DNA of 64,000 bases from an uncultured Planctomycetia bacterium. GTDB taxonomy: Bacteria; Omnitrophota; Gorgyraeia; Duberdicusellales; 4484-171. A program made the position numbers and the translations under genes. The stretch covers positions 134,715 to 198,714 of the forward strand of contig CAZAYU010000003.1 of assembly GCA_964489445.1 (NCBI GenBank), given 5' to 3'. Under the pieces are notes generated by a model that worked only from the letters and a program-made list of their open reading frames with translations, searched no databases and was not told the DNA's origin. The number at the start of each line of letters is the position of its first letter. Positions within the stretch are counted from its first letter, which is position 1. Positions 1-64,000 of the stretch are shown here, piece after piece.

Positions 1-5
1 AACCA

Positions 6-3000
6 ATGTATGAATTAGCAGAAAATTATTTTGTCAGAACCGATGGTAGTTATTATATCTATGATTTACCGGAACATTCTTATGATTTGAGATGGATGAA
101 TCCAGAGATAAATGATTTTTATTATCGGAGTGACAACGAAGATTATGTTGTTCCCTGGGTTAATATTGAAAATATTGCCAAGACTATAGTGAATATTCAG
201 GATAAACAGGAAAAAAATAAAGCAATAAGTTATTTAGTAGAAACACTTTTCTTTTATTCTTATATTATGTCGATAAAATATCCAGATTTAAACGAGCGAT
301 TGTCCGATTCGCTAAGTGAATACGAAAATTTTTTAGGATTCCCTTACTATATTCATAAGGCAATTTCTCTCGGGTTAAATAAGATCGAAAAATCAAACCA
401 AGGAAACAAGGATATAGATTCAGAAGCAATATATAGTGTGTTAACAGAATTTAGTAAGCAGTTTGTCACAATGCACACACAGCATAAAGTATTTATCAGG
501 TCAGAACTAAACGCGATAATAGAGTCCTTAGGCCGGTTCGGTTCTTTGAGCAAACAACAAATAAATTATTTGTTAGAATATATGGATAAGATTGATCAAG
601 AAGAGCAAGCTAATCAGGAAATATTTGGTAACAATAATAAAATAGCACAATCAACTTCTTCAGGAATAGCAAAAGATGAAGATGTAAAAAAGAGGCTGAT
701 AGCGGTGATAAATGCATATATCGAAAGTATTAGAAGAGTAGTCGAGGAGGCAACTTTTAAGAATAATGTTAACGACGAGCAAAATGTATGGAAAGAGTAC
801 CTCAGTCAAAGTTCAAAGAAGAGGATGCTAGAGCTTCAGGATCACATATCGCAAGTTGAGGTGTTTTTAAATGAGATCAAAAATGAAGTGGATTTAAAGG
901 GAATTATCAATGTTCTTAATTCGCATTGTATTCAACCTAATCTATCACAAAGAAAGGTGATTGATTTAGTTGGAAAATATATGCCAGATTTAAACAAGGA
1001 GAAAGTATTTATTATTGATGAAAACTCGTTGTTTCGCTCAATATTCGTAAAGAATGAAGACTTCGGGGCGGTATTTGTGAAATTATTAACAGGCAAAGGC
1101 ATAAATGAGGGTTTCATTTTTATTAACAGCCGTCTAGCGCAAAGCAATATTCGACTAGCTTCATTCTTGATCCATGAGACATTTCACCAAAAAGATAATC
1201 TTCTAAACCACACACCATTACGTAAATTTTTATCCGAGGGAATTACTACTTATCTGCAAAAAAAACAATTGAGAAAGATTATTGTCGACGATGCATCGGA
1301 TATTGGTCTAAGTATCAAAGATGAATTAAGAAATGAATTCTCTACCGATTGGCTTTTGGAATTAATGTTTAATGAGAGGGATTATCTTGTAGATCAGGAA
1401 ACGGAAGAATTAGATCAGAGTAAAATATTGAATTGGCGTATTGATAAGATTTTAACTTATCCTAATGAACGGAGATTTGCTGAAGAACTTGTTCGCCGCT
1501 TTGGAGATACTTTTGTACAAGATATGTATCTTTTGGGAGATACACAATTGTTAGAAGATTTATTGGGACCAAGGTTTAAGATGATTGATTCAATTTTAGA
1601 ACGGGAAGACAAGAAAGGTTTATCATGGCAAAAAGAATATTCGCGATTAGCGTTAATTGCGCTTTCTGATCCCGAGGTTAGCATAGACACCTTAAATTGT
1701 TTTGACGAAGTTATAGATATAGTAGTTGATTCTTTAGATGACTGTTATTGGGGTTCGTTAGAATATGAAAAGAATGGAACGTATGGTTTTAATATTATCG
1801 TTCAGACGATTTATAACGATGAAACTATTTATGATTATGCGAAAAAATTCGAGCAAAATGATTATAGCCGAAAAGAAGTTGAAGTTGATGCAAAAGAATA
1901 TGTAAATAGTATTATTAAAGAGAAATTATCTTCTTCGGCATTAAATTTTATCGATCTTTTTGGCAAGGGCAGCTTAAGTGTTTTTAGAGGCAGTTATGAA
2001 GGATATAATCACGTTACACTGTTTTTCAAAGGCGAAAACAATGAGGCAATCATCAAATTATTACCATCGTTAGATAAATATTCAGAATTTGAATTTGCTA
2101 TGCCATTGGAAGAAAGATTGGAGTTTATTAAGCTGGCCAAAGAAAAACTAAAAGGAATTATTACTTTACAGGATGCATTTGAAGATGTTGAAATAGATAA
2201 AAGTGTTTTTCCTCCGGGCTTTGATTTTAATAGTATTCAGGGACAGATGAAAGAGAACTCAGTGCTAGTTTCTTTAGTGAAAGTAGACAGGAAAGTTTCC
2301 CCTTTATTTTATTCCGAGTCTGATAGTGAAAATTCTGTTGAAGCTAGTGATATTCCCTCTTTTGCAGATTTATTAGCTGATGAGATAGGTTTTGGAATAA
2401 ATAATGAGGTTTTTGGATGGAGCCAGGATACTTTTGACTGGTTTAAGAGAGTTGTTGATGATTATTTTGCTAAATTTCAAGAGTGTTGCCGGAGAGGTGT
2501 TTTCCCCGCAGATTATAAAATGAATAATTGCGGCATAACAGATAAAAATGAAGTATTAATCGCGGATATTGATTTGATGCTTTTTGGTGGAAAAAGAAAG
2601 TTAGGTGATGTGTTTATTGATACTTATGGAAAAGATTATCAAAAGATAGTAGAAAATGCTTTTAAGAAGATTAAAGAGACAGATCAGGGATTATTTTTTA
2701 TAGCATTAGAAAATTGTTTGATTGATAGTTTAGGAGAAAAAAAATATTTTTCCGAGGAAACGTTACAAGAGTTGATTAATAAAATGCGTTTGTATTATAG
2801 ACAGCAGGCCGGTGAAGTGTTTAGCTATGAAAATATTGAAAAAATTTGGGCCCAAAACTTGATAGCCGAATATTTAGCAAAAGAGCAAACTATTCAAGAT
2901 GCAATAGGCGTCTTAGGAGAAGAACATTCTCTTGAAGTAATTATGGATGGTAGTTTAAATAACACGGAAAAAAGTATTGTAAATCAAAAACAGCTGGATA

Positions 3001-6000
3001 ATTTTGGGCAAATGCTTTTTGGAAATTTTAAACAAAATGATTTATTTAAAACTATATTTAAGTATGTTTATGATGAAGCTGTGTTATCTGTTCGCGGAGC
3101 AGCCTTTTTACAATTTAAGCCGGTTGCAAATTGTAAGATAATAATTGAATCTCAACTTACGGTAAAAACGCTCGATGATGGGCAAAAAGCATTAGAAGTA
3201 AAGATATCTAGCCGGGCTACAGATGAAAATAATAATCTGGATAATAATTTTAAATATCTTAAGATTAAAGAGGATTCTTTGGAAATAGTAAATATGTTTT
3301 CTCAGCGCTTAGAAGGAGTTTCTTTAGAAAAGATTCCGGGGCAGGTGACGTTTAATGTTCCATTACAGTATTTAGAAATAAATGCAGCTGCTTCATCTGC
3401 ATTAGTAAGAAATAGAGAAAATAAGCCGGTAAATTTAGCAGATATCTTGGGAGAAGGGCAAATAGAGTATTTAGGCCGGGGAAGTAAGCAATTAGCTTTT
3501 CTTTGGAAAAGAGAAGGAAAACCGGATATGGTAGTGAAAATATTTGCCTTGATGGATGGTGATTCCCTGGCGAGAGGAATTGTTGAGAAAGTGAATATTG
3601 ATGAGCAATTAAAAAATATTAAGTTTTCTATTGAGCGTCTAAAAGGAATTACTACGCTTGTTGAGATTGCGAAGGATGTGGAAATTGAACGAATTAGATT
3701 TCCAGATGATTATTTTAATTTTAATGATATGCAAAAAAACTTAGAATATGATGAATTGGTGTTTCCGGTAGTAATAATTGAAGAAAAAGTTATTCCTTTA
3801 GTTTATTCCAATATTTATGATGGAATTACACGAATATCTAAAGGGGATGTGCCTAATTTTTCTGCTATTTTGTCAAAACAAGCCATAGAAGAAATAATGA
3901 ATAATGATATAGCTTCTCTAGGGGAGTTAGAAGTTTTCTCCCGATTCAAAAAAATAGTTGACGGGTATTTTAGAGCATTTGAATATTGTTGTCGGAAAGG
4001 AGTTTTTCCCGGGGATTACAAAATGAGTAATTGTGGGGTAACAGAAGATGATGATGTTCTAATATTTGACACGGATATGATGTTTTTTAATGGAAGTCGT
4101 TCGGTAGATGATGTTCTTTTGGAAATATACGGAGAAAACTATAAGACCCGAATGAAAAGACAGTTCATGGATATTTGGGCAGATGATATTAGTTTATTCT
4201 TTTCCGGAATGAAAGCTATTAGTATGGGTAATTTAGGTGATCAAGAAAATGATCTCGGCAAAAGAATAGAAGATCTAAAGGAAATAATGGTTAACTATTA
4301 TAACCAAAAATTTAAAAAAACATTTAATTACGAAAATATCAATAAAATATGGGCTATGGGTACAGAATCATCTTCTTCAGCGGTGGGAGAAGATAGTCAG
4401 GGGACAACAGAGCAAATAAAGCAAATTGTTGAGGGGCTAAAAATGAAAGTGCATGAGCCTGAAAATTTTGAGACAGCTATTGATGAATTAGAAATCGTAG
4501 CAACGGATACACAATATCAATTAAGCATAAGAATGGAAGCAGTCCAGGCTTTAAATGATTTATTTTTAGAAGCCAAAGATAGTGGAGACGGATTTTATGT
4601 TGCAGTAGTTTTGGCAGGCATCGTGTCTGATTTTCCTGTTCAACAAGTCGTATCAAACAGCATTATTAACATGTTTCTTAATGTTCTTTTAGGTAATCAA
4701 ACTATAAGTATTGATGGAAATCGTAAAAGTCAATATCATGCAGCGCATGGTTTATCCGTAATAGCTGACCGTTTTCCTAAACTAATTACACAAAGTTGGC
4801 TTAAGGCGTTAAAAATCTCTTTAGAAAGTTTAGATTATGCAACACAAATTGAAGCGGGTCGTGTGTTAAAAAGAATAGCAGATTATCGGTCGGAGTTAAT
4901 AAGTCCTAGTCAAAAAACTAATGAATTTAATATAGTAGCTTTTGAATCTGTTAAGAAAGAAATAGCTGATTTATTTGAGGATATAGAAATTATTTCTTTG
5001 ACGCAGAAGACCCCCGATAATAATTTGAGCATAGATGCTAAAGAAACAGGCGAAGTTATTAATCGGATTCTTCAAAAAACGGGCATCAAAATAAAAATTA
5101 GAGTACATGAAGTAGCTAGTATTAAAGCGGCCAAAGGTTTAATTAAGCTATTAAGTTTAAACAGAGATAGTGTTGTTATTGTCTATGCTGAAGAGGTTAG
5201 CGAAAGGCTAACAAGAGAAGAGTTTCCCGGATATAGTATAGAAAAATTTAAAGTTGGGGATATACGCAATAGCATTATCATGTTCGGAGATAGGATAAAG
5301 CCTATTTTTGACTATTCTAATCAGTGTGTAATTCCGTATACTTTTGTTAAATACCGCGCTTCTAATGTTTTTACCAAAGAAGAAAAAGATCAAGCGTACA
5401 AGCAGCTTAGCATAGGTAAAAGACAAATTATTGTATTTGGTTCACCGAATGACAATGAAGAGATAGAAAGCGTGGTAGCAGCCTACAATAGTCTTTATGG
5501 CGAAAAAGACACAAGAAATAGACCATTGCTTATTATTGCGCCTAGATATAAGCAAAAGCCAATTTTCTGGCAAAGGTTATTATCCGGTTATCAACATAAG
5601 ATAAAATTTCGTAATAATTCCACATTGCCTTTTGCTGACATGGAAAGAGAAAATGTACTTATACTGAATACTAAAGGGGAATTGTCAAAAATATATGGAA
5701 TTAGTGATGTGAGTATAGTCGGTAGAGATCGCAATATTGTAGAGCCAGCAATCCAAAGTAAACCGGTTTTTTATTTTGAGGGAGATTGGACTAATAACCA
5801 AGAAGTAAAAGATGGATTAGTAGAGATAGGTGGTGCACGTGAATTTAAATTGGATAGTTTTAGGGAGATAATGGAAAATTTTCAACAACGTTTAATGATG
5901 GGAAAACAAGGTGAAACTTTTGTCAAGCAGTTTAATGAGGAAAAAGAAAAAGAAGTACTAAGAGAGTCTAGTAAATTTATTTTATCTTCTGTAATTAGTG

Positions 6001-8141
6001 CAGCTTTGGGAGGAGAGGAAAAATTGGTATTAGTTACTAGTTCTTCGTCTCTTTCACTACAAGAAGAAAAAGAATTTAAATTTTATGTAGAAAAAGGGAT
6101 TATAGTGTTAATAGAGAAAGGACAGTATGCTGTGCTTCAGAATTGGACTCCGCAATATACCCCCTATATGGCAGGATATTGGTCTAAAGTATCTGGTGAG
6201 GATAGAGCGTTAATAGAAGCAAGAGATATAGCGAAAGAATATTTTACACCGGATGAAATAATGGACGCGGTATCTATTCAGAAAACAGGAGAAAATAACG
6301 AGCAGTTGTTAAATCAAAAAAAAGCACCTAACCTCAGAGAATTAAAGGATGAGGAGTTAAAGAAGATTGGTGATAATTTAGAAATTCATGGTGGTGAATT
6401 CCTGGGCAGAGAATTAACGGTAGATGTTTTAAAAGACAATGGCCTTTTGCCAAAATATGGTGTTGAGTTTGAGGGTGTGGGTATTTATTTTTCCTTGCCT
6501 TATAAATTGGTCAATAATAGAATCGCGTTTGTGGTTTATGTTGAGTCGGGAGGAAGTTTTATTGCTCGTTCCTATTATCGTAGTAATTCACAAGGTTTAT
6601 TTCGTTATCTGCCGAAATACCGGCTTATTGGCGAAAAAGTGACCTGGTTTGATAAAGGATACAGTGAAGAAAGTCTAAACGCTCCGTTGTTCATACAACA
6701 GGCGCTGTCTGTAATTATTCAAAAAGAATTTGCGTTACAGTTGAAAGAAGATCCTTATTTTATATTTTCCGGAACAGCACATTCATTATTTGATGATGTT
6801 ACAGGAACATACTATCGGGAGACCAACGGGAAACCTTTTCCTTTAGATGGTAATTTTGGTGATGTTTACGATGAAAACAATAATCTTGCTCCGGAAGATA
6901 TTAAATTTACTGTTTCGGAAGACGAGCCTGATTTTAATGTGTTAGTAACCCAATTTACGATACCAACAGTACTTTATGGAGATGTGACTGTTGAAGCATA
7001 TCTTTCTAAAAACGGTAAATTTCAATATATGTTTTGTAAGGATAATCTTAATAGAGTATGGATAGGAGGAATAGAAGATAATAGCGAGGTAACTTCATTA
7101 GGGTTAAGGAAAAATTGGGTTTATGCCGGAAAGTTGACCACACCAGCTTTTGAATATGCCAAACAAGCCGGTATTTATGGTAATGGTAATCTAAGTAAAG
7201 GACGTTATGTCGATATGTATAAGCATTACATAAGTAAAATTCCGGTAATTCAGAAATATATTAGCAGAAAACAAAATGGCCAAACTCCTCCTTTTTATTT
7301 ACAGCAAGGAATAGAGCTGATAAATGAGAATGAACATAAAAAAGCAATCGAGGTATTCGATGTAGCGATAGAACTATATCCGAGTGTAAACAGTTTTTGG
7401 TTTCACCGGGGGCGGGCTTACCATTATTTAGGAGATTTAGTAAAAGCCGAACGCGATTATCTTAAAGCTATAGATCTTGACTCTACTGTACTTTCAATAT
7501 ATTTATCATTAATTGATCTTTATTTTCAGAAAGGTGATATTGAGAAAGCTGAGCATATTTTAGAAGATGAGTTGATAAATTTTGATAGGAATAATTACAA
7601 TGAATACCGTCAAAGATTAGATGAGTTTATTGTCCGGAAAAGATTCGGACAAGGGGTACAAGTTACTTTACAGAAAATAAGCATCAAAGAAGGCAATAGA
7701 TCAAAGATACAAGCGGGCAAGGTAATGAAAGGTGTCTTGGCCAATGGTATACAGGCTGGCAGGCCGGTAATATTGTCAGATAAAGGCAAGACTACCCCAG
7801 TAGAAAAAATAGAAGTATTAAATGCTGGCATGCTGAATGTTTATACTCGTACATCTTTATATAAAGTAAGCAGTAATGTTGCTTCTTCGGCAATCAAACC
7901 TGTCTTTTTGGTATCGGAAGAACTTAATACTTTGGATAAACAGAAAAATAAAGGCGGTATTGATCTAACACCTGAACACTTAGATTTAGAGATTAAAGGC
8001 GAAGGAATAAATTTTCAAAATGTTGATATTCCGTTTGATATTCGGAATTTTCAAGGATTTACCTTTCAGATTATAAAAATCAAGCGGATTAAAAATTCAC
8101 AGGAGATTTTTTCTTCGCCAGAACTTGCCTTGGCAAATTAA
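6..8141 (+). CDS. Giant multidomain protein, C-terminal 2711 aa (probably 5'-truncated by the window edge). It carries an HExxH motif, a tandem ~500-aa module duplication, a GT30 (Kdo-transferase, KdtA)-like C-terminal domain and C-terminal TPR repeats
   Basis: One uninterrupted ORF from the track; the frame is open at position 6 with no upstream stop visible. HETFH motif at nt 1173-1187. Paired motifs CCRRGVFPADYKMNNCG (nt ~2484) and CCRKGVFPGDYKMSNCG (nt ~3987), and YENIEKIW/YENINKIW, recur at ~1503-nt spacing. Residues ~1790-1960 (nt ~5370-5900) align to the KdtA C-terminal domain ('LLIIAPRY' vs 'LLILVPRH'; 'NTKGELSKIYGISDVSIVG' vs 'GDTMGELMLLYGIADLAFVGGS'). TPR-like helices at nt ~7300-7560. 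Confidence 0.7.
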   Translation: MYELAENYFVRTDGSYYIYDLPEHSYDLRWMNPEINDFYYRSDNEDYVVPWVNIENIAKTIVNIQDKQEKNKAISYLVETLFFYSYIMSIKYPDLNERLSDSLSEYENFLGFPYYIHKAISLGLNKIEKSNQGNKDIDSEAIYSVLTEFSKQFVTMHTQHKVFIRSELNAIIESLGRFGSLSKQQINYLLEYMDKIDQEEQANQEIFGNNNKIAQSTSSGIAKDEDVKKRLIAVINAYIESIRRVVEEATFKNNVNDEQNVWKEYLSQSSKKRMLELQDHISQVEVFLNEIKNEVDLKGIINVLNSHCIQPNLSQRKVIDLVGKYMPDLNKEKVFIIDENSLFRSIFVKNEDFGAVFVKLLTGKGINEGFIFINSRLAQSNIRLASFLIHETFHQKDNLLNHTPLRKFLSEGITTYLQKKQLRKIIVDDASDIGLSIKDELRNEFSTDWLLELMFNERDYLVDQETEELDQSKILNWRIDKILTYPNERRFAEELVRRFGDTFVQDMYLLGDTQLLEDLLGPRFKMIDSILEREDKKGLSWQKEYSRLALIALSDPEVSIDTLNCFDEVIDIVVDSLDDCYWGSLEYEKNGTYGFNIIVQTIYNDETIYDYAKKFEQNDYSRKEVEVDAKEYVNSIIKEKLSSSALNFIDLFGKGSLSVFRGSYEGYNHVTLFFKGENNEAIIKLLPSLDKYSEFEFAMPLEERLEFIKLAKEKLKGIITLQDAFEDVEIDKSVFPPGFDFNSIQGQMKENSVLVSLVKVDRKVSPLFYSESDSENSVEASDIPSFADLLADEIGFGINNEVFGWSQDTFDWFKRVVDDYFAKFQECCRRGVFPADYKMNNCGITDKNEVLIADIDLMLFGGKRKLGDVFIDTYGKDYQKIVENAFKKIKETDQGLFFIALENCLIDSLGEKKYFSEETLQELINKMRLYYRQQAGEVFSYENIEKIWAQNLIAEYLAKEQTIQDAIGVLGEEHSLEVIMDGSLNNTEKSIVNQKQLDNFGQMLFGNFKQNDLFKTIFKYVYDEAVLSVRGAAFLQFKPVANCKIIIESQLTVKTLDDGQKALEVKISSRATDENNNLDNNFKYLKIKEDSLEIVNMFSQRLEGVSLEKIPGQVTFNVPLQYLEINAAASSALVRNRENKPVNLADILGEGQIEYLGRGSKQLAFLWKREGKPDMVVKIFALMDGDSLARGIVEKVNIDEQLKNIKFSIERLKGITTLVEIAKDVEIERIRFPDDYFNFNDMQKNLEYDELVFPVVIIEEKVIPLVYSNIYDGITRISKGDVPNFSAILSKQAIEEIMNNDIASLGELEVFSRFKKIVDGYFRAFEYCCRKGVFPGDYKMSNCGVTEDDDVLIFDTDMMFFNGSRSVDDVLLEIYGENYKTRMKRQFMDIWADDISLFFSGMKAISMGNLGDQENDLGKRIEDLKEIMVNYYNQKFKKTFNYENINKIWAMGTESSSSAVGEDSQGTTEQIKQIVEGLKMKVHEPENFETAIDELEIVATDTQYQLSIRMEAVQALNDLFLEAKDSGDGFYVAVVLAGIVSDFPVQQVVSNSIINMFLNVLLGNQTISIDGNRKSQYHAAHGLSVIADRFPKLITQSWLKALKISLESLDYATQIEAGRVLKRIADYRSELISPSQKTNEFNIVAFESVKKEIADLFEDIEIISLTQKTPDNNLSIDAKETGEVINRILQKTGIKIKIRVHEVASIKAAKGLIKLLSLNRDSVVIVYAEEVSERLTREEFPGYSIEKFKVGDIRNSIIMFGDRIKPIFDYSNQCVIPYTFVKYRASNVFTKEEKDQAYKQLSIGKRQIIVFGSPNDNEEIESVVAAYNSLYGEKDTRNRPLLIIAPRYKQKPIFWQRLLSGYQHKIKFRNNSTLPFADMERENVLILNTKGELSKIYGISDVSIVGRDRNIVEPAIQSKPVFYFEGDWTNNQEVKDGLVEIGGAREFKLDSFREIMENFQQRLMMGKQGETFVKQFNEEKEKEVLRESSKFILSSVISAALGGEEKLVLVTSSSSLSLQEEKEFKFYVEKGIIVLIEKGQYAVLQNWTPQYTPYMAGYWSKVSGEDRALIEARDIAKEYFTPDEIMDAVSIQKTGENNEQLLNQKKAPNLRELKDEELKKIGDNLEIHGGEFLGRELTVDVLKDNGLLPKYGVEFEGVGIYFSLPYKLVNNRIAFVVYVESGGSFIARSYYRSNSQGLFRYLPKYRLIGEKVTWFDKGYSEESLNAPLFIQQALSVIIQKEFALQLKEDPYFIFSGTAHSLFDDVTGTYYRETNGKPFPLDGNFGDVYDENNNLAPEDIKFTVSEDEPDFNVLVTQFTIPTVLYGDVTVEAYLSKNGKFQYMFCKDNLNRVWIGGIEDNSEVTSLGLRKNWVYAGKLTTPAFEYAKQAGIYGNGNLSKGRYVDMYKHYISKIPVIQKYISRKQNGQTPPFYLQQGIELINENEHKKAIEVFDVAIELYPSVNSFWFHRGRAYHYLGDLVKAERDYLKAIDLDSTVLSIYLSLIDLYFQKGDIEKAEHILEDELINFDRNNYNEYRQRLDEFIVRKRFGQGVQVTLQKISIKEGNRSKIQAGKVMKGVLANGIQAGRPVILSDKGKTTPVEKIEVLNAGMLNVYTRTSLYKVSSNVASSAIKPVFLVSEELNTLDKQKNKGGIDLTPEHLDLEIKGEGINFQNVDIPFDIRNFQGFTFQIIKIKRIKNSQEIFSSPELALAN
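2100..4400 (+). repeat. Diverged ~1.5-kb tandem module duplication inside the first giant gene
   Basis: Motif pairs at nt 2150/3640 (LKGIITL.../LKGITTL...), 2484/3987 (CCRRGVFPADYKMNNCG/CCRKGVFPGDYKMSNCG) and 2826/4330 (YENIEKIW/YENINKIW). The period is ~1503 nt. Confidence 0.75.
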
Positions 8142-8211
8142 AATTGTTTAACAGAATCTTTCAATAGATAACTTTCGTTAAAAGGCTGTATTTTTTTACT
8201 TTTCTGGTAGA

Positions 8212-9267
8212 ATGTCGCATATGGATAAGGATATTTTTTGTTTAGATAATTATAATTATTCGATATCTCAAGAGTTAATCGCTCAAGAACCTTTTTATCC
8301 CCGGGATGCTTGCAGATTGTTGGCTATTAATCGAAAAGTAAAAACAATTGATGAGGGTATATTCAAGGATATTCTTAATTTTTTTAAAAAAGGAGATGTT
8401 TTAGTACTAAATGACACAAAAGTGATCAAAGCGCGGTTATGCGGAAAAAAAGAGACCGGCGGAAAAGTTGAGGTGTTATTATTAAAAGAAAAAAATCCGG
8501 GAATCTGGGAAGCATTGGTTAATCCCGGAAAACGTTTAAAGATAAATGATAAGATTGTGTTTGAAGAAAATAAAATGTTTGCAAAAATTATCGGGAAAAC
8601 TCATCAAGCAACGAGAATTTTGCAATTTACACCGGTAGATTTTAAACAAACCTTAGATCAGGAAGGAGAAGTCCCTCTTCCTCCTTATATTAAGCAGAAT
8701 GTGAAAGATTTATCCGAGTATCAAACTATTTACGCTCAGAAAGACGGATCAGTTGCCGCTCCTACTGCAGGATTGCATTTTACCAAAGAGTTGCTAAGGA
8801 AGATAAAAGAAAAAGGGGTGAGAGTTGTTTATCTTACATTGCATTGCGGTTTAGCTACTTTTCGTCCGGTAAAGTGTGCTGATATTAGAAATCATGATAT
8901 GGATTCTGAATATTTGAGCATTTCGAAAAATGTAGCAGATGAAATTAATGCTGCTAAAAATAATGGCGGAAAAGTTATCGCCGTAGGAACTACTGCAATC
9001 AGAGCTTTAGAAAGTTCGGCAGTTAAAGGTTCTGGATTAACATTTGAAGTAAAGCCTTTTTCCCGAGAAACTGATTACTATATTGTTCCCGGATATAAAT
9101 TTAAAGTAGTGGACATGGTGATCACTAATTTCCATACCCCTTGCTCTACAAATCTAATATTGATGGCGACTTTTTGCGGGCTTAAATTAATTAATAAGAG
9201 CTATCAGGTAGCCCAAGAAAGGAAATTTCGTTTTTTTAGCTTTGGGGATGCTATGATTATTATATAA
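8212..9267 (+). CDS. queA: S-adenosylmethionine:tRNA ribosyltransferase-isomerase (queuosine biosynthesis)
   Basis: N-terminal 'SQELIAQEPFYPRDACRLL' and the overall ~350-aa architecture match QueA. Confidence 0.88.
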   Translation: MSHMDKDIFCLDNYNYSISQELIAQEPFYPRDACRLLAINRKVKTIDEGIFKDILNFFKKGDVLVLNDTKVIKARLCGKKETGGKVEVLLLKEKNPGIWEALVNPGKRLKINDKIVFEENKMFAKIIGKTHQATRILQFTPVDFKQTLDQEGEVPLPPYIKQNVKDLSEYQTIYAQKDGSVAAPTAGLHFTKELLRKIKEKGVRVVYLTLHCGLATFRPVKCADIRNHDMDSEYLSISKNVADEINAAKNNGGKVIAVGTTAIRALESSAVKGSGLTFEVKPFSRETDYYIVPGYKFKVVDMVITNFHTPCSTNLILMATFCGLKLINKSYQVAQERKFRFFSFGDAMIII

Positions 9268-9618
9268 ATATTATATAAGCTATTGTCGTTCAATCATTTA
9301 AAAAATGTAAAAAAACAGGATCTCTACATTGACTAAAGGATGTATTTTTAATATAATAAAAATACATCTTTATTTTCTTTTTATCTGTTAATCTGGGCAA
9401 AAATGATTAGTTTTGAAAGTGGGAAGCAGTTTTTTAATTAATAAGAAATAACTAAATTGCACAGGCTTAATAAATCTTGAAAATAGATATTAAAATAATG
9501 CTTTAATTGTTAGTATATTCCGCTACAGTAAAGATGCTGCAAATTTTCAACGATAGCTTTAGAACATCTTGGCGGAATCAATTCTCCGTCTAAGGCGGAT
9601 CATTAAGGAGGAGTAAAC

Positions 9619-11616
9619 ATGAACAGTGATGTCATGAATAAAAAAACTTTTCTTTTATGCGGGCATGCTCAATCAGGGAAAACATCTTTGGCGGAATGTA
9701 TTTTATTTAAAACTGGCGCTACCAGTCGGTTAGGAAGAGTAGATAATCAAACGACGATTAGTGATTATGAGGATGATGAGAAAGATCGCAAAAGTTCGAT
9801 TAATTTAGCAGTTCTGGGTACTAAATATAAAGGAACTATTGCGTTACAATTTATAGATACTCCTGGGTATCTGGATTTTATTGGAGAGGTTGTTTCTGGT
9901 GTTCGGGCTGTTGATTTTGCGATTATGGTGGTAGATGCTGTAGAGGGAATAGGTATTGGGACAGAAAAAACATGGGCGCTACTAAGGAAAGAGAATATTC
10001 CTTGTTTATTCTTTGTTAATAAGCTGGATAAAGAAAATACTAATTTTAACCATATAGTAAAAGATATAAGAGACAACCTAACAAAAAGCGCAATTAGCTT
10101 TTGTATTCCAGAAGAAAACTCAGTAATAAATATTTTAAAACACAAAGATAAGGATGCTGTTTTGTATAATAAAGCTATGGAAACAATTGCAGAAAGCGAT
10201 GATGTTCTTTGTGAAGAATACCTAGACACAGGCTCTTTAGCGGCAGAGGAAATAATTCCATCTCTTAAAAAAGCAGTTATTAGTTCTCGGATTTTTCCGG
10301 TAATTGGCGGTTCAGCGATTAAAGAATTAGGGATAGATATTTTACTTGAATTTATTTCTGAAATAATGCCTTCAGTGGGAGAATCATCACCTAGGAAGGC
10401 CAAAGATAAAGAAGGAAAAGAAGTAATTGTTGAGCCAAAGATAGATTCACCATTTTGTGGACAAGTGTTTAAAACTGTGATTGATCCGTTCGTGGGCCAG
10501 CTTAATATTATCCGGGTGTTTTCTGGAAAAATAGATTCAAATGCTGATTTTTTTAATTTTAGCAAAGAGCATAAAGAAAAGTTTGGCCAGATTTATTCTT
10601 TACAGGGAAAACAGCAGGTTGCTCAGGAAGGAGTTTGTGTGGGGGATATTGTTGCAGTGGCTAAGCTAAAGGATACACAAACATCTGATACTATTTGTGT
10701 CAGATCTCGTCTTGTAGAATTTTCGAAGTTAGAGTTTCCTTCACCTGCTTATTCGGCTTCGGTCAAACCAAAAACCAGACAGGATGAGGATAAGATATCT
10801 TCAGTGTTAACCCGGTTAACAAGTGAAGATCCTACTTGCAGTGTGTCGCGTGATGCTCAAACTAAGGAGTTAATAATTTCAGGTATGGGCGAATTACATA
10901 TCCATGTAATTATTGAAAGGATGAAGAGAAAATATCAAGCTAATGTGGAGCTAGGAACACCGAAGGTTCCTTATTTTGAAACCATTACTAAGGAAGTAAG
11001 AGTATCTCATAAATATAAGAAACAAACAGGTGGGAGAGGACAATACGGCGATGTTTCAATTATTGTGCAACCCTTAGAGAGAGGGTGTAAATTTGAGTTT
11101 GTAAATAAAATTGTCGGAGGTGCAATCCCACGTAATTTTATTCCTTCGGTAGAGAAAGGAATTCGCAAGGCAATGGCTGAAGGATTTTTAGCCGGCTATC
11201 CGATAACGGATGTCCGAGTAACCTTGTTTGATGGATCATATCATCCGGTTGATTCGTCAGATATGGCTTTTCAGATTGCCGCTTCAATGGCCTTGAAAGA
11301 TGCGTTTAAACAAACAGGAAGTGTATTACTTGAGCCGATCATGAATATAGAAGTAGTTGCTCCGGAGGAAGTAATGGGGCAAATTACCGGCGATATTAAT
11401 AGCCGTAGAGGTAGGGTCATGGGTATGGAGTCGAAAGGCAAGAATGAAGTTGTTAAAGCCCATGTTCCTTTAGCGGAAATGTTCAAGTATACTTCTGATT
11501 TACGTTCAGTTACCGGAGGCCGGGGTAGCTATACAATGAGTTTTTCTAACTACGAGATTGTTCCATCTCGGATTGCTCAAGGACTTGTAGAAAAAATAAA
11601 GAAAACGGAAGAATAA
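9619..11616 (+). CDS. Elongation factor G family GTPase (EF-G paralog-like)
   Basis: Strong SD (AAGGAGGAG) 8 nt upstream. P-loop 'GHAQSGKTS', 'DTPGYLDF', the NKLD motif and EF-G domain IV/V-like C-terminal region. 665 aa, slightly shorter than canonical EF-G. Confidence 0.85.
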   Translation: MNSDVMNKKTFLLCGHAQSGKTSLAECILFKTGATSRLGRVDNQTTISDYEDDEKDRKSSINLAVLGTKYKGTIALQFIDTPGYLDFIGEVVSGVRAVDFAIMVVDAVEGIGIGTEKTWALLRKENIPCLFFVNKLDKENTNFNHIVKDIRDNLTKSAISFCIPEENSVINILKHKDKDAVLYNKAMETIAESDDVLCEEYLDTGSLAAEEIIPSLKKAVISSRIFPVIGGSAIKELGIDILLEFISEIMPSVGESSPRKAKDKEGKEVIVEPKIDSPFCGQVFKTVIDPFVGQLNIIRVFSGKIDSNADFFNFSKEHKEKFGQIYSLQGKQQVAQEGVCVGDIVAVAKLKDTQTSDTICVRSRLVEFSKLEFPSPAYSASVKPKTRQDEDKISSVLTRLTSEDPTCSVSRDAQTKELIISGMGELHIHVIIERMKRKYQANVELGTPKVPYFETITKEVRVSHKYKKQTGGRGQYGDVSIIVQPLERGCKFEFVNKIVGGAIPRNFIPSVEKGIRKAMAEGFLAGYPITDVRVTLFDGSYHPVDSSDMAFQIAASMALKDAFKQTGSVLLEPIMNIEVVAPEEVMGQITGDINSRRGRVMGMESKGKNEVVKAHVPLAEMFKYTSDLRSVTGGRGSYTMSFSNYEIVPSRIAQGLVEKIKKTEE

Positions 11617-11671
11617 TTTTTTAGTTGTTTAATATTTTGTAAAAACAGACAAATATCACTTAGGAGAAATA

Positions 11672-12367
11672 ATGAAAATATATAATTTTGGGTTAAATAT
11701 TGAGCCGGGAAAGTACAAGTACAAGAATAATTATTTTAATAAATTAGTGGAAAAATTTTCACCAAAAGTAGTAACCCCTTATGTAGTAGAATTTTTAGAT
11801 ACAGATATTGATCGGTGTGAAGCAGTAGTTTTTGATAAAGAAAAAAGATTAGACTTTGTTTTAATTGATTTAGAAAAGATAGAGAAAAGGGTTATAAAGT
11901 CAGATGATGAAAATGAAAAAAAAATATTGCAGAAAGCTCAAGAGGCATTAGAGACAGAATCTTTATTGAACGAGGTAAGTTTTTCCGAAGAAGAAAAAGA
12001 AGTATTAAAAACGCTACAGCTAGTTACTCTAAAGCCTGCTGTTGAAAAGAATGCTTCAGAAGATATACACATAAATGAGCTGCTAAGTGATCTTTTATGT
12101 AAGGCAGAGATAATTTTATTTTTTACTGCCGGCAAAAAAGAAGTACATGCGTGGAGTGTTAAAAAAGGGGAAAATATTTTAGAAGCAGCCGGTAAAATTC
12201 ACAGCGATTTAAAAAGAGGATTTATCAAAGGAGAAGTTGTTAGCTGCCAGCATTTAGATGATTTTTTTAATATTGCTGAAGCAAAGTCTCGTGGGTTTGT
12301 AAAAATTGTTGACCGAGATTATCTAATGCAGGAGGCAGATATTATTGAGATTCGGTTTAATGTCTAA
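11672..12367 (+). CDS. YchF-like protein lacking the N-terminal P-loop G domain (helical plus TGS/DUF933 C-terminal domains only)
   Basis: C-terminal 'FFTAGKKEVHAWSVKKGENILEAAGKIHSDLKRGFIKGEVV...IIEIRFNV' aligns to the YchF TGS domain ('[36 protein letters not shown]...VMNFLFNV'). There is no GxxxxGKS motif at the N-terminus. Confidence 0.7.
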   Translation: MKIYNFGLNIEPGKYKYKNNYFNKLVEKFSPKVVTPYVVEFLDTDIDRCEAVVFDKEKRLDFVLIDLEKIEKRVIKSDDENEKKILQKAQEALETESLLNEVSFSEEEKEVLKTLQLVTLKPAVEKNASEDIHINELLSDLLCKAEIILFFTAGKKEVHAWSVKKGENILEAAGKIHSDLKRGFIKGEVVSCQHLDDFFNIAEAKSRGFVKIVDRDYLMQEADIIEIRFNV

Positions 12368-12468
12368 AAAATGATTACAGTGATTTTGGGAATGATTACA
12401 GAGGTTGAGAGAATAATTATAGTGATCAGAATTTAGGTGGGGTTAGAAATAAAAAAAAGGTATAGTAT

Positions 12469-13983
12469 ATGTTAAAAATTAGGAGAGCGTTAATAAGTGT
12501 TTGGGAGAAGAAAGGGATAGTTGATTTTGCCAAAAAATTAGCTGGATTAAATATTGAAATAATTTCTACTGGGAAAACAGCGAAATTATTAAGAAGAAGT
12601 GGATTAGTGGTCAAAGATGTTGCCAGTTTAACTTCTTTTCCGGAGATACTTTCTGGAAGGGTCAAAACTCTTCATCCAAAAATATTTGGGGGAATCTTAG
12701 CCAATAAAAAACATCCACTGCATATCGAAGAAATAAGAGGGCTAGGGATTCAGCCGATTGATATGGTTGTAGTGAGCCTTTATCCTTTTGTTGAAAAGAT
12801 AAAAGATAATTTAAGCCATGATGAAATGATTGAATATATCGATATTGGTGGTCCTTCAATGTTGCGTGCAGCGGCTAAAAATTTCAAAAATGTTGCTAGC
12901 TTAAGTCAATCGCATCAATACAAGATGATTTTAGAAGAGCTTAAGAAGAATAAAGGGTTTATCTCTAATGAAACTCTTAAAACACTGGCAGAAGATGCTT
13001 TTTATACGACTAAAGAATACGATAATGCTATTTACAATTTCTTCAAAGGTAAAAACATCTTAACTTGGAATTTAGAAGAAACGCATTCTTTGCGTTATGG
13101 AGAAAATCCGCATCAGAAAAGCGCGCTATATAAATTAGCTGAAGGAGGCAGTTTAAAATTCAAGCAACTTCAGGGTAAAGAGCTATCGTATAATAACTTC
13201 TTAGATTTAGATACAGCTATTCAGCAGGTAAATGAGTTTACTCATCCAGCAGCAGCAATCGTTAAACATGCTTCTATTTGCGGGGTAGGAGTAGATAAAA
13301 AGTTATCTTTGGCATACAAAAAAGCTTATTGTTGTGACAAGCTATCTAGCTTTGGCGGAGTAATTAGCCTGAATAAAAAAGTAGATAAGGAAACTGCTCG
13401 GCAAATTATTAAAAGCGAGTTTAAAGAATGTATAGTGGCTTTTGCCTATTCGCGTGAAGCGCTGAAGATATTTTCCACGAAGAAAAATATGAGGGTTATA
13501 GAAATTGATGTGACAAAAAAAATAAGCACACCTAATGTAAAAACAACTTTATTCGGATGTCTTATTCAAGGGAAGGATGTTGTGGGTTTAGACAAAAATA
13601 AATTAAAAGTAGTTACTAGAAGAAAGCCTACTTCCCGAGAATTAAAAGATCTTATTTTTGCTTGGAAGGTAGTGAAGATGGTTAAGTCTAATGCGATTGT
13701 TATAGCTAAAAATTGTTCAGTTCTCGGAATTGGAGGGGGGCAACCTTCTCGAGTGGGTGCAGTTAAAATAGCAATTCAAAAAGCAACCGGCTCTTTAAAG
13801 CTTGCTACATTAGCGTCGGATGGATTCTTTCCGAAACCAGATTCGATAAAAGTAGCTTATAAAAAAGGAATCAAGGCAATAATCCAGCCCGGAGGATCGA
13901 TCAAAGATCAGGAAGTCATAGATATGTGCGATAAATTAGGCATTAGCATGGTTTTTACAGGCATTCGCCATTTTCGTCATTGA
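12469..13983 (+). CDS. purH: Bifunctional AICAR formyltransferase / IMP cyclohydrolase
   Basis: 'RALISVWEKKGIVDFAKKL...GRVKTLHPKIFGGIL...QPIDMVVVSLYPF' are typical PurH MGS-like and AICARFT domains. Confidence 0.9.
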   Translation: MLKIRRALISVWEKKGIVDFAKKLAGLNIEIISTGKTAKLLRRSGLVVKDVASLTSFPEILSGRVKTLHPKIFGGILANKKHPLHIEEIRGLGIQPIDMVVVSLYPFVEKIKDNLSHDEMIEYIDIGGPSMLRAAAKNFKNVASLSQSHQYKMILEELKKNKGFISNETLKTLAEDAFYTTKEYDNAIYNFFKGKNILTWNLEETHSLRYGENPHQKSALYKLAEGGSLKFKQLQGKELSYNNFLDLDTAIQQVNEFTHPAAAIVKHASICGVGVDKKLSLAYKKAYCCDKLSSFGGVISLNKKVDKETARQIIKSEFKECIVAFAYSREALKIFSTKKNMRVIEIDVTKKISTPNVKTTLFGCLIQGKDVVGLDKNKLKVVTRRKPTSRELKDLIFAWKVVKMVKSNAIVIAKNCSVLGIGGGQPSRVGAVKIAIQKATGSLKLATLASDGFFPKPDSIKVAYKKGIKAIIQPGGSIKDQEVIDMCDKLGISMVFTGIRHFRH

Positions 13984-14090
13984 ATCAAAGTAAATCATTA
14001 AACATGGATTTGGCTGAGTTAATAAATAACAGTCGAATAATTGTAATATTTATTACTACAAGTAGTTTCTATTAAATAGCTATATAATAA

Positions 14091-15467
14091 ATGAATTATC
14101 ATCAAGTTGAAAAATATCTTGGTTCTTTTATAAATCACGAAAAGTGTTTAAATTTTTCTTATAGCGACTTAAAGATAGAGAGAGTTAAATTGCTGTTTAA
14201 ACATCTGGATATTTTTTGCGAAAAATTAAATATTGTTCATATTGCTGGCACCAAAGGAAAGGGGTCTACAGCGCATATTTGTGCATGCTTGATTGCATCT
14301 TCTGGGCACAAGGCAGGTCTTTACACTTCACCTCATATATTTGATTTTCGAGAGAGAATAAAGATAGCTTACGGTTTGAGATCTACAGATTGTAGCTATA
14401 AGTTAAGGAATAGAGGATTAAAGAAAAAAATAATCAGCGAAATGATTTCTAAAAACGATGTAGTAGAAATTGTAGGAAAGATAAAGAAAAAAATAAAAAA
14501 AATTAAATTTTCTAAGACTTTAGGAATGCCAACTTTTTTTGAATTATATACGGCAATTGCCTTAAAATATTTTTTAAATAAAGAGCTAGAATTTGCTGTT
14601 TTAGAAACAGGGCTAGGAGGAAGATTAGATGCAACTAATATCGTTAACCCTCGAGTTTCAGTTATTACGCATGTGGGTTATGACCACACAGATAAATTAG
14701 GAAAACGATTAAGTGATATTGCTTTAGAAAAAACGGGAATTATTAAAAATGGTATTCCGGTAATTAGCGCTAAACAAAGAAGCTCTGTAGAAAAAATAAT
14801 TGTTTGTCAGAGCCGCAGGAATAATGCTCCGTTGTTTATATACGGACGTGATTTTAAATCATCAAATATTGTAATTAAAAATAACTTTACACTATTTGAT
14901 TTCCAATTTCAGGGCAAAAAAATAAAAAATTTACAAATTAAGCTTAAAGGAGAGCACCAAATTGAGAATGCTTGTTGTGCTTTAGCTGCTACTCATTTAT
15001 TGAATAAGTCTGGGATAATTAAACAGAGAATAAGGGAAAGGCAAGGATTGTCTGAAGTTACGCTAGAGGGGAGATTCGAGATTTTCAAAAAAAAGCCATT
15101 GGTGGTTATGGATATTGCACACAATTGTTCTTCTTTTTTAACATTGCAAAATAGTTTAGATGTTTATTTTCCCAAAAAAAAGATTATTTTAGTTTTTGCT
15201 TGTTCTCAAGATAAAGATCCGGTGGCAATGCTTAAATTAATAAGATATGATAGTATAGTTATTACTAAATTTCATAATTCGCGTGCACAAAGCCCAGAGA
15301 ACATTAGAAGTAAGTGCAGAATAAAACAAGCATTTATTGCTAACGACGTAAAGGAGTCTTTTTCTGTAGCTGGAAAAATAGCTGATAAAGATTCCTTAAT
15401 CTTAATCAGTGGATCTGTGTTTTTAGTTAGTGAAGCCAAAAGGATTCTAGCAAGGTGCAATATATGA
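14091..15467 (+). CDS. folC: Folylpolyglutamate synthase / dihydrofolate synthase
   Basis: Mur-ligase family P-loop 'HIAGTKGKGST' and FolC-like N-terminus. Its stop overlaps the mnmE start (ATGA). Confidence 0.85.
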   Translation: MNYHQVEKYLGSFINHEKCLNFSYSDLKIERVKLLFKHLDIFCEKLNIVHIAGTKGKGSTAHICACLIASSGHKAGLYTSPHIFDFRERIKIAYGLRSTDCSYKLRNRGLKKKIISEMISKNDVVEIVGKIKKKIKKIKFSKTLGMPTFFELYTAIALKYFLNKELEFAVLETGLGGRLDATNIVNPRVSVITHVGYDHTDKLGKRLSDIALEKTGIIKNGIPVISAKQRSSVEKIIVCQSRRNNAPLFIYGRDFKSSNIVIKNNFTLFDFQFQGKKIKNLQIKLKGEHQIENACCALAATHLLNKSGIIKQRIRERQGLSEVTLEGRFEIFKKKPLVVMDIAHNCSSFLTLQNSLDVYFPKKKIILVFACSQDKDPVAMLKLIRYDSIVITKFHNSRAQSPENIRSKCRIKQAFIANDVKESFSVAGKIADKDSLILISGSVFLVSEAKRILARCNI

Positions 15468-16897
15468 GTAAATTAAATATTAAAGGATACGATGTAAACG
15501 ATACGATTGTGGCAATTGCTACATTTCCTTCTCGATCAGCTTTAGCGGTTATCAAGTTGTCTGGTAAGAAAGCATTACCAATTATTGGAAAGGTGTTTAA
15601 ACCGGCAAGAAATAAAAATATTTGCAAGGCAAAAACACACACGCTGCATTATGGGTGGATTGTCGATGAACAAAAAATGATAAATGATAAAGGAAAAAGG
15701 ATAAAGGAAAAAGAAAAGATTATTGATGAGGTATTAGTGAGTATTATGCGTAAGCCGCATTCTTATACCCGGGAAGATGTTGTAGAGGTTTCTGCTCATG
15801 GAGGATCTGCTTCAGTAAATAAAATTTTAGAAATAATGTTAAAACAAGGAGCTCGATTAAGCTTGCCGGGAGAGTTTACATATAGAGCGTTTTTAAGTGG
15901 AAGAATTGACCTACTACAGGTAGAAGGTGTTTTGAGCGTTGTTGAGGCAAAAACAGCTGATTCATTGACATTGGCATCTTCTCAGATAAAAGGAGAATCA
16001 ACGAATAAATTGCTGGTGCTTAAACAAGAAATAAAAGAATTATTTATCGAAACAGAAGGCGTGCTTAACTTTCCGGAAAGCGAAGCAGGAATTCATTATT
16101 CGATGCTAGGCAAGAAAATAAAAGAAATCAAGATGAAAGTAGATAAATTTTTAAAAGGAAGCTGTAAGGCACGGTATATTCAGGAAGGGTTTCGCTGTGT
16201 TATTTGTGGAAAAGCTAATGCTGGAAAATCTACCCTGTTTAATTATTTTCTTAAGGAGGAGAGAGCGATTGTTAGCAGGCAAAAAGGAACTACCAGGGAT
16301 GTTATTAAGTCAGAGATAAACATCCAGGGAGTTTTATTAAGGATGTATGATACTGCTGGAATTTTAGAGCCAAAAGATATAATTACTAAAAAAGCATTAA
16401 AAAAAACATTCCAAGCGTTTACAAAGGCTGATTTAGTAATTTTAGTTCTAGATGCTTCTCGAAAATTAGATAAGGATGATTTTTTCCTTTTGGATAAAAT
16501 AAAAGAAAAGAATACAATTCTACTAGTTAATAAGATTGATATTGCCAGAAAGGAAGTATTAAACCAAATAGCAGGTATAAAAGAGAAAAAGATAAAAATC
16601 AGTGTGCTGAAAAATATTGGTTTAGGAAATTTAGAAAAAGTAGTTTATAATAAAGTATACAAACGGGGGTTTGACCGGGAAAGTATTTTATTCTTAAATT
16701 ATTATCAGCAGGAAGTCTTGGAAAGACTGAAAGAAAGGCTTGAGCAAATTACAATGTTTTTAAAGCAAAAGTACACTATTGATTTTGTGGATTTAACTTT
16801 AAAGGAGTGCTTAGATGACTTAAGCCGGATATGTGGAGAAGTTGTTTCTGAAGAAGTGCTAGAGAAAATATTTTCAAGATTTTGTATCGGCAAGTAA
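15455..16897 (+). CDS. mnmE: tRNA modification GTPase MnmE (TrmE). The likely true start is the ATG at 15464
   Basis: 'DTIVAIATFPSRSALAVIKLSG', G domain 'GKANAGKSTLFN...TTRD' and the hallmark C-terminal 'CIGK'. Confidence 0.9.
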   Translation: MQYMSKLNIKGYDVNDTIVAIATFPSRSALAVIKLSGKKALPIIGKVFKPARNKNICKAKTHTLHYGWIVDEQKMINDKGKRIKEKEKIIDEVLVSIMRKPHSYTREDVVEVSAHGGSASVNKILEIMLKQGARLSLPGEFTYRAFLSGRIDLLQVEGVLSVVEAKTADSLTLASSQIKGESTNKLLVLKQEIKELFIETEGVLNFPESEAGIHYSMLGKKIKEIKMKVDKFLKGSCKARYIQEGFRCVICGKANAGKSTLFNYFLKEERAIVSRQKGTTRDVIKSEINIQGVLLRMYDTAGILEPKDIITKKALKKTFQAFTKADLVILVLDASRKLDKDDFFLLDKIKEKNTILLVNKIDIARKEVLNQIAGIKEKKIKISVLKNIGLGNLEKVVYNKVYKRGFDRESILFLNYYQQEVLERLKERLEQITMFLKQKYTIDFVDLTLKECLDDLSRICGEVVSEEVLEKIFSRFCIGK

Positions 16898-16948
16898 AAG
16901 ACTAAAACATACAATTATAAAGAAATATTAAATTAATGGAGGATTAAA

Positions 16949-17500
16949 GTGGATAAGAAAAAAATAGAAAAAGCAGTCAAAATGATTCTAGAGGCGGTAG
17001 GAGCTGATGTAAAAGCCAAGGATATAGCCGCTACCCCTAAAAGAGTAGCAGAAATGTATGAAGAAATTCTTCAAGGTCAGTTTAAGGATGCTGGCGAGGA
17101 GATAAATATTATTTTAGAGCAAAAGCATGACGAGATTATTCTTTTAAAGAATATTCCACTCCATAGTCTATGCGAACATCATTTGATTCCGTTCATCGGG
17201 AAAGTTCATGTTGCTTATATTCCGGATAAAAGAATCACTGGGTTAAGCAAAATTGCCCGGGTGGTAGATGTACTAGCCAAACGATTACAGGTTCAGGAAC
17301 GACTTACTACAGAAATAGCGGGTATTATTATGAAAAGATTGAAACCTAAAGGGGTTATGGTCGTTGTGGAAGCCGAGCATTTGTGTATGTCAATGCGTGG
17401 TGTTAAAAAAGCAGGAGCTTCAACCGTAACTTCTGTTGTTCGGGGAGTATTTCGTACGAACTCAAAGACTCGGCAGGAAGCGATGAGTCTTATAAAATAA
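16949..17500 (+). CDS. folE: GTP cyclohydrolase I
   Basis: GTG start with GGAGGA SD. '[22 protein letters not shown]' and '[14 protein letters not shown]' are FolE signatures. Confidence 0.9.
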
Positions 17501-17505
17501 GCAAT

Positions 17506-18045
17506 ATGAGCATAGTTACAAAAAAGGGCGACTTAGGAAAAACTTTTCTGTATAATGGCAGAAAAGTTAGCAAAAGCCATGTGTTGGTTGAAGCCTGTGG
17601 AGAGATTGATGAGCTAAGTTCTTACTTAGGTGCGGCTAAAAGTATTGCCAAGAGAAAAAAAGTAAAAAGAATTATTGAAGTAGTACAAAAAGATTTGTTG
17701 TTGGTAGGATCTGAAATCTCTTGCGGAAGCAAAAAAATAGTTAATTCTAAAATAAATATTGGGACTTTACAAATAAAATATATCGAAAATTTAATAAAAA
17801 GCATAGAAAAACAAAATGTGTTTTCCGGAAAAAAATTTTGTTTAAGTGGGAAAAATCTTTCTTCCAGTATGCTAGATATTGCCAGGAGTGTAGCCAGAAG
17901 GGCAGAAAGAAAGATAGTGGTTTTAGTGGGGAAAAAAAAGATAAACAATATTAATATGATTGTTTACTTGAATAGATTGTCTGATTTTATTTATTTGTTG
18001 GCTCGGCTGGAAGAATATCCGGCTTCTAAGAAAGTTAATTTTTAA
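17506..18045 (+). CDS. ATP:cob(I)alamin adenosyltransferase, PduO/MMAB type
   Basis: N-terminal 'TKKGDLGKTFLYNGRKVSKSHVLVEACGEIDELSSYLG' matches the PduO-type adenosyltransferase family. Confidence 0.75.
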   Translation: MSIVTKKGDLGKTFLYNGRKVSKSHVLVEACGEIDELSSYLGAAKSIAKRKKVKRIIEVVQKDLLLVGSEISCGSKKIVNSKINIGTLQIKYIENLIKSIEKQNVFSGKKFCLSGKNLSSSMLDIARSVARRAERKIVVLVGKKKINNINMIVYLNRLSDFIYLLARLEEYPASKKVNF

Positions 18046-18085
18046 CCCAAGTAGCAAAAAAACATAAACTTCAATCAATAAATTT

Positions 18086-19090
18086 ATGAGAGAAGCAATG
18101 TTGTATAATCGGTTGGAAAATAATACAGTTCTTTGCTGTCTTTGTCCTCATGCTTGTAAAATTGCCTCTGGGCTGGCAGGCATTTGTCGGGTAAGGAAAA
18201 ATAACAATGGAGTATTAAATACACTTAATTATTCAAAAGCTGTTGCCCAGAATATTGATCCAATTGAAAAAAAACCTCTATATCATTTTTTTCCCGCAAC
18301 TAAAGCATATTCTGTTGCAGCGCCAGGGTGTAATTTTAAGTGTGGCTTTTGTCAAAATTGGCAGATTTCTCAAGATTTCCAAGCAGATATTCTATCTTTA
18401 GTAAGCGATGTTTTGCCAGAGCATATTGTCAAATGTGCCAAAGAGGAAAATTGTAAAAGCATCGCTTATACCTATACAGAGCCAATTGTGTTTTTTGAAT
18501 ATATGTATGAAACTGCTAAATTAGCGCAAGAAGAAGGGATCAAAAATGTTTTAATTACCAATGGATTTATTACCCAAGAAGCTTTAGCGCAGATTATTCC
18601 TTATTTAGATGCGGTTAATGTTGATTTGAAAAGTTTTAATGATGATTTTTACGTTAAAAATTGCCATGGACACCTAAAGCCAGTATTAGAAACAATTAAG
18701 TGTTTGAAGGAAAATAATGTATGGACGGAAGTTACTACTTTAGTTATTCCAAAGTGTAATGATTCTTTAGAAGAGCTGAGACAAATTGCTGATTTTATAG
18801 TTAGCATCGGGAAGGAAATTCCCTGGCATATTAGTAGATTCCATCCAGAGTATCATTTTACAGATTATAAGGCGACCTCGTTAGATGTTTTGGATGATGC
18901 GTTTAAGCAAGCGAAATTATCCGGATTAGATTATGTTTATTTAGGCAACACAGAAAACAAAAATAATACTTGTTGTGCTGCCTGTAATGTTCTATTAGTT
19001 AGAAGGTACGGGTTTAATGTTGCCGAAAATATTATTGAGAACAGTCATTGTCCTTCTTGTGGAAAATTTATTGATGGTGTGTTTAATTAA
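18086..19090 (+). CDS. Radical SAM enzyme, AmmeMemoRadiSam-system (PflA-like activase) family
   Basis: N-terminal 'CCLCPHACKIASGLAGICRVRKNNNG' plus later cysteine clusters (CNFKCGFCQNW; C-terminal CxxC...CPSC). Confidence 0.7.
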   Translation: MREAMLYNRLENNTVLCCLCPHACKIASGLAGICRVRKNNNGVLNTLNYSKAVAQNIDPIEKKPLYHFFPATKAYSVAAPGCNFKCGFCQNWQISQDFQADILSLVSDVLPEHIVKCAKEENCKSIAYTYTEPIVFFEYMYETAKLAQEEGIKNVLITNGFITQEALAQIIPYLDAVNVDLKSFNDDFYVKNCHGHLKPVLETIKCLKENNVWTEVTTLVIPKCNDSLEELRQIADFIVSIGKEIPWHISRFHPEYHFTDYKATSLDVLDDAFKQAKLSGLDYVYLGNTENKNNTCCAACNVLLVRRYGFNVAENIIENSHCPSCGKFIDGVFN

Positions 19091-19105
19091 GATGAGCGGC
19101 TGACC

Positions 19106-19525
19106 ATGTTATTTAAAAAAAGAAGTAAGTTGTTATTGGTAGGAGTGGGAAAATTTTCTAGTAGCATTTTAGAAAAAATAAAATCACTAAATGTAGATGA
19201 TAAAGTTTTATTTGATGTACGTTTATCTTTAGAGGAAGCGCTGATTAATGCTGTTCAACATGGAAATAAAGCGGATAAGAAAAAGAAAGTGCTTGTGGAA
19301 GCGTATATCGATAATGATTGTCTGTATGTCAAGGTGGAAGATGAAGGGAAAGGATTTAATAGTGAAAATACTACTTCTTCTATTGAAGACAGGAATATTG
19401 AAAAACTATCTGGTCGCGGAGTTTTTTTAATAAAACAATGTATGGATAAAGTAAAATTTTCTAAGGGCGGAAGCCGAATAGTAATGGTAAAATATTTAAA
19501 TACGCACAGGAAACAAGAAGAATGA
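19106..19525 (+). CDS. Anti-sigma regulatory factor-like Ser/Thr kinase (RsbW/SpoIIAB-type HATPase_c)
   Basis: 'LEEALINAVQHGN' (N-box), 'VEDEGKGF' (G1) and 'GRGVFLIKQCMDKV' (G2), ~140 aa. Confidence 0.6.
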   Translation: MLFKKRSKLLLVGVGKFSSSILEKIKSLNVDDKVLFDVRLSLEEALINAVQHGNKADKKKKVLVEAYIDNDCLYVKVEDEGKGFNSENTTSSIEDRNIEKLSGRGVFLIKQCMDKVKFSKGGSRIVMVKYLNTHRKQEE

Positions 19526-19623
19526 ATCAGATGGGTATAATCTCAGGGTTTGGGTGCAGCGTTAATAGGATAAATTCTTTTATTTAGTAATTTTTGTGTG
19601 ATAATTAAGCATGGAGGTAGAAA

Positions 19624-19956
19624 ATGAAAATAACTGAAGACAGGAAAGGAGAAATGCTCATTTACCGTCTTAAGGGAGATGTGAATTTAAGTAATTCTCC
19701 CGTGTTGCGTAAGGCTTTTGAAAGTTGTACCCAGGGTGATGTAAAAAAAGTAATTGTGGATTTTAAAGAGGTTCCCTATATTGATAGCTCAGGGTTGGCA
19801 ACTCTAATTGAGCTCTTACAGCGGCTTAAAAAAATCGGTGGTAACTTGAGAATTTGCAATTTAGATGAAAAAGTAAAAGGCATTTTTGAGGTAACGAGGT
19901 TATTTAAATTGTTTAAAATATGTGATAACGAAGATATGGCCGTGGAGGATTTTTAA
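19624..19956 (+). CDS. STAS-domain protein (anti-sigma-factor antagonist or MlaB-like)
   Basis: STAS fold motifs 'VIVDFKEVPYIDSSGLATLIEL'. It lies directly upstream of mlaE/F, so it could be MlaB, or the partner of the adjacent RsbW-like kinase. Confidence 0.72.
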   Translation: MKITEDRKGEMLIYRLKGDVNLSNSPVLRKAFESCTQGDVKKVIVDFKEVPYIDSSGLATLIELLQRLKKIGGNLRICNLDEKVKGIFEVTRLFKLFKICDNEDMAVEDF

Positions 19957-20744
19957 TGGTTTCTTCAATTGGTAGAATGATCATTAATTCTATTAAGGAG
20001 GCAGTCGGGCTAACTGCTCTTTTATTAGATATCGTTTATTGGATAGTTATTGCTCCGTTTTGTGGGAAGCTAATTCATGTTCGTACTGTTTTTTATCAAA
20101 TGATGTTTGTCGGTGTACGGTCAGCACTAATCGTTTTTTTCGTAACATTTTTTACAGGTATGGTGTTGGCAATGCAATCAGCATATCAACTAGAGCAAAT
20201 GGGAGCAACTATCTACGTGGCATCTTTAGTTGCTGTTTCTTTGTGCCGGGAACTAGGTCCGGTGTTGACAGCATTAGTTATTGCCGGAAGAGTAGGGTCA
20301 TCCATTGCTGCTGAGCTAGGGACAATGAAAGTAAGTGAGCAAATTGAGGCTTTAGAAATAATGGCAATTAATCCGGTTCGTTTTTTGGCGGCTCCGCGGT
20401 TTATTGCTCTTTTTTTTATGCAGCCTTGCCTTACAGTTTTAGGAAATATTGCCGGAATGTTCGGTGGATTTATTGTGGGCGTATATAGTTTAAATATTAA
20501 GCCAGAATTATATATTCAAACAGGATTTAAATTTTTAGCACTCAAAGATATTTACACTGGAGTTGCTAAATCGTTTGTGTTTGCTTTGATTATTGCGCTG
20601 GTTGGTTGCTATGAAGGTCTTAATACTAAAGGTGGGGCTGAAGGCGTTGGAAGAGCAACAACCCAGAGTGTTGTCTTGAGTTTTATTTTAATCATTCTCG
20701 CTGATTGTGTATTAACAGCAATATTTTATTTTTCTGGAGTATAG
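19956..20744 (+). CDS. mlaE: Mla/Ttg2-type ABC transporter permease
   Basis: Multipass membrane protein with the MlaE-like conserved 'ELGPVLTALVIAGRVGSSIAAELGTMKVSEQIEALE'. Confidence 0.85.
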   Translation: MVSSIGRMIINSIKEAVGLTALLLDIVYWIVIAPFCGKLIHVRTVFYQMMFVGVRSALIVFFVTFFTGMVLAMQSAYQLEQMGATIYVASLVAVSLCRELGPVLTALVIAGRVGSSIAAELGTMKVSEQIEALEIMAINPVRFLAAPRFIALFFMQPCLTVLGNIAGMFGGFIVGVYSLNIKPELYIQTGFKFLALKDIYTGVAKSFVFALIIALVGCYEGLNTKGGAEGVGRATTQSVVLSFILIILADCVLTAIFYFSGV

Positions 20745-20745
20745 C

Positions 20746-21549
20746 ATGGCAGGTAAAAAACAAGCGATAATTTCCTTAAAAAATGTAAGTAAGGTTTTCC
20801 AAAATAGAAAGGTTATTAATGATGTCAGCTTGGATATTTACAAGGGCGAAACCTTTGTTATTATGGGGTGTTCCGGTTCTGGAAAGAGCACGCTCTTAAG
20901 ATTAATGACCGGTGCTATAAAACCAGACAAAGGAGAAGTATTAGTTAACGGGGAGGATATTGCAAAAATATCTAACAGAAAATTAGACGAGGCAAGAAAA
21001 ACATTCGGGATGCTTTTTCAGTATTCAGCACTTCTTGATTCTTTAACGGTAGAAGAAAATGTTTCTTTGCCTTTGAAGGAGCATTCACGTCTTGCCGATC
21101 ATATTATAAAAATTATTGTCAGAATGAAGCTTTCGTTGGTCGGTCTTAAGGGGTACGAAAGCTATTATCCTTCTCAGATTTCGGGAGGAATGAAAAAAAG
21201 AGTTGGATTAGCTCGAGCTATAGCTCTAGATCCAGTAATAGTATTTTACGATGAGCCGACATCCGGGCTTGATCCGGTAGTTGGGGGAGTTACCGATAAA
21301 CTTATTAAAGATTTAAGCGAGAAACTTTTAATTACATCTGTAGTGGTTACTCATGATATGCAAAGCGTATTTAAAATTTCAGACAGGATTGCTATGATCC
21401 ACGAAGGTGCGTTAATTGAAACTGGTACGCTTAGTGAAATTAAAAAAAGCAAGAACCCCTATCTTAAACAATTTATCAGCGGTAATCATGAAGGGCCGAT
21501 AGATTTTTTTAAAGAAGAAATAGATATTAAGGAAATATTGAATATTTAG
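20746..21549 (+). CDS. mlaF: Mla-type ABC transporter ATP-binding protein
   Basis: Walker A 'GCSGSGKST', ABC signature 'QISGGMKKRVGLARA', Walker B 'VIFYDEPTSGLD'. Confidence 0.9.
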   Translation: MAGKKQAIISLKNVSKVFQNRKVINDVSLDIYKGETFVIMGCSGSGKSTLLRLMTGAIKPDKGEVLVNGEDIAKISNRKLDEARKTFGMLFQYSALLDSLTVEENVSLPLKEHSRLADHIIKIIVRMKLSLVGLKGYESYYPSQISGGMKKRVGLARAIALDPVIVFYDEPTSGLDPVVGGVTDKLIKDLSEKLLITSVVVTHDMQSVFKISDRIAMIHEGALIETGTLSEIKKSKNPYLKQFISGNHEGPIDFFKEEIDIKEILNI

Positions 21550-21622
21550 GTTTTAAGTAATAGTGGCATAGCAGGGTTAAAAAACGATAGGGAAATATAA
21601 TTTTGTTTTTAGGAGGTAATGT

Positions 21623-22264
21623 ATGAAAAAATACGGTAATGAATTTAAAGTGGGTTTATTTTTTTTAATTTGTGTCTTTGGTCTTGCAGCTATTACTATT
21701 AGAACTAACAAAGTAAATTTTAAAAAGAAAGGATACCATATTTATGTGATTTTTGAAGATATATCTGGATTGGAAAAAGAGGCTTCGGTGTTATTAAATG
21801 GAGTAGATGCGGGTAAGGTAGAAAACATAGAGTCAGTGTATATTGCCGATAAAACAAAAGTTAAGTTAACGGTCTATCTTAACAATGGGGTAGAAATCAG
21901 AGAGAATCCAAAAATTTCTATTAAGTCTATAGGATTTATGGGAGAACAATGCTTGCAAATAAGTTCTCTAGAAGGCAAAAAATTAGTTAATCCCGGCGCC
22001 CTTATCAAAGGAGAACCTTGCACGGATATAGGAACAATAATGAAGAATGTTGATAACTTGACTAAGCAGGTAAATGAATTAACGTCTAACTTGAATTATG
22101 TTGTTGAAGATAGCAAAAATACTATTTCCCAAATGGTGTTAAATTTAGAATCTGCTTCTAAAAATCTGGAAGAGTTTACCTTAGACATTAAAAAGCATCC
22201 CTGGAAATTGCTATACAAGAATAAAGAAGAAAAGGAAAAAGAAAAATCTCCAAAAGATACATAG
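21623..22264 (+). CDS. mlaD: MCE-domain substrate-binding protein
   Basis: N-terminal TM helix followed by an MCE domain ('YHIYVIFEDISGLEKEASVLLNGVDAGKV'), downstream of mlaEF. Confidence 0.8.
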   Translation: MKKYGNEFKVGLFFLICVFGLAAITIRTNKVNFKKKGYHIYVIFEDISGLEKEASVLLNGVDAGKVENIESVYIADKTKVKLTVYLNNGVEIRENPKISIKSIGFMGEQCLQISSLEGKKLVNPGALIKGEPCTDIGTIMKNVDNLTKQVNELTSNLNYVVEDSKNTISQMVLNLESASKNLEEFTLDIKKHPWKLLYKNKEEKEKEKSPKDT

Positions 22265-22300
22265 ATAGTTATTCCTTAAGGAAGCAACTATAGATAAAAA

Positions 22301-22876
22301 TTAATATTTTATAAGCATTTCTTTTAGTTCTTGAGAATTTAAACAAGCAATTCCTAATTTTTGGGCCCATTTTATTAAGCCATTGTCAGAGGTAGAAAGA
22401 TAAGCATTTAATTCTTTAGCTAATAAAATTAGGTCAAAATCTTCTTTGCTGTCGATTGTTCCTTCACGCAAAGCTATTCGGTATTCATGTCTTAAAGTTT
22501 TGATGATTTCTTTTTCTTCTTTTTTTTCTGTGTTTAATCCTTTTCGGTTATATTTTTCAGCGATTCGCAAACCTTTATTAATTCGCATACGCATTTCCTC
22601 AATAAGCTCATAAACAAACAAAGCGGGAATTGAAGACTGATAAGAGGAGGGGGGGCGCTTGTCAAGCAGAATAGTTTTTTTTACCGGAAGTGTATCCTCG
22701 ATAAATTTCATTAATTCTGTGTATACCGAAGGAGGAATATGGCATGAAATATGTTGTTTCTCGCTTAGCTGGTCTAAAAAACTTTCTAAAGCGTTTCTCG
22801 GAGTGTTTCCAAACACAAAACGAGAGTCAGGGTTTACAAAAAGGCTAGTGTCTAAAACAATTTTTATTTTATCCAT
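22301..22876 (-). CDS. PIN-domain protein (putative ribonuclease)
   Basis: 'IVLDTSLF' N-terminal PIN acidic motif and a C-terminal 'LSTSDNGL' motif. Isolated minus-strand gene. Confidence 0.5.
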   Translation of the reverse strand: MDKIKIVLDTSLFVNPDSRFVFGNTPRNALESFLDQLSEKQHISCHIPPSVYTELMKFIEDTLPVKKTILLDKRPPSSYQSSIPALFVYELIEEMRMRINKGLRIAEKYNRKGLNTEKKEEKEIIKTLRHEYRIALREGTIDSKEDFDLILLAKELNAYLSTSDNGLIKWAQKLGIACLNSQELKEMLIKY

Positions 22877-23063
22877 AATTTAATATTGTAGCTAAATGTA
22901 TTTAAAAGTAAACATTAATTTAATAATACGTATTATTAAAAATAAGGCATATTGTAGTTTGAAGATGTAGGGAGCTAAATAAAATTTACCAAAAAAATAC
23001 TTGATTAAGTACTTTTATATTGTTAAACTTATATTAAATAATAACTCTAGCAAGGAGGTCAAA

Positions 23064-23963
23064 ATGAAACAGTATCAAAGTATCATTGTTGTAAGTGTTG
23101 TCTGTTTATTTTTATTGTCTGGCTGTGACAGTGTAGAGAAAATATTAAAACCAAAGAAAGAAACGGTTATCAACAATACAAAAGGAATAGAAGGCCCACT
23201 TCTTGCTCAAGTTAATAATTGGAAAATTGGCTTAGGAGATTTTGAGAAAAGATTGCAAACCTTAGAGCCTTTAGCGAAACAGCAAAATTTAGATGTTAAT
23301 GATTATGAATTTAAAAAGCGTGTTCTTGATGAATTAGTGAAGGCGGTGCTTTTGTCCGAAGAGGCAAAGTCTCAAGGGTTTGATAAAAAAAGTGATGTGC
23401 AAGAGGCTCTAGAAGGGTACAAGCAAACTCTTTTAGCGCAGAGTCTTATAGCGGATACTGTAAAAAATATGGATGTAACTGATGTGGAAATTACGAATTT
23501 TTATTCGCAAAACAAAGATTATTTCAAAAGCCCCGAAGAAGTTAGAGTTAAAGAAATAGCAGTTAACAGTGACTCGGAAGCCAAGGACCTATATATTCGA
23601 ATCCTTCAAGGTGAAGATTTCTCTCTTTTAGCTAGCCAGCACTCCGTATCTTCCTCCAAGGACAATGGGGGTGACCTGGGATATATTGTTTATGACGAAA
23701 AGGAAAAATTTTATAAGTTTTGGGAAATAGTGACCGCTTTAGAAAAAGGAGAGATATCCAGTATATTTAAAGGTGAGGATAAGAACTACTATATCGTAAA
23801 ATTAGAAGATAGAAAAGAAGGTAAAGCTACTCCACTTGTTGAGATAAAGGAAGAAATTCGTAGAGTCTTAAAGATTGATAAAGAAAATAAAGGAATTGAT
23901 AATTTAGTTAATACGTCTAAGCAAAATGCCAAAGTTATTATTAATGAAGACTTATTGCAATAA
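23064..23963 (+). CDS. Parvulin-type peptidyl-prolyl cis-trans isomerase (SurA/PrsA-like) with signal peptide/lipobox
   Basis: AAGGAGG SD. Signal 'VVSVVCLFLLSGC'. Parvulin motif 'VRVKEIAVNSDSEAKDL...GGDLGYIV'. Confidence 0.75.
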   Translation: MKQYQSIIVVSVVCLFLLSGCDSVEKILKPKKETVINNTKGIEGPLLAQVNNWKIGLGDFEKRLQTLEPLAKQQNLDVNDYEFKKRVLDELVKAVLLSEEAKSQGFDKKSDVQEALEGYKQTLLAQSLIADTVKNMDVTDVEITNFYSQNKDYFKSPEEVRVKEIAVNSDSEAKDLYIRILQGEDFSLLASQHSVSSSKDNGGDLGYIVYDEKEKFYKFWEIVTALEKGEISSIFKGEDKNYYIVKLEDRKEGKATPLVEIKEEIRRVLKIDKENKGIDNLVNTSKQNAKVIINEDLLQ

Positions 23964-24017
23964 GTCAATTGTGGATTTAGATGGTAGTATTTATTATCAA
24001 TCAATAATTTTAGTAAA

Positions 24018-24932
24018 GTGAAAAAGGCAATACTAAAAATTTGTGTTTTATCCATTTTACTTGTTTTTTCTTTTATTGGATGTGATAATTTTTCTTTTTT
24101 TGACAAATCAGTTAAAAAAAATCCCAAAAATGACCTAGAAAGGCCTTTTGTTAATGGTATTATAATCGCTAAAGTTAACGGGTATCCAATAACTTTAGAG
24201 GATTTAGATGAAGAAATCGAACGATATAATGCCGAAATTCCTTTAGAGCAACAGGAATCAAAAATAACTACCTCTGAGGAAAAGCTTAATTATCTTAAGA
24301 ATGAACTTGTCCAGCGGGTTCTTTTGTATAAGGAAGCCTTAAACAGAGGATTAGATCGTATGCCGGAAGTTCGTAAAGTTATTGAAAAAACTAAAATGCA
24401 AATGTTGGTTTTTCAGCTGATGCAAGAAGAGATGGAAAAAATAAGTGTCAGTTTTGGTGAGATTGAGGAATATTACAACAAATTGCCGGATGAATATAAA
24501 AAAGAGGCGGAGCAGAGAAGAGTAAAAGAAATTGTCGTAAAAAGTCAATCTCAAGCAAAGGATTTATTGATTAAATTATTACAGGGAAATGATTTTTCGT
24601 TTTTAGCTCAGCAGTATTCCATTGTCGATAGCGCTAAAAATGGAGGAGATTTAGGTATAATCAAGCCGGGGGATAAATCTAAAGAATTTGATGAAATAGT
24701 TTTTTCTGAAATGTTAGATGTTGGGCAGGCAAGTAATTTTTTTAAAGGACCCGAAGGATATTATATTGTTAAGATTGAATCTAAGTTAGGGGGAAAACGA
24801 AGAACTCTTAGCGACATGCGGGATGATCTTAAAACTCTTTTAACTATATCTAAACGGCAAAAAATGATAAATGATTTGGTAGGTAATTTATCACGTAATT
24901 CAGTTATTGAAATAGAAGCAGATAGAATTTAA
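24018..24932 (+). CDS. Parvulin-type peptidyl-prolyl cis-trans isomerase, paralog
   Basis: GTG start. Signal/lipobox 'FSFIGC'. Parvulin 'RRVKEIVVKSQSQAKDLL...GGDLGII'. Confidence 0.75.
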   Translation: MKKAILKICVLSILLVFSFIGCDNFSFFDKSVKKNPKNDLERPFVNGIIIAKVNGYPITLEDLDEEIERYNAEIPLEQQESKITTSEEKLNYLKNELVQRVLLYKEALNRGLDRMPEVRKVIEKTKMQMLVFQLMQEEMEKISVSFGEIEEYYNKLPDEYKKEAEQRRVKEIVVKSQSQAKDLLIKLLQGNDFSFLAQQYSIVDSAKNGGDLGIIKPGDKSKEFDEIVFSEMLDVGQASNFFKGPEGYYIVKIESKLGGKRRTLSDMRDDLKTLLTISKRQKMINDLVGNLSRNSVIEIEADRI

Positions 24933-24934
24933 AT

Positions 24935-25855
24935 ATGGAAAAAAAGAAAATCAGTTTAATCATTGGGGTAGTTTTGAGCATTATGGCAATAGTATTTCTT
25001 AACCTATATTTAAGAGGTGAACGCCAAAAAAATGTTAAGGAGTTAGAAAAAGCATTTGTAGAAAAGTACAAAGATTTAGTTACTGTATTCATTGCGGATG
25101 AGGACATAGAGAAAGGTTCTATTTTAAATGCAAATGTACTGAGTACAAAAATAATTCCGAATAAATATGTTGAGCCGCAGGCGGTTACTTCTTTAGCTAA
25201 AGCCGTTGGGATGAAAGCAGCGGTTCCGATTAAAAAAGAAGAACAAATTACCCTAAGTAAATTAATAAATACAAAAACAACTATGGCTAGATCTTTAGCA
25301 ATGGCAACCCCAGTAGGAAAAAGAGCAATAACTATAAGCGTAGATAGCATAATGGGATTAGCAGGAATGATTGTCCCGGGGGATTACGTTGATGTTATTG
25401 CTTTATTGCCTACCCCTACACAGGGTGCTGATGGAACTCAGACTGTACAAATGGTTAATATTCCTATTTTCCAAAATGTGTTAGTGATTGCGGTAGGCGG
25501 GCAATTGGCAGCTAGACAGGATCAAGGGCAATCATCTTCAGGGTGGGGCTGGGGAGTCCAAAAAAGAACTAGTGAAAAAATTGCGCCATCTCCATTAATT
25601 ACATTAGCGTTAAGTTCACAAGATGCCAGCTTACTTTCTTTTGTTAATGAGCAAGGAAGATTGAGGTTAGTTATTCGCTCTCCTGCTGATGCCAAAATAG
25701 AGCAGATTTCGCCGGCAAGCTGGGAAACTCTTTTTAGCTATATAAATTCACTTATTCCTTCTCAAGATATTAAAGATAAGCATACACCGGTTAAAGCTAA
25801 AAGCGTAGAAATTTATCGGGGGGAAAATAGAGATTCAGTTTATATATCAGAGTGA
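24935..25855 (+). CDS. cpaB: Flp pilus assembly protein CpaB/RcpC
   Basis: N-terminal TM followed by a SAF-like/CpaB domain, directly upstream of the secretin. Confidence 0.75.
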   Translation: MEKKKISLIIGVVLSIMAIVFLNLYLRGERQKNVKELEKAFVEKYKDLVTVFIADEDIEKGSILNANVLSTKIIPNKYVEPQAVTSLAKAVGMKAAVPIKKEEQITLSKLINTKTTMARSLAMATPVGKRAITISVDSIMGLAGMIVPGDYVDVIALLPTPTQGADGTQTVQMVNIPIFQNVLVIAVGGQLAARQDQGQSSSGWGWGVQKRTSEKIAPSPLITLALSSQDASLLSFVNEQGRLRLVIRSPADAKIEQISPASWETLFSYINSLIPSQDIKDKHTPVKAKSVEIYRGENRDSVYISE

Positions 25856-27465
25856 TGAAAAAGATTAATATTTTTATTATTATTTTTTTGCTGATTGTTT
25901 GCTTACCGTTAATAGGCTTTTCTTTGTCTGAACGAGAAGAAATTGTTATTTACCAGGGGCAGATGGAATCTGTTTCTGTTTCTGTTCCGGAAAGGATTGT
26001 TATCGATAAGCCGGAAGTAGTTGATGTGATAAGGGTTGGTAATAACGAAATGCTTTTAAGTGGAAAACAAAAAGGGGAGGCTAAGATTAGTTGGAAGGAT
26101 AATCTTGGTGAGCATAATCTTGATGTTAAAGTTTTAGCCGAAGATGTGGAGAAAATAAAAAAGCGGATTGATGATATTCTAAAAAAAATTGGATCTTCGA
26201 ATATTAAGACGAAAACTATGGAGAATGAGGAAAAGGTTTTTCTTTTGGGTGATGTTAAAGATGAGGTGGATATAGAAAGAATTTTTTTAGCGTTGGGAGA
26301 TTTAAAGGATAAGACAGTTAACCTTGTACAAATAAAACCAGAGGACGCAATGGTTGAGATTTCTGTTCAAATTCTTGAATTTCAAAAAGGAAAAGGAAGA
26401 AACTTAGGGTTTGAACTTCCCAGCTCGATAACTTTTAGTGAAATAAATTCTTCTCTTGGCACATCAGGGCTACCTTTTGGCGGACTTTTTCCGATTAGGT
26501 CATGGGATCGAGATAAGTTCTCTGGAACTTTGAGGTTATTAATTAACGAAGGGAAGGCTAAGGTGCTTTCTCGGCCACGGCTTGCTTGTCGTAGTGGTAA
26601 AGAAGCTGAGCTTTTAGTAGGAGGAGAAATTCCGATAATGACCACCGAGGCTTCCGGTAGCAGTGAAACTCCGGGTACTAATATTGAATATAAAGAATAC
26701 GGGATTAAGTTAAAAATAAGTCCGCAAGTAGTTGACGGTGATAAGATAGATATTTTACTTTCTGTGGAGGTAACAGAGGTTGATGAAGCTGGCCTTCAAC
26801 AGCTGGGAGGCAGTGACAATATAACTGCATCAGCTTATCCGTTTACTAAAAGAAATGTTACTACGGAGCTTTCTTTAAGAAATAACGAAATTTTAGCTAT
26901 TGGTGGATTGATTAAACAGAAAACTCAAGAGGATTTAAAAAAATTTCCTTGGTTAGCTGATATCCCGATTTTAGGTGCCTTCTTTAGGAGTAAAAATGTT
27001 ACTCAAGGCGGGGGAGCTGACGAGAAGGGCGATACTGAATTATTCATTACTCTTTCTCCCAAGATAATTTATCGGGATGGTCAAGATAACCAAAAAAAAA
27101 TAAAAGAATCGTTTCGGGAAGAAACATTAGAGAAAAAAATCAGTCGTTACCACGATAGATCTCATATCCCAGATGAACTACAAAGTTATGTGTTAGCAGT
27201 TAAAAAGATGATATTAAGGGATATTTCTTATCCAGAAGTAGCTTCAAGTAGTGGTTGGGAAGGGAGCTTGCTGATTTCTTTAAAAATTTCTTCCGATGGA
27301 AAACTTAAACAGGCGAAAATTGCTGAGTCTTCGGGAAATAAGATATTTGACCAAGATGCTTTAAATGTGGCTAAAGCAGTAAAATACCCCCCCTTTTATT
27401 ACTATAAGATAAGTCTAGAAGAGATAAACTTAGAAATACCTATAGTGTACAAGCCTACGAAATAA
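25852..27465 (+). CDS. cpaC: Tad-type secretin (CpaC/RcpA) fused to a C-terminal TonB_C-like domain
   Basis: Secretin domain 'VLSRPRLACRSGKEAELLVGGEIPI...LAIGGLIKQKTQEDLKKFPWLADIPILGAFF'. C-terminal ~90 aa 'DISYPEVASSSGWEGSLLISLKISSDGKL...SSGNKIFDQDALNVAKAVKYPP' resembles the TonB C-terminal domain. Confidence 0.82.
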   Translation: MMKKINIFIIIFLLIVCLPLIGFSLSEREEIVIYQGQMESVSVSVPERIVIDKPEVVDVIRVGNNEMLLSGKQKGEAKISWKDNLGEHNLDVKVLAEDVEKIKKRIDDILKKIGSSNIKTKTMENEEKVFLLGDVKDEVDIERIFLALGDLKDKTVNLVQIKPEDAMVEISVQILEFQKGKGRNLGFELPSSITFSEINSSLGTSGLPFGGLFPIRSWDRDKFSGTLRLLINEGKAKVLSRPRLACRSGKEAELLVGGEIPIMTTEASGSSETPGTNIEYKEYGIKLKISPQVVDGDKIDILLSVEVTEVDEAGLQQLGGSDNITASAYPFTKRNVTTELSLRNNEILAIGGLIKQKTQEDLKKFPWLADIPILGAFFRSKNVTQGGGADEKGDTELFITLSPKIIYRDGQDNQKKIKESFREETLEKKISRYHDRSHIPDELQSYVLAVKKMILRDISYPEVASSSGWEGSLLISLKISSDGKLKQAKIAESSGNKIFDQDALNVAKAVKYPPFYYYKISLEEINLEIPIVYKPTK

Positions 27466-27467
27466 AC

Positions 27468-29639
27468 ATGACAAAAACAATTGCAATTTATAGCACAAAA
27501 GGCGGTGTAGGTAAGACTACGGTGTCTGTAAATACTGCTTTAAGTCTTTCTTTGAAAAAAAAGAAAGTACTGCTTTTAGATTTAGACTTGGGAGCCCCTT
27601 TGGATATTGCAAAAATGTGTGGCGTTAAGCCTAAAAAGGGAATGGTTGATCTTTTATCAGTTTGGGATAAGGTGAAAAATGATGAAGAAGCCTTAAGGGT
27701 AACTTTTTTTACTCAAATTAATCCTTATTTTCATTTTTTACCGGCGGCAATATCTTCAAGAGCAGTAGCTCATTTAAATGCTGAGTCTATAAGGGGCATA
27801 TTAAAAGCTCTTAAATCTTTCAGTTATGAGTACATCATCATTGATGGAGGATTGAATCTTACTGATATTTTAATCGAGATATTTGATTCTGCTAATGTAA
27901 TTTCTTTAGTGCTTACTCCAGATATTCTTTCATTGTATCAAACAGAATGGATATTAGATACTCTTCAAAGTTTAGGTTTTCCTTTAAGTATGATAAAAGC
28001 AGTGATTAACCGTTCAGAAAGTAAAGGTAGCGTAAGTGCTTTTGAGATTAAACTTCTTTTGCCTATAGAGATTATTTGTACTATTCCTTCTGATGGAAAA
28101 ACTGTGGGCATGGCTTTAAATAGAGGAATTCCTGTAGTTTTGGATTCACCACATAGTCGAATTAGTTTGGCAATAGGTTCTTTAAGTGACGTAATCATCA
28201 AGAGAGAGGACATGTATATATCCCATAAAGATCTGTCTAGCTTAAGGATAAAAGATAGTGCTATTAAAGAAGACACTAAAACTGATCTATGGAGCCGGTT
28301 GGGATTAATGGAACCGTTAAGAGAGGTAAAAATACAAAGAGAAGAGGATATTATTATTGATTTAAAAAAGAAATTACATTCTCAGCTAATAAAAGAAATG
28401 AATCTAAAACGAATGGCGGTTGGCATGATGAATGCAAATGTCGAACAGGCAAGAAAATTAAGGCAAGATGCGGAAAAGATTTTAAGTAATATTTTAGCAA
28501 AAGAAACTGGCGGATTTATTTCTTCTTATGAGGTTAGGCAGAAATTAATTAATGAGATTGTTGATGAAAGCCTGGGTTTGGGTCCTCTAGAGGAATTAAT
28601 AGCTGATCCTCAAATTACAGAAATAATGGTTAATAATAAAAATAGAATTTATGTAGAAAAAAAGGGAAAGATTTATTCTACTAGTAAAAGATTTACTTCT
28701 AATACCCAAGTGCGTACAGTTATTGAAAGAATTTTGGCACCTTTAGGAAAAAGAATTGATGAATCTTCTCCTTATGTTGACGCTCGTCTTCCCGATGGCT
28801 CAAGAGTAAATGCAATAATTCCACCCTTAAGTTTAACAGGGCCGACCTTAACTATAAGGAAATTTGCCAAACAAAGGCTCGGAATAAATGAGTTAGTGAC
28901 AGATTACAATAGCTTAAGTCAAGAAATGGCTACTTTTTTAAAAGCGTGTGTGACTTCACGAAAAAATATTTTGGTAACCGGAGGAACGGGGTCTGGGAAA
29001 ACTACTTTTCTTAATATTCTATCCGAGTTTATTCCTGATCGTGAAAGAATTATTACTGTTGAGGATTCAGCTGAGCTGAAACTTCACCATCATCATTGGA
29101 TAAGGCTAGAGTCAAAACCACCAAATATTGAAGGTAAAGGGCAAATTACAATAAGAGATTTATTTAAAAACACTTTACGCATGCGGCCGGATAGAATTGT
29201 GGTTGGTGAATGCCGGGGTGGGGAAGTTTTAGATATGCTCCAGGCTATGAATACTGGCCATGATGGAAGCATGTCTACGATTCATGCTAATTCTACTCAT
29301 GATGTATTAATGAGGCTGGATAGCATGATTTTAATGAGTGGTATAGAGCTTCCGATACGCGCGATTAGGGAGATGATTTCTTCGGCTTTAGATTTAATTG
29401 TCCATACAGCTCGCTTAAGTGATGGAACAAGAAAGGTTATCCAGATTACTGAAGTTGGCGAAATGGTTGGTGAAACGAACGTGGATCTCAAAGATATATT
29501 TGCTTTTAGACAAAAAGGTATAGATAATGATGGTGTTGTAAACGGTTCTTTTTATCCCACCGAGTATATTCCTTCTTTTTATGAGGAAATCTGTGTGAAA
29601 GGCATTGATTTGCCTAAAGAAACATTTCAGAAAAAATAA
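27468..29639 (+). CDS. Fusion of CpaE/TadZ (ParA/MinD-like ATPase) and CpaF/TadA (secretion ATPase)
   Basis: N-terminal 'IAIYSTKGGVGKTTVS' deviant Walker A. C-terminal half has Walker A 'GGTGSGKTT', 'VGECRGGEVLDMLQAMNTGHDGSMSTIHANS' (VirB11/CpaF family). Confidence 0.85.
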   Translation: MTKTIAIYSTKGGVGKTTVSVNTALSLSLKKKKVLLLDLDLGAPLDIAKMCGVKPKKGMVDLLSVWDKVKNDEEALRVTFFTQINPYFHFLPAAISSRAVAHLNAESIRGILKALKSFSYEYIIIDGGLNLTDILIEIFDSANVISLVLTPDILSLYQTEWILDTLQSLGFPLSMIKAVINRSESKGSVSAFEIKLLLPIEIICTIPSDGKTVGMALNRGIPVVLDSPHSRISLAIGSLSDVIIKREDMYISHKDLSSLRIKDSAIKEDTKTDLWSRLGLMEPLREVKIQREEDIIIDLKKKLHSQLIKEMNLKRMAVGMMNANVEQARKLRQDAEKILSNILAKETGGFISSYEVRQKLINEIVDESLGLGPLEELIADPQITEIMVNNKNRIYVEKKGKIYSTSKRFTSNTQVRTVIERILAPLGKRIDESSPYVDARLPDGSRVNAIIPPLSLTGPTLTIRKFAKQRLGINELVTDYNSLSQEMATFLKACVTSRKNILVTGGTGSGKTTFLNILSEFIPDRERIITVEDSAELKLHHHHWIRLESKPPNIEGKGQITIRDLFKNTLRMRPDRIVVGECRGGEVLDMLQAMNTGHDGSMSTIHANSTHDVLMRLDSMILMSGIELPIRAIREMISSALDLIVHTARLSDGTRKVIQITEVGEMVGETNVDLKDIFAFRQKGIDNDGVVNGSFYPTEYIPSFYEEICVKGIDLPKETFQKK

Positions 29640-29780
29640 TAACTACGATTGTTTGTAAGTAGTTGTCCTCCAGCAGTCTATAGAATATTTTTAATTATTT
29701 ACCTTGTTTTAAACATTGAAACTTTAAAAAATCAGGCACTTATTATTATGAAAGCGTTTTCAAAAAATTGCTTTTTTGAA

Positions 29781-29810
29781 TTGTTTTTTTAATAATTTAT
29801 ATGTTATACT
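29781..29810 (+). promoter_or_regulatory. Putative sigma70-like promoter (-35 TTGTTT, extended -10 TGtTATACT), copy A
   Basis: The sequence 'ttgtttttttaataatttatatgttatact' is nearly identical to 'ttgtttttttcttcatatatatgttatatt' at 41206-41236. Confidence 0.5.
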
Positions 29811-29814
29811 TTAA

Positions 29815-29905
29815 GCGTCACCTAAGGGAGGCGACGAAAAAGGCAATTTGCTGGAGTTTTGTAAAAAGCGAAGGCGAAGCGCAAAGCCACGGGTTCCAAA
29901 AAGTT
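29815..29905 (+). ncRNA. c-di-GMP-I (GEMM)-like riboswitch/leader, copy A (tentative)
   Basis: Conserved core 'GCGCAAAGCCACGGgtTCCAAAAA' is shared with copy B and resembles the Vc2 riboswitch junction 'GACGCAAAGCCUCCGG'. Upstream 'taaggg' plus hairpin. Followed by an intrinsic terminator. Confidence 0.4.
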
Positions 29906-29973
29906 AAGAGTTCAAAAGTCATAGTTTATATTTTGGACAAAATGTAAATTAGAGTTTGAACTAAATAGGAAAT

Positions 29974-30013
29974 AGCCGGGCTGCCGTCAGAAAAAGGCAG
30001 TCCGGTTTTTTTA
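29974..30013 (+). terminator. Intrinsic terminator / attenuator hairpin directly upstream of the first flp gene
   Basis: 'CCGGGCTGCC gtcagaaaaa GGCAGTCCGG' is a 10-bp stem (one G.U) followed by TTTTTTT. The ATG of the pilin gene lies 7 nt downstream. Confidence 0.6.
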
Positions 30014-30019
30014 TTAGAT

Positions 30020-30232
30020 ATGAGTAAAACAATGAAAAACCAATTATTTAAAGAAAGAGAATCACAAGCTGTTTTAGAATATACGATTCTTTTTGCAATT
30101 GTAGTCGCTGCTTTAGTTAGCTCATTGTTTTTAGCTAATGGGGGTAATACGCTAAAGAGTAATTTTTTGGATATGACAGAAGCTATGGCCGGAGATTCTT
30201 TAGAAAATTCTACTATTGGAGGATGGGATTAA
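30020..30232 (+). CDS. flp: Flp/Fap family pilin 1
   Basis: Class III signal 'ESQAVLEYTILFAIVVAALV' (xxxxEY plus hydrophobic stretch). Confidence 0.7.
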   Translation: MSKTMKNQLFKERESQAVLEYTILFAIVVAALVSSLFLANGGNTLKSNFLDMTEAMAGDSLENSTIGGWD

Positions 30233-30233
30233 A

Positions 30234-30389
30234 ATGATTAAAAAAAGCAAGGCCCAGAGCATTGTGGAATATGCATTGTTATTTAGTGTGATTTCTGCTG
30301 CTTTAATTGCAATGACTACTTATATTCAACGTTCAGTAAATGCCAAGTTAAAGGTGATCCAGGAGGAATTATACGAATCAAGTCGGTAA
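30234..30389 (+). CDS. flp: Flp family pilin 2 (51 aa, below the ORF-track cutoff)
   Basis: Self-translated: MIKKSKAQSIVEYALLFSVISAALIAMTTYIQRSVNAKLKVIQEELYESSR. The Flp motif is 'AQSIVEY'. Confidence 0.6.
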   Translation: MIKKSKAQSIVEYALLFSVISAALIAMTTYIQRSVNAKLKVIQEELYESSR

Positions 30390-30405
30390 AAAAAAGGAGG
30401 AGAAG

Positions 30406-30588
30406 ATGAAAAGAAGGGTAAAGGCGCAAAGCATTTTAGAGTATACAATTATTTTGGCGGCAATTGTGGGTGCGGTTGTTCTTGGTGCTAAACTAATTGG
30501 TGGTAGAGTACAGCAGGGTTTTACAGATGCTGGTGATGTTCTTACTGATGCGACAAGTGATTTTAAAACTCATTTTACTAGTCTGTAA
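30406..30588 (+). CDS. flp: Flp family pilin 3
   Basis: 'KAQSILEYTIILAAIVGAVVLGA'. SD AAGGAGGAG upstream. Confidence 0.75.
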   Translation: MKRRVKAQSILEYTIILAAIVGAVVLGAKLIGGRVQQGFTDAGDVLTDATSDFKTHFTSL

Positions 30589-30652
30589 AAAATAATAAGT
30601 GAGGTGAGTTGTCAAAGGGCTATAGAATAAAAAAGTATAAAAGGAGGTAAAG

Positions 30653-31021
30653 ATGTTAATTGAATCAAAAAAAAGATGGGTAAGACGCGCACAATCAACG
30701 GTAGAATATGGAATTCTCATTGGGGTTATTGTAGGTGCTGCAGTAGCGATGCAGACTTACGTTAAACGTTCACTACAAGCAAGACAAAAAGACAGCTCCG
30801 ATTTACTTACCAGCATGACTGGAACGGTTGATGTAGGCTCTGTAAGCGGAACTTTAGCAACAACCAATCAGTATGAGCCATATTATCTTAGTCGTAATCA
30901 AACAGATACACTATCTGTGGATACAGTTAATAAAGCTGTTACTGCCGGTGGCGCTGCAACTGCTACCAAGGCGAATACTTCTAAAAGTGATTCTACGATG
31001 GGGTATACGGTGTCTAGATAA
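30653..31021 (+). CDS. flp: Flp family pilin 4 (extended C-terminal Thr/Ser-rich tail)
   Basis: 'RAQSTVEYGILIGVIVGAAVAMQTYVKRSLQ'. SD AAGGAGG. Confidence 0.72.
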   Translation: MLIESKKRWVRRAQSTVEYGILIGVIVGAAVAMQTYVKRSLQARQKDSSDLLTSMTGTVDVGSVSGTLATTNQYEPYYLSRNQTDTLSVDTVNKAVTAGGAATATKANTSKSDSTMGYTVSR

Positions 31022-31087
31022 AAAAATTATAATGGGATGTGAGAATGTTAAGCGTAAGTTTATTTGGAAAACAAAGAAGGAGGGGGC

Positions 31088-31408
31088 ATGTTAACAAAAT
31101 TAAGAAAGGGTCAATCTAGCTTAGAATATGCTGCTTTAATTGGTGTAGTCGTGGGAGCGGTTGTTCTGATGAGTACGTATATGCGGCGCTCAGTTGAAGG
31201 TAGTCTTAGGGAGAATTCGGATAGTATTGGCGATCAGTATAGTTATGAAAATGGAAGTTATAGTTATTCAAAGACTTTAGAAGCACCTGAAGTATCTCTA
31301 ACTACTGTAACAACCGATGGAACTGATACTGGTGGTGGAAACACTAGCCAATCTAGAACAGGACAAAATCGGGCAGTACTCGAAACAGTTACTGCCGCTG
31401 CAGAGTGA
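31088..31408 (+). CDS. flp: Flp family pilin 5 (ATG at 31088; the track ORF starts at TTG 31064)
   Basis: 'KGQSSLEYAALIGVVVGAVVLMSTYMRRSVEG'. SD GAAGGAGGGGG upstream of the ATG. Confidence 0.7.
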   Translation: MLTKLRKGQSSLEYAALIGVVVGAVVLMSTYMRRSVEGSLRENSDSIGDQYSYENGSYSYSKTLEAPEVSLTTVTTDGTDTGGGNTSQSRTGQNRAVLETVTAAAE

Positions 31409-31516
31409 AACAATTAATGCTAACTTGATGATATTTTTTTTGGCTATTCTCAAGATGGACATAGAGAATAAAAAATATGGTGAGAAGCAATTTTTAACTA
31501 CAAGAAGGTATCAAGC

Positions 31517-31840
31517 ATGATCGGAAAATTAAAAAAAGGAAGATTCTTTTTAGAATATGCGGCATTAACCGCAATAATTGTTATTGCGGTTCTTGGGATG
31601 CAAACTTATTTAAGAAGAGCTTTTTCCGGTCGATTTCGGGAACTTTCTGATCAAGTCGGCGATCAATATGATCCGCAAGCCGTTAACGGGACTAAGACAG
31701 TTGTTATTTCTAGTGCTGTTGATGAATATATGGTTTATGCAGACATAGATAGTGATGGTGAAAATGAATATGCCGGAAGTCGAGTTCATTCTATAAATGA
31801 GCAAACATTTAATTCAACTGAAACAATTACTAAACCGTAA
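31517..31840 (+). CDS. flp: Flp family pilin 6
   Basis: 'KGRFFLEYAALTAIIVIAVLGMQTYLRRAFSG'. Confidence 0.7.
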   Translation: MIGKLKKGRFFLEYAALTAIIVIAVLGMQTYLRRAFSGRFRELSDQVGDQYDPQAVNGTKTVVISSAVDEYMVYADIDSDGENEYAGSRVHSINEQTFNSTETITKP

Positions 31841-31910
31841 ATGTAGTGGTTTTAGGTTTAAGCGTTATTGGGTTGATTGTATCTATGTGAGGTAAAAACA
31901 AGAGGAAGAT

Positions 31911-32348
31911 TTGAAGAATAAAGGCCAAAGCTTAACTGAATATGTATTGATTTTATCTGTAGTTCTATCCGCTGTTATTGGAATGGAGGTATATGCTAAA
32001 CGGGCTATTCAGGCTAAAGTCAAAGATTTAACCGATTTATGTATTGCTTCCAAAGATAGCCACTTAGATAATACGACCGAGATCATTCCTCTTTTAGATG
32101 CAGCATCTGGAAAAATAACTGCCTCAGAATCTCATATTAAGAAAACTATTACAGAAACCCCCACAGATATGACTTTTACTAAAGGAACCGCTGACGGTGA
32201 GAGTTTTTATTTATATTCTGAAAGCGAATATCAAAGCAAAGACCCGGATGAAGAAGTATCTACTGCAGGTACGGGTTCTGAAGGTGCTCTTGCTGTATCT
32301 GGAATAAAAATTGGGCAAATTTCCAGTCGTTTTCCAACTGGTGAATAA
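31911..32348 (+). CDS. flp: Flp family pilin 7 (TTG start)
   Basis: 'KGQSLTEYVLILSVVLSAVIGMEVYAKRAIQAK'. SD AGAGGAAG. Confidence 0.65.
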   Translation: MKNKGQSLTEYVLILSVVLSAVIGMEVYAKRAIQAKVKDLTDLCIASKDSHLDNTTEIIPLLDAASGKITASESHIKKTITETPTDMTFTKGTADGESFYLYSESEYQSKDPDEEVSTAGTGSEGALAVSGIKIGQISSRFPTGE

Positions 32349-32349
32349 A

Positions 32350-33375
32350 ATGAAGTTTTTTCCTTGTAATCAAAAAAAATCACAAGCTATTCTAGAAATA
32401 GGGATATTAGGTTCGATAATTCTTTTGGTAACCTTTCAATTAGTTTCTTATGTTCAGCGTTCAAATGACCAGCAATATTTAACAATGAAAACATTTCGCG
32501 ATAGTTTGGATAAAGCTCACTTTGGCAGCTGTGTGGTTATTCAAGATGTTAGTGCTGATCCTATAGTCCAAAGCTGGCCTTGCAGCGATCCGGCTCCTTC
32601 TGGCTACAAAGGTCCTTATTCAAAAGGGGGAAGTGTTACGCTTAATGAGATAGAGCATCGGCGTCAAGCTAGCGGTGATTTTTCGCGTAAAGGACAAAGA
32701 ACGGTTTTTTCTTCAGGGAGTAATATTTATTGGGGCGTTCCGTTTATTGATTATGAAATCGGAGAAGAAGAAATAGATGTAACCGTAAATAATTTAGGGC
32801 ATTACGAAATTTATAATATAAATGATCACCAATATAGTTTTGTCGAATACTATGACCAGGATTCGGATGGCTATAATGATTGGGTAGATGATGACATCGA
32901 TGGTGATGGAATACTTAATGTCGATGATGACGATGCAAACGGTGATGGGATTGACGATGATTTTGCCAGAGATAATTCTGGAATGAATGATGATTTAGAC
33001 TCAGATGGAATACCTAATTGGAAAGATGATGATGCAAATGGGAATGGGATTGACGATAAAGATGAAAGCCCTAGGATTGAAATGATTATGAATTATCAGG
33101 ATCGTTGGAAGCAGACCAGTCAAAAATCAGAAACGTCGTCTTCCACGATTAATAACTATATTCTTGCTTCTAAAGATGGGAGTTCTTATTCCGAAGGTGT
33201 AAGTATAAATTTTTATGATCGCAGCAATCCGGTTAATAAGATTTTAGGTGACGGTAATGATCTTCCTTTAGCGGAAAGCAATAATCAGTATCTGACATTT
33301 GAAGATGGAAAGTATAAGTATAGCATTGATGTAAAAGGAGTAAATCGTGCTAGTAAGTGGTCCACAAATAAGTAA
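32350..33375 (+). CDS. TadE-like minor pilin/pseudopilin with Asp-rich (thrombospondin-type-3 / calcium-binding-like) repeats
   Basis: N-terminal 'KKSQAILEIGILGSIILLVTF' (SQxxxE class III-like signal). Central 'DDDIDGDGILNVDDDDANGDGIDDDF...DLDSDGIPNWKDDDANGNGIDDKDE'. Confidence 0.6.
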   Translation: MKFFPCNQKKSQAILEIGILGSIILLVTFQLVSYVQRSNDQQYLTMKTFRDSLDKAHFGSCVVIQDVSADPIVQSWPCSDPAPSGYKGPYSKGGSVTLNEIEHRRQASGDFSRKGQRTVFSSGSNIYWGVPFIDYEIGEEEIDVTVNNLGHYEIYNINDHQYSFVEYYDQDSDGYNDWVDDDIDGDGILNVDDDDANGDGIDDDFARDNSGMNDDLDSDGIPNWKDDDANGNGIDDKDESPRIEMIMNYQDRWKQTSQKSETSSSTINNYILASKDGSSYSEGVSINFYDRSNPVNKILGDGNDLPLAESNNQYLTFEDGKYKYSIDVKGVNRASKWSTNK

Positions 33376-33456
33376 GTTTGCGGTTGCTAGTTTGGAGTTG
33401 AGAGATGAAAGATAGAGGAAAAGTCTATAGAATATAATTTTGAGTTACTGCAATCT

Positions 33457-34470
33457 ATGAACTTTAATGAAGGATACATAAAGATGGACAAACATAAGAG
33501 AGCTAACTCTCAAGTGGTAATTGAATTAGTAGTTGGGTTTATTGTGATAGTTTTGTTTTTTTTGGGAGCAAGTCGAATCTGGGTTTGGTCTAATGCTCAG
33601 GTTGTGGGAAGAAGTCCCGCTTATAAGGAAAGTCGGATTTCTGCTGGTAATACACATCCGGGATTTTGGGGAAATACAGGTGAAGAAGGAGTGTATACTC
33701 CCAAGGAATTAACTGACGGATGGGTTTTTGGTGAGGATGCTTCTTCCGGTAGCTCAGCTGTAGTCAATATACCTAACTCTGGTAATCCCACTAAGTTAAA
33801 CTTTGTTGCTGCTAAAGCTTTACAAAATGAAATTAATGATGATAAAAATAAATGGAAGGACTGGGTCGATGTTGATCCTACTGATCCAGCAGCTATTCAA
33901 AATGCAATTAATGAAGTAACTGAGGCAATAACTGAAATGGAAGCAGATATTACTATTATTGAAGATTGGAGAGATAAATGGCAAAACTGGTATGATTTAG
34001 CAGTAGCGGGAATCTCTCAAGCTAATAATGATATAATTTATTGGCAAGGGCGGGTAAGTTATCATTGCCCTTGCACTCCTTCTGAATGGGATGATTGCAG
34101 TAATTGTGAAGAGGCTACTGCTCGATTGGCAGTTGCCAAAGATGGTGGACGTCACGTTTGGGATCCTGATGAAGGAGAGTGGGGAGAATATGTTTATGAT
34201 CCTTCTCAAGCTTGGATGAGTACTTGGGCAACAAGATCTGAGTTTGCGGATGATTACTATTTATGCCAGATTGCTGGAAGCTATTATGCTTCAAAAAATA
34301 GGTATGTTCAGGAAGCCTGGATTCCTGGACTATCAGATTGGCAGGAAAGAGAAATAATAGCTCAAGTTAAGAGAGATGAATGGCAAGATAGTTTAGATGA
34401 AGCAAATGATGGATTAGATGAACTAAAAAAAATAAAAGCTGATTTAGAAGCAATGCTTGCAGCATTGTAG
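33457..34470 (+). CDS. TadE/TadF-like pseudopilin (probable start at ATG 33484)
   Basis: 'KRANSQVVIELVVGFIVIVLFFLG' class III-like N-terminus, then a large Trp/Asp-rich globular region. Confidence 0.55.
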   Translation: MNFNEGYIKMDKHKRANSQVVIELVVGFIVIVLFFLGASRIWVWSNAQVVGRSPAYKESRISAGNTHPGFWGNTGEEGVYTPKELTDGWVFGEDASSGSSAVVNIPNSGNPTKLNFVAAKALQNEINDDKNKWKDWVDVDPTDPAAIQNAINEVTEAITEMEADITIIEDWRDKWQNWYDLAVAGISQANNDIIYWQGRVSYHCPCTPSEWDDCSNCEEATARLAVAKDGGRHVWDPDEGEWGEYVYDPSQAWMSTWATRSEFADDYYLCQIAGSYYASKNRYVQEAWIPGLSDWQEREIIAQVKRDEWQDSLDEANDGLDELKKIKADLEAMLAAL

Positions 34471-34593
34471 CGGGTAAAGCTAGAATTTGTATTTTAAAAT
34501 ATTTAATTATTTTAGTTTATTCTAATAGCCTGAACTTTGTGTTGTTGATTATAGAATTGTAAATAAGGTGAGTTTAAGTTATAATAATACAAA

Positions 34594-36126
34594 ATGTTTA
34601 TATTTTTTGCCCAAAATAAGAATGCCTATGGCCGTATATTCAAGAAAGCCCAATTAGCCCCCCTGTTTATTGCTTTGATTACTATTATTATAATTGCGGC
34701 AATGATTACAGTTAATTTAAATAAAATTGCAATTACTAAAACGCATACTGCTAATGCAGTTGATGCTGGAGCTATTGCTGCAGCATCGCAAATGGCGTTT
34801 GCATTCAATCTTTTAGCTACTCAGGCTATGGGCATGTATGCGACTTATCAGGCTTCTACGACAGCCAGCAATCTTCTTTTAGATTATGCGGATGAAGATT
34901 TAGATTTAACAGTTTCGTTGGTAGCATCCGGAAACGCGTTGATAACAATTGCTGGAGCGTTGGCTTGTGTTCCCTGGGCTGGAAAATATATTGGTCCGGC
35001 GCTTTTGAAGGCAGGTATTATTTTGCTGTCTATTGGGCAATATTTCTTTGCCATGGTAGGTGCTGATATGACTGCGGCTGAAGATACGATTGAAGGTCTC
35101 TACGAAGGGCAGCTTGCAACTTATCTCGGCAGTGACTTAGAATATCCTTCCGACGATACAGAAGATGGAAGTAACGAGACTGACGATGACAAAGATGACG
35201 CGGATAATATTGAAGATGATGAAAGTGATGATATTGGAATGCGGGAGTCAATGGATGAAAATATTAAATCTGCTCGAGATATGGCCTACGACTACAATTT
35301 TTTAAACAGTGGGATAACCGAAAAATTAAATCCGGATTTAGATAAGGATGGTGAGCTAGCCGAAGACGCAGCCGGAAATAAGATTAACCCCAGTCAGGGA
35401 GTTGAATTTTCTTATCACGTATCAGATAAAGATACTCCGCAGGAATTTAAATGGAAAGACGGACAAAAGCGCGATCATTTAGTCAATGTAGATGTAAAAT
35501 TAGATGATGTTGTGCGCTATCAATTTATTAGAACCAAGGCGAATAAAGATGAAATTGATGGATATTTCAAGGATTTTTGGATTACTTACACAGCAATTTC
35601 AGTGGCTTTTGCTGTTGCAGATGCATATCTTTTAAGTTTATTTGCTACTGCTAGCAGCACACCAGATTGTGGTTGGTGGTTTTATATTTATCCTGTTGGG
35701 TGTACAGGTCCATTAGCTTGTGTAGGGTGGACTGCTGCAGTGATAATGGCAATTGCTGAATTCATAGCAATCTTTGGAGGTTATGCTTTGCTTAGTTCAC
35801 TTGTGGATGATATAAGAGAAGGTATTTCTGAGGGTGGAACATTTTGGGATGATGACGGGGATATTGGAAATAATTTTATTGTGACCTTGAATGATGTTGA
35901 CCATTCTCGGGAAATAGAGACTACTACTTTTCAAGAACACGCGGGACAGGATATGGGGTTATGGGAGGCAAAATATCCAAAAGTAAAATCCCAGAGCTGT
36001 GCTAGTTTTGCTTGTAATCCTGATGACCCGGATTGTTCGGGTACTTGCTCTACTTGCAGTTGTCTTAACGGAAAAAATCCTTGTGTAAATCATGATCCGG
36101 TGCTTGTGGGGGTAGATGAGTTTTAA
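34594..36126 (+). CDS. TadG-like Flp pilus assembly protein (membrane anchored, acidic linker, Cys-rich C-terminus)
   Basis: N-terminal 'LAPLFIALITIIIIAAMITVNLNKIAITKTHTANAVDAGAIAAAS' resembles the TadG N-terminal domain. D/E-rich stretch 'SDDTEDGSNETDDDKDDADNIEDDESDD'. C-terminal multi-Cys cluster. Confidence 0.55.
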   Translation: MFIFFAQNKNAYGRIFKKAQLAPLFIALITIIIIAAMITVNLNKIAITKTHTANAVDAGAIAAASQMAFAFNLLATQAMGMYATYQASTTASNLLLDYADEDLDLTVSLVASGNALITIAGALACVPWAGKYIGPALLKAGIILLSIGQYFFAMVGADMTAAEDTIEGLYEGQLATYLGSDLEYPSDDTEDGSNETDDDKDDADNIEDDESDDIGMRESMDENIKSARDMAYDYNFLNSGITEKLNPDLDKDGELAEDAAGNKINPSQGVEFSYHVSDKDTPQEFKWKDGQKRDHLVNVDVKLDDVVRYQFIRTKANKDEIDGYFKDFWITYTAISVAFAVADAYLLSLFATASSTPDCGWWFYIYPVGCTGPLACVGWTAAVIMAIAEFIAIFGGYALLSSLVDDIREGISEGGTFWDDDGDIGNNFIVTLNDVDHSREIETTTFQEHAGQDMGLWEAKYPKVKSQSCASFACNPDDPDCSGTCSTCSCLNGKNPCVNHDPVLVGVDEF

Positions 36127-36247
36127 TAAGGTTAAAGGTTAAAGGAAAAAGTGAGAAAGGGGAAAATTAAGACTTAATGTTTAGTGGAGATTAAAAATGC
36201 TACTAACATTTAATTTTGACTTAAATGAGAAGTAGAGAGGAGGGCAA

Positions 36248-37150
36248 ATGGGTTCTAATCCCGGTAAAGTTTTTAGTGTAACTGCGGTTTTTATTCTTTT
36301 TATTTTTTCTGTTTTTGCTCAGAGTGTAAAAACGGATATCGATTTAGGCAAAATACCTTTACCTCCAGGTTCCCGTGCTTTAGAAATTCCTTTACCGAAG
36401 GTAGGCAATTCTAGCGCAGACACTGTTTATTATAAAACTGTTTTAGACACGAGAAAGTTGATAAGCTTTTATACTAAAGAATTATCCAGAAGAGGATGGG
36501 AGAACAAAGAGAATGCTTTAGAAGCAATTAAAAAAATTAATGTTCCTTTTGATAAACAATATAAAGGGGTTGATGTTGAAGGTTTGCTAAAAAATATGAT
36601 TTATTTTTATAAGAATGAGCAGACATTGATGTTGATGATAATTCCTCCCCGCGGTAGACATACAGAGACAATTTTTACTCTTTCTTACATTGGTGGTGCT
36701 TTTTTTAATCAGGGATCTAGCCAATCTCAAAGTAGTGAACTACCTTCTTCAATTCCTATTTATCCACAGGCTGAATTTATGTCTCGAGTTTTGAAGACTC
36801 GCATTTATACTATAGGAAATAAAGGAATCAATGAGGTAATTAATTTCTATAAACAAAAAATGCCGGTTTCTGGATGGATATTACAAAACGAAACGCCAAT
36901 AACCGAAGAAATAATAGATACTTCTTCTGCTTTTGATAATGAATCTAATTGTAAAACTTGCCCTAAGCCAAAAACCATTTCTCTTCAAGTTATTAATGAG
37001 CTTAAGAAAGGGATTTCTATTTTAAAATCGGAACTTTATTTTACTAATGGAATGGGGGAAAAATGTAAATTACAGTTTAGTAAAATGCAAAGCATAGCCT
37101 TGCCTTCTCCTACTCAACTTACTATAATATATGATAAGGGAAGAAAATGA
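36248..37150 (+). CDS. Secreted hypothetical protein of the tad locus
   Basis: Signal peptide 'VFSVTAVFILFIFSVFAQS'. No recognisable domain. Confidence 0.5.
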   Translation: MGSNPGKVFSVTAVFILFIFSVFAQSVKTDIDLGKIPLPPGSRALEIPLPKVGNSSADTVYYKTVLDTRKLISFYTKELSRRGWENKENALEAIKKINVPFDKQYKGVDVEGLLKNMIYFYKNEQTLMLMIIPPRGRHTETIFTLSYIGGAFFNQGSSQSQSSELPSSIPIYPQAEFMSRVLKTRIYTIGNKGINEVINFYKQKMPVSGWILQNETPITEEIIDTSSAFDNESNCKTCPKPKTISLQVINELKKGISILKSELYFTNGMGEKCKLQFSKMQSIALPSPTQLTIIYDKGRK

Positions 37151-37335
37151 GTCTAAAGATATTTTGTAAAGCGCAATCGACTATTGCTTATGTAGCTATG
37201 GCTACATTTTTAATTAGTGCTATGATTGCGGTTTCTTTTTATTTTCGCCGGTCTTTGCAGGGAAAATATCGTGAGTCAGTAGATGTATTCGGAGAAGGTG
37301 TTCAGTATGAACCGGGAATGACTTCTGTTGAGTAG
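37147..37335 (+). CDS. Divergent Flp-like pilin paralog (Glu to Ala at +5)
   Basis: 'KAQSTIAYVAMATFLISAMIAVSFYFRRSLQGK' is similar to pilin 4 'RAQSTVEYGILIGVIVGAAVAMQTYVKRSLQAR'. Its start overlaps the upstream stop by 4 nt. Confidence 0.5.
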   Translation: MSLKIFCKAQSTIAYVAMATFLISAMIAVSFYFRRSLQGKYRESVDVFGEGVQYEPGMTSVE

Positions 37336-37365
37336 TTAGTTTAAACTTATAAACAAACAGTAATA

Positions 37366-38208
37366 ATGCTTTTATTAATAATAATTCTTTTGTTGGCTGG
37401 GGTAGTTTTCTTAAGTTATTGCTTTATTCCTTCCCTTTTGGCAAAATCTGAGAATCTAAGAGATAAAAGGACCAAAGAGACTATCGATAAATTGGAAGGT
37501 GCTTTTATTTTTATTAGCAGCAGGAAGTTAAATATTGTCTATGTAGTTCTTCCTTTTATATTTGGGTTTCTCGGGTTTTTCCTTTTTAAATTTCCAGGTT
37601 TAATCATTGGCGTAGTAGTAAGCGGAATTATGCCATTGGTGATAACAAAAATGATTGTTGCTAAACGGAAAAAAAAGTTTGATTCGCAAATTGTCGATAA
37701 TTTGATGATTATTTCTAGTTGTCTTAAGGGAGGTTTAAGCTTGCTACAATCGCTAGAGACTGTTGCTGAAGAAAGCCCTATACCTTCTTCAGAAGAGTTT
37801 AGTTTGATAGTTAATGAAGTCAAAGTGGGCGTTTCTTTAGAGGACGCGATGATTAGTCTTAATAAAAGGATGCGGTCGGATGATTTGGATTTGGTTATTT
37901 CTTCAATGCTGGTGTCTAGGGAAACCGGGGGAGATTTAACAAAAGTCTTTTCCCGTTTGATTTCTACTATTCGCGATCGGCGGGAAATAAAAGATATGGC
38001 TAATACCTTAACCCTTCAAGGAAGAGCTCAGGGAATAATTATGTCTGCAATCCCTCCCTTGTTTGTGGTGATAATCATGAAATCTAACCCTCATCATTTT
38101 GATGTTTTGCTTCGAGATGAGACTGGAAAAATACTTTTGTTTGCTGCAGTAATTATGCAAATATTGGCCTTATTTTTCATTAAAAAGTTTAGTTCGGTTA
38201 AAGTATGA
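37366..38208 (+). CDS. tadB: Flp pilus assembly inner-membrane platform protein TadB (T2SSF family)
   Basis: T2SS-F-like domain, multipass membrane protein, paired with the downstream TadC. Confidence 0.8.
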   Translation: MLLLIIILLLAGVVFLSYCFIPSLLAKSENLRDKRTKETIDKLEGAFIFISSRKLNIVYVVLPFIFGFLGFFLFKFPGLIIGVVVSGIMPLVITKMIVAKRKKKFDSQIVDNLMIISSCLKGGLSLLQSLETVAEESPIPSSEEFSLIVNEVKVGVSLEDAMISLNKRMRSDDLDLVISSMLVSRETGGDLTKVFSRLISTIRDRREIKDMANTLTLQGRAQGIIMSAIPPLFVVIIMKSNPHHFDVLLRDETGKILLFAAVIMQILALFFIKKFSSVKV

Positions 38209-39065
38209 TAATTATTTTAATTTATTCTTGTATATTTCTAGCGTTGTTTTTTGTTATTCGTTCTTTTTTCATTGAAGACTTATCACAAGTTTCAATAATT
38301 ACTGCCAAGAGAACGTTTCACGGAAAATTTTTAAAATTGTTAGCGCCGCTGACAGCGGTCAACACTATAATCCTAAAACCTTTTCCTCGTATAAAAAAAA
38401 CGTTGGATGCTAAGCTTACTTTTGTAAGATGGGATTTAACTGCCCCGGAATTTTTGTTTATAAAAGAGGTATTAATTGTTTTAGGGATAATAGTAGTTTT
38501 CCTTTATTTTCCTAAAAATTATATATTTATAGTCCTGATGGTCGTTTCTGGCTTTCTTATTCCGGATATAATATTAAAGTCTAAGGTAACTGGCAGAAAG
38601 AATGATATTGTTAGAGTTTTACCGGAAACAGTTGATTTATTATGCCTTTGTGTGAGCGCAGGGTTAGATTTTATTTCAGCGACAAGATGGATTATCGCTA
38701 AAGCCCATTCTAATCCTATGGTTGAAGAATTAAAGTTAACGTTAGAAGAAATTAAAGTTGGCCGGCCAAAAATAGAGGCTTTGCGCCAGATGGCTAAGCG
38801 TTTAGACATACCGCAGGTAAGTACTTTTATCCGTAGTCTTATTCAGGCGGAAAAAATGGGGACATCCATTGAGGAAACTTTTACGATAATTTCTGATGAT
38901 GTACGGAGTCAACGTTCTTATCAAGGTAAAAGAGAAGCAATGAAAGCCTCTCTAAAAATGCTCATTCCTCTTATTTTATTTATCCTTCCGATAATTTTAA
39001 TTATTGTTGCCGGACCAGTACTGTTGGAGTTTTTACGCGGCGGGGTTGGCAAAATCAGCCACTAA
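38205..39065 (+). CDS. tadC: Flp pilus assembly platform protein TadC (T2SSF family)
   Basis: T2SS-F-like domain 'LPETVDLLCLCVSAGLDFISA...ALRQMAKRLDIPQV'. Its stop TAA at 39063-39065 abuts the IS element. Confidence 0.8.
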   Translation: MIIILIYSCIFLALFFVIRSFFIEDLSQVSIITAKRTFHGKFLKLLAPLTAVNTIILKPFPRIKKTLDAKLTFVRWDLTAPEFLFIKEVLIVLGIIVVFLYFPKNYIFIVLMVVSGFLIPDIILKSKVTGRKNDIVRVLPETVDLLCLCVSAGLDFISATRWIIAKAHSNPMVEELKLTLEEIKVGRPKIEALRQMAKRLDIPQVSTFIRSLIQAEKMGTSIEETFTIISDDVRSQRSYQGKREAMKASLKMLIPLILFILPIILIIVAGPVLLEFLRGGVGKISH

Positions 39066-39183
39066 TGGGGACACGACACTTAACTATTGTTTATTTTTTT
39101 TGGCCCAGGTTTGTCACGGCGCACTAATGGGGACACGACACTTAACTATTGTTTATTTTTTTTGGCCCAGGTTTGTCACGGCG
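39060..39183. repeat. Perfect 62-bp tandem duplication (x2) at the left end of the IS200-like element
   Basis: 'cactaatggggacacgacacttaactattgtttattttttttggcccaggtttgtcacggcg' at 39060-39121 repeats exactly at 39122-39183. Confidence 0.85.
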
Positions 39184-39885
39184 GAGCTTTCTTCCGGTTA
39201 TTTCTTCAAGATTAGAGATAAAGGCATTATTGCCCAATGGTCTACCGTTTCGAAAATGTTTTCTAAAATTGTGTATGTCATTATTTTTATCTTTAGATAA
39301 AAGATACAAAGACCAGTCGTTTATTCCTGAAAGCAAAAAATTATCGTCTAATAAATGATTATGCTTTTTGTAAACATGAGAGTAAGCGCTTGACCATTTA
39401 TAATTTTCTGCTTTTTTAACCATTGTTGCCCTTACTGGATTACGCTCAATGTAGCGCATTGCTGCGAATAAGTATTCTTCAGATAGAGGGTAAGATTTGA
39501 ATCTTCCTTCCCATAAATAGCCGCGCCAATTTTGGCGGGAATTTATTGTGTAAGTGTATTTTCGGTGTGCATCGCCTAGCCCTTTGGATAAACTATTCTT
39601 TGTTTTCGGAACAACAATAAGATGAACGTGATTATCCATAAGACAATATCCCCAAATGGATATTCCTGCCGGTTTTGCGTAATCGTTTAGACAATTTAGG
39701 TATAACTGCTTGTCTTCAGGTGTAAAAAATACTTGTTGTCGGCGATTGCCTCGCTGAATAATATGGTGCGGGCATTTTGGTATAACAATCCGTGCTATTC
39801 TTGGCATAATATATGTTAACAGGAGTAAGTAAAGCAATATAGCCTTCTTAATAAATAGACGAAAGAAAGATAGTTTTTCTTTCAA
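39142..39885 (-). CDS. tnpA: IS200-like Y1 (HUH) transposase, REP-associated tyrosine transposase type (probable start at Met27, nt 39807)
   Basis: 'MPRIARIVIPKCPHHIIQRGNRRQQVFF...YCLMDNHVHLIVVP...KYTYTIN' carries the HxH motif and the catalytic Tyr region typical of RAYT/IS200 TnpA. Confidence 0.8.
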   Translation of the reverse strand: MKEKLSFFRLFIKKAILLYLLLLTYIMPRIARIVIPKCPHHIIQRGNRRQQVFFTPEDKQLYLNCLNDYAKPAGISIWGYCLMDNHVHLIVVPKTKNSLSKGLGDAHRKYTYTINSRQNWRGYLWEGRFKSYPLSEEYLFAAMRYIERNPVRATMVKKAENYKWSSAYSHVYKKHNHLLDDNFLLSGINDWSLYLLSKDKNNDIHNFRKHFRNGRPLGNNAFISNLEEITGRKLRRDKPGPKKINNS

Positions 39886-39958
39886 AATATTAAATTTTTT
39901 TGGATTTATCTATACAGATGAAGTAATTTAAGGAATGATTTGCCCAAATAATGAACAA

Positions 39959-40228
39959 TTAAGTGTCGTGTCCCCCAATTGCAAGGATGATTGCGGTTGT
40001 GCCTTCTTTGCGATAAATGCTTTTATATCCGGAGGTAATTGTAAATTCCCAGCAGTCTTTGGTGCCTTCAATCTTCCTGCGCCTTAAAAGCGGAGAAGAC
40101 TCATTTTTTAAAAGCATATCGATACACCAATAAAACCAATGAAAATTCTTCTGTATTTGAGCCGGAAGTTCTCGTTTGTTCTTGATTTTATTTCTTATCG
40201 GTTCGGTGATAATGATTCGGTTGATCAT
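39959..40228 (-). CDS. RelE/ParE-family type II toxin (tentative)
   Basis: C-terminal 'WEFTITSGYKSIYRKEGTTAIILAIGGHD' resembles the RelE/ParE 'YRIIYRI..d..vvIlrIgHRkd' core. Overlaps the upstream antitoxin-like gene by 4 nt. Confidence 0.5.
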   Translation of the reverse strand: MINRIIITEPIRNKIKNKRELPAQIQKNFHWFYWCIDMLLKNESSPLLRRRKIEGTKDCWEFTITSGYKSIYRKEGTTAIILAIGGHDT

Positions 40229-40503
40229 CCTTCAATATCCTTTCGTAGTTCTTCGGTTGAATTGTATTCAGAATATCTGTGGTCGGCTATTGCTTTTTCT
40301 GAATTGCTAATTGCTTTTTGCCATTTTGAGCTAAAAAACTGTGTTTGTTGGGTATTTACCGCTGATACCGGGGTAATAATTAGTTGATTGTTCTTTACTT
40401 CCAAGCGTAGTAAATCACCAGCGTTGATCTTTAATGCCTTTCTCATTGAAGAAGGAAGGGTAATCTGACCGTTTCTGACCACTTTTCTTATTGTTTCGAA
40501 CAT
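40225..40503 (-). CDS. AbrB/MazE/SpoVT-type antitoxin (tentative)
   Basis: N-terminal 'IRKVVRNGQITLPSSMRKALKINAGDLLRLEVKNNQLIITPV' is a swapped-hairpin AbrB-like DNA-binding domain. Confidence 0.55.
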   Translation of the reverse strand: MFETIRKVVRNGQITLPSSMRKALKINAGDLLRLEVKNNQLIITPVSAVNTQQTQFFSSKWQKAISNSEKAIADHRYSEYNSTEELRKDIEG

Positions 40504-40631
40504 TTGTGCTCCTTTTTTCAGCTGATTACGGCGATTGTGAAAAGATTGCAGCGATTACCTCATTAATCTTCTTACTTGGCAGCTTTTGTTTCCAAAATTA
40601 ATCAATAATCCTACGTTGCAGCCAGTTATTT

Positions 40632-40922
40632 TTAAGTAAGATAAAACCTGCGCTTCAAATATTTTGGCATGTAACCGGTCAAGGCTTTAACTTCCACAAT
40701 TATACTGTTTTCAATTATTAAATCTAATCTTAGAGAACCAACTTTTTGGTTAGCATACTTTATTTTATATTGTTTTTCTGTATTGTAGTTTAATCCTGCT
40801 GAAGTTAAGGCAATTTTTAAAGCATTGTGATAGATCTTTTCACTAAATCCGGGACCTAATTCAGAATGAACTTTATGCGCGCAGCCAATTATTTTCTCAG
40901 TAAGGGGGTCTCTTTTTTCCAT
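40632..40922 (-). CDS. GxxExxY family protein (PD-(D/E)xK-like)
   Basis: 'IIGCAHKVHSELGPGFSEKIYHNAL...IVEVKAL' matches the GxxExxY family signature. Confidence 0.65.
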   Translation of the reverse strand: MEKRDPLTEKIIGCAHKVHSELGPGFSEKIYHNALKIALTSAGLNYNTEKQYKIKYANQKVGSLRLDLIIENSIIVEVKALTGYMPKYLKRRFYLT

Positions 40923-40986
40923 CTTTGTAATCTTTTAAAAATCATGGTAATCATAAGAAGTATACCACAGTAGGCTAGTCAAATCA

Positions 40987-41019
40987 ATATGTAATTTACA
41001 TATTATGTAAATTACATAT
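40987..41019. promoter_or_regulatory. Two adjacent 17-bp palindromes (ATATGTAAtTTACATAT / TATGTAAaTTACATATA), a possible operator
   Basis: Perfect dyad symmetry seen directly in the sequence, ~65-100 nt upstream of the GxxExxY gene start (minus strand). Confidence 0.3.
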
Positions 41020-41205
41020 AAAACCAGGTAATAAAGCCTTAATTCTTCTAAATAGACTATTTTGCAATTTTTACTCTGGTAATACTCAAATACTCACTAA
41101 TCATCTATTTTTATTGTGGATTTTGTTCAATCAATTTTTAAATGAATAAGTATAACTACCCAAAGAGTGTTTTTTAAAAAAAAACGAAAAAAGTACCAAT
41201 TTTCC

Positions 41206-41236
41206 TTGTTTTTTTCTTCATATATATGTTATATTT
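41206..41236 (+). promoter_or_regulatory. Putative promoter, copy B (-35 TTGTTT, -10 TGTTATATT)
   Basis: Near-identical to the copy A promoter at 29781-29810. Confidence 0.5.
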
Positions 41237-41244
41237 ATATTGTA

Positions 41245-41306
41245 AAGTTCGATAAGGGCAATCCTGACTAAGTCAGGTGCGCAAAGCCACGGATCCCAAA
41301 AATAGT
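41245..41306 (+). ncRNA. c-di-GMP-I (GEMM)-like riboswitch aptamer, copy B (tentative)
   Basis: 'AAGGGCAAt-CCTGAC-taa-GTCAGG-tGCGCAAAGCCACGG' parallels the Vc2 aptamer 'CAGGGCAAA-CCAUUC-gaaa-GAGUGG-gACGCAAAGCCUCCGG'. The conserved box is shared with copy A. Confidence 0.5.
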
Positions 41307-41363
41307 GGATAACTGATTTATCATAGTCTGAGGCTACGATAAACCGATATTGCTCAAGGGAAA

Positions 41364-41414
41364 GCCGGGCTGCCGAAACTTTGAAAATAGAGTTTTGACA
41401 GTCCGGTTTTTTTT
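41364..41414 (+). terminator. Intrinsic terminator / expression-platform hairpin upstream of the giant gene
   Basis: 'CCGGGCTG...CAGTCCGG' stem with an internal hairpin, followed by TTTTTTTT. Same stem sequence as the copy A terminator. Confidence 0.55.
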
Positions 41415-41530
41415 AAATAGCCGACAGGACACATTATGAGAAATAAAAAGATGAAAATGAATATATTGGGGAATTTGTGTTATTTATATAGTATATATAC
41501 ATTTAATTTTTTTTTAACTATACAAGATAA

Positions 41531-44500
41531 ATGAGCATAGAACAGAAACATACTGGCGTATTTAATGAAGCTCAAAAGGAAAGGGCAAAGCCTTGGATTA
41601 GAACAATTGCGTTGTTGGTTGTCTTTGCTTTTTTGCATCAGAATATTGTTTTAGGGTTTACCGGAAATAATTTTTTCTTTCAATCTCAAATAATGCCTCA
41701 AGGGCCCAAGGCAGTATTAGATATTTCTTCTTCTTTCTTGCAGGAAGAAGCTCCGGAAGCAGTAAGGAATATCCTTAATGCAGTATCTTCAAATCCTGGA
41801 ATCAGCAAGATTAAATTTCCTTCCGGCAAAATCTTAGATGTTAACAATAAGCTAAATTTAACGCCGCAGGGCATAGATCAAATTTATACGTTACTTAAAG
41901 AGAAACCCTGTGGAACAGAAGCGCTTTATGATTACTTGAGAAATTACGGATTAAGCAATTCGCAGACTGAAGTCGCCAGCATTCTTTTTTCTATTGATGT
42001 TCTAGAAAATTCCGAAAATTTAAGAATAGATCCGCAATCTCTACAAAATTCATTATATAGTCTTGTTCATGGTGCAGAATTTTTTGGGTACCAGCTAACA
42101 CCGATAGAGCTCAAAAAACCCTTTCCGGTGTTTATTCTGCAGGAGTTTACTCCGTTTATCGCCCATTTCAAGATTGGACATTATGTAGTAGTTAGAAAGA
42201 TCGAAGATGGAAAAGTTTTTTGTATTGATAACGGAATGCCGGCGGAATATAGTTTAAAGAAATTTTTACAGGATTTTAGCGGATATGCCGCAGTAGCTAA
42301 TTTTAAACCTTTTAGTTTTGTGAAAAAGGTTTCTTTAGATAAGGCTAAAGTGATTAAAGGTTCGCGTCAAGGAACTAATTTAAGAAATTGGTCGCAGTTA
42401 GCGAATTTAGATAAAATCAGACAGCAGGTTGATGATTTTCGCAGTGATGCTCAAAGTAAAATCTTAAAAAGTATGGCTATCCAAGCGGGGATTTCTGTTG
42501 TTGGCAGTTTTGCTTCCGGATTTATTAAAGGGGCTGCCGGAACAGTTCCTAAAGGGGCAACAGTTGCAACTGATTTAACTACCGGAGGTAACTATCTTGT
42601 AGAGGGAAGTGTTGGAGCGAGAACATTTACAGAAGTAGGTAGTTTTTCACACATGGTAAACTCTGGTTGGACTAATATGGCTAGTTCATTTTCTAGTGTT
42701 GGTAGCGGGATGGTGATGGGTTTGTCCGGATCAGCCTTATGTACCGGAATTTCCGGAATCGGTCGAGCATATGACTGGGATAGAGGCACAACGAGGATAG
42801 TTTCTGCTCTTTCGATGGGCGCACTATACGGTGGGTTACAAGGGTTTTCTGGCGGCGGACAATATGGAATGTTTGGTGCGACTGTGGATGCTGGTTGGAC
42901 CGGAGCCTTAAAAGGAGCTGCAGCCGGAGTAGGATATAATTTAGTAAGAGTTCCGGTGGGTGATTATTTAGCCGAAAGATTTGGTGAAAATTGGGATACA
43001 GTAGGTTATGCGATTGGCGGTATTGCCGGAGATTTAGCGGCTAGCAGCATAATGTCCGGATTAAACGGTGATTTTACTTTAGGCGGTAAAATAGAAGTGG
43101 ACCCAAATAAAGGTTATGGTTTGGGCGATCATTTGTATGGTCAGATAGGCAGTTGGACAGAAGATTTAGTGACTGCGGGAATGCAGGGCTTGGCTAATGA
43201 ACTCGATTTAGGGAATACTTGGGAGGCAATGTTTTCATTTTCCGGCGGCTTTAGCCGAGGGTTAGTGGATAGCCAATTGAATAAGCAAACTAGCTGGCAT
43301 GATGGCTTAATGTCTGGATTAGAAAAGGGTGTCTATTCAATGGGGGTAAGTTACTTTGAAAATTGGATGGAAGATAATATTGGCGGGGCGTTAGGAGATT
43401 GGGTTAAAGACTCAACCATGAATCGGAATATGCTGGCTAATTTAGCTACCGGGACTTTAGCCGGCGGGTTTTATGGTTTAGCCAGCGACAATGATTGGAA
43501 TATTCCGGGGATGACTCAAGAAAACAAGAATTTAGGCTGGTGGAACATTGCGACAATTCCGTTAGATAGTGTTGTAGAAGCCAATCAGGCGATGTTTAGT
43601 TTTGGTAAAAGCCGGTTGGATAGTGGTCAGATAAGTTTTTCTAAATATCTTCAGAATCTTACTGACGTGTTTATTCCCAAATATGACTGGCAAATTAGCC
43701 GGGAAGTGCGCAGCCAACTTAAAAACTACGATTATGATAAAAAGTTAGAACTAGCCAATAATTTCAATCAGAAGGGCTCTCTTTATGAGGGTAAAATATT
43801 TAATTCCGACGGCTCAATTAATAATAAAGCCTTATCTGATGCGTATGGTAATTTTATGGTTGATCAGTCTTTGTATCCGGACATGATGGAGAATTTCCTT
43901 CAGGCGATGGACAGTATGGGCGCTCAGTATCACCACTGGAATGCAGTAGCTAATTTACAGAAGTTTGCCAGTCCTATTGTTCAACAGTCTATAAGCAGCC
44001 TGACTAAGTACAATGCGATGGATGGTAATTTAGGGATAGTAACAAATCAAGCAATAGAAGATCTAAAGGGAAGAGATGTTTTTCAGAGTAGGACTACAGT
44101 CAATGGGCATCAGGGATTTAAATATGAAGAAAGGGAGTACGATGAATACGGTGAATACGAGATGTATATTGAATCTAAGCAAACGAGCAATCCTTACAAA
44201 GAAGGTTCTAACTTAGCAGGAATGCTAGAACGATATAAGGATTTAGATTCCGGGACAGAATCTAAAGACATCCGCTATGAAGATGGATTTGTTTTCTATC
44301 GTTTGGGAGAAGCTTATATTGACGATAAAACTATGGACTTTGTATTCATAAACACAAATCATGAACAAAGAAATTTTAATTTCAATAGTATCGAAAGTTT
44401 CATCGGGCCCGTAGATAAATTGTTAAAAGCAGGGCACTCGGCAAATAGTATTACATCTTTAAAGAGTTTCGGGATTGATTACGTAGCGATTTCTATTTTC

Positions 44501-47500
44501 AGTAATCTTAAAAGTGCCACTAAATTTTACGGGATGAAAGATGTTGACTGGTGGTTTGACGAAATCATGGCTGTGGGTGAAAAAAAACTAGGAGAATATC
44601 ATTACGGAAATAATTCAATAAAAGGTAATTTTTGGCAGACCGCAGACCAAAAAGGAAAATTAATCAGTTTTCTTTCAGCTGATGCCAAAATGTATGATGG
44701 CGCAAATAACCAAATTGGTCATGCTTTAGCCGGAGTAGCCCGGGCCGGAATGCCGCAATTAATTTTATTCAATCAGGAAAAATACAATCTTTCATTGTCT
44801 AGCTCTTCAAACGGATTATCCCGCCAGATTCCTGTTCAAGGGCTGATGCATGTAGCCGAAATAAATAATGATTTAAGTGTTCAGAAAGGTTCATTTATTT
44901 CTTTTGATGTTAATTCAGTTAAACAAAAAGACGGGAAAATAAAAAATGAACTTAATCCGGCTATTCCCAGTGATTTTTTAAGCCGGCTAAGCAACAAAGA
45001 TTTAGGCATTGAGTCTTTAAAGATCAATGAATTTGGCCGACATGATTGGGGAAATACATTTTATACTGAAGGCCGGTATCAATTAAAATATGCGGATAAA
45101 GATGTGCAGATAACTCCGCGTTATACTGGATTTGGGGAAGTTGGAGATACCATTAAAATAGGGGATAAAGAAATTAAATTTCCGGTTTCTACTGCTTATG
45201 AAGTTCGGGTTGAATACAATAAAGGAATAACTTTTAAAGATATAGATAGGGGAAAGAAACAGATAGATATTTTTTCTATTGATTCCGACAATACAGATAT
45301 TGCCGCTAGTGTAGCGGCGAGGTATAGCGCGCCCTGGATTAGTGAAGTTTTAAACATAAAGAAAGCTGAGCCGGTATTTAGGCCGTTAGCTCCGAATGTA
45401 GACATAAAAGTGTTTACTTCGTCAGAAGAGTCCGGTGAAAATATCGCTGAAAATTTTTCTTTGGTTAAATCCGGGTTTGGCTTAGATGGAGTAAATATAA
45501 ACGGCAATATAAAGAAGAGATTAAGCGGTGTGCTTACTGGTGCGCGGGATTTGGTTCCGGAAAAAGTAGATGCCAGTTTTTACGGCAATGAACTTAAGCT
45601 TGATGAACAAGCAAAGACGAAGTTACCTTCGCAAAATTATCATCCGTATGCTTTTAAGTCAGAGAATTCTCCGATTACTGTAGGCAATCACCTGATACGT
45701 TATGCGGACGCTCGAAGTTCATGGGATATGTCTGTAGATAATAGCGGAAACTTTAGCAGTAATGTAAAATTAAGAATAGGTGGAAAAGTTGTTGTTAATA
45801 ATCGGATAAAATCTTTGTCTACTCAGAATAGAAGGATAGAAGCATTGCAAGGAACTGATAAAGTTTGGGCAGTGTATAATAGCGGATTATTTCCGGATAT
45901 GGCAGGAGTTATTAATGTAGGTAAAGGAGAAACAATTAATATGGTGACTTCTCCAAAAATTCCCACATTCAATAATCCGAAAGAAAAAGAAGCATTAACC
46001 GAAGTACCCAAAGATTTATTAGGAAATCAGATAAAAATTTTGAAGCCGGATAACAAGCCGGCAGCAAATCAGTATGAATTAATCCAAGAGCGGTTTGATA
46101 ACAATAAGGACATAATGAATGTCCTTAATGAAGGTACCCATGGAAGTCTTCGGGGTGTTTCTCGTGATGAACGCAGTGCGGTGAATGAATTTGGAGATGG
46201 CGCCTATGTTTTTTATACTGATTCTTCCGGTGTCAGTGGATATACTTATAACAGCATTTTCGATATACAAGGAGACCGGCCGGCTTATCCGCATAATTAT
46301 TATTTCGGATACAAAGATGCTCGGGTAATTACCCGCCAAGGGTCTTCTCGAGTAGAGTTTTTACCGAAGTTTCAAAATGCAGTAAAAAGTGCGTATCAAA
46401 AAAATAAAAATACTTGGAAGCCCGCTGTTTATTGGCAAATGGTCCAAGATGAGTCAACGATTCTAAACAATAACAACATTAAGCTTTCAGGTCAGAAAGA
46501 AGAGGTAAAAATTCCGGTTTCTTTAGTGCATCAGGGGGCATTATTGCATATAGATGGGCGATTAGCGGCGGTAAAAAAAGATTTTTATCAGTTACCCACA
46601 GCCTTAGCCGAAAAATCAGAAGATAAGCAGTTCTACGGAGACACCGCGCAAGGATTATTTATCTCCGGCTGGACTCCCCAATCGGTATTAAAAGATGTTT
46701 TAAACGTTAAATCGCAACATAAGTCTAGCGAACAAACAGGTAAGAATGACATAGTCAAATTGAAGCAAACTGAAAAACAGCTTAGAACAGATGCAAATAT
46801 GATTTCATTTTCTTCGGAAACAGACAAGCAGAAGATTGAAATGGCACTTCAAAATTTTTCCCGCCAGCATTTTTCCGGAGATGTTCACGCGGTTATTGAA
46901 GGCAGTGTAGACACTTCCCAAGGTAATGTAGTAAATCTTTCTACTTCTTATCTTCTTTTAGGGAGTTTTAACAATAAAGAACGGGAATTGGTTATTCGGA
47001 ATCAAAAACCAGAATCTTCTCATTTAATTCCGTTTCAAGCCGGAGTTCCCAAAGGTCTAAAGGCTACATTTACTCCGGAAAAATATGAAAATGATGTGCT
47101 AAATAAAACATTAACTTACAGCGGAAAAGGAAACCTTCCGTTTGCTGTATTTCAATCTACCCCTCAAGGGTTTGCCGGCGGGTTTTTTAAGGTCGGCCGG
47201 TTTGGTGAAGTAACAGAAGAGCTATTAGTCCCATCTCAAGGTTTGGAAGCCTTGTCGATAAACACCAGTGATTTAAAAAAACTACCTGCTTATTATTCGA
47301 ATGTCTTATCCAGGGCTAAGGCTGCAGATAATAATGCGATAGCAAAGGGAGTACTTCCGTTAGCTGTTTCTTTTGGGGCAAAAGACAGAGTAAGCGTGGT
47401 TTTAGGTATGATTAATGGGAAAAAACCGGGTGAAACTTTCGCTGTTTTGTATAGGGGGCAATGGGGCGGTGATAATAATTTATATGGTGTCGGGTTTGTC

Positions 47501-50500
47501 AGCACCAAGAAAAATGGATTAATTTTAGATCGGGCGATACAGGATTCTGACAAACAATATGTCGGAAAAACAGAGATTGATGCCTTATATTTAGGTATGA
47601 AGGGGTATGGAACCGGCGGAACCGATAATTTTGGAATGAAAGCCGATATAAACCGCTCTCAAGTTTGGGGCCGAATTTCCGGTTACAGCAAGCAGAAAAA
47701 ACTAATAAAAGAGGCGGCAACGCCTAAATTAAAGATACACGATAATAATTTAGTGGAAATTAATTTTGGGCTCCAAAAGAGTATTCTTTTTGACCGGGAT
47801 AAAGCAGAATTTCCTGTTTCCCGGTTAAATAGCATTGCCCAGAATTTAGGGATAAAATTAAGCGGATTAGAAACTAAAGACTCACTTATTCGGAAAATTC
47901 AAGGAAAGCTTAAAATTACCGTTGACGGAGTAATCGGGCAAAATACTAAGCAGGCCATTTCCAAGGCTTTATCTTCGGGAAACTCTAATTTTTCCCAGCA
48001 AATTAAGCAGGCTTCTTCTACCGGACGCTCAATTTTAAATTTGGATGCCCAGGATGATCAAGAATATGGGCTATTACTAAAGGATTCCAATTTAACAATG
48101 TTTTTAAATCCGCTGACTGCCAGCGGACAGCCTAATGTCAATTTTGAGGATAAACTTTGTGTTTATGACAATGCGGTTTGGAATATTATTGATGCCGGGC
48201 AGATGGAAAAAAGTAAAGGCGAGATAGTTAAGTTTAAGCCGAGTAACCGTTCAGAATGGACAACAGTCCTTGAAGGGATCAAGCCCGGACATCTTTCTCC
48301 GGATAAGATTAAAAACAGTACTTTTCAGATTGCCAACCGTTTGAGAGCCGGTAAAGGAAAAGTATTTTTTGATGTAAATGGAGGAGTTAGTTTTGGCGCA
48401 GATACTACCTATTCTTTGACTATGGACATCAATAAGCGAAATATTGCTCAAACTCGTCCGTTAGGGATTGTTAATGATGGGTTGCTGGCGTTAATTTTAG
48501 AAGCGGAAGAAATGATTTCGGGAAAAGATTATGATCCGAGTACGCAAAAATGGCTTAAAGGTGCCAGGGAGAAAGGATTGGCTCAATTCAAGAATCAACA
48601 TAAAACTGAAATTTCTCTGCTTTCTGGGAAAATCCAGAATAAAGAAAAAATATCCGCAAAAGAGGCGCAAGCAATAGCTACTCAAGAGATTTTAAAAAGA
48701 GCCGGTGCTTCGCACGAAGACTTAAAAAATTTGGTATATCAGGTAGGAGCGGCTGCGCACACAGGCGATATTGCCGTGGGAAAAACATCCGCAGGAATTA
48801 CCCCACTTTTGGATAAAGAGAATATCAATCCGGCGATAATCAATGGTATAGAATTTTCAGTTATTGACCGGGGTAAGGTTTGGTTAAGCCGTCTTTTTGA
48901 ATCTGACGGTAATCAAGGGATAAAGGCATCGGCTCAACCGGTAGAGATAGCCAGTTTTGATATCGGAGATGTAATAAAGTGGCACGGAACTGAAAAGATT
49001 TCTAAGCAGAGAGTATTTACATTTTCTGCCGGAAAAGATGATGTCTTCCTATCTTTTGCTCAGAAGAAATTTAAACCGGAGCAAACAAAAAAAACCCAAC
49101 CGAGCTTAAAAGTAACTGCTAGATTAAAAGGAGCTAATTCAAAAGATACTACTGGGCAAAAAATTAAAAAACCAAATCCAGCGGCAGATGATGACGGTAT
49201 TTCGTTTGTGCGAGAAGCAAGCGCCTCTATATCTCCTAATGCCGTAAGTACCTCAACTCCTGTTGGTGAACAACAACAGGAAATAGATAATTTAAAAAAT
49301 AAGAAAAAAGTTATTGAGGGTCAACTTGCGTATTTGCAGAGTCAAAAATCTGAGGCACCTATTGATAGATATAATAATCAAGGGCCTTCTTACAAGGAAA
49401 TGAATAACCGGGAAAATGAATTAAAGGCCGAGCGACAAAAGATTCAAACTCAGATAAAAGAATTAGATGCTGCCGAACAACCTGTGGCTGTGGCAGAAGC
49501 GAATCCTTCTGTAAATTCAGCAAACAGCAGTGCAAGTCCATCGTTATCTTCTAAGGCCGAAGCATTACCGGTTGCAAAAACTAAAACAAACAATACAGGA
49601 TTATCTTTGATCTCTCCAGTAGATGCTTCTACGCCAGTTGTTGCAACAGAAACCACAACTTCGGATTTACCAGTAACAGCGAAAGATGATACAGGATTGT
49701 CTTTAATCCCTGCAGCAAGCGCTTCTATTCCTCCTATAGTAAAAGGTGGTGCAAGTAGATCTTTAAATGCAGAGGACAATAAACCAGCACGGCTTTTGCC
49801 GGGAGTAGAAAAATGGCTAGCAAGTGATGGTGTAGTAGAAATTGAAAAGCGCAAAGTAACAATACAGCCAAATAAAGAGAGTGTGTCGGCAACGACGAAT
49901 AAAAAAGGATCAACAATTAGTATGAGCGCTCTAATTAATGATGCCGTTAATGAGCGTCTTGCCATTGGTGATAAAAAAGTAGAAAGTGAAAAACATGAAG
50001 AAGCAGTATCACCAGTTAATACTACAGTTATTTCAACCACAGTTACTCCGGTGTCGGAAGAAGAAGTATATAAAGAAGGATATGTTGGAAGGGCAAAAGG
50101 ATTTATTTCCAGTCTTTTTTCTGGTAGCAATGAATCTCAACCACAAGTAGTAAAAGAACCATACGAAAGTATGCATGATGCGGTTAATAGAGTGATGGAA
50201 GAAGACACAGCAGGATTATCTAAAGAACCACCAGCTTCAGTTGCAATTGAAAAACCAAAATTAGCGGCACCGGTTGTAACAACTAAAACAGATCCGGTGG
50301 ACAACAATGCAGGCTTCTCTTTAGTCCCTCCAGCAGATGCTTCTATTCCTCCTTCTGTAGTTACAGGAGAAGATAGAGTAAACAATAATGGACAAACAAG
50401 GCGCATTGATGATCCGAATAGCTGGAAAAATAGTGGCACAGTAGGAATTAAAAAGCGCGAAGTAACGATAAAACCGAACACAGAGATTACGTCGGCAACG

Positions 50501-53500
50501 GATTCGAATAATAAAGGATCAATAATTAATATGAGCGCCCTAATTGAAGATGCTGTTGATGAAGCTATTGGTGATAAAAAAGTAGAAATTGAAAAGCATG
50601 AAGAAGCAGTAATCACAGTTAGAACTACAATTACCTCAACCACAGTTACTCCGGTGTCGGGAGAAGGATATGTTGAAAGGGCAAAAGGATTTATTTCCAG
50701 TCTTTTTTCTGGGAGCAATGAATCTCAACCACAAGCAATAAAAAAGAAATACGAAAGTATACATGATGCGGTTGATAGAGTGATGAAAGAAGGGGATACG
50801 GCAGGATTATCTAAAGAACCACTAGCTTTAGTTGCAATTGAAAAACCAAAATCAGCATCACTGGGTGCAAAAACTGAGACATATCCGGCGGAAAAAAATA
50901 CAGGTTTCTCTTTAGTCTCTACAGTAGATGCTTCTATTCCTCCTTCTGCAGTTACAGGAGAAGATAGAGTAAGCAATAATGGCCAAACAAGGCGCATAGA
51001 TCAGGATAGGTGGGAAAATAGTGGTACAGTAGAAATTAAAAAGCGCGAAGTAATAATACAATCAAATAATAAGAGTACACCGGCAACGGATTCTTCTCCG
51101 AGAGAATCCACATTTAACTTCAGTGCAGAACTTGATGAGGCCATTAAAAATATTCCGAATCGTAGTAGTAATTCTTTTGGACAATATAAAAGTACCGAAC
51201 CGGTAGTTGGAAAAAATAATGATGAGAAAGTTAATCAGGTAGTGGGAGAAAGCATTGAAAAAACTGGCATTAAGTCTGCGCCTCTGTCGCATATTGAAAT
51301 TGACCACGGAGCAGTACGAACTCTGGAAGGAGTAAGCGGCAGTTATGAATTAGGCGGCGTAAAAGAAGGAAGTCTGTCGAGTTTTGTTTTATTTGTGAAT
51401 AACGGCGAATTAGCCGGAGCCGAATGGGCATATAAAATTTTTCCCACACTTCAAGGCGTAAATTTTAATCTTCCCGGACAAGAAAAGATAGCCGCTAATT
51501 CTAATAGCAAGCCAAAGTTTTATAATTCAGGCCAATCAGTAAATATGCAAACCGCTAACGTTCAAGGTGTGAGAATATTTAACAATGTCTATGCTAATAC
51601 TGGTGCCTTAGAAGACGGAAAATATAACCTTAAAAAAGCGTTTAAATTGGTGGTTTTGCCGAAAGAAAGAGTCGAAGTTGGTTTGAGCATACAGCACTTA
51701 CCGGAAGTGTTAAAAGCATTTGCCGCAGGCCAGATTAACTCTTCGCCTAGAATAAATAACAATGTTGTTGTTACTTATCATGTTAATTCTGCCGGCAAAC
51801 AGGGAGAAGTTAATTACGGAAAAGTTTTAGGAAAGGTTAAAGATAATCAATTTACTATTTACGGAAATGTGGGGGATTTGTTATCCGGAACCGAACAGAC
51901 TTTAGATGATCTTCTTAAGCGCAGTGGAATTAATGGCTTAGATAGTTCTTCTCAGACAGCTTTAAAGGGAAAGGATATTGAATATGAAGTAATCAATCAG
52001 GCTCCGTATGAGCTGGAATCAATTACAGCCGGAGGCAGGAAAATTTCTCGCAAAACAGATAAGGAATTTTTTGAAGAAACAATTTCCCGGAAGTTAGGCG
52101 CTGGAGAAAGAGTGGGAAATGTTCTTATTGATGGATTAGTTCAAGGCATTCTCGGCGGTATGGTAGGATTATTGTTGTCTCCGCTAGCTGATTCTACTAA
52201 TCGGGTAGTCTATAGACCATCTCTTCTGGGTGATGAAGCTTGGGGAACTACAAAACGGACCTGGTCCTGGATTAATAAACAACTTGATTTTGGGTTAATG
52301 GGAATTACTGGAAAGGAAGATTTAGGTAAATTAGCGGAAATGGGATTTACGCCAAAACGGATTGAATTGGGTAAGAATTCGGTTCCGGACGAAGAACAGA
52401 AAAAATTTGTCAATAACTACCATATCAAAGGAATAGCCGCAGAAACCTTAAGCGGCGGAGTTATTGAGGTGATGTCTGAAGTAAAGACTCCCGCCGAACA
52501 AAGTAATATCTCTTCGCGAGTAGAAAAAGAAGGTGGAAAAGAGAAGGCTTCTTCTAATAGGCAAATAAAAACAACCACAGCAAACACAAACAATAAAGAA
52601 ACAACAATCACTCATTTTATTGATAACAGTTGGCATTTAGGCAGAGGCGAATATTCTTTTAATATTGAAGAAAACCAAAGCGGTGGATTTGATATTGGCA
52701 GTTTAAACTGGGAAAGTTTAGGAGAAATAAAAGTTAAGGCATTTGGCGGTCATCCATTTTCTGAGCTTTCCGGATATTCTCCGAAAACGGAAGTTTTGGC
52801 TATTCCTACGCTCGGTGGATTTAAAAATTATATTGGTGAAAAAACTTCGGTTTCTCTGAGTTTTAAAGGCAGCATTGCTTTAATCAGTGGCGTTGAAGGT
52901 TATCGACAGTTTCAGGCAATTACTACCCGAGGAGAAAACCAAGGTTGGGATGCTTTGGTTTCTTCCAATGGTCAATGTGCCTTGTTGAATAAGGGAAAGA
53001 TAGAAGCTTACGTGCCGGATATTGAACAGGTGGGAACAGTGGTAGTTGTTGGTAAAGGCAAAAGGTTCAAGATTACCGATACAAGCGGACTCTTCGGCCG
53101 TTTGGATAACACTTTAGGGGTAGTAGGTAATTCTGTCTGGGGGTTTTTAAGATTGCCTATGGATGTAGGTAGTGATTTATTATACTCTCCTTTTCGTTTG
53201 CTGGGATTAGCTAAAGGTGAAGCATTTGAATTTACTAAAAATGGTGCATTAGCCTCTTCTGAAACAGCGTCTAAACAATTTATTTCTATTTTTACTGGAA
53301 AAGGACTTGAGAAGATAAAAGCAGGTAAAGATAATTCCAGCAAGAGCAGAGAATTTAATATTGTTAAAAAAGACGGGGCCTATCTTATTGCCCGTAAAAT
53401 TTCGGAAAATGAGGCAATAACGTTTGTTGTTTCTCCCACCAAAGATTTAGAGGTGTATACTATAAATAAAAATAGAACTTTAGGTGAAAAAACCTTAGAT

Positions 53501-56500
53501 ATGACTAATCCGGAAGAAGTACAGGATTATTTTAAGAACTATATGGGGGATAAATATATCGAGGGAATGGGACAGCGTACTGAAAAAAACGCCGAAACTC
53601 CGACCATTGCTAAGGCGCAAAAGCAAGCGCGTGAGCATGTAATTTATATCACAGAAAACGGGGTCATTAAAGAGAAGACTACTCTTTTAAATTATTTAGA
53701 AAAGAATACAGGGCAACCTTTTGAGCAGTCGCTTGCGGGGATAGGAAAGCTATTGTCTACAAGGCTGACCGGAAAAAAAGTTGAGTTTTCCGATCCGGCG
53801 GTTAAGGCGTTAATTGGATACGCGATTCTTGGTAAACTGGTTATCAACCCCAGTTTAACGGCGATTCCTTGGGTAAAGATAAACCAGGGGCTGATAACGA
53901 TTAATGCTGATTGTGCCGGTTCGGCATTTCTCTTTGAACAAGGGATAGTTAAATTAATTCCGGAAGCTGTGAAGCAGACAGTGGGAAATTATTTGGATGT
54001 GGTTACAGTTCCCGGGCATGTATTTTCCGGATTTTATCTTGACCCGGCATTGAAAGGATCTAAAGGGTATGCCGATTTTAATAAAGAAGAAAAGAAGCAG
54101 ATCATTACTTTTGAATTAGCCCGCCGGGATTTGCCCTTGGTTTCTAATATGGCTTCTTTAGAGGCCAATGAAGTTTATGACGCAAAAAAAATAACTTTAG
54201 GTTTTCATCCGGCGTTTTCCAGCCGTAAAGGCGGAAAAGGCGCAGGCGAGGAAAATTTACTTTCTCCTTCGGCAGATACCAATGGTTTATTTCCCGCGAT
54301 AAGAGTTTTATATAATAATTTAGCCATTGAATCCGGGCGGCTGGGAAATCAAGCGGCAGCTCGTCAATATTTATATCTTTCCGGATTAAATGTTAATGAA
54401 AACGACAATATTGTCCTTACCGCTAACGGTTTAGCGTTGAATAGAGGCGGGGATAGTGTTTATCTTCCGGCATTAGGCGGACCGGAAGGCGGGCAGATAA
54501 GAGTCGCCTTAGGTAAAGACGGCAAACCGGAATATTATTATCAAAAGGGTATTGAAGGACTAAATGTTTTTAGCGGTGAAAGCGTGGTGTTTACCGATAA
54601 TAACGGGATGGTAAGGAAACATTCAGTAGTATCTAATCTTGCTTTTCCCGGTGAGTTCGGTAAAAAATATGGTGAATTTTATAAAATAATCAGTTTTGAC
54701 GGAAAGGAATCAAGCTATATTCAGAAGAAAGAGGGAGAGTCTCTGCAGCTTAATGATGAGATGCTTGGCACAATTATTAAAGAAATTAATAAAACGCACA
54801 CAATTGTTGTTAATCCGGAAGTCGGTTTAACAGCTGGACTGAACAATTCGGATAAGTTGTTAACATCAATAGTCGTTCCTAACGAAATTCTGAACGAAAA
54901 GGTAAAAGGAAAAGCAAGAAATCAAACCGGACGGGAAATAATGGATGATTTAAGTGTCGGCCAAAGTTCCGGAGACAGCGGAATGTCTTTCATTGGTAAA
55001 TATTGGGAAAAAACCAAAAATGGAGCGCATGAAATTTGCAATAGGATAGGCGAAACTTCTCTGTATCGTATGTATTTCGGAGAAAGTAACGAGGAAGAAG
55101 CTTCTAGACTTGTAGATTCAGGAGAAGCGATTAACACATATACCGGAAATAGATGGATTGATAACATATTTGATTATAATGGTAATAATATTTATATAAT
55201 TAAAGATGGCAAAATGGCTGTTATTGATGGGATGAACGCTTTAATGCTCGGGGCGTTATTGGAAAAAAATAATCCGCAGGAATATGGCATAGTAAATGCT
55301 GCACTTATTCGCCGTGACGGAATGACGAACTTAGAAATTGGTACAGACATCGTACTTTTAGCTTTGACTGCTATTCCGTTAGCAAGAATTGGGATTGCTG
55401 GAATTAAAGCCGGAGGCGGCGCTTTGCTGAAAGTTGGATTTTCTAAAGTAGGGTTTGGCAGTGTTGAAAAAGGATTCTTGGAGAGCAGACTAGTTGGAGT
55501 AATTGAAAATACTGTTAGCAAGAAAATTACTAACTTATTATCAGAAGTATCTAAAGGTATGACTAGTGTTTCTTTGGATGGTGGTAAACGGAAATTAGCC
55601 GAGACAGTTGCGGCTAATTTGCCTGGGGGAGTTTCACCAGCTCGAATGATTTCTCGGAATACTTTAGCCGCCATGGGCCGTTCAAGTTTAGAACATATTG
55701 TTGCTCCGGCGCTTAGCGCTAATGTTAATTTAATCGGAATCAACATGATGATGAACGTTGCTAACGGGAATGATTTTTTTCAGGGAATCACTCTCCATTC
55801 AACGATGAGGACTGCATTAGTCGGTATTGGATTTGCCGGTTTAATTCCTTCCCGCAACCCGGCTTTAGGGATTCGTTCTTTCCAAGGATACGCTAAAGAA
55901 GTGATGATGCGCCAGTTTATACGTGTTGGAAGCAAAAAATTTAGTTTCAAGGGGTATAATGGCGGAATTCAGGGGATTGGCTGGGCAGGCCAGGGTGTTT
56001 TACGAGGCGCAGAGCAGGTTTTTGGAATTTCATCCGATATCCGCGAGCAATTTTGGACACCACTACATATTGCAGCTACTCTCTGGGCGCTTTCTCCCAC
56101 AGCGGCCAAAGATAGCATGACTGCTAAAGGATTTTTAAAAGATCATATCTGGGATTCAATGAAGAGTAGGAAAGCTTATTATTTTGCCGGAGTTCCGGCC
56201 GGATATTTAGGTTTAAAGTATATTCAGAGTAAAGATTATGATTTAGGGATGATTAATTTTATTAAAAATGACTGGATGCCGGAGCTTGCTTTAATGTTTG
56301 CTGGTTTGGGGGGCCTTAAGCACATTGGAAGTTTAAAGGACGGAGCAAGATCTGCCGGTAAAAAAGCATTAGAAACTTTACGTAATCCTCAGGCGGCGGT
56401 TGCCAGAGGTGTAGCGCAGGTTAAAAATTTTCGCAATAGCTTTAGCTATAGTTTTTTTGCGCGCAAGCAGCTTTTGCAAATGGGTAGTGTAGCTCAAGTT

Positions 56501-59500
56501 TTAACAGTATTTAACGGAACCGCTAAAGCTGCCGGCTTAGTGGTTGAAGGGGTAATGAGAACATTCGGAGATTGGGGTGAGGATAATCCGTTATCCGGAA
56601 GAAACGCGAATACTGCGTTGGGCAATATTTTTGGAAGAAGAACAGGTCAGAAAGCTTGGGCGGTAATTCCGCAAAGTATGGCTGAAGGTGCGGTAATGGG
56701 TGCCGGATTCGGCGCTTTAATGGCAGTGGCCCGGCCGGTTTTAGAGCCGGTGATGCATCGGCTACCGGTAATTAGCCGGGCAATGCGGTATTGGGATAGA
56801 AATTATGGCAATACTTTAGTGGGGACTCAAGAATTTAAATGGTTTGGAAGAATGTTTAAAAACCGGTTTATGGCTCGTTTTCAATCATTTTTTGTGGAAG
56901 AACATCTAAAAGAAGAACTAGTAGCCAGCACTCTTTTGCGGAGTGTAAGATTTGGCGGAAATTCTTTAGAGGGCCACGCTTTGAATGAGTTTTTCCAAGA
57001 AACGATTACCGACTTTACCGGAAGATTTACAATTACTCATCTTAGCCGTCAACTTAGTTTTGCGATTGGAGAAAAAGGCGGAAAAGTTATTGGCATTGAG
57101 TCTGAAGCCTGGAGTAAAGACGCCCCGATGTCTAAAACTCAACTTGCAGATGCAATTAATGCCAGCTATGGTCGGGTTAAGCAGCACCAAATTCCGAATA
57201 TTTCTACCGACAAAAAATTACCGGATAATCTTAAATTGGTTATAGAATTTAAAGATGGCAGCCGGCAGAATATCGAAGTGGAAAATAGCCGGGATGTGGG
57301 GGAAGCGCTAAACACCCAACATTTTAAACAGCAATATAGAGGTGAAAGTGTAGATTTTCTTAAAAAAGAGATTGAAACCGGAATAGGAGACCGTTATTCA
57401 TCAAAAGCTCATGCTGCACGGGAAGTTTTGTTGGAGCAAATTGCTGAGAATGACGAAGACCATATTGTAAGACTAGCTAATGGCGAAAATATTACTTTCC
57501 AAACGCAAACAATAGACCCGGTTCTGTTTGATATCGGCAATGCTTTAAGTCTTGTTTTGGCGAAGAATACAAGCGCTTTGCAAAAATTAGAAGCTTTGCA
57601 GAAAAACAGTCTTTCTCCTTGGGCATTTAAGGATTTTGGTTTTTCCGGCTCTAAAGCTAGAGCTGATCAACATCTTCTTTTTAAACGCTTTACTGCACAG
57701 GCTCTTTATACCCAGAGCATTCTTGCTGAAGCTAACGCTTTACGTAATCCTACTCGTTCTAATGAGGAGCTTTATCAAGCATTATTTTCGCAACACCGGC
57801 AGGCTAAAGACGAAAAAGAATATTATGCAACTTATTATAAGACTTTAGAGAAAGAGGGTAAAGATTATTGGCGGGGTAATGCGTTTACCCGCTTAGGGTT
57901 GCTTGGTGTCGGCTTAAAAGGATATAAAGATGAGTATAATTATATTCATGTAATCCAGCCTGAAAAAATCAAACAAGCTAACGAAGCGCTTCTTTCCGAT
58001 GTTAGTTTGTATGCTAAAAAAGAAATCGAGCTTAAAAGGCAACTCCGGTCTTTAGATAATCAAAATAAATTAAATAAGGAACAACGTAAAGAAAAAATAG
58101 AAATAGAGCGGAAAATTAAAGCTTTGGAATGGATACAAATAGATTTTAATCTTGATTCAAGCCTTACCGGAGAAATGGAAGTATCCAGACAAGCGGTTAT
58201 GAAAGAAATAAAAGATGAAAAAACCCGGCTTTCTGAAACATTTCAAGTATTTACTTCTACCGGACGCGTGCGCGATTTTGTAAAACAAGGATTTAAAGAA
58301 TTTAAGCGAAACGAAGGTGGCCCGCTTAAAGTAATTAAAGCGTTCAGAGTCGCTTATAACAATTACTATAAAGCTCTTGATCCGCTTAAGGTTGTTCAAC
58401 AAGCCTATAGCCGCAGCAAAAAGCATCAATTTTTGTTTAGCGGCAGAGATAGTGAATTCTTGAATCAGGAATTAGATGGATTTTTGGGTAATGAAGCTTT
58501 AGGCTTATTGAGAAACGTGAATACTCAAGAGGATTTAAGCCTTAATGATATTTATCAACCGAAATTATTTGGCGAGTTTGATCTTTTTTACAACCGGTTA
58601 ATTAATCAGCTCACGGATAAAATCTCTGATTATGAAAAGGAAATAGCGGATAATTCTAGCGATTATCAACTTCTTGCTCGGCGAGATAAGCTTGAAGATA
58701 TAAAAACTCGTCTGGATAAAATTGATACTAAACATATTGCTTCGGTTTATGATTTTGCCGCTGTTTTGGATGATGCGCTTATGCCGGTTACCGATAAGGA
58801 TATTCGTACTCATGCTAAGGCGCTTAGAATGGTTGCTCAGGAAAGGGACAACAGAATTAACGATAGAGAGTGGTTAGATAGCCGTCTTAAAGAAGAAATA
58901 CAGACGGTTAATGAGCTAAGAAAGGGTATCGAGAAATTAACGGCGAAAGAGATTAAAGCCCAAAATAAGTTAAGCTCTGGTTCAGAATTTAGAGAACTAG
59001 TCATTGAAATGGAAAGCAAAGGAAAGAATGCAGATGAGAAAGAAGCAATGGAGATAAATATAAATTCAATGAGCAGTGAGAAGTTTTTTGAATTAGCTAA
59101 AAAAATGTATCTCGAAAACGATGCTTCTGAAATAGCCAAAGCTAATGCAAAATTATGGGAGAAGAGAGCAAGCAATCTAGTGATATCAATTCGGGAAACT
59201 CATGATGGGTCAGCTAAAATTATCAGAGAGTCAAGCGGCCAGTATACCTTAATAATGCCGCATAGCCGGGTTGAAGAAAATTTAAGATCAAATGGATCAT
59301 CTTCGTTTAGCCTGAACGATACCGGAATATATGAGTTAGAACATGAATTAGGCCATCGCTATCAATATGGATTAGGAGTAACGATGCAGGAAAGCGGTAC
59401 GATGAATAAAACACCGCAAGATGAAGTTTTGGCTTTAACGCGTGATGTGGCTAATTTAAGTAAGAATATCAAAAATAATAGCAATTACCGCAAAACTACT

Positions 59501-62500
59501 TTTGTAAATATGATCGGCGCAATAACCGGGACTAATTATCTTGGTGATCGCCTAATGGAGTTTATTCCTTTAGAAGAACAGGAAAAAATTGCCCAGCGAA
59601 TAGAAAAAGATATCTTAAATATTAAAAAGATTAGATTATCTAATCTTTCTACCTGGAGGGTGCCTTACGTTAAGCTTCCTTGGTTTAAGCAAAGCGCTTT
59701 AGAATGGGGAACTAAATCCGGAATAAGCGGCAGAATAGAGCGCGTTTTGCGCAGCAATGACGGTAAATTACCTTCATTTGCGATGCAGTCATCAGACCCT
59801 CATTCTTTATTTTTACCGGTTCAAAGTAATGAGCAACAGGATTATATTTTAGAGGATGACCGCCGGTTTAAAGAAAAAATGATTGAAGAAATTGTATTTA
59901 TTCGTCCCAAAGAAGATATTAAGAAGATTCTAAAAATGGCTAAAGATAACGGCATTAGGATAAAAACAAAATATTCGCTTAATAAGTATATCCGTAAAGC
60001 TGCTTCATTGGGAATTCTGGGTGGTGAGGCGATTGGTGCTTTTAATAATGAGCGGCTGGAAAATGGAAAAGGAATTGTTTATTTGCCCTGGGGATGGAAA
60101 GATAATCCTTTTGAAAGCCGGGCAATATTGGCCCATGAAGTTGCCGAGCATGCTTTGGGCGATAAGAATTCAGAAAATGTTATGCACGATTTTGTTAATT
60201 TGATTGATGCGGTTGAACAATTAGAAAGGGTAGACAATAAATTAAAAGACACGCTTGAAAAGGCAAGAAATTATCATCGTACAGGTTATGATAATTTAGG
60301 CAAAAATCTTGCTAAGCAGGCTGAGGAAAATGAATTGGCAGATGAACAAGGAAAAATTAGCGGTGAAAATCTGAAAAAATTACGAACATTAATCGATGGA
60401 GTTATTCTCCGTTTAGAAAATGAGAATGTCGATTATTTTCAAAATCCAGAAGCGGCTATTCAAAAGCTGAAAGAACTAAAGGAAAAAGAAAGTGTTAGTT
60501 TGAATGAATTAAAAATCTTACAAATAACAGCATCTGATTATTATGTGGCTACGGAAATTTTTGCACATTACGCTAGTGAACAATATGGATATCAGAGTAA
60601 TAAACGGGTGCGTGCATTTATTGATCGGGTGCAAGGGCATCCCGAAATTCAATCAATGCTGGATGACCGGTTGAGTCGGTTAGATATTTCACCTTCCCGC
60701 AGAATGCACAGCAAGCAAAAAGAAATAGCCCTGATAATTGGATCCGACACCAGTTTAGCCAAGAAAAAAGGTTATGCTTCTTCTTATGCTGGAGACTCAG
60801 GCGGTGAAGCAGATGAAGAAGAGATAGGGCAGCAAGAACTTATTGATGAACTTAGAAGAATGATAGAGGAATCCAAAGTAATACCTGAAGGAAACGAAGC
60901 ATCTGCATCATCAGGTATTAGCAATTCGGAAGCAGAGAATTTACAAGCTTATAAGAAGACTTCTAATTCAGGTAATTTTAATAAAGTACTTCCAGCACAG
61001 AAACAGGATGAACGTTCCTCCAGTTCAATTGATTCCAATAAAGTCGCTATAGAAAAAATGATTAAGAAACAGAATAGCATGCACGACCAGAAGCAAGAGA
61101 TAGATAACTTTCTTTTTGGTTCGCAAGCTGGCTTCAGCGCTAAGGAAGTGAAAACTAATGAAGATAATGCAAATTCGCGTTTATTATCTAAAGGAGCAGA
61201 TTCTCTCTTTGGTTCATTGTCTATCGGTAGTAATGGTACAGAAGCTGGTGATAAAGGGCCAAGCAAGAAAGAGAATGTTTTAAAGGAGGTATTAAGTAAC
61301 TTAGATATTGCTGATGAGTCCAGTGCTGCACCTAACGTTTTAAATAATGGTTCGGATATGAAATTATTAAGAGCCAATGATGTCGTTCGGTTATCGGGAA
61401 AAGGATTTGAATATTTAGTTGAGACAGATAAAACAACTGGGTTTAAACTCCGGTTTAATAGAGGCGAACGTCCGGAAATAGAGAATATTTCTTTTGATGC
61501 TGCAGTCCAGCTTCCATTGAAGATAAAGCAAGGAGAAATGGCTGTATTTAAACTTACTCCGGAAGAAGCCAAATTATTTATGAATGGTAATTTTTATACC
61601 AACGAACTAAGTACTTGCACAGGAGTATCATTAAAAGGAAAATACAACGATTACTCTGTATTAGGAATAGCGCATATTCCTCAAGGGCAAATATCAGATG
61701 ACCCGCTATTACCACAAAAAGTATTCGAGTCAGTTATCGATAAATCCATTGATATCGGATTAACCGATATCAATATAGGAGTCTATTATTTTAGCGGTGG
61801 TGAATCAAAAACGCCGTTTCCTTCTCAGGAAGGATTAAAACAGAAATACTCCGAAGTTAAGGAGATAGAGGTATTTGACGGATATGTTCCGGGTAAAGGC
61901 GGATTAAAGCCAGTTGGAATGTCTTTTTCTGATTCAAACAACAAAGAATTTAAAGCTAGCAATGGAGGAGCAGGTGGCAACAACGGTTCTTCTTCGATAT
62001 CATCTGGCAGAAAAGGTTCGACCGTAGCTTCTAGTTCAATTCCGATTGAAGAAGATTCGGCTCAGAGGCTGCCGTTTGACAACAGCCCGTTTAATTCTAA
62101 TGCAAATGGTCAGATGCCTTGGATACCGGCGTCTAGTTCACCGGTTAATCCAATTGGGGTTAATCCGATGTCATCGGGTTCGTCTTTAATCTTTGGAAAA
62201 GTAATTAAAGGAGTAAGAAATGCCGCAGAAGAGTTTTTCTGTTCTTCTGCCTTGGCAGCTTCACCAATTGAGCAGGCAGCACTAAAGGGCGCTTCATCGA
62301 GTGCTTATAAAGCATCAACCGGTGCTTCCGGTAAAAATGCCGGGCCTAGCAATATGGTCAGCTCTGCCATGTCTTCAGGCAGAATTGACCAGTCGAAAGA
62401 AGACAAAATAGATAAACTGTTTAATAAAATTGCAAGATTTACTGGAAATTTAAGAAATTTTGCAGAAAGTTTCCCCGAGTTCTTTAAGAAATTGAGTGAA

Positions 62501-64000
62501 AATCTCAGATCTGTAATCGGGAAAGGTGCGCTTGCAAAAAACAACGCGCCGACGAATAAAAGAGCTGTACCTGGAACCGGAATAGATGTATCAGGAGAAG
62601 ACAGAGAATTAAGCTCATTGTCCGTTAATAATATAAATAACGGCAAAGATTTATCAAATAAGCCAGAAGGGCTTAGAGAACGTATTCATCAATTATCTAG
62701 TGGGTTGAAAGAAACCCTCAATTCTTGTGCTCCGCCTTTAGAAAAAGGCGAAAATTCTATTTTACTGTCTTCAGCAATCATTAATACTTCTTCTAGCTCT
62801 ATAGTCAATAATGATAAATCTGGATCAGTTGACCCTTTACTAGGCAAAGAAACCGTGCCTTCTAATAATTTACAAACGGAACAATTGCGAGGCATAACTA
62901 AAAAACTCAACAAGGGTATTCATTATATGCAGGCACGAATCTTTAGTTTAGAACGTTGGGCTCTTAGCACTGAACCGGACAAATATGAGATGGAAGAGAT
63001 AACGAAACTTATGAGTAATGATAAGTATGAGTTTGATCCGGCTAAAGAAGTAGTTTTAGCGCGCAGGGACTATTATGGAGCAATGGCAGTTACCAAGCAA
63101 AGATTAGAAGAAGAAATTAAGAAAATAAAAAGCGGAACAATATCCATTGAGGAACCGGTAAATTTAAAATTATTAATTAACAGCTGTGCCAAGTTTATTA
63201 TTTCCAGGGATAACTTAAAAAATATCGAGTTAGATGGGAAAGAAGAATTAGAAATTGCGGTAAACAAAGCTGTGTCTCTTTCGGCAAAAATTATAGCCGT
63301 TACCGAAGGGATAAAATTTTCAGTGAAGGAAAAAAGTGAGGGAGAAGATATTGAAGCTTCAAAGTTGTTACAAGAGGTACTTAGACGACTTGGTGGTTTA
63401 GAGAAAGAAGTCAAGAATACCAAAGCAATAGCAGAAGATACTAATAAGAGAATGGAAGATACCAGCAGGGAAGTAGAAAAACGAACAAAAAGAACTGAGA
63501 TAAAATTGGATATTGCGAATAAAAATATGAGTGAAATGAATAGGGAAGTAGAAGAACGAACAAGAAAAACTGAGATAAAATTGGATATTGCGAATAAAAA
63601 TATGAGTGAAATGAATAGGGAAGTAGAAGAACGAACAAGAAAAACTGAGATAAAAGTGGATATTGCGAATAAAAATATGAGTGAAATGCGGACTAAACAG
63701 CAGGAAAGTTTTGAAAATTGCTTAGAGGGAAGCTTGATAAGATTGGGTTTTGATAAAATCGCCGATAAAATAAAAAAGGCTAGAAAATTCGGCGCAAAGA
63801 TTAATATGTTAAAAATTGTCAGAATTTCTCGGAGAGCATTAAAAACATTTAGCTTTTCCAAAGAAAACTTGATTAAGTTAAGTGAAAATAATCCCGGCCT
63901 TTTAAATAAGCTGATCTTTATTGAACAGCAATCCGAAGGCATTCATCATGCTTTTAGTGTGAATAATGTCGATGAGCAGGGTGTTTGGGTTTTAAGCGAG
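41531..64000 (+). CDS. Giant protein, N-terminal 7490 aa. The ORF is open to the window end (3' partial). It has an N-terminal TM anchor, a C39/papain-like cysteine peptidase-like domain, Gly-rich regions, large tandem repeats, an HELGH zinc-peptidase-like motif and long coiled-coil regions
   Basis: No stop codon in frame from the ATG at 41531 (preceded by an in-frame TAA at 41528-41530) to nt 64000. Checked by hand translation; the frame is consistent at checkpoints (Cys codon 41909, HELGH at 59339-59353, last codon 63998-64000). No plus-strand ORFs are listed in the track for this 22.5 kb, and the track lists only closed ORFs. TM 'WIRTIALLVVFAFLHQNIVLGF'. 'KPCGTEALYDYLRNYG...IGHYVVV...CIDNG' resembles the peptidase C39 Cys/His arrangement. 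Confidence 0.8.
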   Translation, partial: MSIEQKHTGVFNEAQKERAKPWIRTIALLVVFAFLHQNIVLGFTGNNFFFQSQIMPQGPKAVLDISSSFLQEEAPEAVRNILNAVSSNPGISKIKFPSGKILDVNNKLNLTPQGIDQIYTLLKEKPCGTEALYDYLRNYGLSNSQTEVASILFSIDVLENSENLRIDPQSLQNSLYSLVHGAEFFGYQLTPIELKKPFPVFILQEFTPFIAHFKIGHYVVVRKIEDGKVFCIDNGMPAEYSLKKFLQDFSGYAAVANFKPFSFVKKVSLDKAKVIKGSRQGTNLRNWSQLANLDKIRQQVDDFRSDAQSKILKSMAIQAGISVVGSFASGFIKGAAGTVPKGATVATDLTTGGNYLVEGSVGARTFTEVGSFSHMVNSGWTNMASSFSSVGSGMVMGLSGSALCTGISGIGRAYDWDRGTTRIVSALSMGALYGGLQGFSGGGQYGMFGATVDAGWTGALKGAAAGVGYNLVRVPVGDYLAERFGENWDTVGYAIGGIAGDLAASSIMSGLNGDFTLGGKIEVDPNKGYGLGDHLYGQIGSWTEDLVTAGMQGLANELDLGNTWEAMFSFSGGFSRGLVDSQLNKQTSWHDGLMSGLEKGVYSMGVSYFENWMEDNIGGALGDWVKDSTMNRNMLANLATGTLAGGFYGLASDNDWNIPGMTQENKNLGWWNIATIPLDSVVEANQAMFSFGKSRLDSGQISFSKYLQNLTDVFIPKYDWQISREVRSQLKNYDYDKKLELANNFNQKGSLYEGKIFNSDGSINNKALSDAYGNFMVDQSLYPDMMENFLQAMDSMGAQYHHWNAVANLQKFASPIVQQSISSLTKYNAMDGNLGIVTNQAIEDLKGRDVFQSRTTVNGHQGFKYEEREYDEYGEYEMYIESKQTSNPYKEGSNLAGMLERYKDLDSGTESKDIRYEDGFVFYRLGEAYIDDKTMDFVFINTNHEQRNFNFNSIESFIGPVDKLLKAGHSANSITSLKSFGIDYVAISIFSNLKSATKFYGMKDVDWWFDEIMAVGEKKLGEYHYGNNSIKGNFWQTADQKGKLISFLSADAKMYDGANNQIGHALAGVARAGMPQLILFNQEKYNLSLSSSSNGLSRQIPVQGLMHVAEINNDLSVQKGSFISFDVNSVKQKDGKIKNELNPAIPSDFLSRLSNKDLGIESLKINEFGRHDWGNTFYTEGRYQLKYADKDVQITPRYTGFGEVGDTIKIGDKEIKFPVSTAYEVRVEYNKGITFKDIDRGKKQIDIFSIDSDNTDIAASVAARYSAPWISEVLNIKKAEPVFRPLAPNVDIKVFTSSEESGENIAENFSLVKSGFGLDGVNINGNIKKRLSGVLTGARDLVPEKVDASFYGNELKLDEQAKTKLPSQNYHPYAFKSENSPITVGNHLIRYADARSSWDMSVDNSGNFSSNVKLRIGGKVVVNNRIKSLSTQNRRIEALQGTDKVWAVYNSGLFPDMAGVINVGKGETINMVTSPKIPTFNNPKEKEALTEVPKDLLGNQIKILKPDNKPAANQYELIQERFDNNKDIMNVLNEGTHGSLRGVSRDERSAVNEFGDGAYVFYTDSSGVSGYTYNSIFDIQGDRPAYPHNYYFGYKDARVITRQGSSRVEFLPKFQNAVKSAYQKNKNTWKPAVYWQMVQDESTILNNNNIKLSGQKEEVKIPVSLVHQGALLHIDGRLAAVKKDFYQLPTALAEKSEDKQFYGDTAQGLFISGWTPQSVLKDVLNVKSQHKSSEQTGKNDIVKLKQTEKQLRTDANMISFSSETDKQKIEMALQNFSRQHFSGDVHAVIEGSVDTSQGNVVNLSTSYLLLGSFNNKERELVIRNQKPESSHLIPFQAGVPKGLKATFTPEKYENDVLNKTLTYSGKGNLPFAVFQSTPQGFAGGFFKVGRFGEVTEELLVPSQGLEALSINTSDLKKLPAYYSNVLSRAKAADNNAIAKGVLPLAVSFGAKDRVSVVLGMINGKKPGETFAVLYRGQWGGDNNLYGVGFVSTKKNGLILDRAIQDSDKQYVGKTEIDALYLGMKGYGTGGTDNFGMKADINRSQVWGRISGYSKQKKLIKEAATPKLKIHDNNLVEINFGLQKSILFDRDKAEFPVSRLNSIAQNLGIKLSGLETKDSLIRKIQGKLKITVDGVIGQNTKQAISKALSSGNSNFSQQIKQASSTGRSILNLDAQDDQEYGLLLKDSNLTMFLNPLTASGQPNVNFEDKLCVYDNAVWNIIDAGQMEKSKGEIVKFKPSNRSEWTTVLEGIKPGHLSPDKIKNSTFQIANRLRAGKGKVFFDVNGGVSFGADTTYSLTMDINKRNIAQTRPLGIVNDGLLALILEAEEMISGKDYDPSTQKWLKGAREKGLAQFKNQHKTEISLLSGKIQNKEKISAKEAQAIATQEILKRAGASHEDLKNLVYQVGAAAHTGDIAVGKTSAGITPLLDKENINPAIINGIEFSVIDRGKVWLSRLFESDGNQGIKASAQPVEIASFDIGDVIKWHGTEKISKQRVFTFSAGKDDVFLSFAQKKFKPEQTKKTQPSLKVTARLKGANSKDTTGQKIKKPNPAADDDGISFVREASASISPNAVSTSTPVGEQQQEIDNLKNKKKVIEGQLAYLQSQKSEAPIDRYNNQGPSYKEMNNRENELKAERQKIQTQIKELDAAEQPVAVAEANPSVNSANSSASPSLSSKAEALPVAKTKTNNTGLSLISPVDASTPVVATETTTSDLPVTAKDDTGLSLIPAASASIPPIVKGGASRSLNAEDNKPARLLPGVEKWLASDGVVEIEKRKVTIQPNKESVSATTNKKGSTISMSALINDAVNERLAIGDKKVESEKHEEAVSPVNTTVISTTVTPVSEEEVYKEGYVGRAKGFISSLFSGSNESQPQVVKEPYESMHDAVNRVMEEDTAGLSKEPPASVAIEKPKLAAPVVTTKTDPVDNNAGFSLVPPADASIPPSVVTGEDRVNNNGQTRRIDDPNSWKNSGTVGIKKREVTIKPNTEITSATDSNNKGSIINMSALIEDAVDEAIGDKKVEIEKHEEAVITVRTTITSTTVTPVSGEGYVERAKGFISSLFSGSNESQPQAIKKKYESIHDAVDRVMKEGDTAGLSKEPLALVAIEKPKSASLGAKTETYPAEKNTGFSLVSTVDASIPPSAVTGEDRVSNNGQTRRIDQDRWENSGTVEIKKREVIIQSNNKSTPATDSSPRESTFNFSAELDEAIKNIPNRSSNSFGQYKSTEPVVGKNNDEKVNQVVGESIEKTGIKSAPLSHIEIDHGAVRTLEGVSGSYELGGVKEGSLSSFVLFVNNGELAGAEWAYKIFPTLQGVNFNLPGQEKIAANSNSKPKFYNSGQSVNMQTANVQGVRIFNNVYANTGALEDGKYNLKKAFKLVVLPKERVEVGLSIQHLPEVLKAFAAGQINSSPRINNNVVVTYHVNSAGKQGEVNYGKVLGKVKDNQFTIYGNVGDLLSGTEQTLDDLLKRSGINGLDSSSQTALKGKDIEYEVINQAPYELESITAGGRKISRKTDKEFFEETISRKLGAGERVGNVLIDGLVQGILGGMVGLLLSPLADSTNRVVYRPSLLGDEAWGTTKRTWSWINKQLDFGLMGITGKEDLGKLAEMGFTPKRIELGKNSVPDEEQKKFVNNYHIKGIAAETLSGGVIEVMSEVKTPAEQSNISSRVEKEGGKEKASSNRQIKTTTANTNNKETTITHFIDNSWHLGRGEYSFNIEENQSGGFDIGSLNWESLGEIKVKAFGGHPFSELSGYSPKTEVLAIPTLGGFKNYIGEKTSVSLSFKGSIALISGVEGYRQFQAITTRGENQGWDALVSSNGQCALLNKGKIEAYVPDIEQVGTVVVVGKGKRFKITDTSGLFGRLDNTLGVVGNSVWGFLRLPMDVGSDLLYSPFRLLGLAKGEAFEFTKNGALASSETASKQFISIFTGKGLEKIKAGKDNSSKSREFNIVKKDGAYLIARKISENEAITFVVSPTKDLEVYTINKNRTLGEKTLDMTNPEEVQDYFKNYMGDKYIEGMGQRTEKNAETPTIAKAQKQAREHVIYITENGVIKEKTTLLNYLEKNTGQPFEQSLAGIGKLLSTRLTGKKVEFSDPAVKALIGYAILGKLVINPSLTAIPWVKINQGLITINADCAGSAFLFEQGIVKLIPEAVKQTVGNYLDVVTVPGHVFSGFYLDPALKGSKGYADFNKEEKKQIITFELARRDLPLVSNMASLEANEVYDAKKITLGFHPAFSSRKGGKGAGEENLLSPSADTNGLFPAIRVLYNNLAIESGRLGNQAAARQYLYLSGLNVNENDNIVLTANGLALNRGGDSVYLPALGGPEGGQIRVALGKDGKPEYYYQKGIEGLNVFSGESVVFTDNNGMVRKHSVVSNLAFPGEFGKKYGEFYKIISFDGKESSYIQKKEGESLQLNDEMLGTIIKEINKTHTIVVNPEVGLTAGLNNSDKLLTSIVVPNEILNEKVKGKARNQTGREIMDDLSVGQSSGDSGMSFIGKYWEKTKNGAHEICNRIGETSLYRMYFGESNEEEASRLVDSGEAINTYTGNRWIDNIFDYNGNNIYIIKDGKMAVIDGMNALMLGALLEKNNPQEYGIVNAALIRRDGMTNLEIGTDIVLLALTAIPLARIGIAGIKAGGGALLKVGFSKVGFGSVEKGFLESRLVGVIENTVSKKITNLLSEVSKGMTSVSLDGGKRKLAETVAANLPGGVSPARMISRNTLAAMGRSSLEHIVAPALSANVNLIGINMMMNVANGNDFFQGITLHSTMRTALVGIGFAGLIPSRNPALGIRSFQGYAKEVMMRQFIRVGSKKFSFKGYNGGIQGIGWAGQGVLRGAEQVFGISSDIREQFWTPLHIAATLWALSPTAAKDSMTAKGFLKDHIWDSMKSRKAYYFAGVPAGYLGLKYIQSKDYDLGMINFIKNDWMPELALMFAGLGGLKHIGSLKDGARSAGKKALETLRNPQAAVARGVAQVKNFRNSFSYSFFARKQLLQMGSVAQVLTVFNGTAKAAGLVVEGVMRTFGDWGEDNPLSGRNANTALGNIFGRRTGQKAWAVIPQSMAEGAVMGAGFGALMAVARPVLEPVMHRLPVISRAMRYWDRNYGNTLVGTQEFKWFGRMFKNRFMARFQSFFVEEHLKEELVASTLLRSVRFGGNSLEGHALNEFFQETITDFTGRFTITHLSRQLSFAIGEKGGKVIGIESEAWSKDAPMSKTQLADAINASYGRVKQHQIPNISTDKKLPDNLKLVIEFKDGSRQNIEVENSRDVGEALNTQHFKQQYRGESVDFLKKEIETGIGDRYSSKAHAAREVLLEQIAENDEDHIVRLANGENITFQTQTIDPVLFDIGNALSLVLAKNTSALQKLEALQKNSLSPWAFKDFGFSGSKARADQHLLFKRFTAQALYTQSILAEANALRNPTRSNEELYQALFSQHRQAKDEKEYYATYYKTLEKEGKDYWRGNAFTRLGLLGVGLKGYKDEYNYIHVIQPEKIKQANEALLSDVSLYAKKEIELKRQLRSLDNQNKLNKEQRKEKIEIERKIKALEWIQIDFNLDSSLTGEMEVSRQAVMKEIKDEKTRLSETFQVFTSTGRVRDFVKQGFKEFKRNEGGPLKVIKAFRVAYNNYYKALDPLKVVQQAYSRSKKHQFLFSGRDSEFLNQELDGFLGNEALGLLRNVNTQEDLSLNDIYQPKLFGEFDLFYNRLINQLTDKISDYEKEIADNSSDYQLLARRDKLEDIKTRLDKIDTKHIASVYDFAAVLDDALMPVTDKDIRTHAKALRMVAQERDNRINDREWLDSRLKEEIQTVNELRKGIEKLTAKEIKAQNKLSSGSEFRELVIEMESKGKNADEKEAMEININSMSSEKFFELAKKMYLENDASEIAKANAKLWEKRASNLVISIRETHDGSAKIIRESSGQYTLIMPHSRVEENLRSNGSSSFSLNDTGIYELEHELGHRYQYGLGVTMQESGTMNKTPQDEVLALTRDVANLSKNIKNNSNYRKTTFVNMIGAITGTNYLGDRLMEFIPLEEQEKIAQRIEKDILNIKKIRLSNLSTWRVPYVKLPWFKQSALEWGTKSGISGRIERVLRSNDGKLPSFAMQSSDPHSLFLPVQSNEQQDYILEDDRRFKEKMIEEIVFIRPKEDIKKILKMAKDNGIRIKTKYSLNKYIRKAASLGILGGEAIGAFNNERLENGKGIVYLPWGWKDNPFESRAILAHEVAEHALGDKNSENVMHDFVNLIDAVEQLERVDNKLKDTLEKARNYHRTGYDNLGKNLAKQAEENELADEQGKISGENLKKLRTLIDGVILRLENENVDYFQNPEAAIQKLKELKEKESVSLNELKILQITASDYYVATEIFAHYASEQYGYQSNKRVRAFIDRVQGHPEIQSMLDDRLSRLDISPSRRMHSKQKEIALIIGSDTSLAKKKGYASSYAGDSGGEADEEEIGQQELIDELRRMIEESKVIPEGNEASASSGISNSEAENLQAYKKTSNSGNFNKVLPAQKQDERSSSSIDSNKVAIEKMIKKQNSMHDQKQEIDNFLFGSQAGFSAKEVKTNEDNANSRLLSKGADSLFGSLSIGSNGTEAGDKGPSKKENVLKEVLSNLDIADESSAAPNVLNNGSDMKLLRANDVVRLSGKGFEYLVETDKTTGFKLRFNRGERPEIENISFDAAVQLPLKIKQGEMAVFKLTPEEAKLFMNGNFYTNELSTCTGVSLKGKYNDYSVLGIAHIPQGQISDDPLLPQKVFESVIDKSIDIGLTDINIGVYYFSGGESKTPFPSQEGLKQKYSEVKEIEVFDGYVPGKGGLKPVGMSFSDSNNKEFKASNGGAGGNNGSSSISSGRKGSTVASSSIPIEEDSAQRLPFDNSPFNSNANGQMPWIPASSSPVNPIGVNPMSSGSSLIFGKVIKGVRNAAEEFFCSSALAASPIEQAALKGASSSAYKASTGASGKNAGPSNMVSSAMSSGRIDQSKEDKIDKLFNKIARFTGNLRNFAESFPEFFKKLSENLRSVIGKGALAKNNAPTNKRAVPGTGIDVSGEDRELSSLSVNNINNGKDLSNKPEGLRERIHQLSSGLKETLNSCAPPLEKGENSILLSSAIINTSSSSIVNNDKSGSVDPLLGKETVPSNNLQTEQLRGITKKLNKGIHYMQARIFSLERWALSTEPDKYEMEEITKLMSNDKYEFDPAKEVVLARRDYYGAMAVTKQRLEEEIKKIKSGTISIEEPVNLKLLINSCAKFIISRDNLKNIELDGKEELEIAVNKAVSLSAKIIAVTEGIKFSVKEKSEGEDIEASKLLQEVLRRLGGLEKEVKNTKAIAEDTNKRMEDTSREVEKRTKRTEIKLDIANKNMSEMNREVEERTRKTEIKLDIANKNMSEMNREVEERTRKTEIKVDIANKNMSEMRTKQQESFENCLEGSLIRLGFDKIADKIKKARKFGAKINMLKIVRISRRALKTFSFSKENLIKLSENNPGLLNKLIFIEQQSEGIHHAFSVNNVDEQGVWVLSE
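49560..51100 (+). repeat. In-frame tandem repeats of ~588 bp (~196 aa), ~2.6 copies, within the giant gene
   Basis: E.g. 50082-50260 vs 50669-50850 are ~90% identical; the protein repeats read 'GLSLIPAASASIPP...' / 'AGFSLVPPADASIPPSVVTGEDRV...' / 'TGFSLVSTVDASIPPSAVTGEDRV...'. They generate the spurious antisense ORFs 49450-50997. Confidence 0.85.
63467..63691 (+). repeat. 75-bp (25-aa) in-frame tandem repeat x3 within the giant gene
   Basis: 'REVEERTRKTEIKLDIANKNMSEMN' x3 (63467-63541, 63542-63616, 63617-63691), nearly identical at the DNA level. Confidence 0.85.

Follow-up and report, generated by a model that had tools for sequence, protein, structure and literature searches.

Gene content of the window

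The window, by which we mean the whole stretch of 64,000 nucleotides analysed here, holds a pilus-secretion gene cluster and, downstream of it, the opening 22.4 kb of a genuine giant gene, one of a class known from earlier descriptions of uncultivated Omnitrophota. Between the two lie a small insert of genes on the reverse strand and a leader carrying a riboswitch aptamer. RNA elements were scored with models RF01051 (gathering score 35 bits) and RF03167 (gathering score 59 bits) and with R1, a covariance model of our own. The features of the locus are these:

23001..39065, forward strand: Tad/Flp-type pilus-secretion cluster (Pfam scans, ORF translations)
29833..29989, forward strand: second, divergent c-di-GMP-I-like aptamer (R1, 37.7 bits, E 6e-7)
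39142..40922, reverse strand: insert between TadC and the riboswitch, with an IS200-like Y1 transposase, a ParE-like/MazE pair and a PDDEXK_3 gene (Pfam)
41247..41378, forward strand: aptamer of c-di-GMP-I riboswitch type in the giant-gene 5' leader, carrying a loop insertion of ~70 nt (RF01051, R1, covariation)
41357..41414, forward strand: predicted intrinsic terminator (MFE fold of the aptamer 3' end plus leader)
41436..41534, forward strand: 32-codon uORF in the leader, its TGA overlapping the giant-gene ATG as ATGA (leader translation)
41531..64000, forward strand: 5' part of the giant ORF, 7490 codons or more, with the stop past the window end (no in-frame stops, uniform codon-position GC)

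The Tad cluster comprises two SurA-like Rotamase_2 genes, RcpC/CpaB, a secretin that also carries TonB_C, a TadZ-TadA fusion, about eight small Flp/class III-signal genes, four unannotated ORFs, TadB and TadC. Several of the small ORFs contain a [G/A]QSxxEY motif, and matches to Flp_Fap and Class_IIIsignal are sub-threshold. The Tad/Flp systems of Aggregatibacter and Caulobacter consist of RcpC/CpaB, a secretin, TadZ, TadA, TadB, TadC and Flp prepilins with G/A-xxxx-EY, and the window cluster has each of these components, its prepilins being of the Flp type. It differs from those systems in the fusion of TadZ to TadA, in the TonB_C of its secretin, in its coupling to a giant gene, in the riboswitch-like element before its pilin genes, and in the absence of TadV from the window; a prepilin peptidase (TadV, Peptidase_A24) was not found among the window ORFs scanned with Pfam and may be encoded outside the window. 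The Tad cluster and the c-di-GMP riboswitch had both been missed in the preliminary description of this DNA.

A reading frame of at least 7490 codons

A six-frame stop count finds 0 stops in the 7490 codons between the ATG at 41531, directly preceded by a TAA at 41528, and base 64000, against 250 to 857 stops in each of the five other frames over the same stretch. At the base composition of the giant ORF, a random open frame of such length would have a probability of about 1e-250. Codon-position GC is alike across all 3-kb blocks, with GC1 (0.46-0.50) above GC2 and GC2 above GC3. The frame, as previously described, stays open to the last base of the window. No forward-strand ORF of at least 100 aa had been listed after 39065 because open-ended ORFs stay unlisted. 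Independent ENA, JGI and Logan contigs are 100% identical to the window over nt 28205-50118, a span that takes in the first 8.6 kb of the giant ORF. The longest of them, L081, breaks off at nt 50118, inside the ~200-aa repeats of the ORF, and all public short-read contigs end within the giant gene.

An export signal and a C39-like peptidase form a conserved head

The recognizable part of the giant protein lies at its N-terminus:

41573..41656, forward strand: conserved N-terminal export signal, aa 15-42, with a basic n-region, a hydrophobic core at aa 25-43 and then V40-L41-G42 (hydropathy, family conservation)
41858..42298, forward strand: C39-like cysteine peptidase domain, aa ~110-256 (Pfam PF03412, PDB profile matches, conserved residues)
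41909-41911, 42179-42181 and 42227-42229, forward strand: Cys127, His217 and Asp233 of the C39-like domain

An exhaustive protein-cluster search for relatives of this head module found 152 protein clusters, with lengths up to 7335 aa, that share only aa ~16-280 with the giant protein and do so at their own N-termini; conservation was read from an alignment of 102 relatives. Within the signal segment, W22, R24, A27, F34, P36, Q38 and A42 are 90-100% conserved, and the family consensus A40/S40-x-A42 behind the hydrophobic core fits a signal peptidase I site, A42 being kept in 100 of the 102 with A or S at -3. The window's own segment departs from the consensus with H36, N38, G42 and G45. This region had been described as a membrane anchor made of a single transmembrane helix. 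A hydrophobic helix is indeed present at aa 25-43 (Kyte-Doolittle 1.97), but the anchor may be a cleavable signal peptide, because the family has A/S-x-A behind the hydrophobic core, and further strong internal hydrophobic helices occur at aa 3531 and 4607.

Model PF03412, with a cutoff of 22 bits, scores 25.1 bits on a 4000-aa piece of the giant protein and 28.6 bits on a 290-aa piece, and it matches 24 of 24 relatives (best E 7e-14). Searched against the PDB, the family profile matches the C39 domains of LahT, ComA and PCAT1 (E 1.6e-6), the catalytic Cys and His lining up by what we take to be the ComA residue numbering. C127 and H217 are invariant in 102 of 102 relatives, D156 is likewise 100% conserved, and an Asp 16 residues after His217 (D233) occurs in 80 of 102 (78%) and in the window copy. 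The earlier assignment to a C39 or papain-like fold is thus borne out by Pfam and by profile searches against known structures, and the Cys at nt 41909 and the His at nt 42179 had been placed correctly.

With the bacteriocin and competence-peptide ABC exporters ComA, LahT and PCAT1 (PDB 3k8u, 6mpz, 4ry2), whose C39 domains remove double-glycine leaders, the giant head shares the papain-like C39 profile match and a Cys, His and Asp that align with the catalytic triad, the His-to-Asp spacing being 16. It differs from them in standing apart from any ABC transporter (the Pfam scan finds no ABC transporter domain in the visible giant ORF) and in having ~65 additional conserved residues between signal and C39-like domain. 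The oxyanion-hole Gln ~6 residues before the Cys is absent, and at position 121 Trp stands in 93% of relatives, Leu in the window copy. The C39 domains of the exporters are cytoplasmic, whereas the giant head follows an export signal and so, by its sequence, is probably extracytoplasmic.

Head modules in GTDB genomes mark 72 loci, nearly all titled Candidatus Omnitrophota or Omnitrophica, the closest having only 34-37% identity to that of the window. It is on these loci, and so indirectly, that the placement of the window in Candidatus Omnitrophota is based. In 69 of the 72, the ORF that starts with the head has not closed by the end of the examined DNA (>10 kb). TadB/TadC lie upstream on the same strand in 33 of the 39 loci with at least 9 kb of upstream DNA, the set to which the synteny count was confined.

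The body of the giant protein

The ~7200 aa outside the head matched nothing in Pfam or the PDB. Composition, repeats and comparison with P0064, a relative of 6639 aa that shares the head, nevertheless define several features:

42491..43630, forward strand: Gly/Trp/Ser-rich segment, aa 321-700 (composition)
47912..48004, forward strand: candidate peptidoglycan-binding-type motif, aa 2128-2158, containing VDGVIGQNTKQA (weak Pfam and PDB matches)
49628..51145, forward strand: ~200-aa unit present ~2.5 times, aa 2700-3205, 57-68% identity (self-BLAST of chunks)
55349..56755, forward strand: hydrophobic Gly/Ala-rich middle region, aa 4607-5075 (hydropathy, composition shift)
56585..58120, forward strand: body block 1, aa 5019-5530, conserved in P0064 at aa 3788-4297 (29% identity, E 2e-41)
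58775..60565, forward strand: conserved body block 2, aa 5749-6345, holding HELGH and HEVAEH (26% identity, E 3e-29, to P0064)
59342-59356, forward strand: HELGH, aa 5938, the sole HExxH in 7490 aa
60134-60151, forward strand: HEVAEH, in body block 2
63467..63688, forward strand: 75-nt tandem repeat, three copies (25 aa x 3), in the ORF (Tandem Repeats Finder, 97% matches)

The Gly-rich stretch with GW pairs described at nt ~42500-43500 is evident in the composition of aa 321-700, with Gly at 18% versus 8% elsewhere, 12 Trp versus ~3 expected, and 3 GW versus 0.2 expected; the alignment of a few relatives reaches aa ~500-580. For aa 2128-2158, PG_binding_3 gives an E of 0.095, below cutoff, and the best PDB match is the PG-binding domain of SleB at E 0.47. 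Several kb of repetitive and coiled-coil sequence had also been described. The only repeats in the giant ORF are the ~200-aa unit (x2.5) and the 25-aa tandem (x3), and a crude heptad proxy for coiled coil, at 106 residues versus a shuffle mean of 93, stays at shuffle level, so that description is unsupported.

The strongest internal hydrophobic helix (hydropathy 2.18) opens the middle region at aa 4607, and the visible 7490 aa contain only three or four strong hydrophobic helices in all. Around the middle region the composition shifts between a proximal part, rich in Gly, Asn, Ser and Thr, and a distal part, a three-part composition common to P0064. Cys occurs just 12 times in the 7490 aa. Residues 5043-5142 of block 1 are present in L010 and L034 as well.

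A c-di-GMP-I riboswitch precedes the giant gene

The aptamer at 41247-41378 scores 47.2 bits on RF01051, over model positions 1-87 of 87, and 65.1 bits on R1, among the lowest of the giant-gene copies; it stands 152 nt from the giant-gene ATG. Of the 72 loci, 61 have an aptamer ahead of the giant gene, 55 of them at 74-211 nt from the ATG. Across 66 distinct sequences, in an alignment fitted to the model, pairing stands at 97.3%, slid controls give 27-51%, and double-sided changes occur in 11 pairs (160 cells versus 43; 0 of 500 shuffles). At the alignment columns that we take, by the crystal structures, to be Vc2 G20, A47 and C92, the ligand-contact equivalents among 67 copies are G in 62, A in 67 and C in 65, and the window copy has G, A and C. 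Most relatives' copies score best on RF03167 (c-di-GMP-I-GGC) instead of RF01051, and 14 of 18 matches in the 20 relatives scanned pass the RF03167 gathering score. Assignment to c-di-GMP-I-GGC is disfavoured, the defining G at the A47-equivalent being absent (A in 67 of 67) and the window copy, at 48.8 bits, falling below the RF03167 threshold.

The 5' arm of the predicted terminator is the aptamer 3' strand AGCCGGGCUGCC, its 3' arm is GACAGUCCGG at 41397-41406, and U8 follows at 41407-41414; the duplex is computed at -19.1 kcal/mol versus -7.4 for shuffled sequence. A terminator overlapping the aptamer in this way is found, with covariation, in 56 of 63 leaders. Because a single strand serves as aptamer 3' strand and terminator 5' arm, aptamer and terminator are mutually exclusive, and the predicted folds indicate that the riboswitch probably switches the giant gene ON with c-di-GMP. 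The window leader lacks the TAGGTAA and GGGG motifs that are common in relatives.

The second aptamer, at 29833-29989, precedes the first Flp-type pilin ORF (30020) by 31 nt. It scores 32.6 bits on RF03167, below the gathering score, and keeps the conserved core. The Flp pilin genes of L040 and L051 are preceded by aptamers too.

A precedent exists in Bc2 RNA, a c-di-GMP-I (GEMM-I) element upstream of the Bacillus thuringiensis collagen adhesion protein (PMC4933901). The window aptamer belongs to the same family (RF01051), has the same terminator-based platform in a same-strand 5' leader, and likewise precedes what its sequence suggests is a large surface or attachment gene. The Omnitrophota elements differ in host phylum, in having as target a giant gene with a C39 head, in the long loop insertions of some copies, and in that most copies score best on RF03167 yet lack its defining G.

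Relation to published giant genes

Two preprints describe the class. According to West-Roberts et al. (2023, bioRxiv 10.1101/2023.11.21.568195), Omnitrophota giants, defined as >30,000 aa, have an N-terminal C39 near a signal peptide, many TM helices, a divergent SecA_DEAD and enzyme domains; upstream lie more than ten genes that include gspD, gspE, gspF, rcpC, Rotamase_2 and class III signal peptides, and PilZ genes follow immediately downstream. Nielsen & Lui (2026, bioRxiv 10.64898/2026.06.07.730766) report a 24-protein cluster of Omnitrophota long proteins with PF03412 architecture, T2SS/T4P genes flanking 13 of 14 giants, and a long-protein catalogue of which 46% are predicted TM-only.

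The window gene shares with the giants of West-Roberts et al. the N-terminal C39 beside a signal peptide, the otherwise mostly unannotatable N-terminal region, and the preceding secretin, ATPase, two gspF/TadB-C, rcpC, Rotamase_2 and small class III-signal genes. As in the PF03412-only cluster of Nielsen & Lui, Peptidase_C39 is its only Pfam domain and its locus is flanked by Tad/T2SS, mobile-element and toxin-antitoxin genes. The 7490 aa seen here fall below both the >30,000-aa bar, because the window truncates the gene, and the 10,000 aa at which the catalogue starts. By Pfam and hydropathy, the visible part has no SecA_DEAD, no glycosyltransferase or other enzyme domain of the published kind, and few TM helices; such absences do not exclude membership in the class, because the rest of the gene lies beyond the window. 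The giant gene itself is one more divergent member of this class and alone is not news. Proteins of this size and composition had been called rare in the preliminary description, an overstatement for a recurrent, published gene class; its guess at a surface or interaction machine of predatory or host-associated uncultivated bacteria agrees with the published Omnitrophota giants.

What is new is the conserved c-di-GMP-I riboswitch before the giant gene. It is absent from the account of West-Roberts et al. 2023, riboswitches, c-di-GMP and PilZ go unmentioned in Nielsen & Lui 2026, and we found no published report of a riboswitch linked to Omnitrophota giant genes.

Alternative readings of the locus

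We consider it likely that the window carries the 5' part of a genuine single giant gene of Candidatus Omnitrophota, belonging to the published Tad-adjacent class with signal and C39 head and working as proposed below. An assembly artefact, in which a chimera, a mis-join or a collapsed repeat would mimic one gene, is highly improbable: the ending of every public short-read contig inside the gene, the longest in the ~200-aa repeats, and the restriction of independent agreement to nt 28205-50118 would allow it, but the 7490 stop-free codons carry a single codon-position GC signature, the first 8.6 kb are identical in independent assemblies, the blocks within aa 5019-6345 are collinear with P0064, relatives' ORFs are open for >10 kb too, and a chimera that stays in frame is very rare. 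The upstream RNA might instead sense another ligand, as an orphan GGC-type variant or a c-AMP-GMP sensor, or act as an OFF switch. RF03167 gives most copies their best score, we know of no ligand determined for that variant, and the ON logic derives from folding predictions only; against this, the variant-defining position is A in every copy, the other contacts form the canonical c-di-GMP set, and the covarying overlap of terminator arm and aptamer strand in most leaders speaks for ON logic, which leaves this reading distinctly unlikely.

Other alternatives concern the protein. It could be a polyprotein, translated once and then processed, by its own C39 head or by a different protease, at sites or linkers marked by [AS]SS[PAS][LIVA] strings. 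West-Roberts et al. (2023, bioRxiv 10.1101/2023.11.21.568195) propose cleavage of giant proteins while stating that the cleavage points are unknown. In favour of it, the catalytic Cys, His and Asp are conserved and the strings number 5 versus 0.6 expected in the window giant, all past aa 6400, 6 versus 0.1 in a neighbouring 5094-aa gene, where they flank a duplicated module, and 10 versus 0.5 in P0064. Known C39 enzymes, however, cut after Gly-Gly-type motifs, which the Ser-rich strings do not resemble; across 188,000 aa from further long Omnitrophota ORFs the motif shows no enrichment (18 versus 11.6); Ser-rich linkers are common and do not require cleavage; and a head outside the membrane would not meet distal modules inside it. 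We regard a polyprotein as rather unlikely, and equally so a membrane-anchored, mostly cytoplasmic giant of the 'TM-only' architecture of Nielsen & Lui, with its N-terminal helix uncleaved. The latter would account for V-L-G in the window where the family has A-x-A, would fit the 46% of catalogued long proteins so predicted, and would avoid Sec export of >4000 aa, which is unproven; it sits poorly with the basic residues before the helix (positive-inside rule), the near-universal A42 with A/S at -3, the scarcity of Cys and the Gly/Asn/Ser/Thr-rich proximal part, which fit an exported protein, and the published adjacency of C39 domains to predicted signal peptides. An active zinc metallopeptidase in the HELGH block, the last of these readings, is quite doubtful. 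HELGH had been located correctly at nt 59342-59356, but the motif alone is weak evidence because 0.07 of its type are expected by chance in the giant protein. The chance of finding two HEx(2-3)H motifs is P~0.01, both sites fall in blocks that are conserved in P0064, with H-E and the downstream His kept at each, and a conserved ATE[I/F] follows the HEVAEH site by ~140 aa. Yet P0064, the sole distant homologue on which the comparison rests, has HETMGH for HELGH and HEGIH for HEVAEH, a swap of spacing not expected of a zincin helix; the block has no match in Pfam, NCBIfam or the PDB even with a two-sequence profile, and its structure model, with a pLDDT of 35, is too poor for use, so the earlier zinc-peptidase reading is not sustained.

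Proposed working and significance

In the reading we prefer, a single exported giant under riboswitch control, the aptamer 3' strand would, without ligand, pair with the downstream GACAGUCCGG to form the terminator followed by U8; with c-di-GMP bound, the strand would be locked in the aptamer and RNA polymerase would read into the giant gene. The second aptamer, before the Flp pilin genes, would probably let one signal govern pilus and giant protein alike. The N-terminal signal may carry the N-terminus across the inner membrane, placing the C39-like head, with Cys127, His217 and Asp233 intact, in an extracytoplasmic position, where it could cleave either a partner or the giant protein of which it is part. 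The proximal ~4600 aa, poor in Cys and rich in Gly, Asn and Ser, may form an exposed arm, the hydrophobic middle region at aa ~4600-5080 may re-engage the membrane, and the more charged distal part may consist of modular, enzyme-like blocks between Ser-rich strings. The literature suggests that the giant protein would help the cell to attach to hosts or prey, or to attack them.

For the wider proposition, that C39-headed giants and the Flp pilin genes of adjacent Tad clusters across Omnitrophota form a c-di-GMP riboswitch ON regulon, with canonical aptamer and terminator, for joint production of pilus and giant, we see an even balance; we came across no description of such a regulon. If it is true, a rise in c-di-GMP would be what commits the bacterium to attaching to a host cell or attacking it. 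Held with less confidence still is the suggestion that the distal Ser-rich [AS]SS[PAS][LIVA] strings mark processing or module boundaries.

To our knowledge, nobody knows when Omnitrophota produce proteins tens of thousands of residues long, or for what reason. What matters here is the regulatory handle rather than the giant gene: a riboswitch conserved in most of the loci, whose ON-type terminator readout would turn the timing of giant expression into simple in-vitro experiments. The same element may serve to mark where, at the 5' side, giant-gene operons truly begin in fragmented metagenomes, and it fits the earlier unexplained PilZ genes after, and GGDEF domains inside, Omnitrophota giants. 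The Ser-rich separators are candidate cut points for segment-wise structure prediction, of the sort missing according to West-Roberts et al., and the compact conserved head, an export signal with a C39 domain and invariant Cys and His, could be expressed and tested alone.

The giant gene is a single coding frame

On the plus strand, translation that starts at the ATG at 41531 (immediately after a TAA at 41528) and runs through base 64000, where the window ends, gives 7490 codons and no stop; across the same 22.4 kb, the remaining five frames contain 250 to 857 stops. Given the base composition, a stop-free run this long has a probability of about 1e-250. The same ordering of GC content by codon position, GC1 (0.46-0.50) above GC2 above GC3, is found in each 3-kb block of the ORF. 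The lack of stops and the constancy of this pattern together identify one continuous coding frame rather than a chance opening, and so confirm the open-ended frame proposed in the preliminary description.

Independent assemblies from ENA, JGI and Logan are 100% identical to the window over nt 28205-50118, which corroborates the first 8.6 kb of the giant gene. The longest independent contig stops at nt 50118, within the zone of a repeat of about 200 residues; repeat zones are typical break points of short-read assemblies. Among the contigs listed by exact-protein look-ups with TadC, the PDDEXK_3 gene and EF-G, all break before or within the giant gene; records of 0.2-1 Mb (longest 243,708 bp) also exist. 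Searches for a downstream continuation gave no match, either in GTDB genomes scanned for a protein pattern from the window's last 500 aa or in JGI metagenomes queried with an exact 59-nt string and with a protein pattern. The ORF is a genuine gene, seen here in its 5' part.

A C39-like head, predicted to be exported, defines a protein family

When aa 1-1200 were searched exhaustively with HMMER against 1.84 billion representative proteins, 152 clusters matched. The part held in common is restricted to aa ~16-280, the head, and lies nearly always at the N-terminus of the matched protein; many of the clusters are very long (maximum 7335 aa) and probably shortened by contig ends. Word-indexed homologue searches gave one match with aa 1-1000 and none for the head alone or for an alignment of the distal block.

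The peptidase domain of the head, described initially as C39-like or papain-like, is well supported. Peptidase_C39 is the only Pfam domain above its curated cutoff in the 7490 aa, and all 24 of the head-family members examined match PF03412 individually. A profile of these 24 sequences matches the C39 domains of LahT (6mpz, E 1.6e-6), ComA and PCAT1 among PDB sequences, with the Cys and His of the family aligned to the catalytic residues. In an alignment of 102 sequences Cys127, His217 and Asp156 are invariant, and Asp233, 16 residues past His217, is 78% conserved. A single-sequence AlphaFold2 model of the region (pLDDT 47) was too poor to use. Classical C39 domains are linked to an ABC transporter and carry an oxyanion-hole Gln six residues before the Cys, whereas the head has no ABC transporter, has Trp or Leu in place of the Gln, and sets its C39 domain after an export signal.

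That export signal was taken in the preliminary description for a membrane anchor. A strongly hydrophobic N-terminal helix does occupy aa 25-43, but the segment ends in a signal peptidase I-type site, A/S40-x-A42, in 100 of 102 relatives (V-L-G in the window's protein), which makes a cleavable, family-specific signal peptide the more likely reading. It is unusually conserved, at W22, R24, A27, F34, P36 and Q38.

Related loci and the Tad neighbourhood

A pattern scan of GTDB, with one genome per species and a six-sequence head alignment as query, identified 72 loci with the head module. Their titles read Candidatus Omnitrophota or Omnitrophica in nearly every case, the exceptions being third-party bins labelled Planctomycetales and one 2.8-kb contig labelled Ignavibacteriae. 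These loci place the window in Omnitrophota indirectly, its own genome being absent from the GTDB representatives. The ORF that starts with the head remains open to the end of the fetched DNA, for up to about 3650 codons, in 69 of the 72. Of the 39 loci with 9 kb or more of DNA on the upstream side, 33 carry TadB/TadC homologues ahead of the head-bearing ORF and on its strand, the median distance being 2.1 kb. In the window, the DNA upstream of the giant gene carries, on the same strand, a Tad/Flp-type cluster that comes after housekeeping genes and an Mla transporter.

Genes upstream of the giant gene

22301-22876, minus: PIN_5 ribonuclease gene, after the Mla operon
Tad cluster, 5' genes, plus: two SurA-like Rotamase_2 genes, RcpC/CpaB, a secretin with a C-terminal TonB_C domain (25852-27465), and a fusion of TadZ (ParA-like) with the TadA ATPase (27468-29639, 723 aa)
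Tad cluster, 3' genes, plus: about eight small ORFs with [G/A]QSxxEY class III-type signals, four unannotated ORFs, TadB, TadC
39142-40922, minus: four genes between TadC and the giant gene, namely an IS200-like Y1 transposase, a ParE-like/MazE pair and PDDEXK_3

No prepilin peptidase (A24) was seen in the 64-kb window. [quoted passage not shown] The C39 head as a substitute for the missing TadV was considered and rejected, as the predicted location of the head is outside the membrane and the pilins have no double-glycine sites.

The minus-strand genes of the window (22301-22876 and 39142-40922) are all of mobile or toxin-antitoxin type. The stretch from the TadC stop to the 3' end of the Y1 transposase gene contains an exact 62-bp tandem duplication (39060-39121 and 39122-39183), which is polymorphic among assemblies, with one copy in five contigs and two, as in the window, in two others; it lengthens the transposase as called from 221 to 247 aa.

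A conserved, predicted c-di-GMP-I riboswitch precedes most of the giant genes

The whole window was scanned against Rfam at gathering thresholds. The sole match, at 47.2 bits (threshold 35), is a complete aptamer with its conserved core present and an insertion of about 70 nt in one loop:

41247-41378, plus: c-di-GMP-I aptamer (RF01051), 152 nt before the ATG of the giant gene

In 18 of 20 short related loci, an Rfam scan found an aptamer of this clan shortly before the start of the giant gene. We then built our own covariance model of these aptamers, R1, from 19 sequences, and ran it on 74 sources (1.06 Mb), namely the 72 GTDB loci, L007 and the window. It produced 67 matches, every one on the strand of the giant gene. 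An upstream copy occurs in 61 of the 72 loci; in 55 of them, 74-211 nt (median 168) separate its 3' end from the first ATG. For five of the 11 loci with no copy, the available upstream DNA is shorter than 450 nt. In the six loci where the aptamer is farther away (L013, L019, L022, L040, L046 and L058), it is separated from the C39-headed ORF by a gene whose secreted product measures 371-2378 aa and has a GGKGG motif N-terminal to its signal peptide. Because this intervening gene abuts the giant ORF, the aptamer still heads the transcription unit, and the operon in these loci is one of two genes.

Base pairing is maintained across the copies with strong covariation: 97.3% of cells are paired, against 85% in shuffles and 27-51% with slid partners. 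Compensatory double changes number 160 cells against 43 expected, a value reached in none of 500 shuffles, in an alignment that was itself fitted to the covariance model. For most copies the top-scoring model is RF03167 ("c-di-GMP-I-GGC"). The position that gives this variant its name is A in 67 of 67 copies, and two further mapped positions are G in 62 and C in 65 of the 67; we take the latter two to be ligand contacts by mapping to Vc2 structures. These residues point to a predicted ligand site of the canonical c-di-GMP type.

The sequence that follows the aptamer suggests how the switch may act. A U-run begins 8-65 nt past the aptamer in all 63 leaders, and in 56 of the 63 the segment before it (UUUGACA[A/G]YYCGG) is complementary to the 3' strand of the aptamer (AGCCGGGYUGCC); the duplex energy averages -16.2 kcal/mol, and -8.8 in shuffled controls. 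Covariation is seen between the strands, UUGCC occurring with GACAA, CUGCC with GACAG and UUACC with GAUAA. In the window the corresponding element is:

41397-41406, plus: 3' arm of the predicted terminator, GACAGUCCGG, followed by U8 at 41407-41414

Since the aptamer 3' strand pairs, with covariation, with the segment before the U-run, aptamer and predicted terminator would be mutually exclusive, the standard design of an ON switch. Binding of the ligand would stabilize the aptamer at the expense of the terminator and allow read-through into the giant gene, so that folding argues for an ON switch.

Leaders of the family show further regularities nearer the start codon. A GGGG-N(1-4)-GGG string, typically UUGGGGUAAGGGG, is found in 38 of 42 leaders of at least 120 nt (L008-L079; shuffled expectation 0.15), about 42-59 nt and mostly 48-49 nt before the ATG. 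TAGGTAA, probably a ribosome-binding site, also stands 8-12 nt ahead of the start codon in many relatives. The window's leader has no TAGGTAA and, in place of the G-rich string, only UUGGGGAAU. It contains a 32-codon upstream ORF (MRNKKMKMNILGNLCYLYSIYTFNFFLTIQDK; 41436-41534, plus) whose TGA overlaps the ATG of the giant gene (ATGA), an arrangement that could reflect translational coupling or be meaningless.

A second aptamer in the window stands before the pilin genes:

29833-29989, plus: divergent c-di-GMP-I-like aptamer, 31 nt upstream of the first Flp-type pilin ORF (30020)

With R1 this copy reaches 37.7 bits (E 6e-7). It falls under the Rfam gathering scores and retains the conserved core with long loop insertions. 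Two other loci have extra aptamers ahead of Flp pilin genes (L040:860-948 and L051:216-358). The presence of copies in front of pilin genes too suggests that pilus and giant protein may be under one shared signal.

Relation to described giant genes

West-Roberts et al. (10.1101/2023.11.21.568195) describe giant genes that lie downstream of a secretion locus comprising over ten genes (gspD/E/F, rcpC, Rotamase_2 and small genes with class III signals), with PilZ genes after the giants and GGDEF domains inside them, and suggest that the products act in attachment to prey and degradation of cell walls. Nielsen & Lui (10.64898/2026.06.07.730766) report a 24-protein "PF03412" group as the largest architecture cluster of long Omnitrophota proteins, T2SS/T4P/Tad flanks at 13 of 14 giants, and transposase and toxin-antitoxin genes nearby. 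Over its visible part the window agrees with both descriptions feature by feature; the TM-rich, SecA_DEAD and enzyme-rich body of full-length published giants, however, is not in the visible 7490 aa. Given this agreement, the giant gene is of the kind described since 2023 and represents a new, divergent member of that class.

The word "riboswitch" is absent from both giant-gene preprints, and that of Nielsen & Lui contains neither c-di-GMP nor PilZ. A full-text literature search combining Omnitrophota or Omnitrophica with riboswitch gave only an unrelated paper, although the paper on the GGC variant may note such associations. We found no report of the link between riboswitch and giant gene. 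The link agrees with the PilZ genes after, and GGDEF domains within, the giants of West-Roberts et al., and with the use of c-di-GMP riboswitches ahead of adhesin genes (PMC4933901). We consider the conserved riboswitch, a predicted ON switch ahead of the giant gene and probably also ahead of the pilin genes, the most useful result of this analysis; it makes control of the giant genes experimentally testable.

Composition and motifs of the protein body

Past the head, the body of the giant protein has no match in Pfam or among PDB sequences, and an NCBIfam search of the whole giant protein gave none. The protein has only 12 Cys. The Gly- and GW-rich stretch noted earlier after the head is real: aa 321-700 are 18% Gly, with Trp at four times expectation. 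The "several kb" of repetitive and coiled-coil sequence in the same description did not hold up, as repeats are limited to two sets and a crude heptad proxy for coiled coil does not rise above shuffles.

Features of the body

aa 2128-2158: candidate peptidoglycan-binding motif, suggestive only
aa 2700-3205: repeat unit of about 200 aa, about 2.5 copies
aa 3531 and aa 4607: strong internal hydrophobic helices
close to the window's end: 25-aa tandem repeat, three copies

The helix at aa 4607 begins a hydrophobic, Gly/Ala-rich region that extends to aa ~5080, distal to which the share of charged residues climbs from 23% to 29.5%, that of Gly drops from 9.5% to 6.3% and Trp is halved. One long relative, the 6639-aa P0064, has the same head, homology in the body and the same three-part layout. 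Identity to P0064 is 29% over aa 5019-5530, a block found in part in two more loci, and 26% over aa 5749-6345.

The latter block holds the HELGH motif at aa 5938 (nt 59342-59356), which is present as first located and had been likened to a zinc-peptidase site. Its counterpart in P0064 is HETMGH (aa 4737), while HEVAEH (nt 60134-60151) corresponds there to HEGIH (aa 4987). At both sites His-Glu and a downstream His are kept and the spacing is swapped, so that each protein has exactly one canonical HExxH, at differing sites. A zincin metal-binding helix should tolerate no change in His spacing. The chance expectation is 0.07 for one HExxH, and P is about 0.01 for two HEx(2-3)H motifs. Searches of Pfam, NCBIfam and PDB with the window's region, the distal 2852 aa of P0064 and a two-sequence profile gave no match. 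TALE-repeat hits with that profile were discarded as noise, being sums of sub-significant repeats. A single-sequence AlphaFold2 model of the block (pLDDT 35) was unusable. Lacking both profile matches and conserved His spacing, HELGH as a zinc-peptidase site is unsupported and of low probability.

A further very large gene ends at 8141 (1..8141, plus) and is a complete 5094-aa ORF in other assemblies. Its visible 2712 aa have C-terminal TPR repeats, a HETFH motif, and a module of about 310 aa duplicated at aa 644-950 and 1140-1451; this module has a sub-threshold match to AceK kinase.

A Ser-rich string, [AS]SS[PAS][LIVA], recurs in the distal parts of three giant proteins: at aa 6496, 6833, 6868, 6921 and 7087 of the window's giant (nt ~61016-62803; 5 observed against 0.6 expected), in the upstream gene (ORF 6..8141: aa 643, 1130, 1456, 2013 and 2627; 6 against 0.1) and in P0064 (10 against 0.5). 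It is not enriched in the N-terminal parts of other giants (18 against 11.6 in 188,000 aa). In the upstream gene the string borders the duplicated module. It may mark a boundary between modules or a site of processing.
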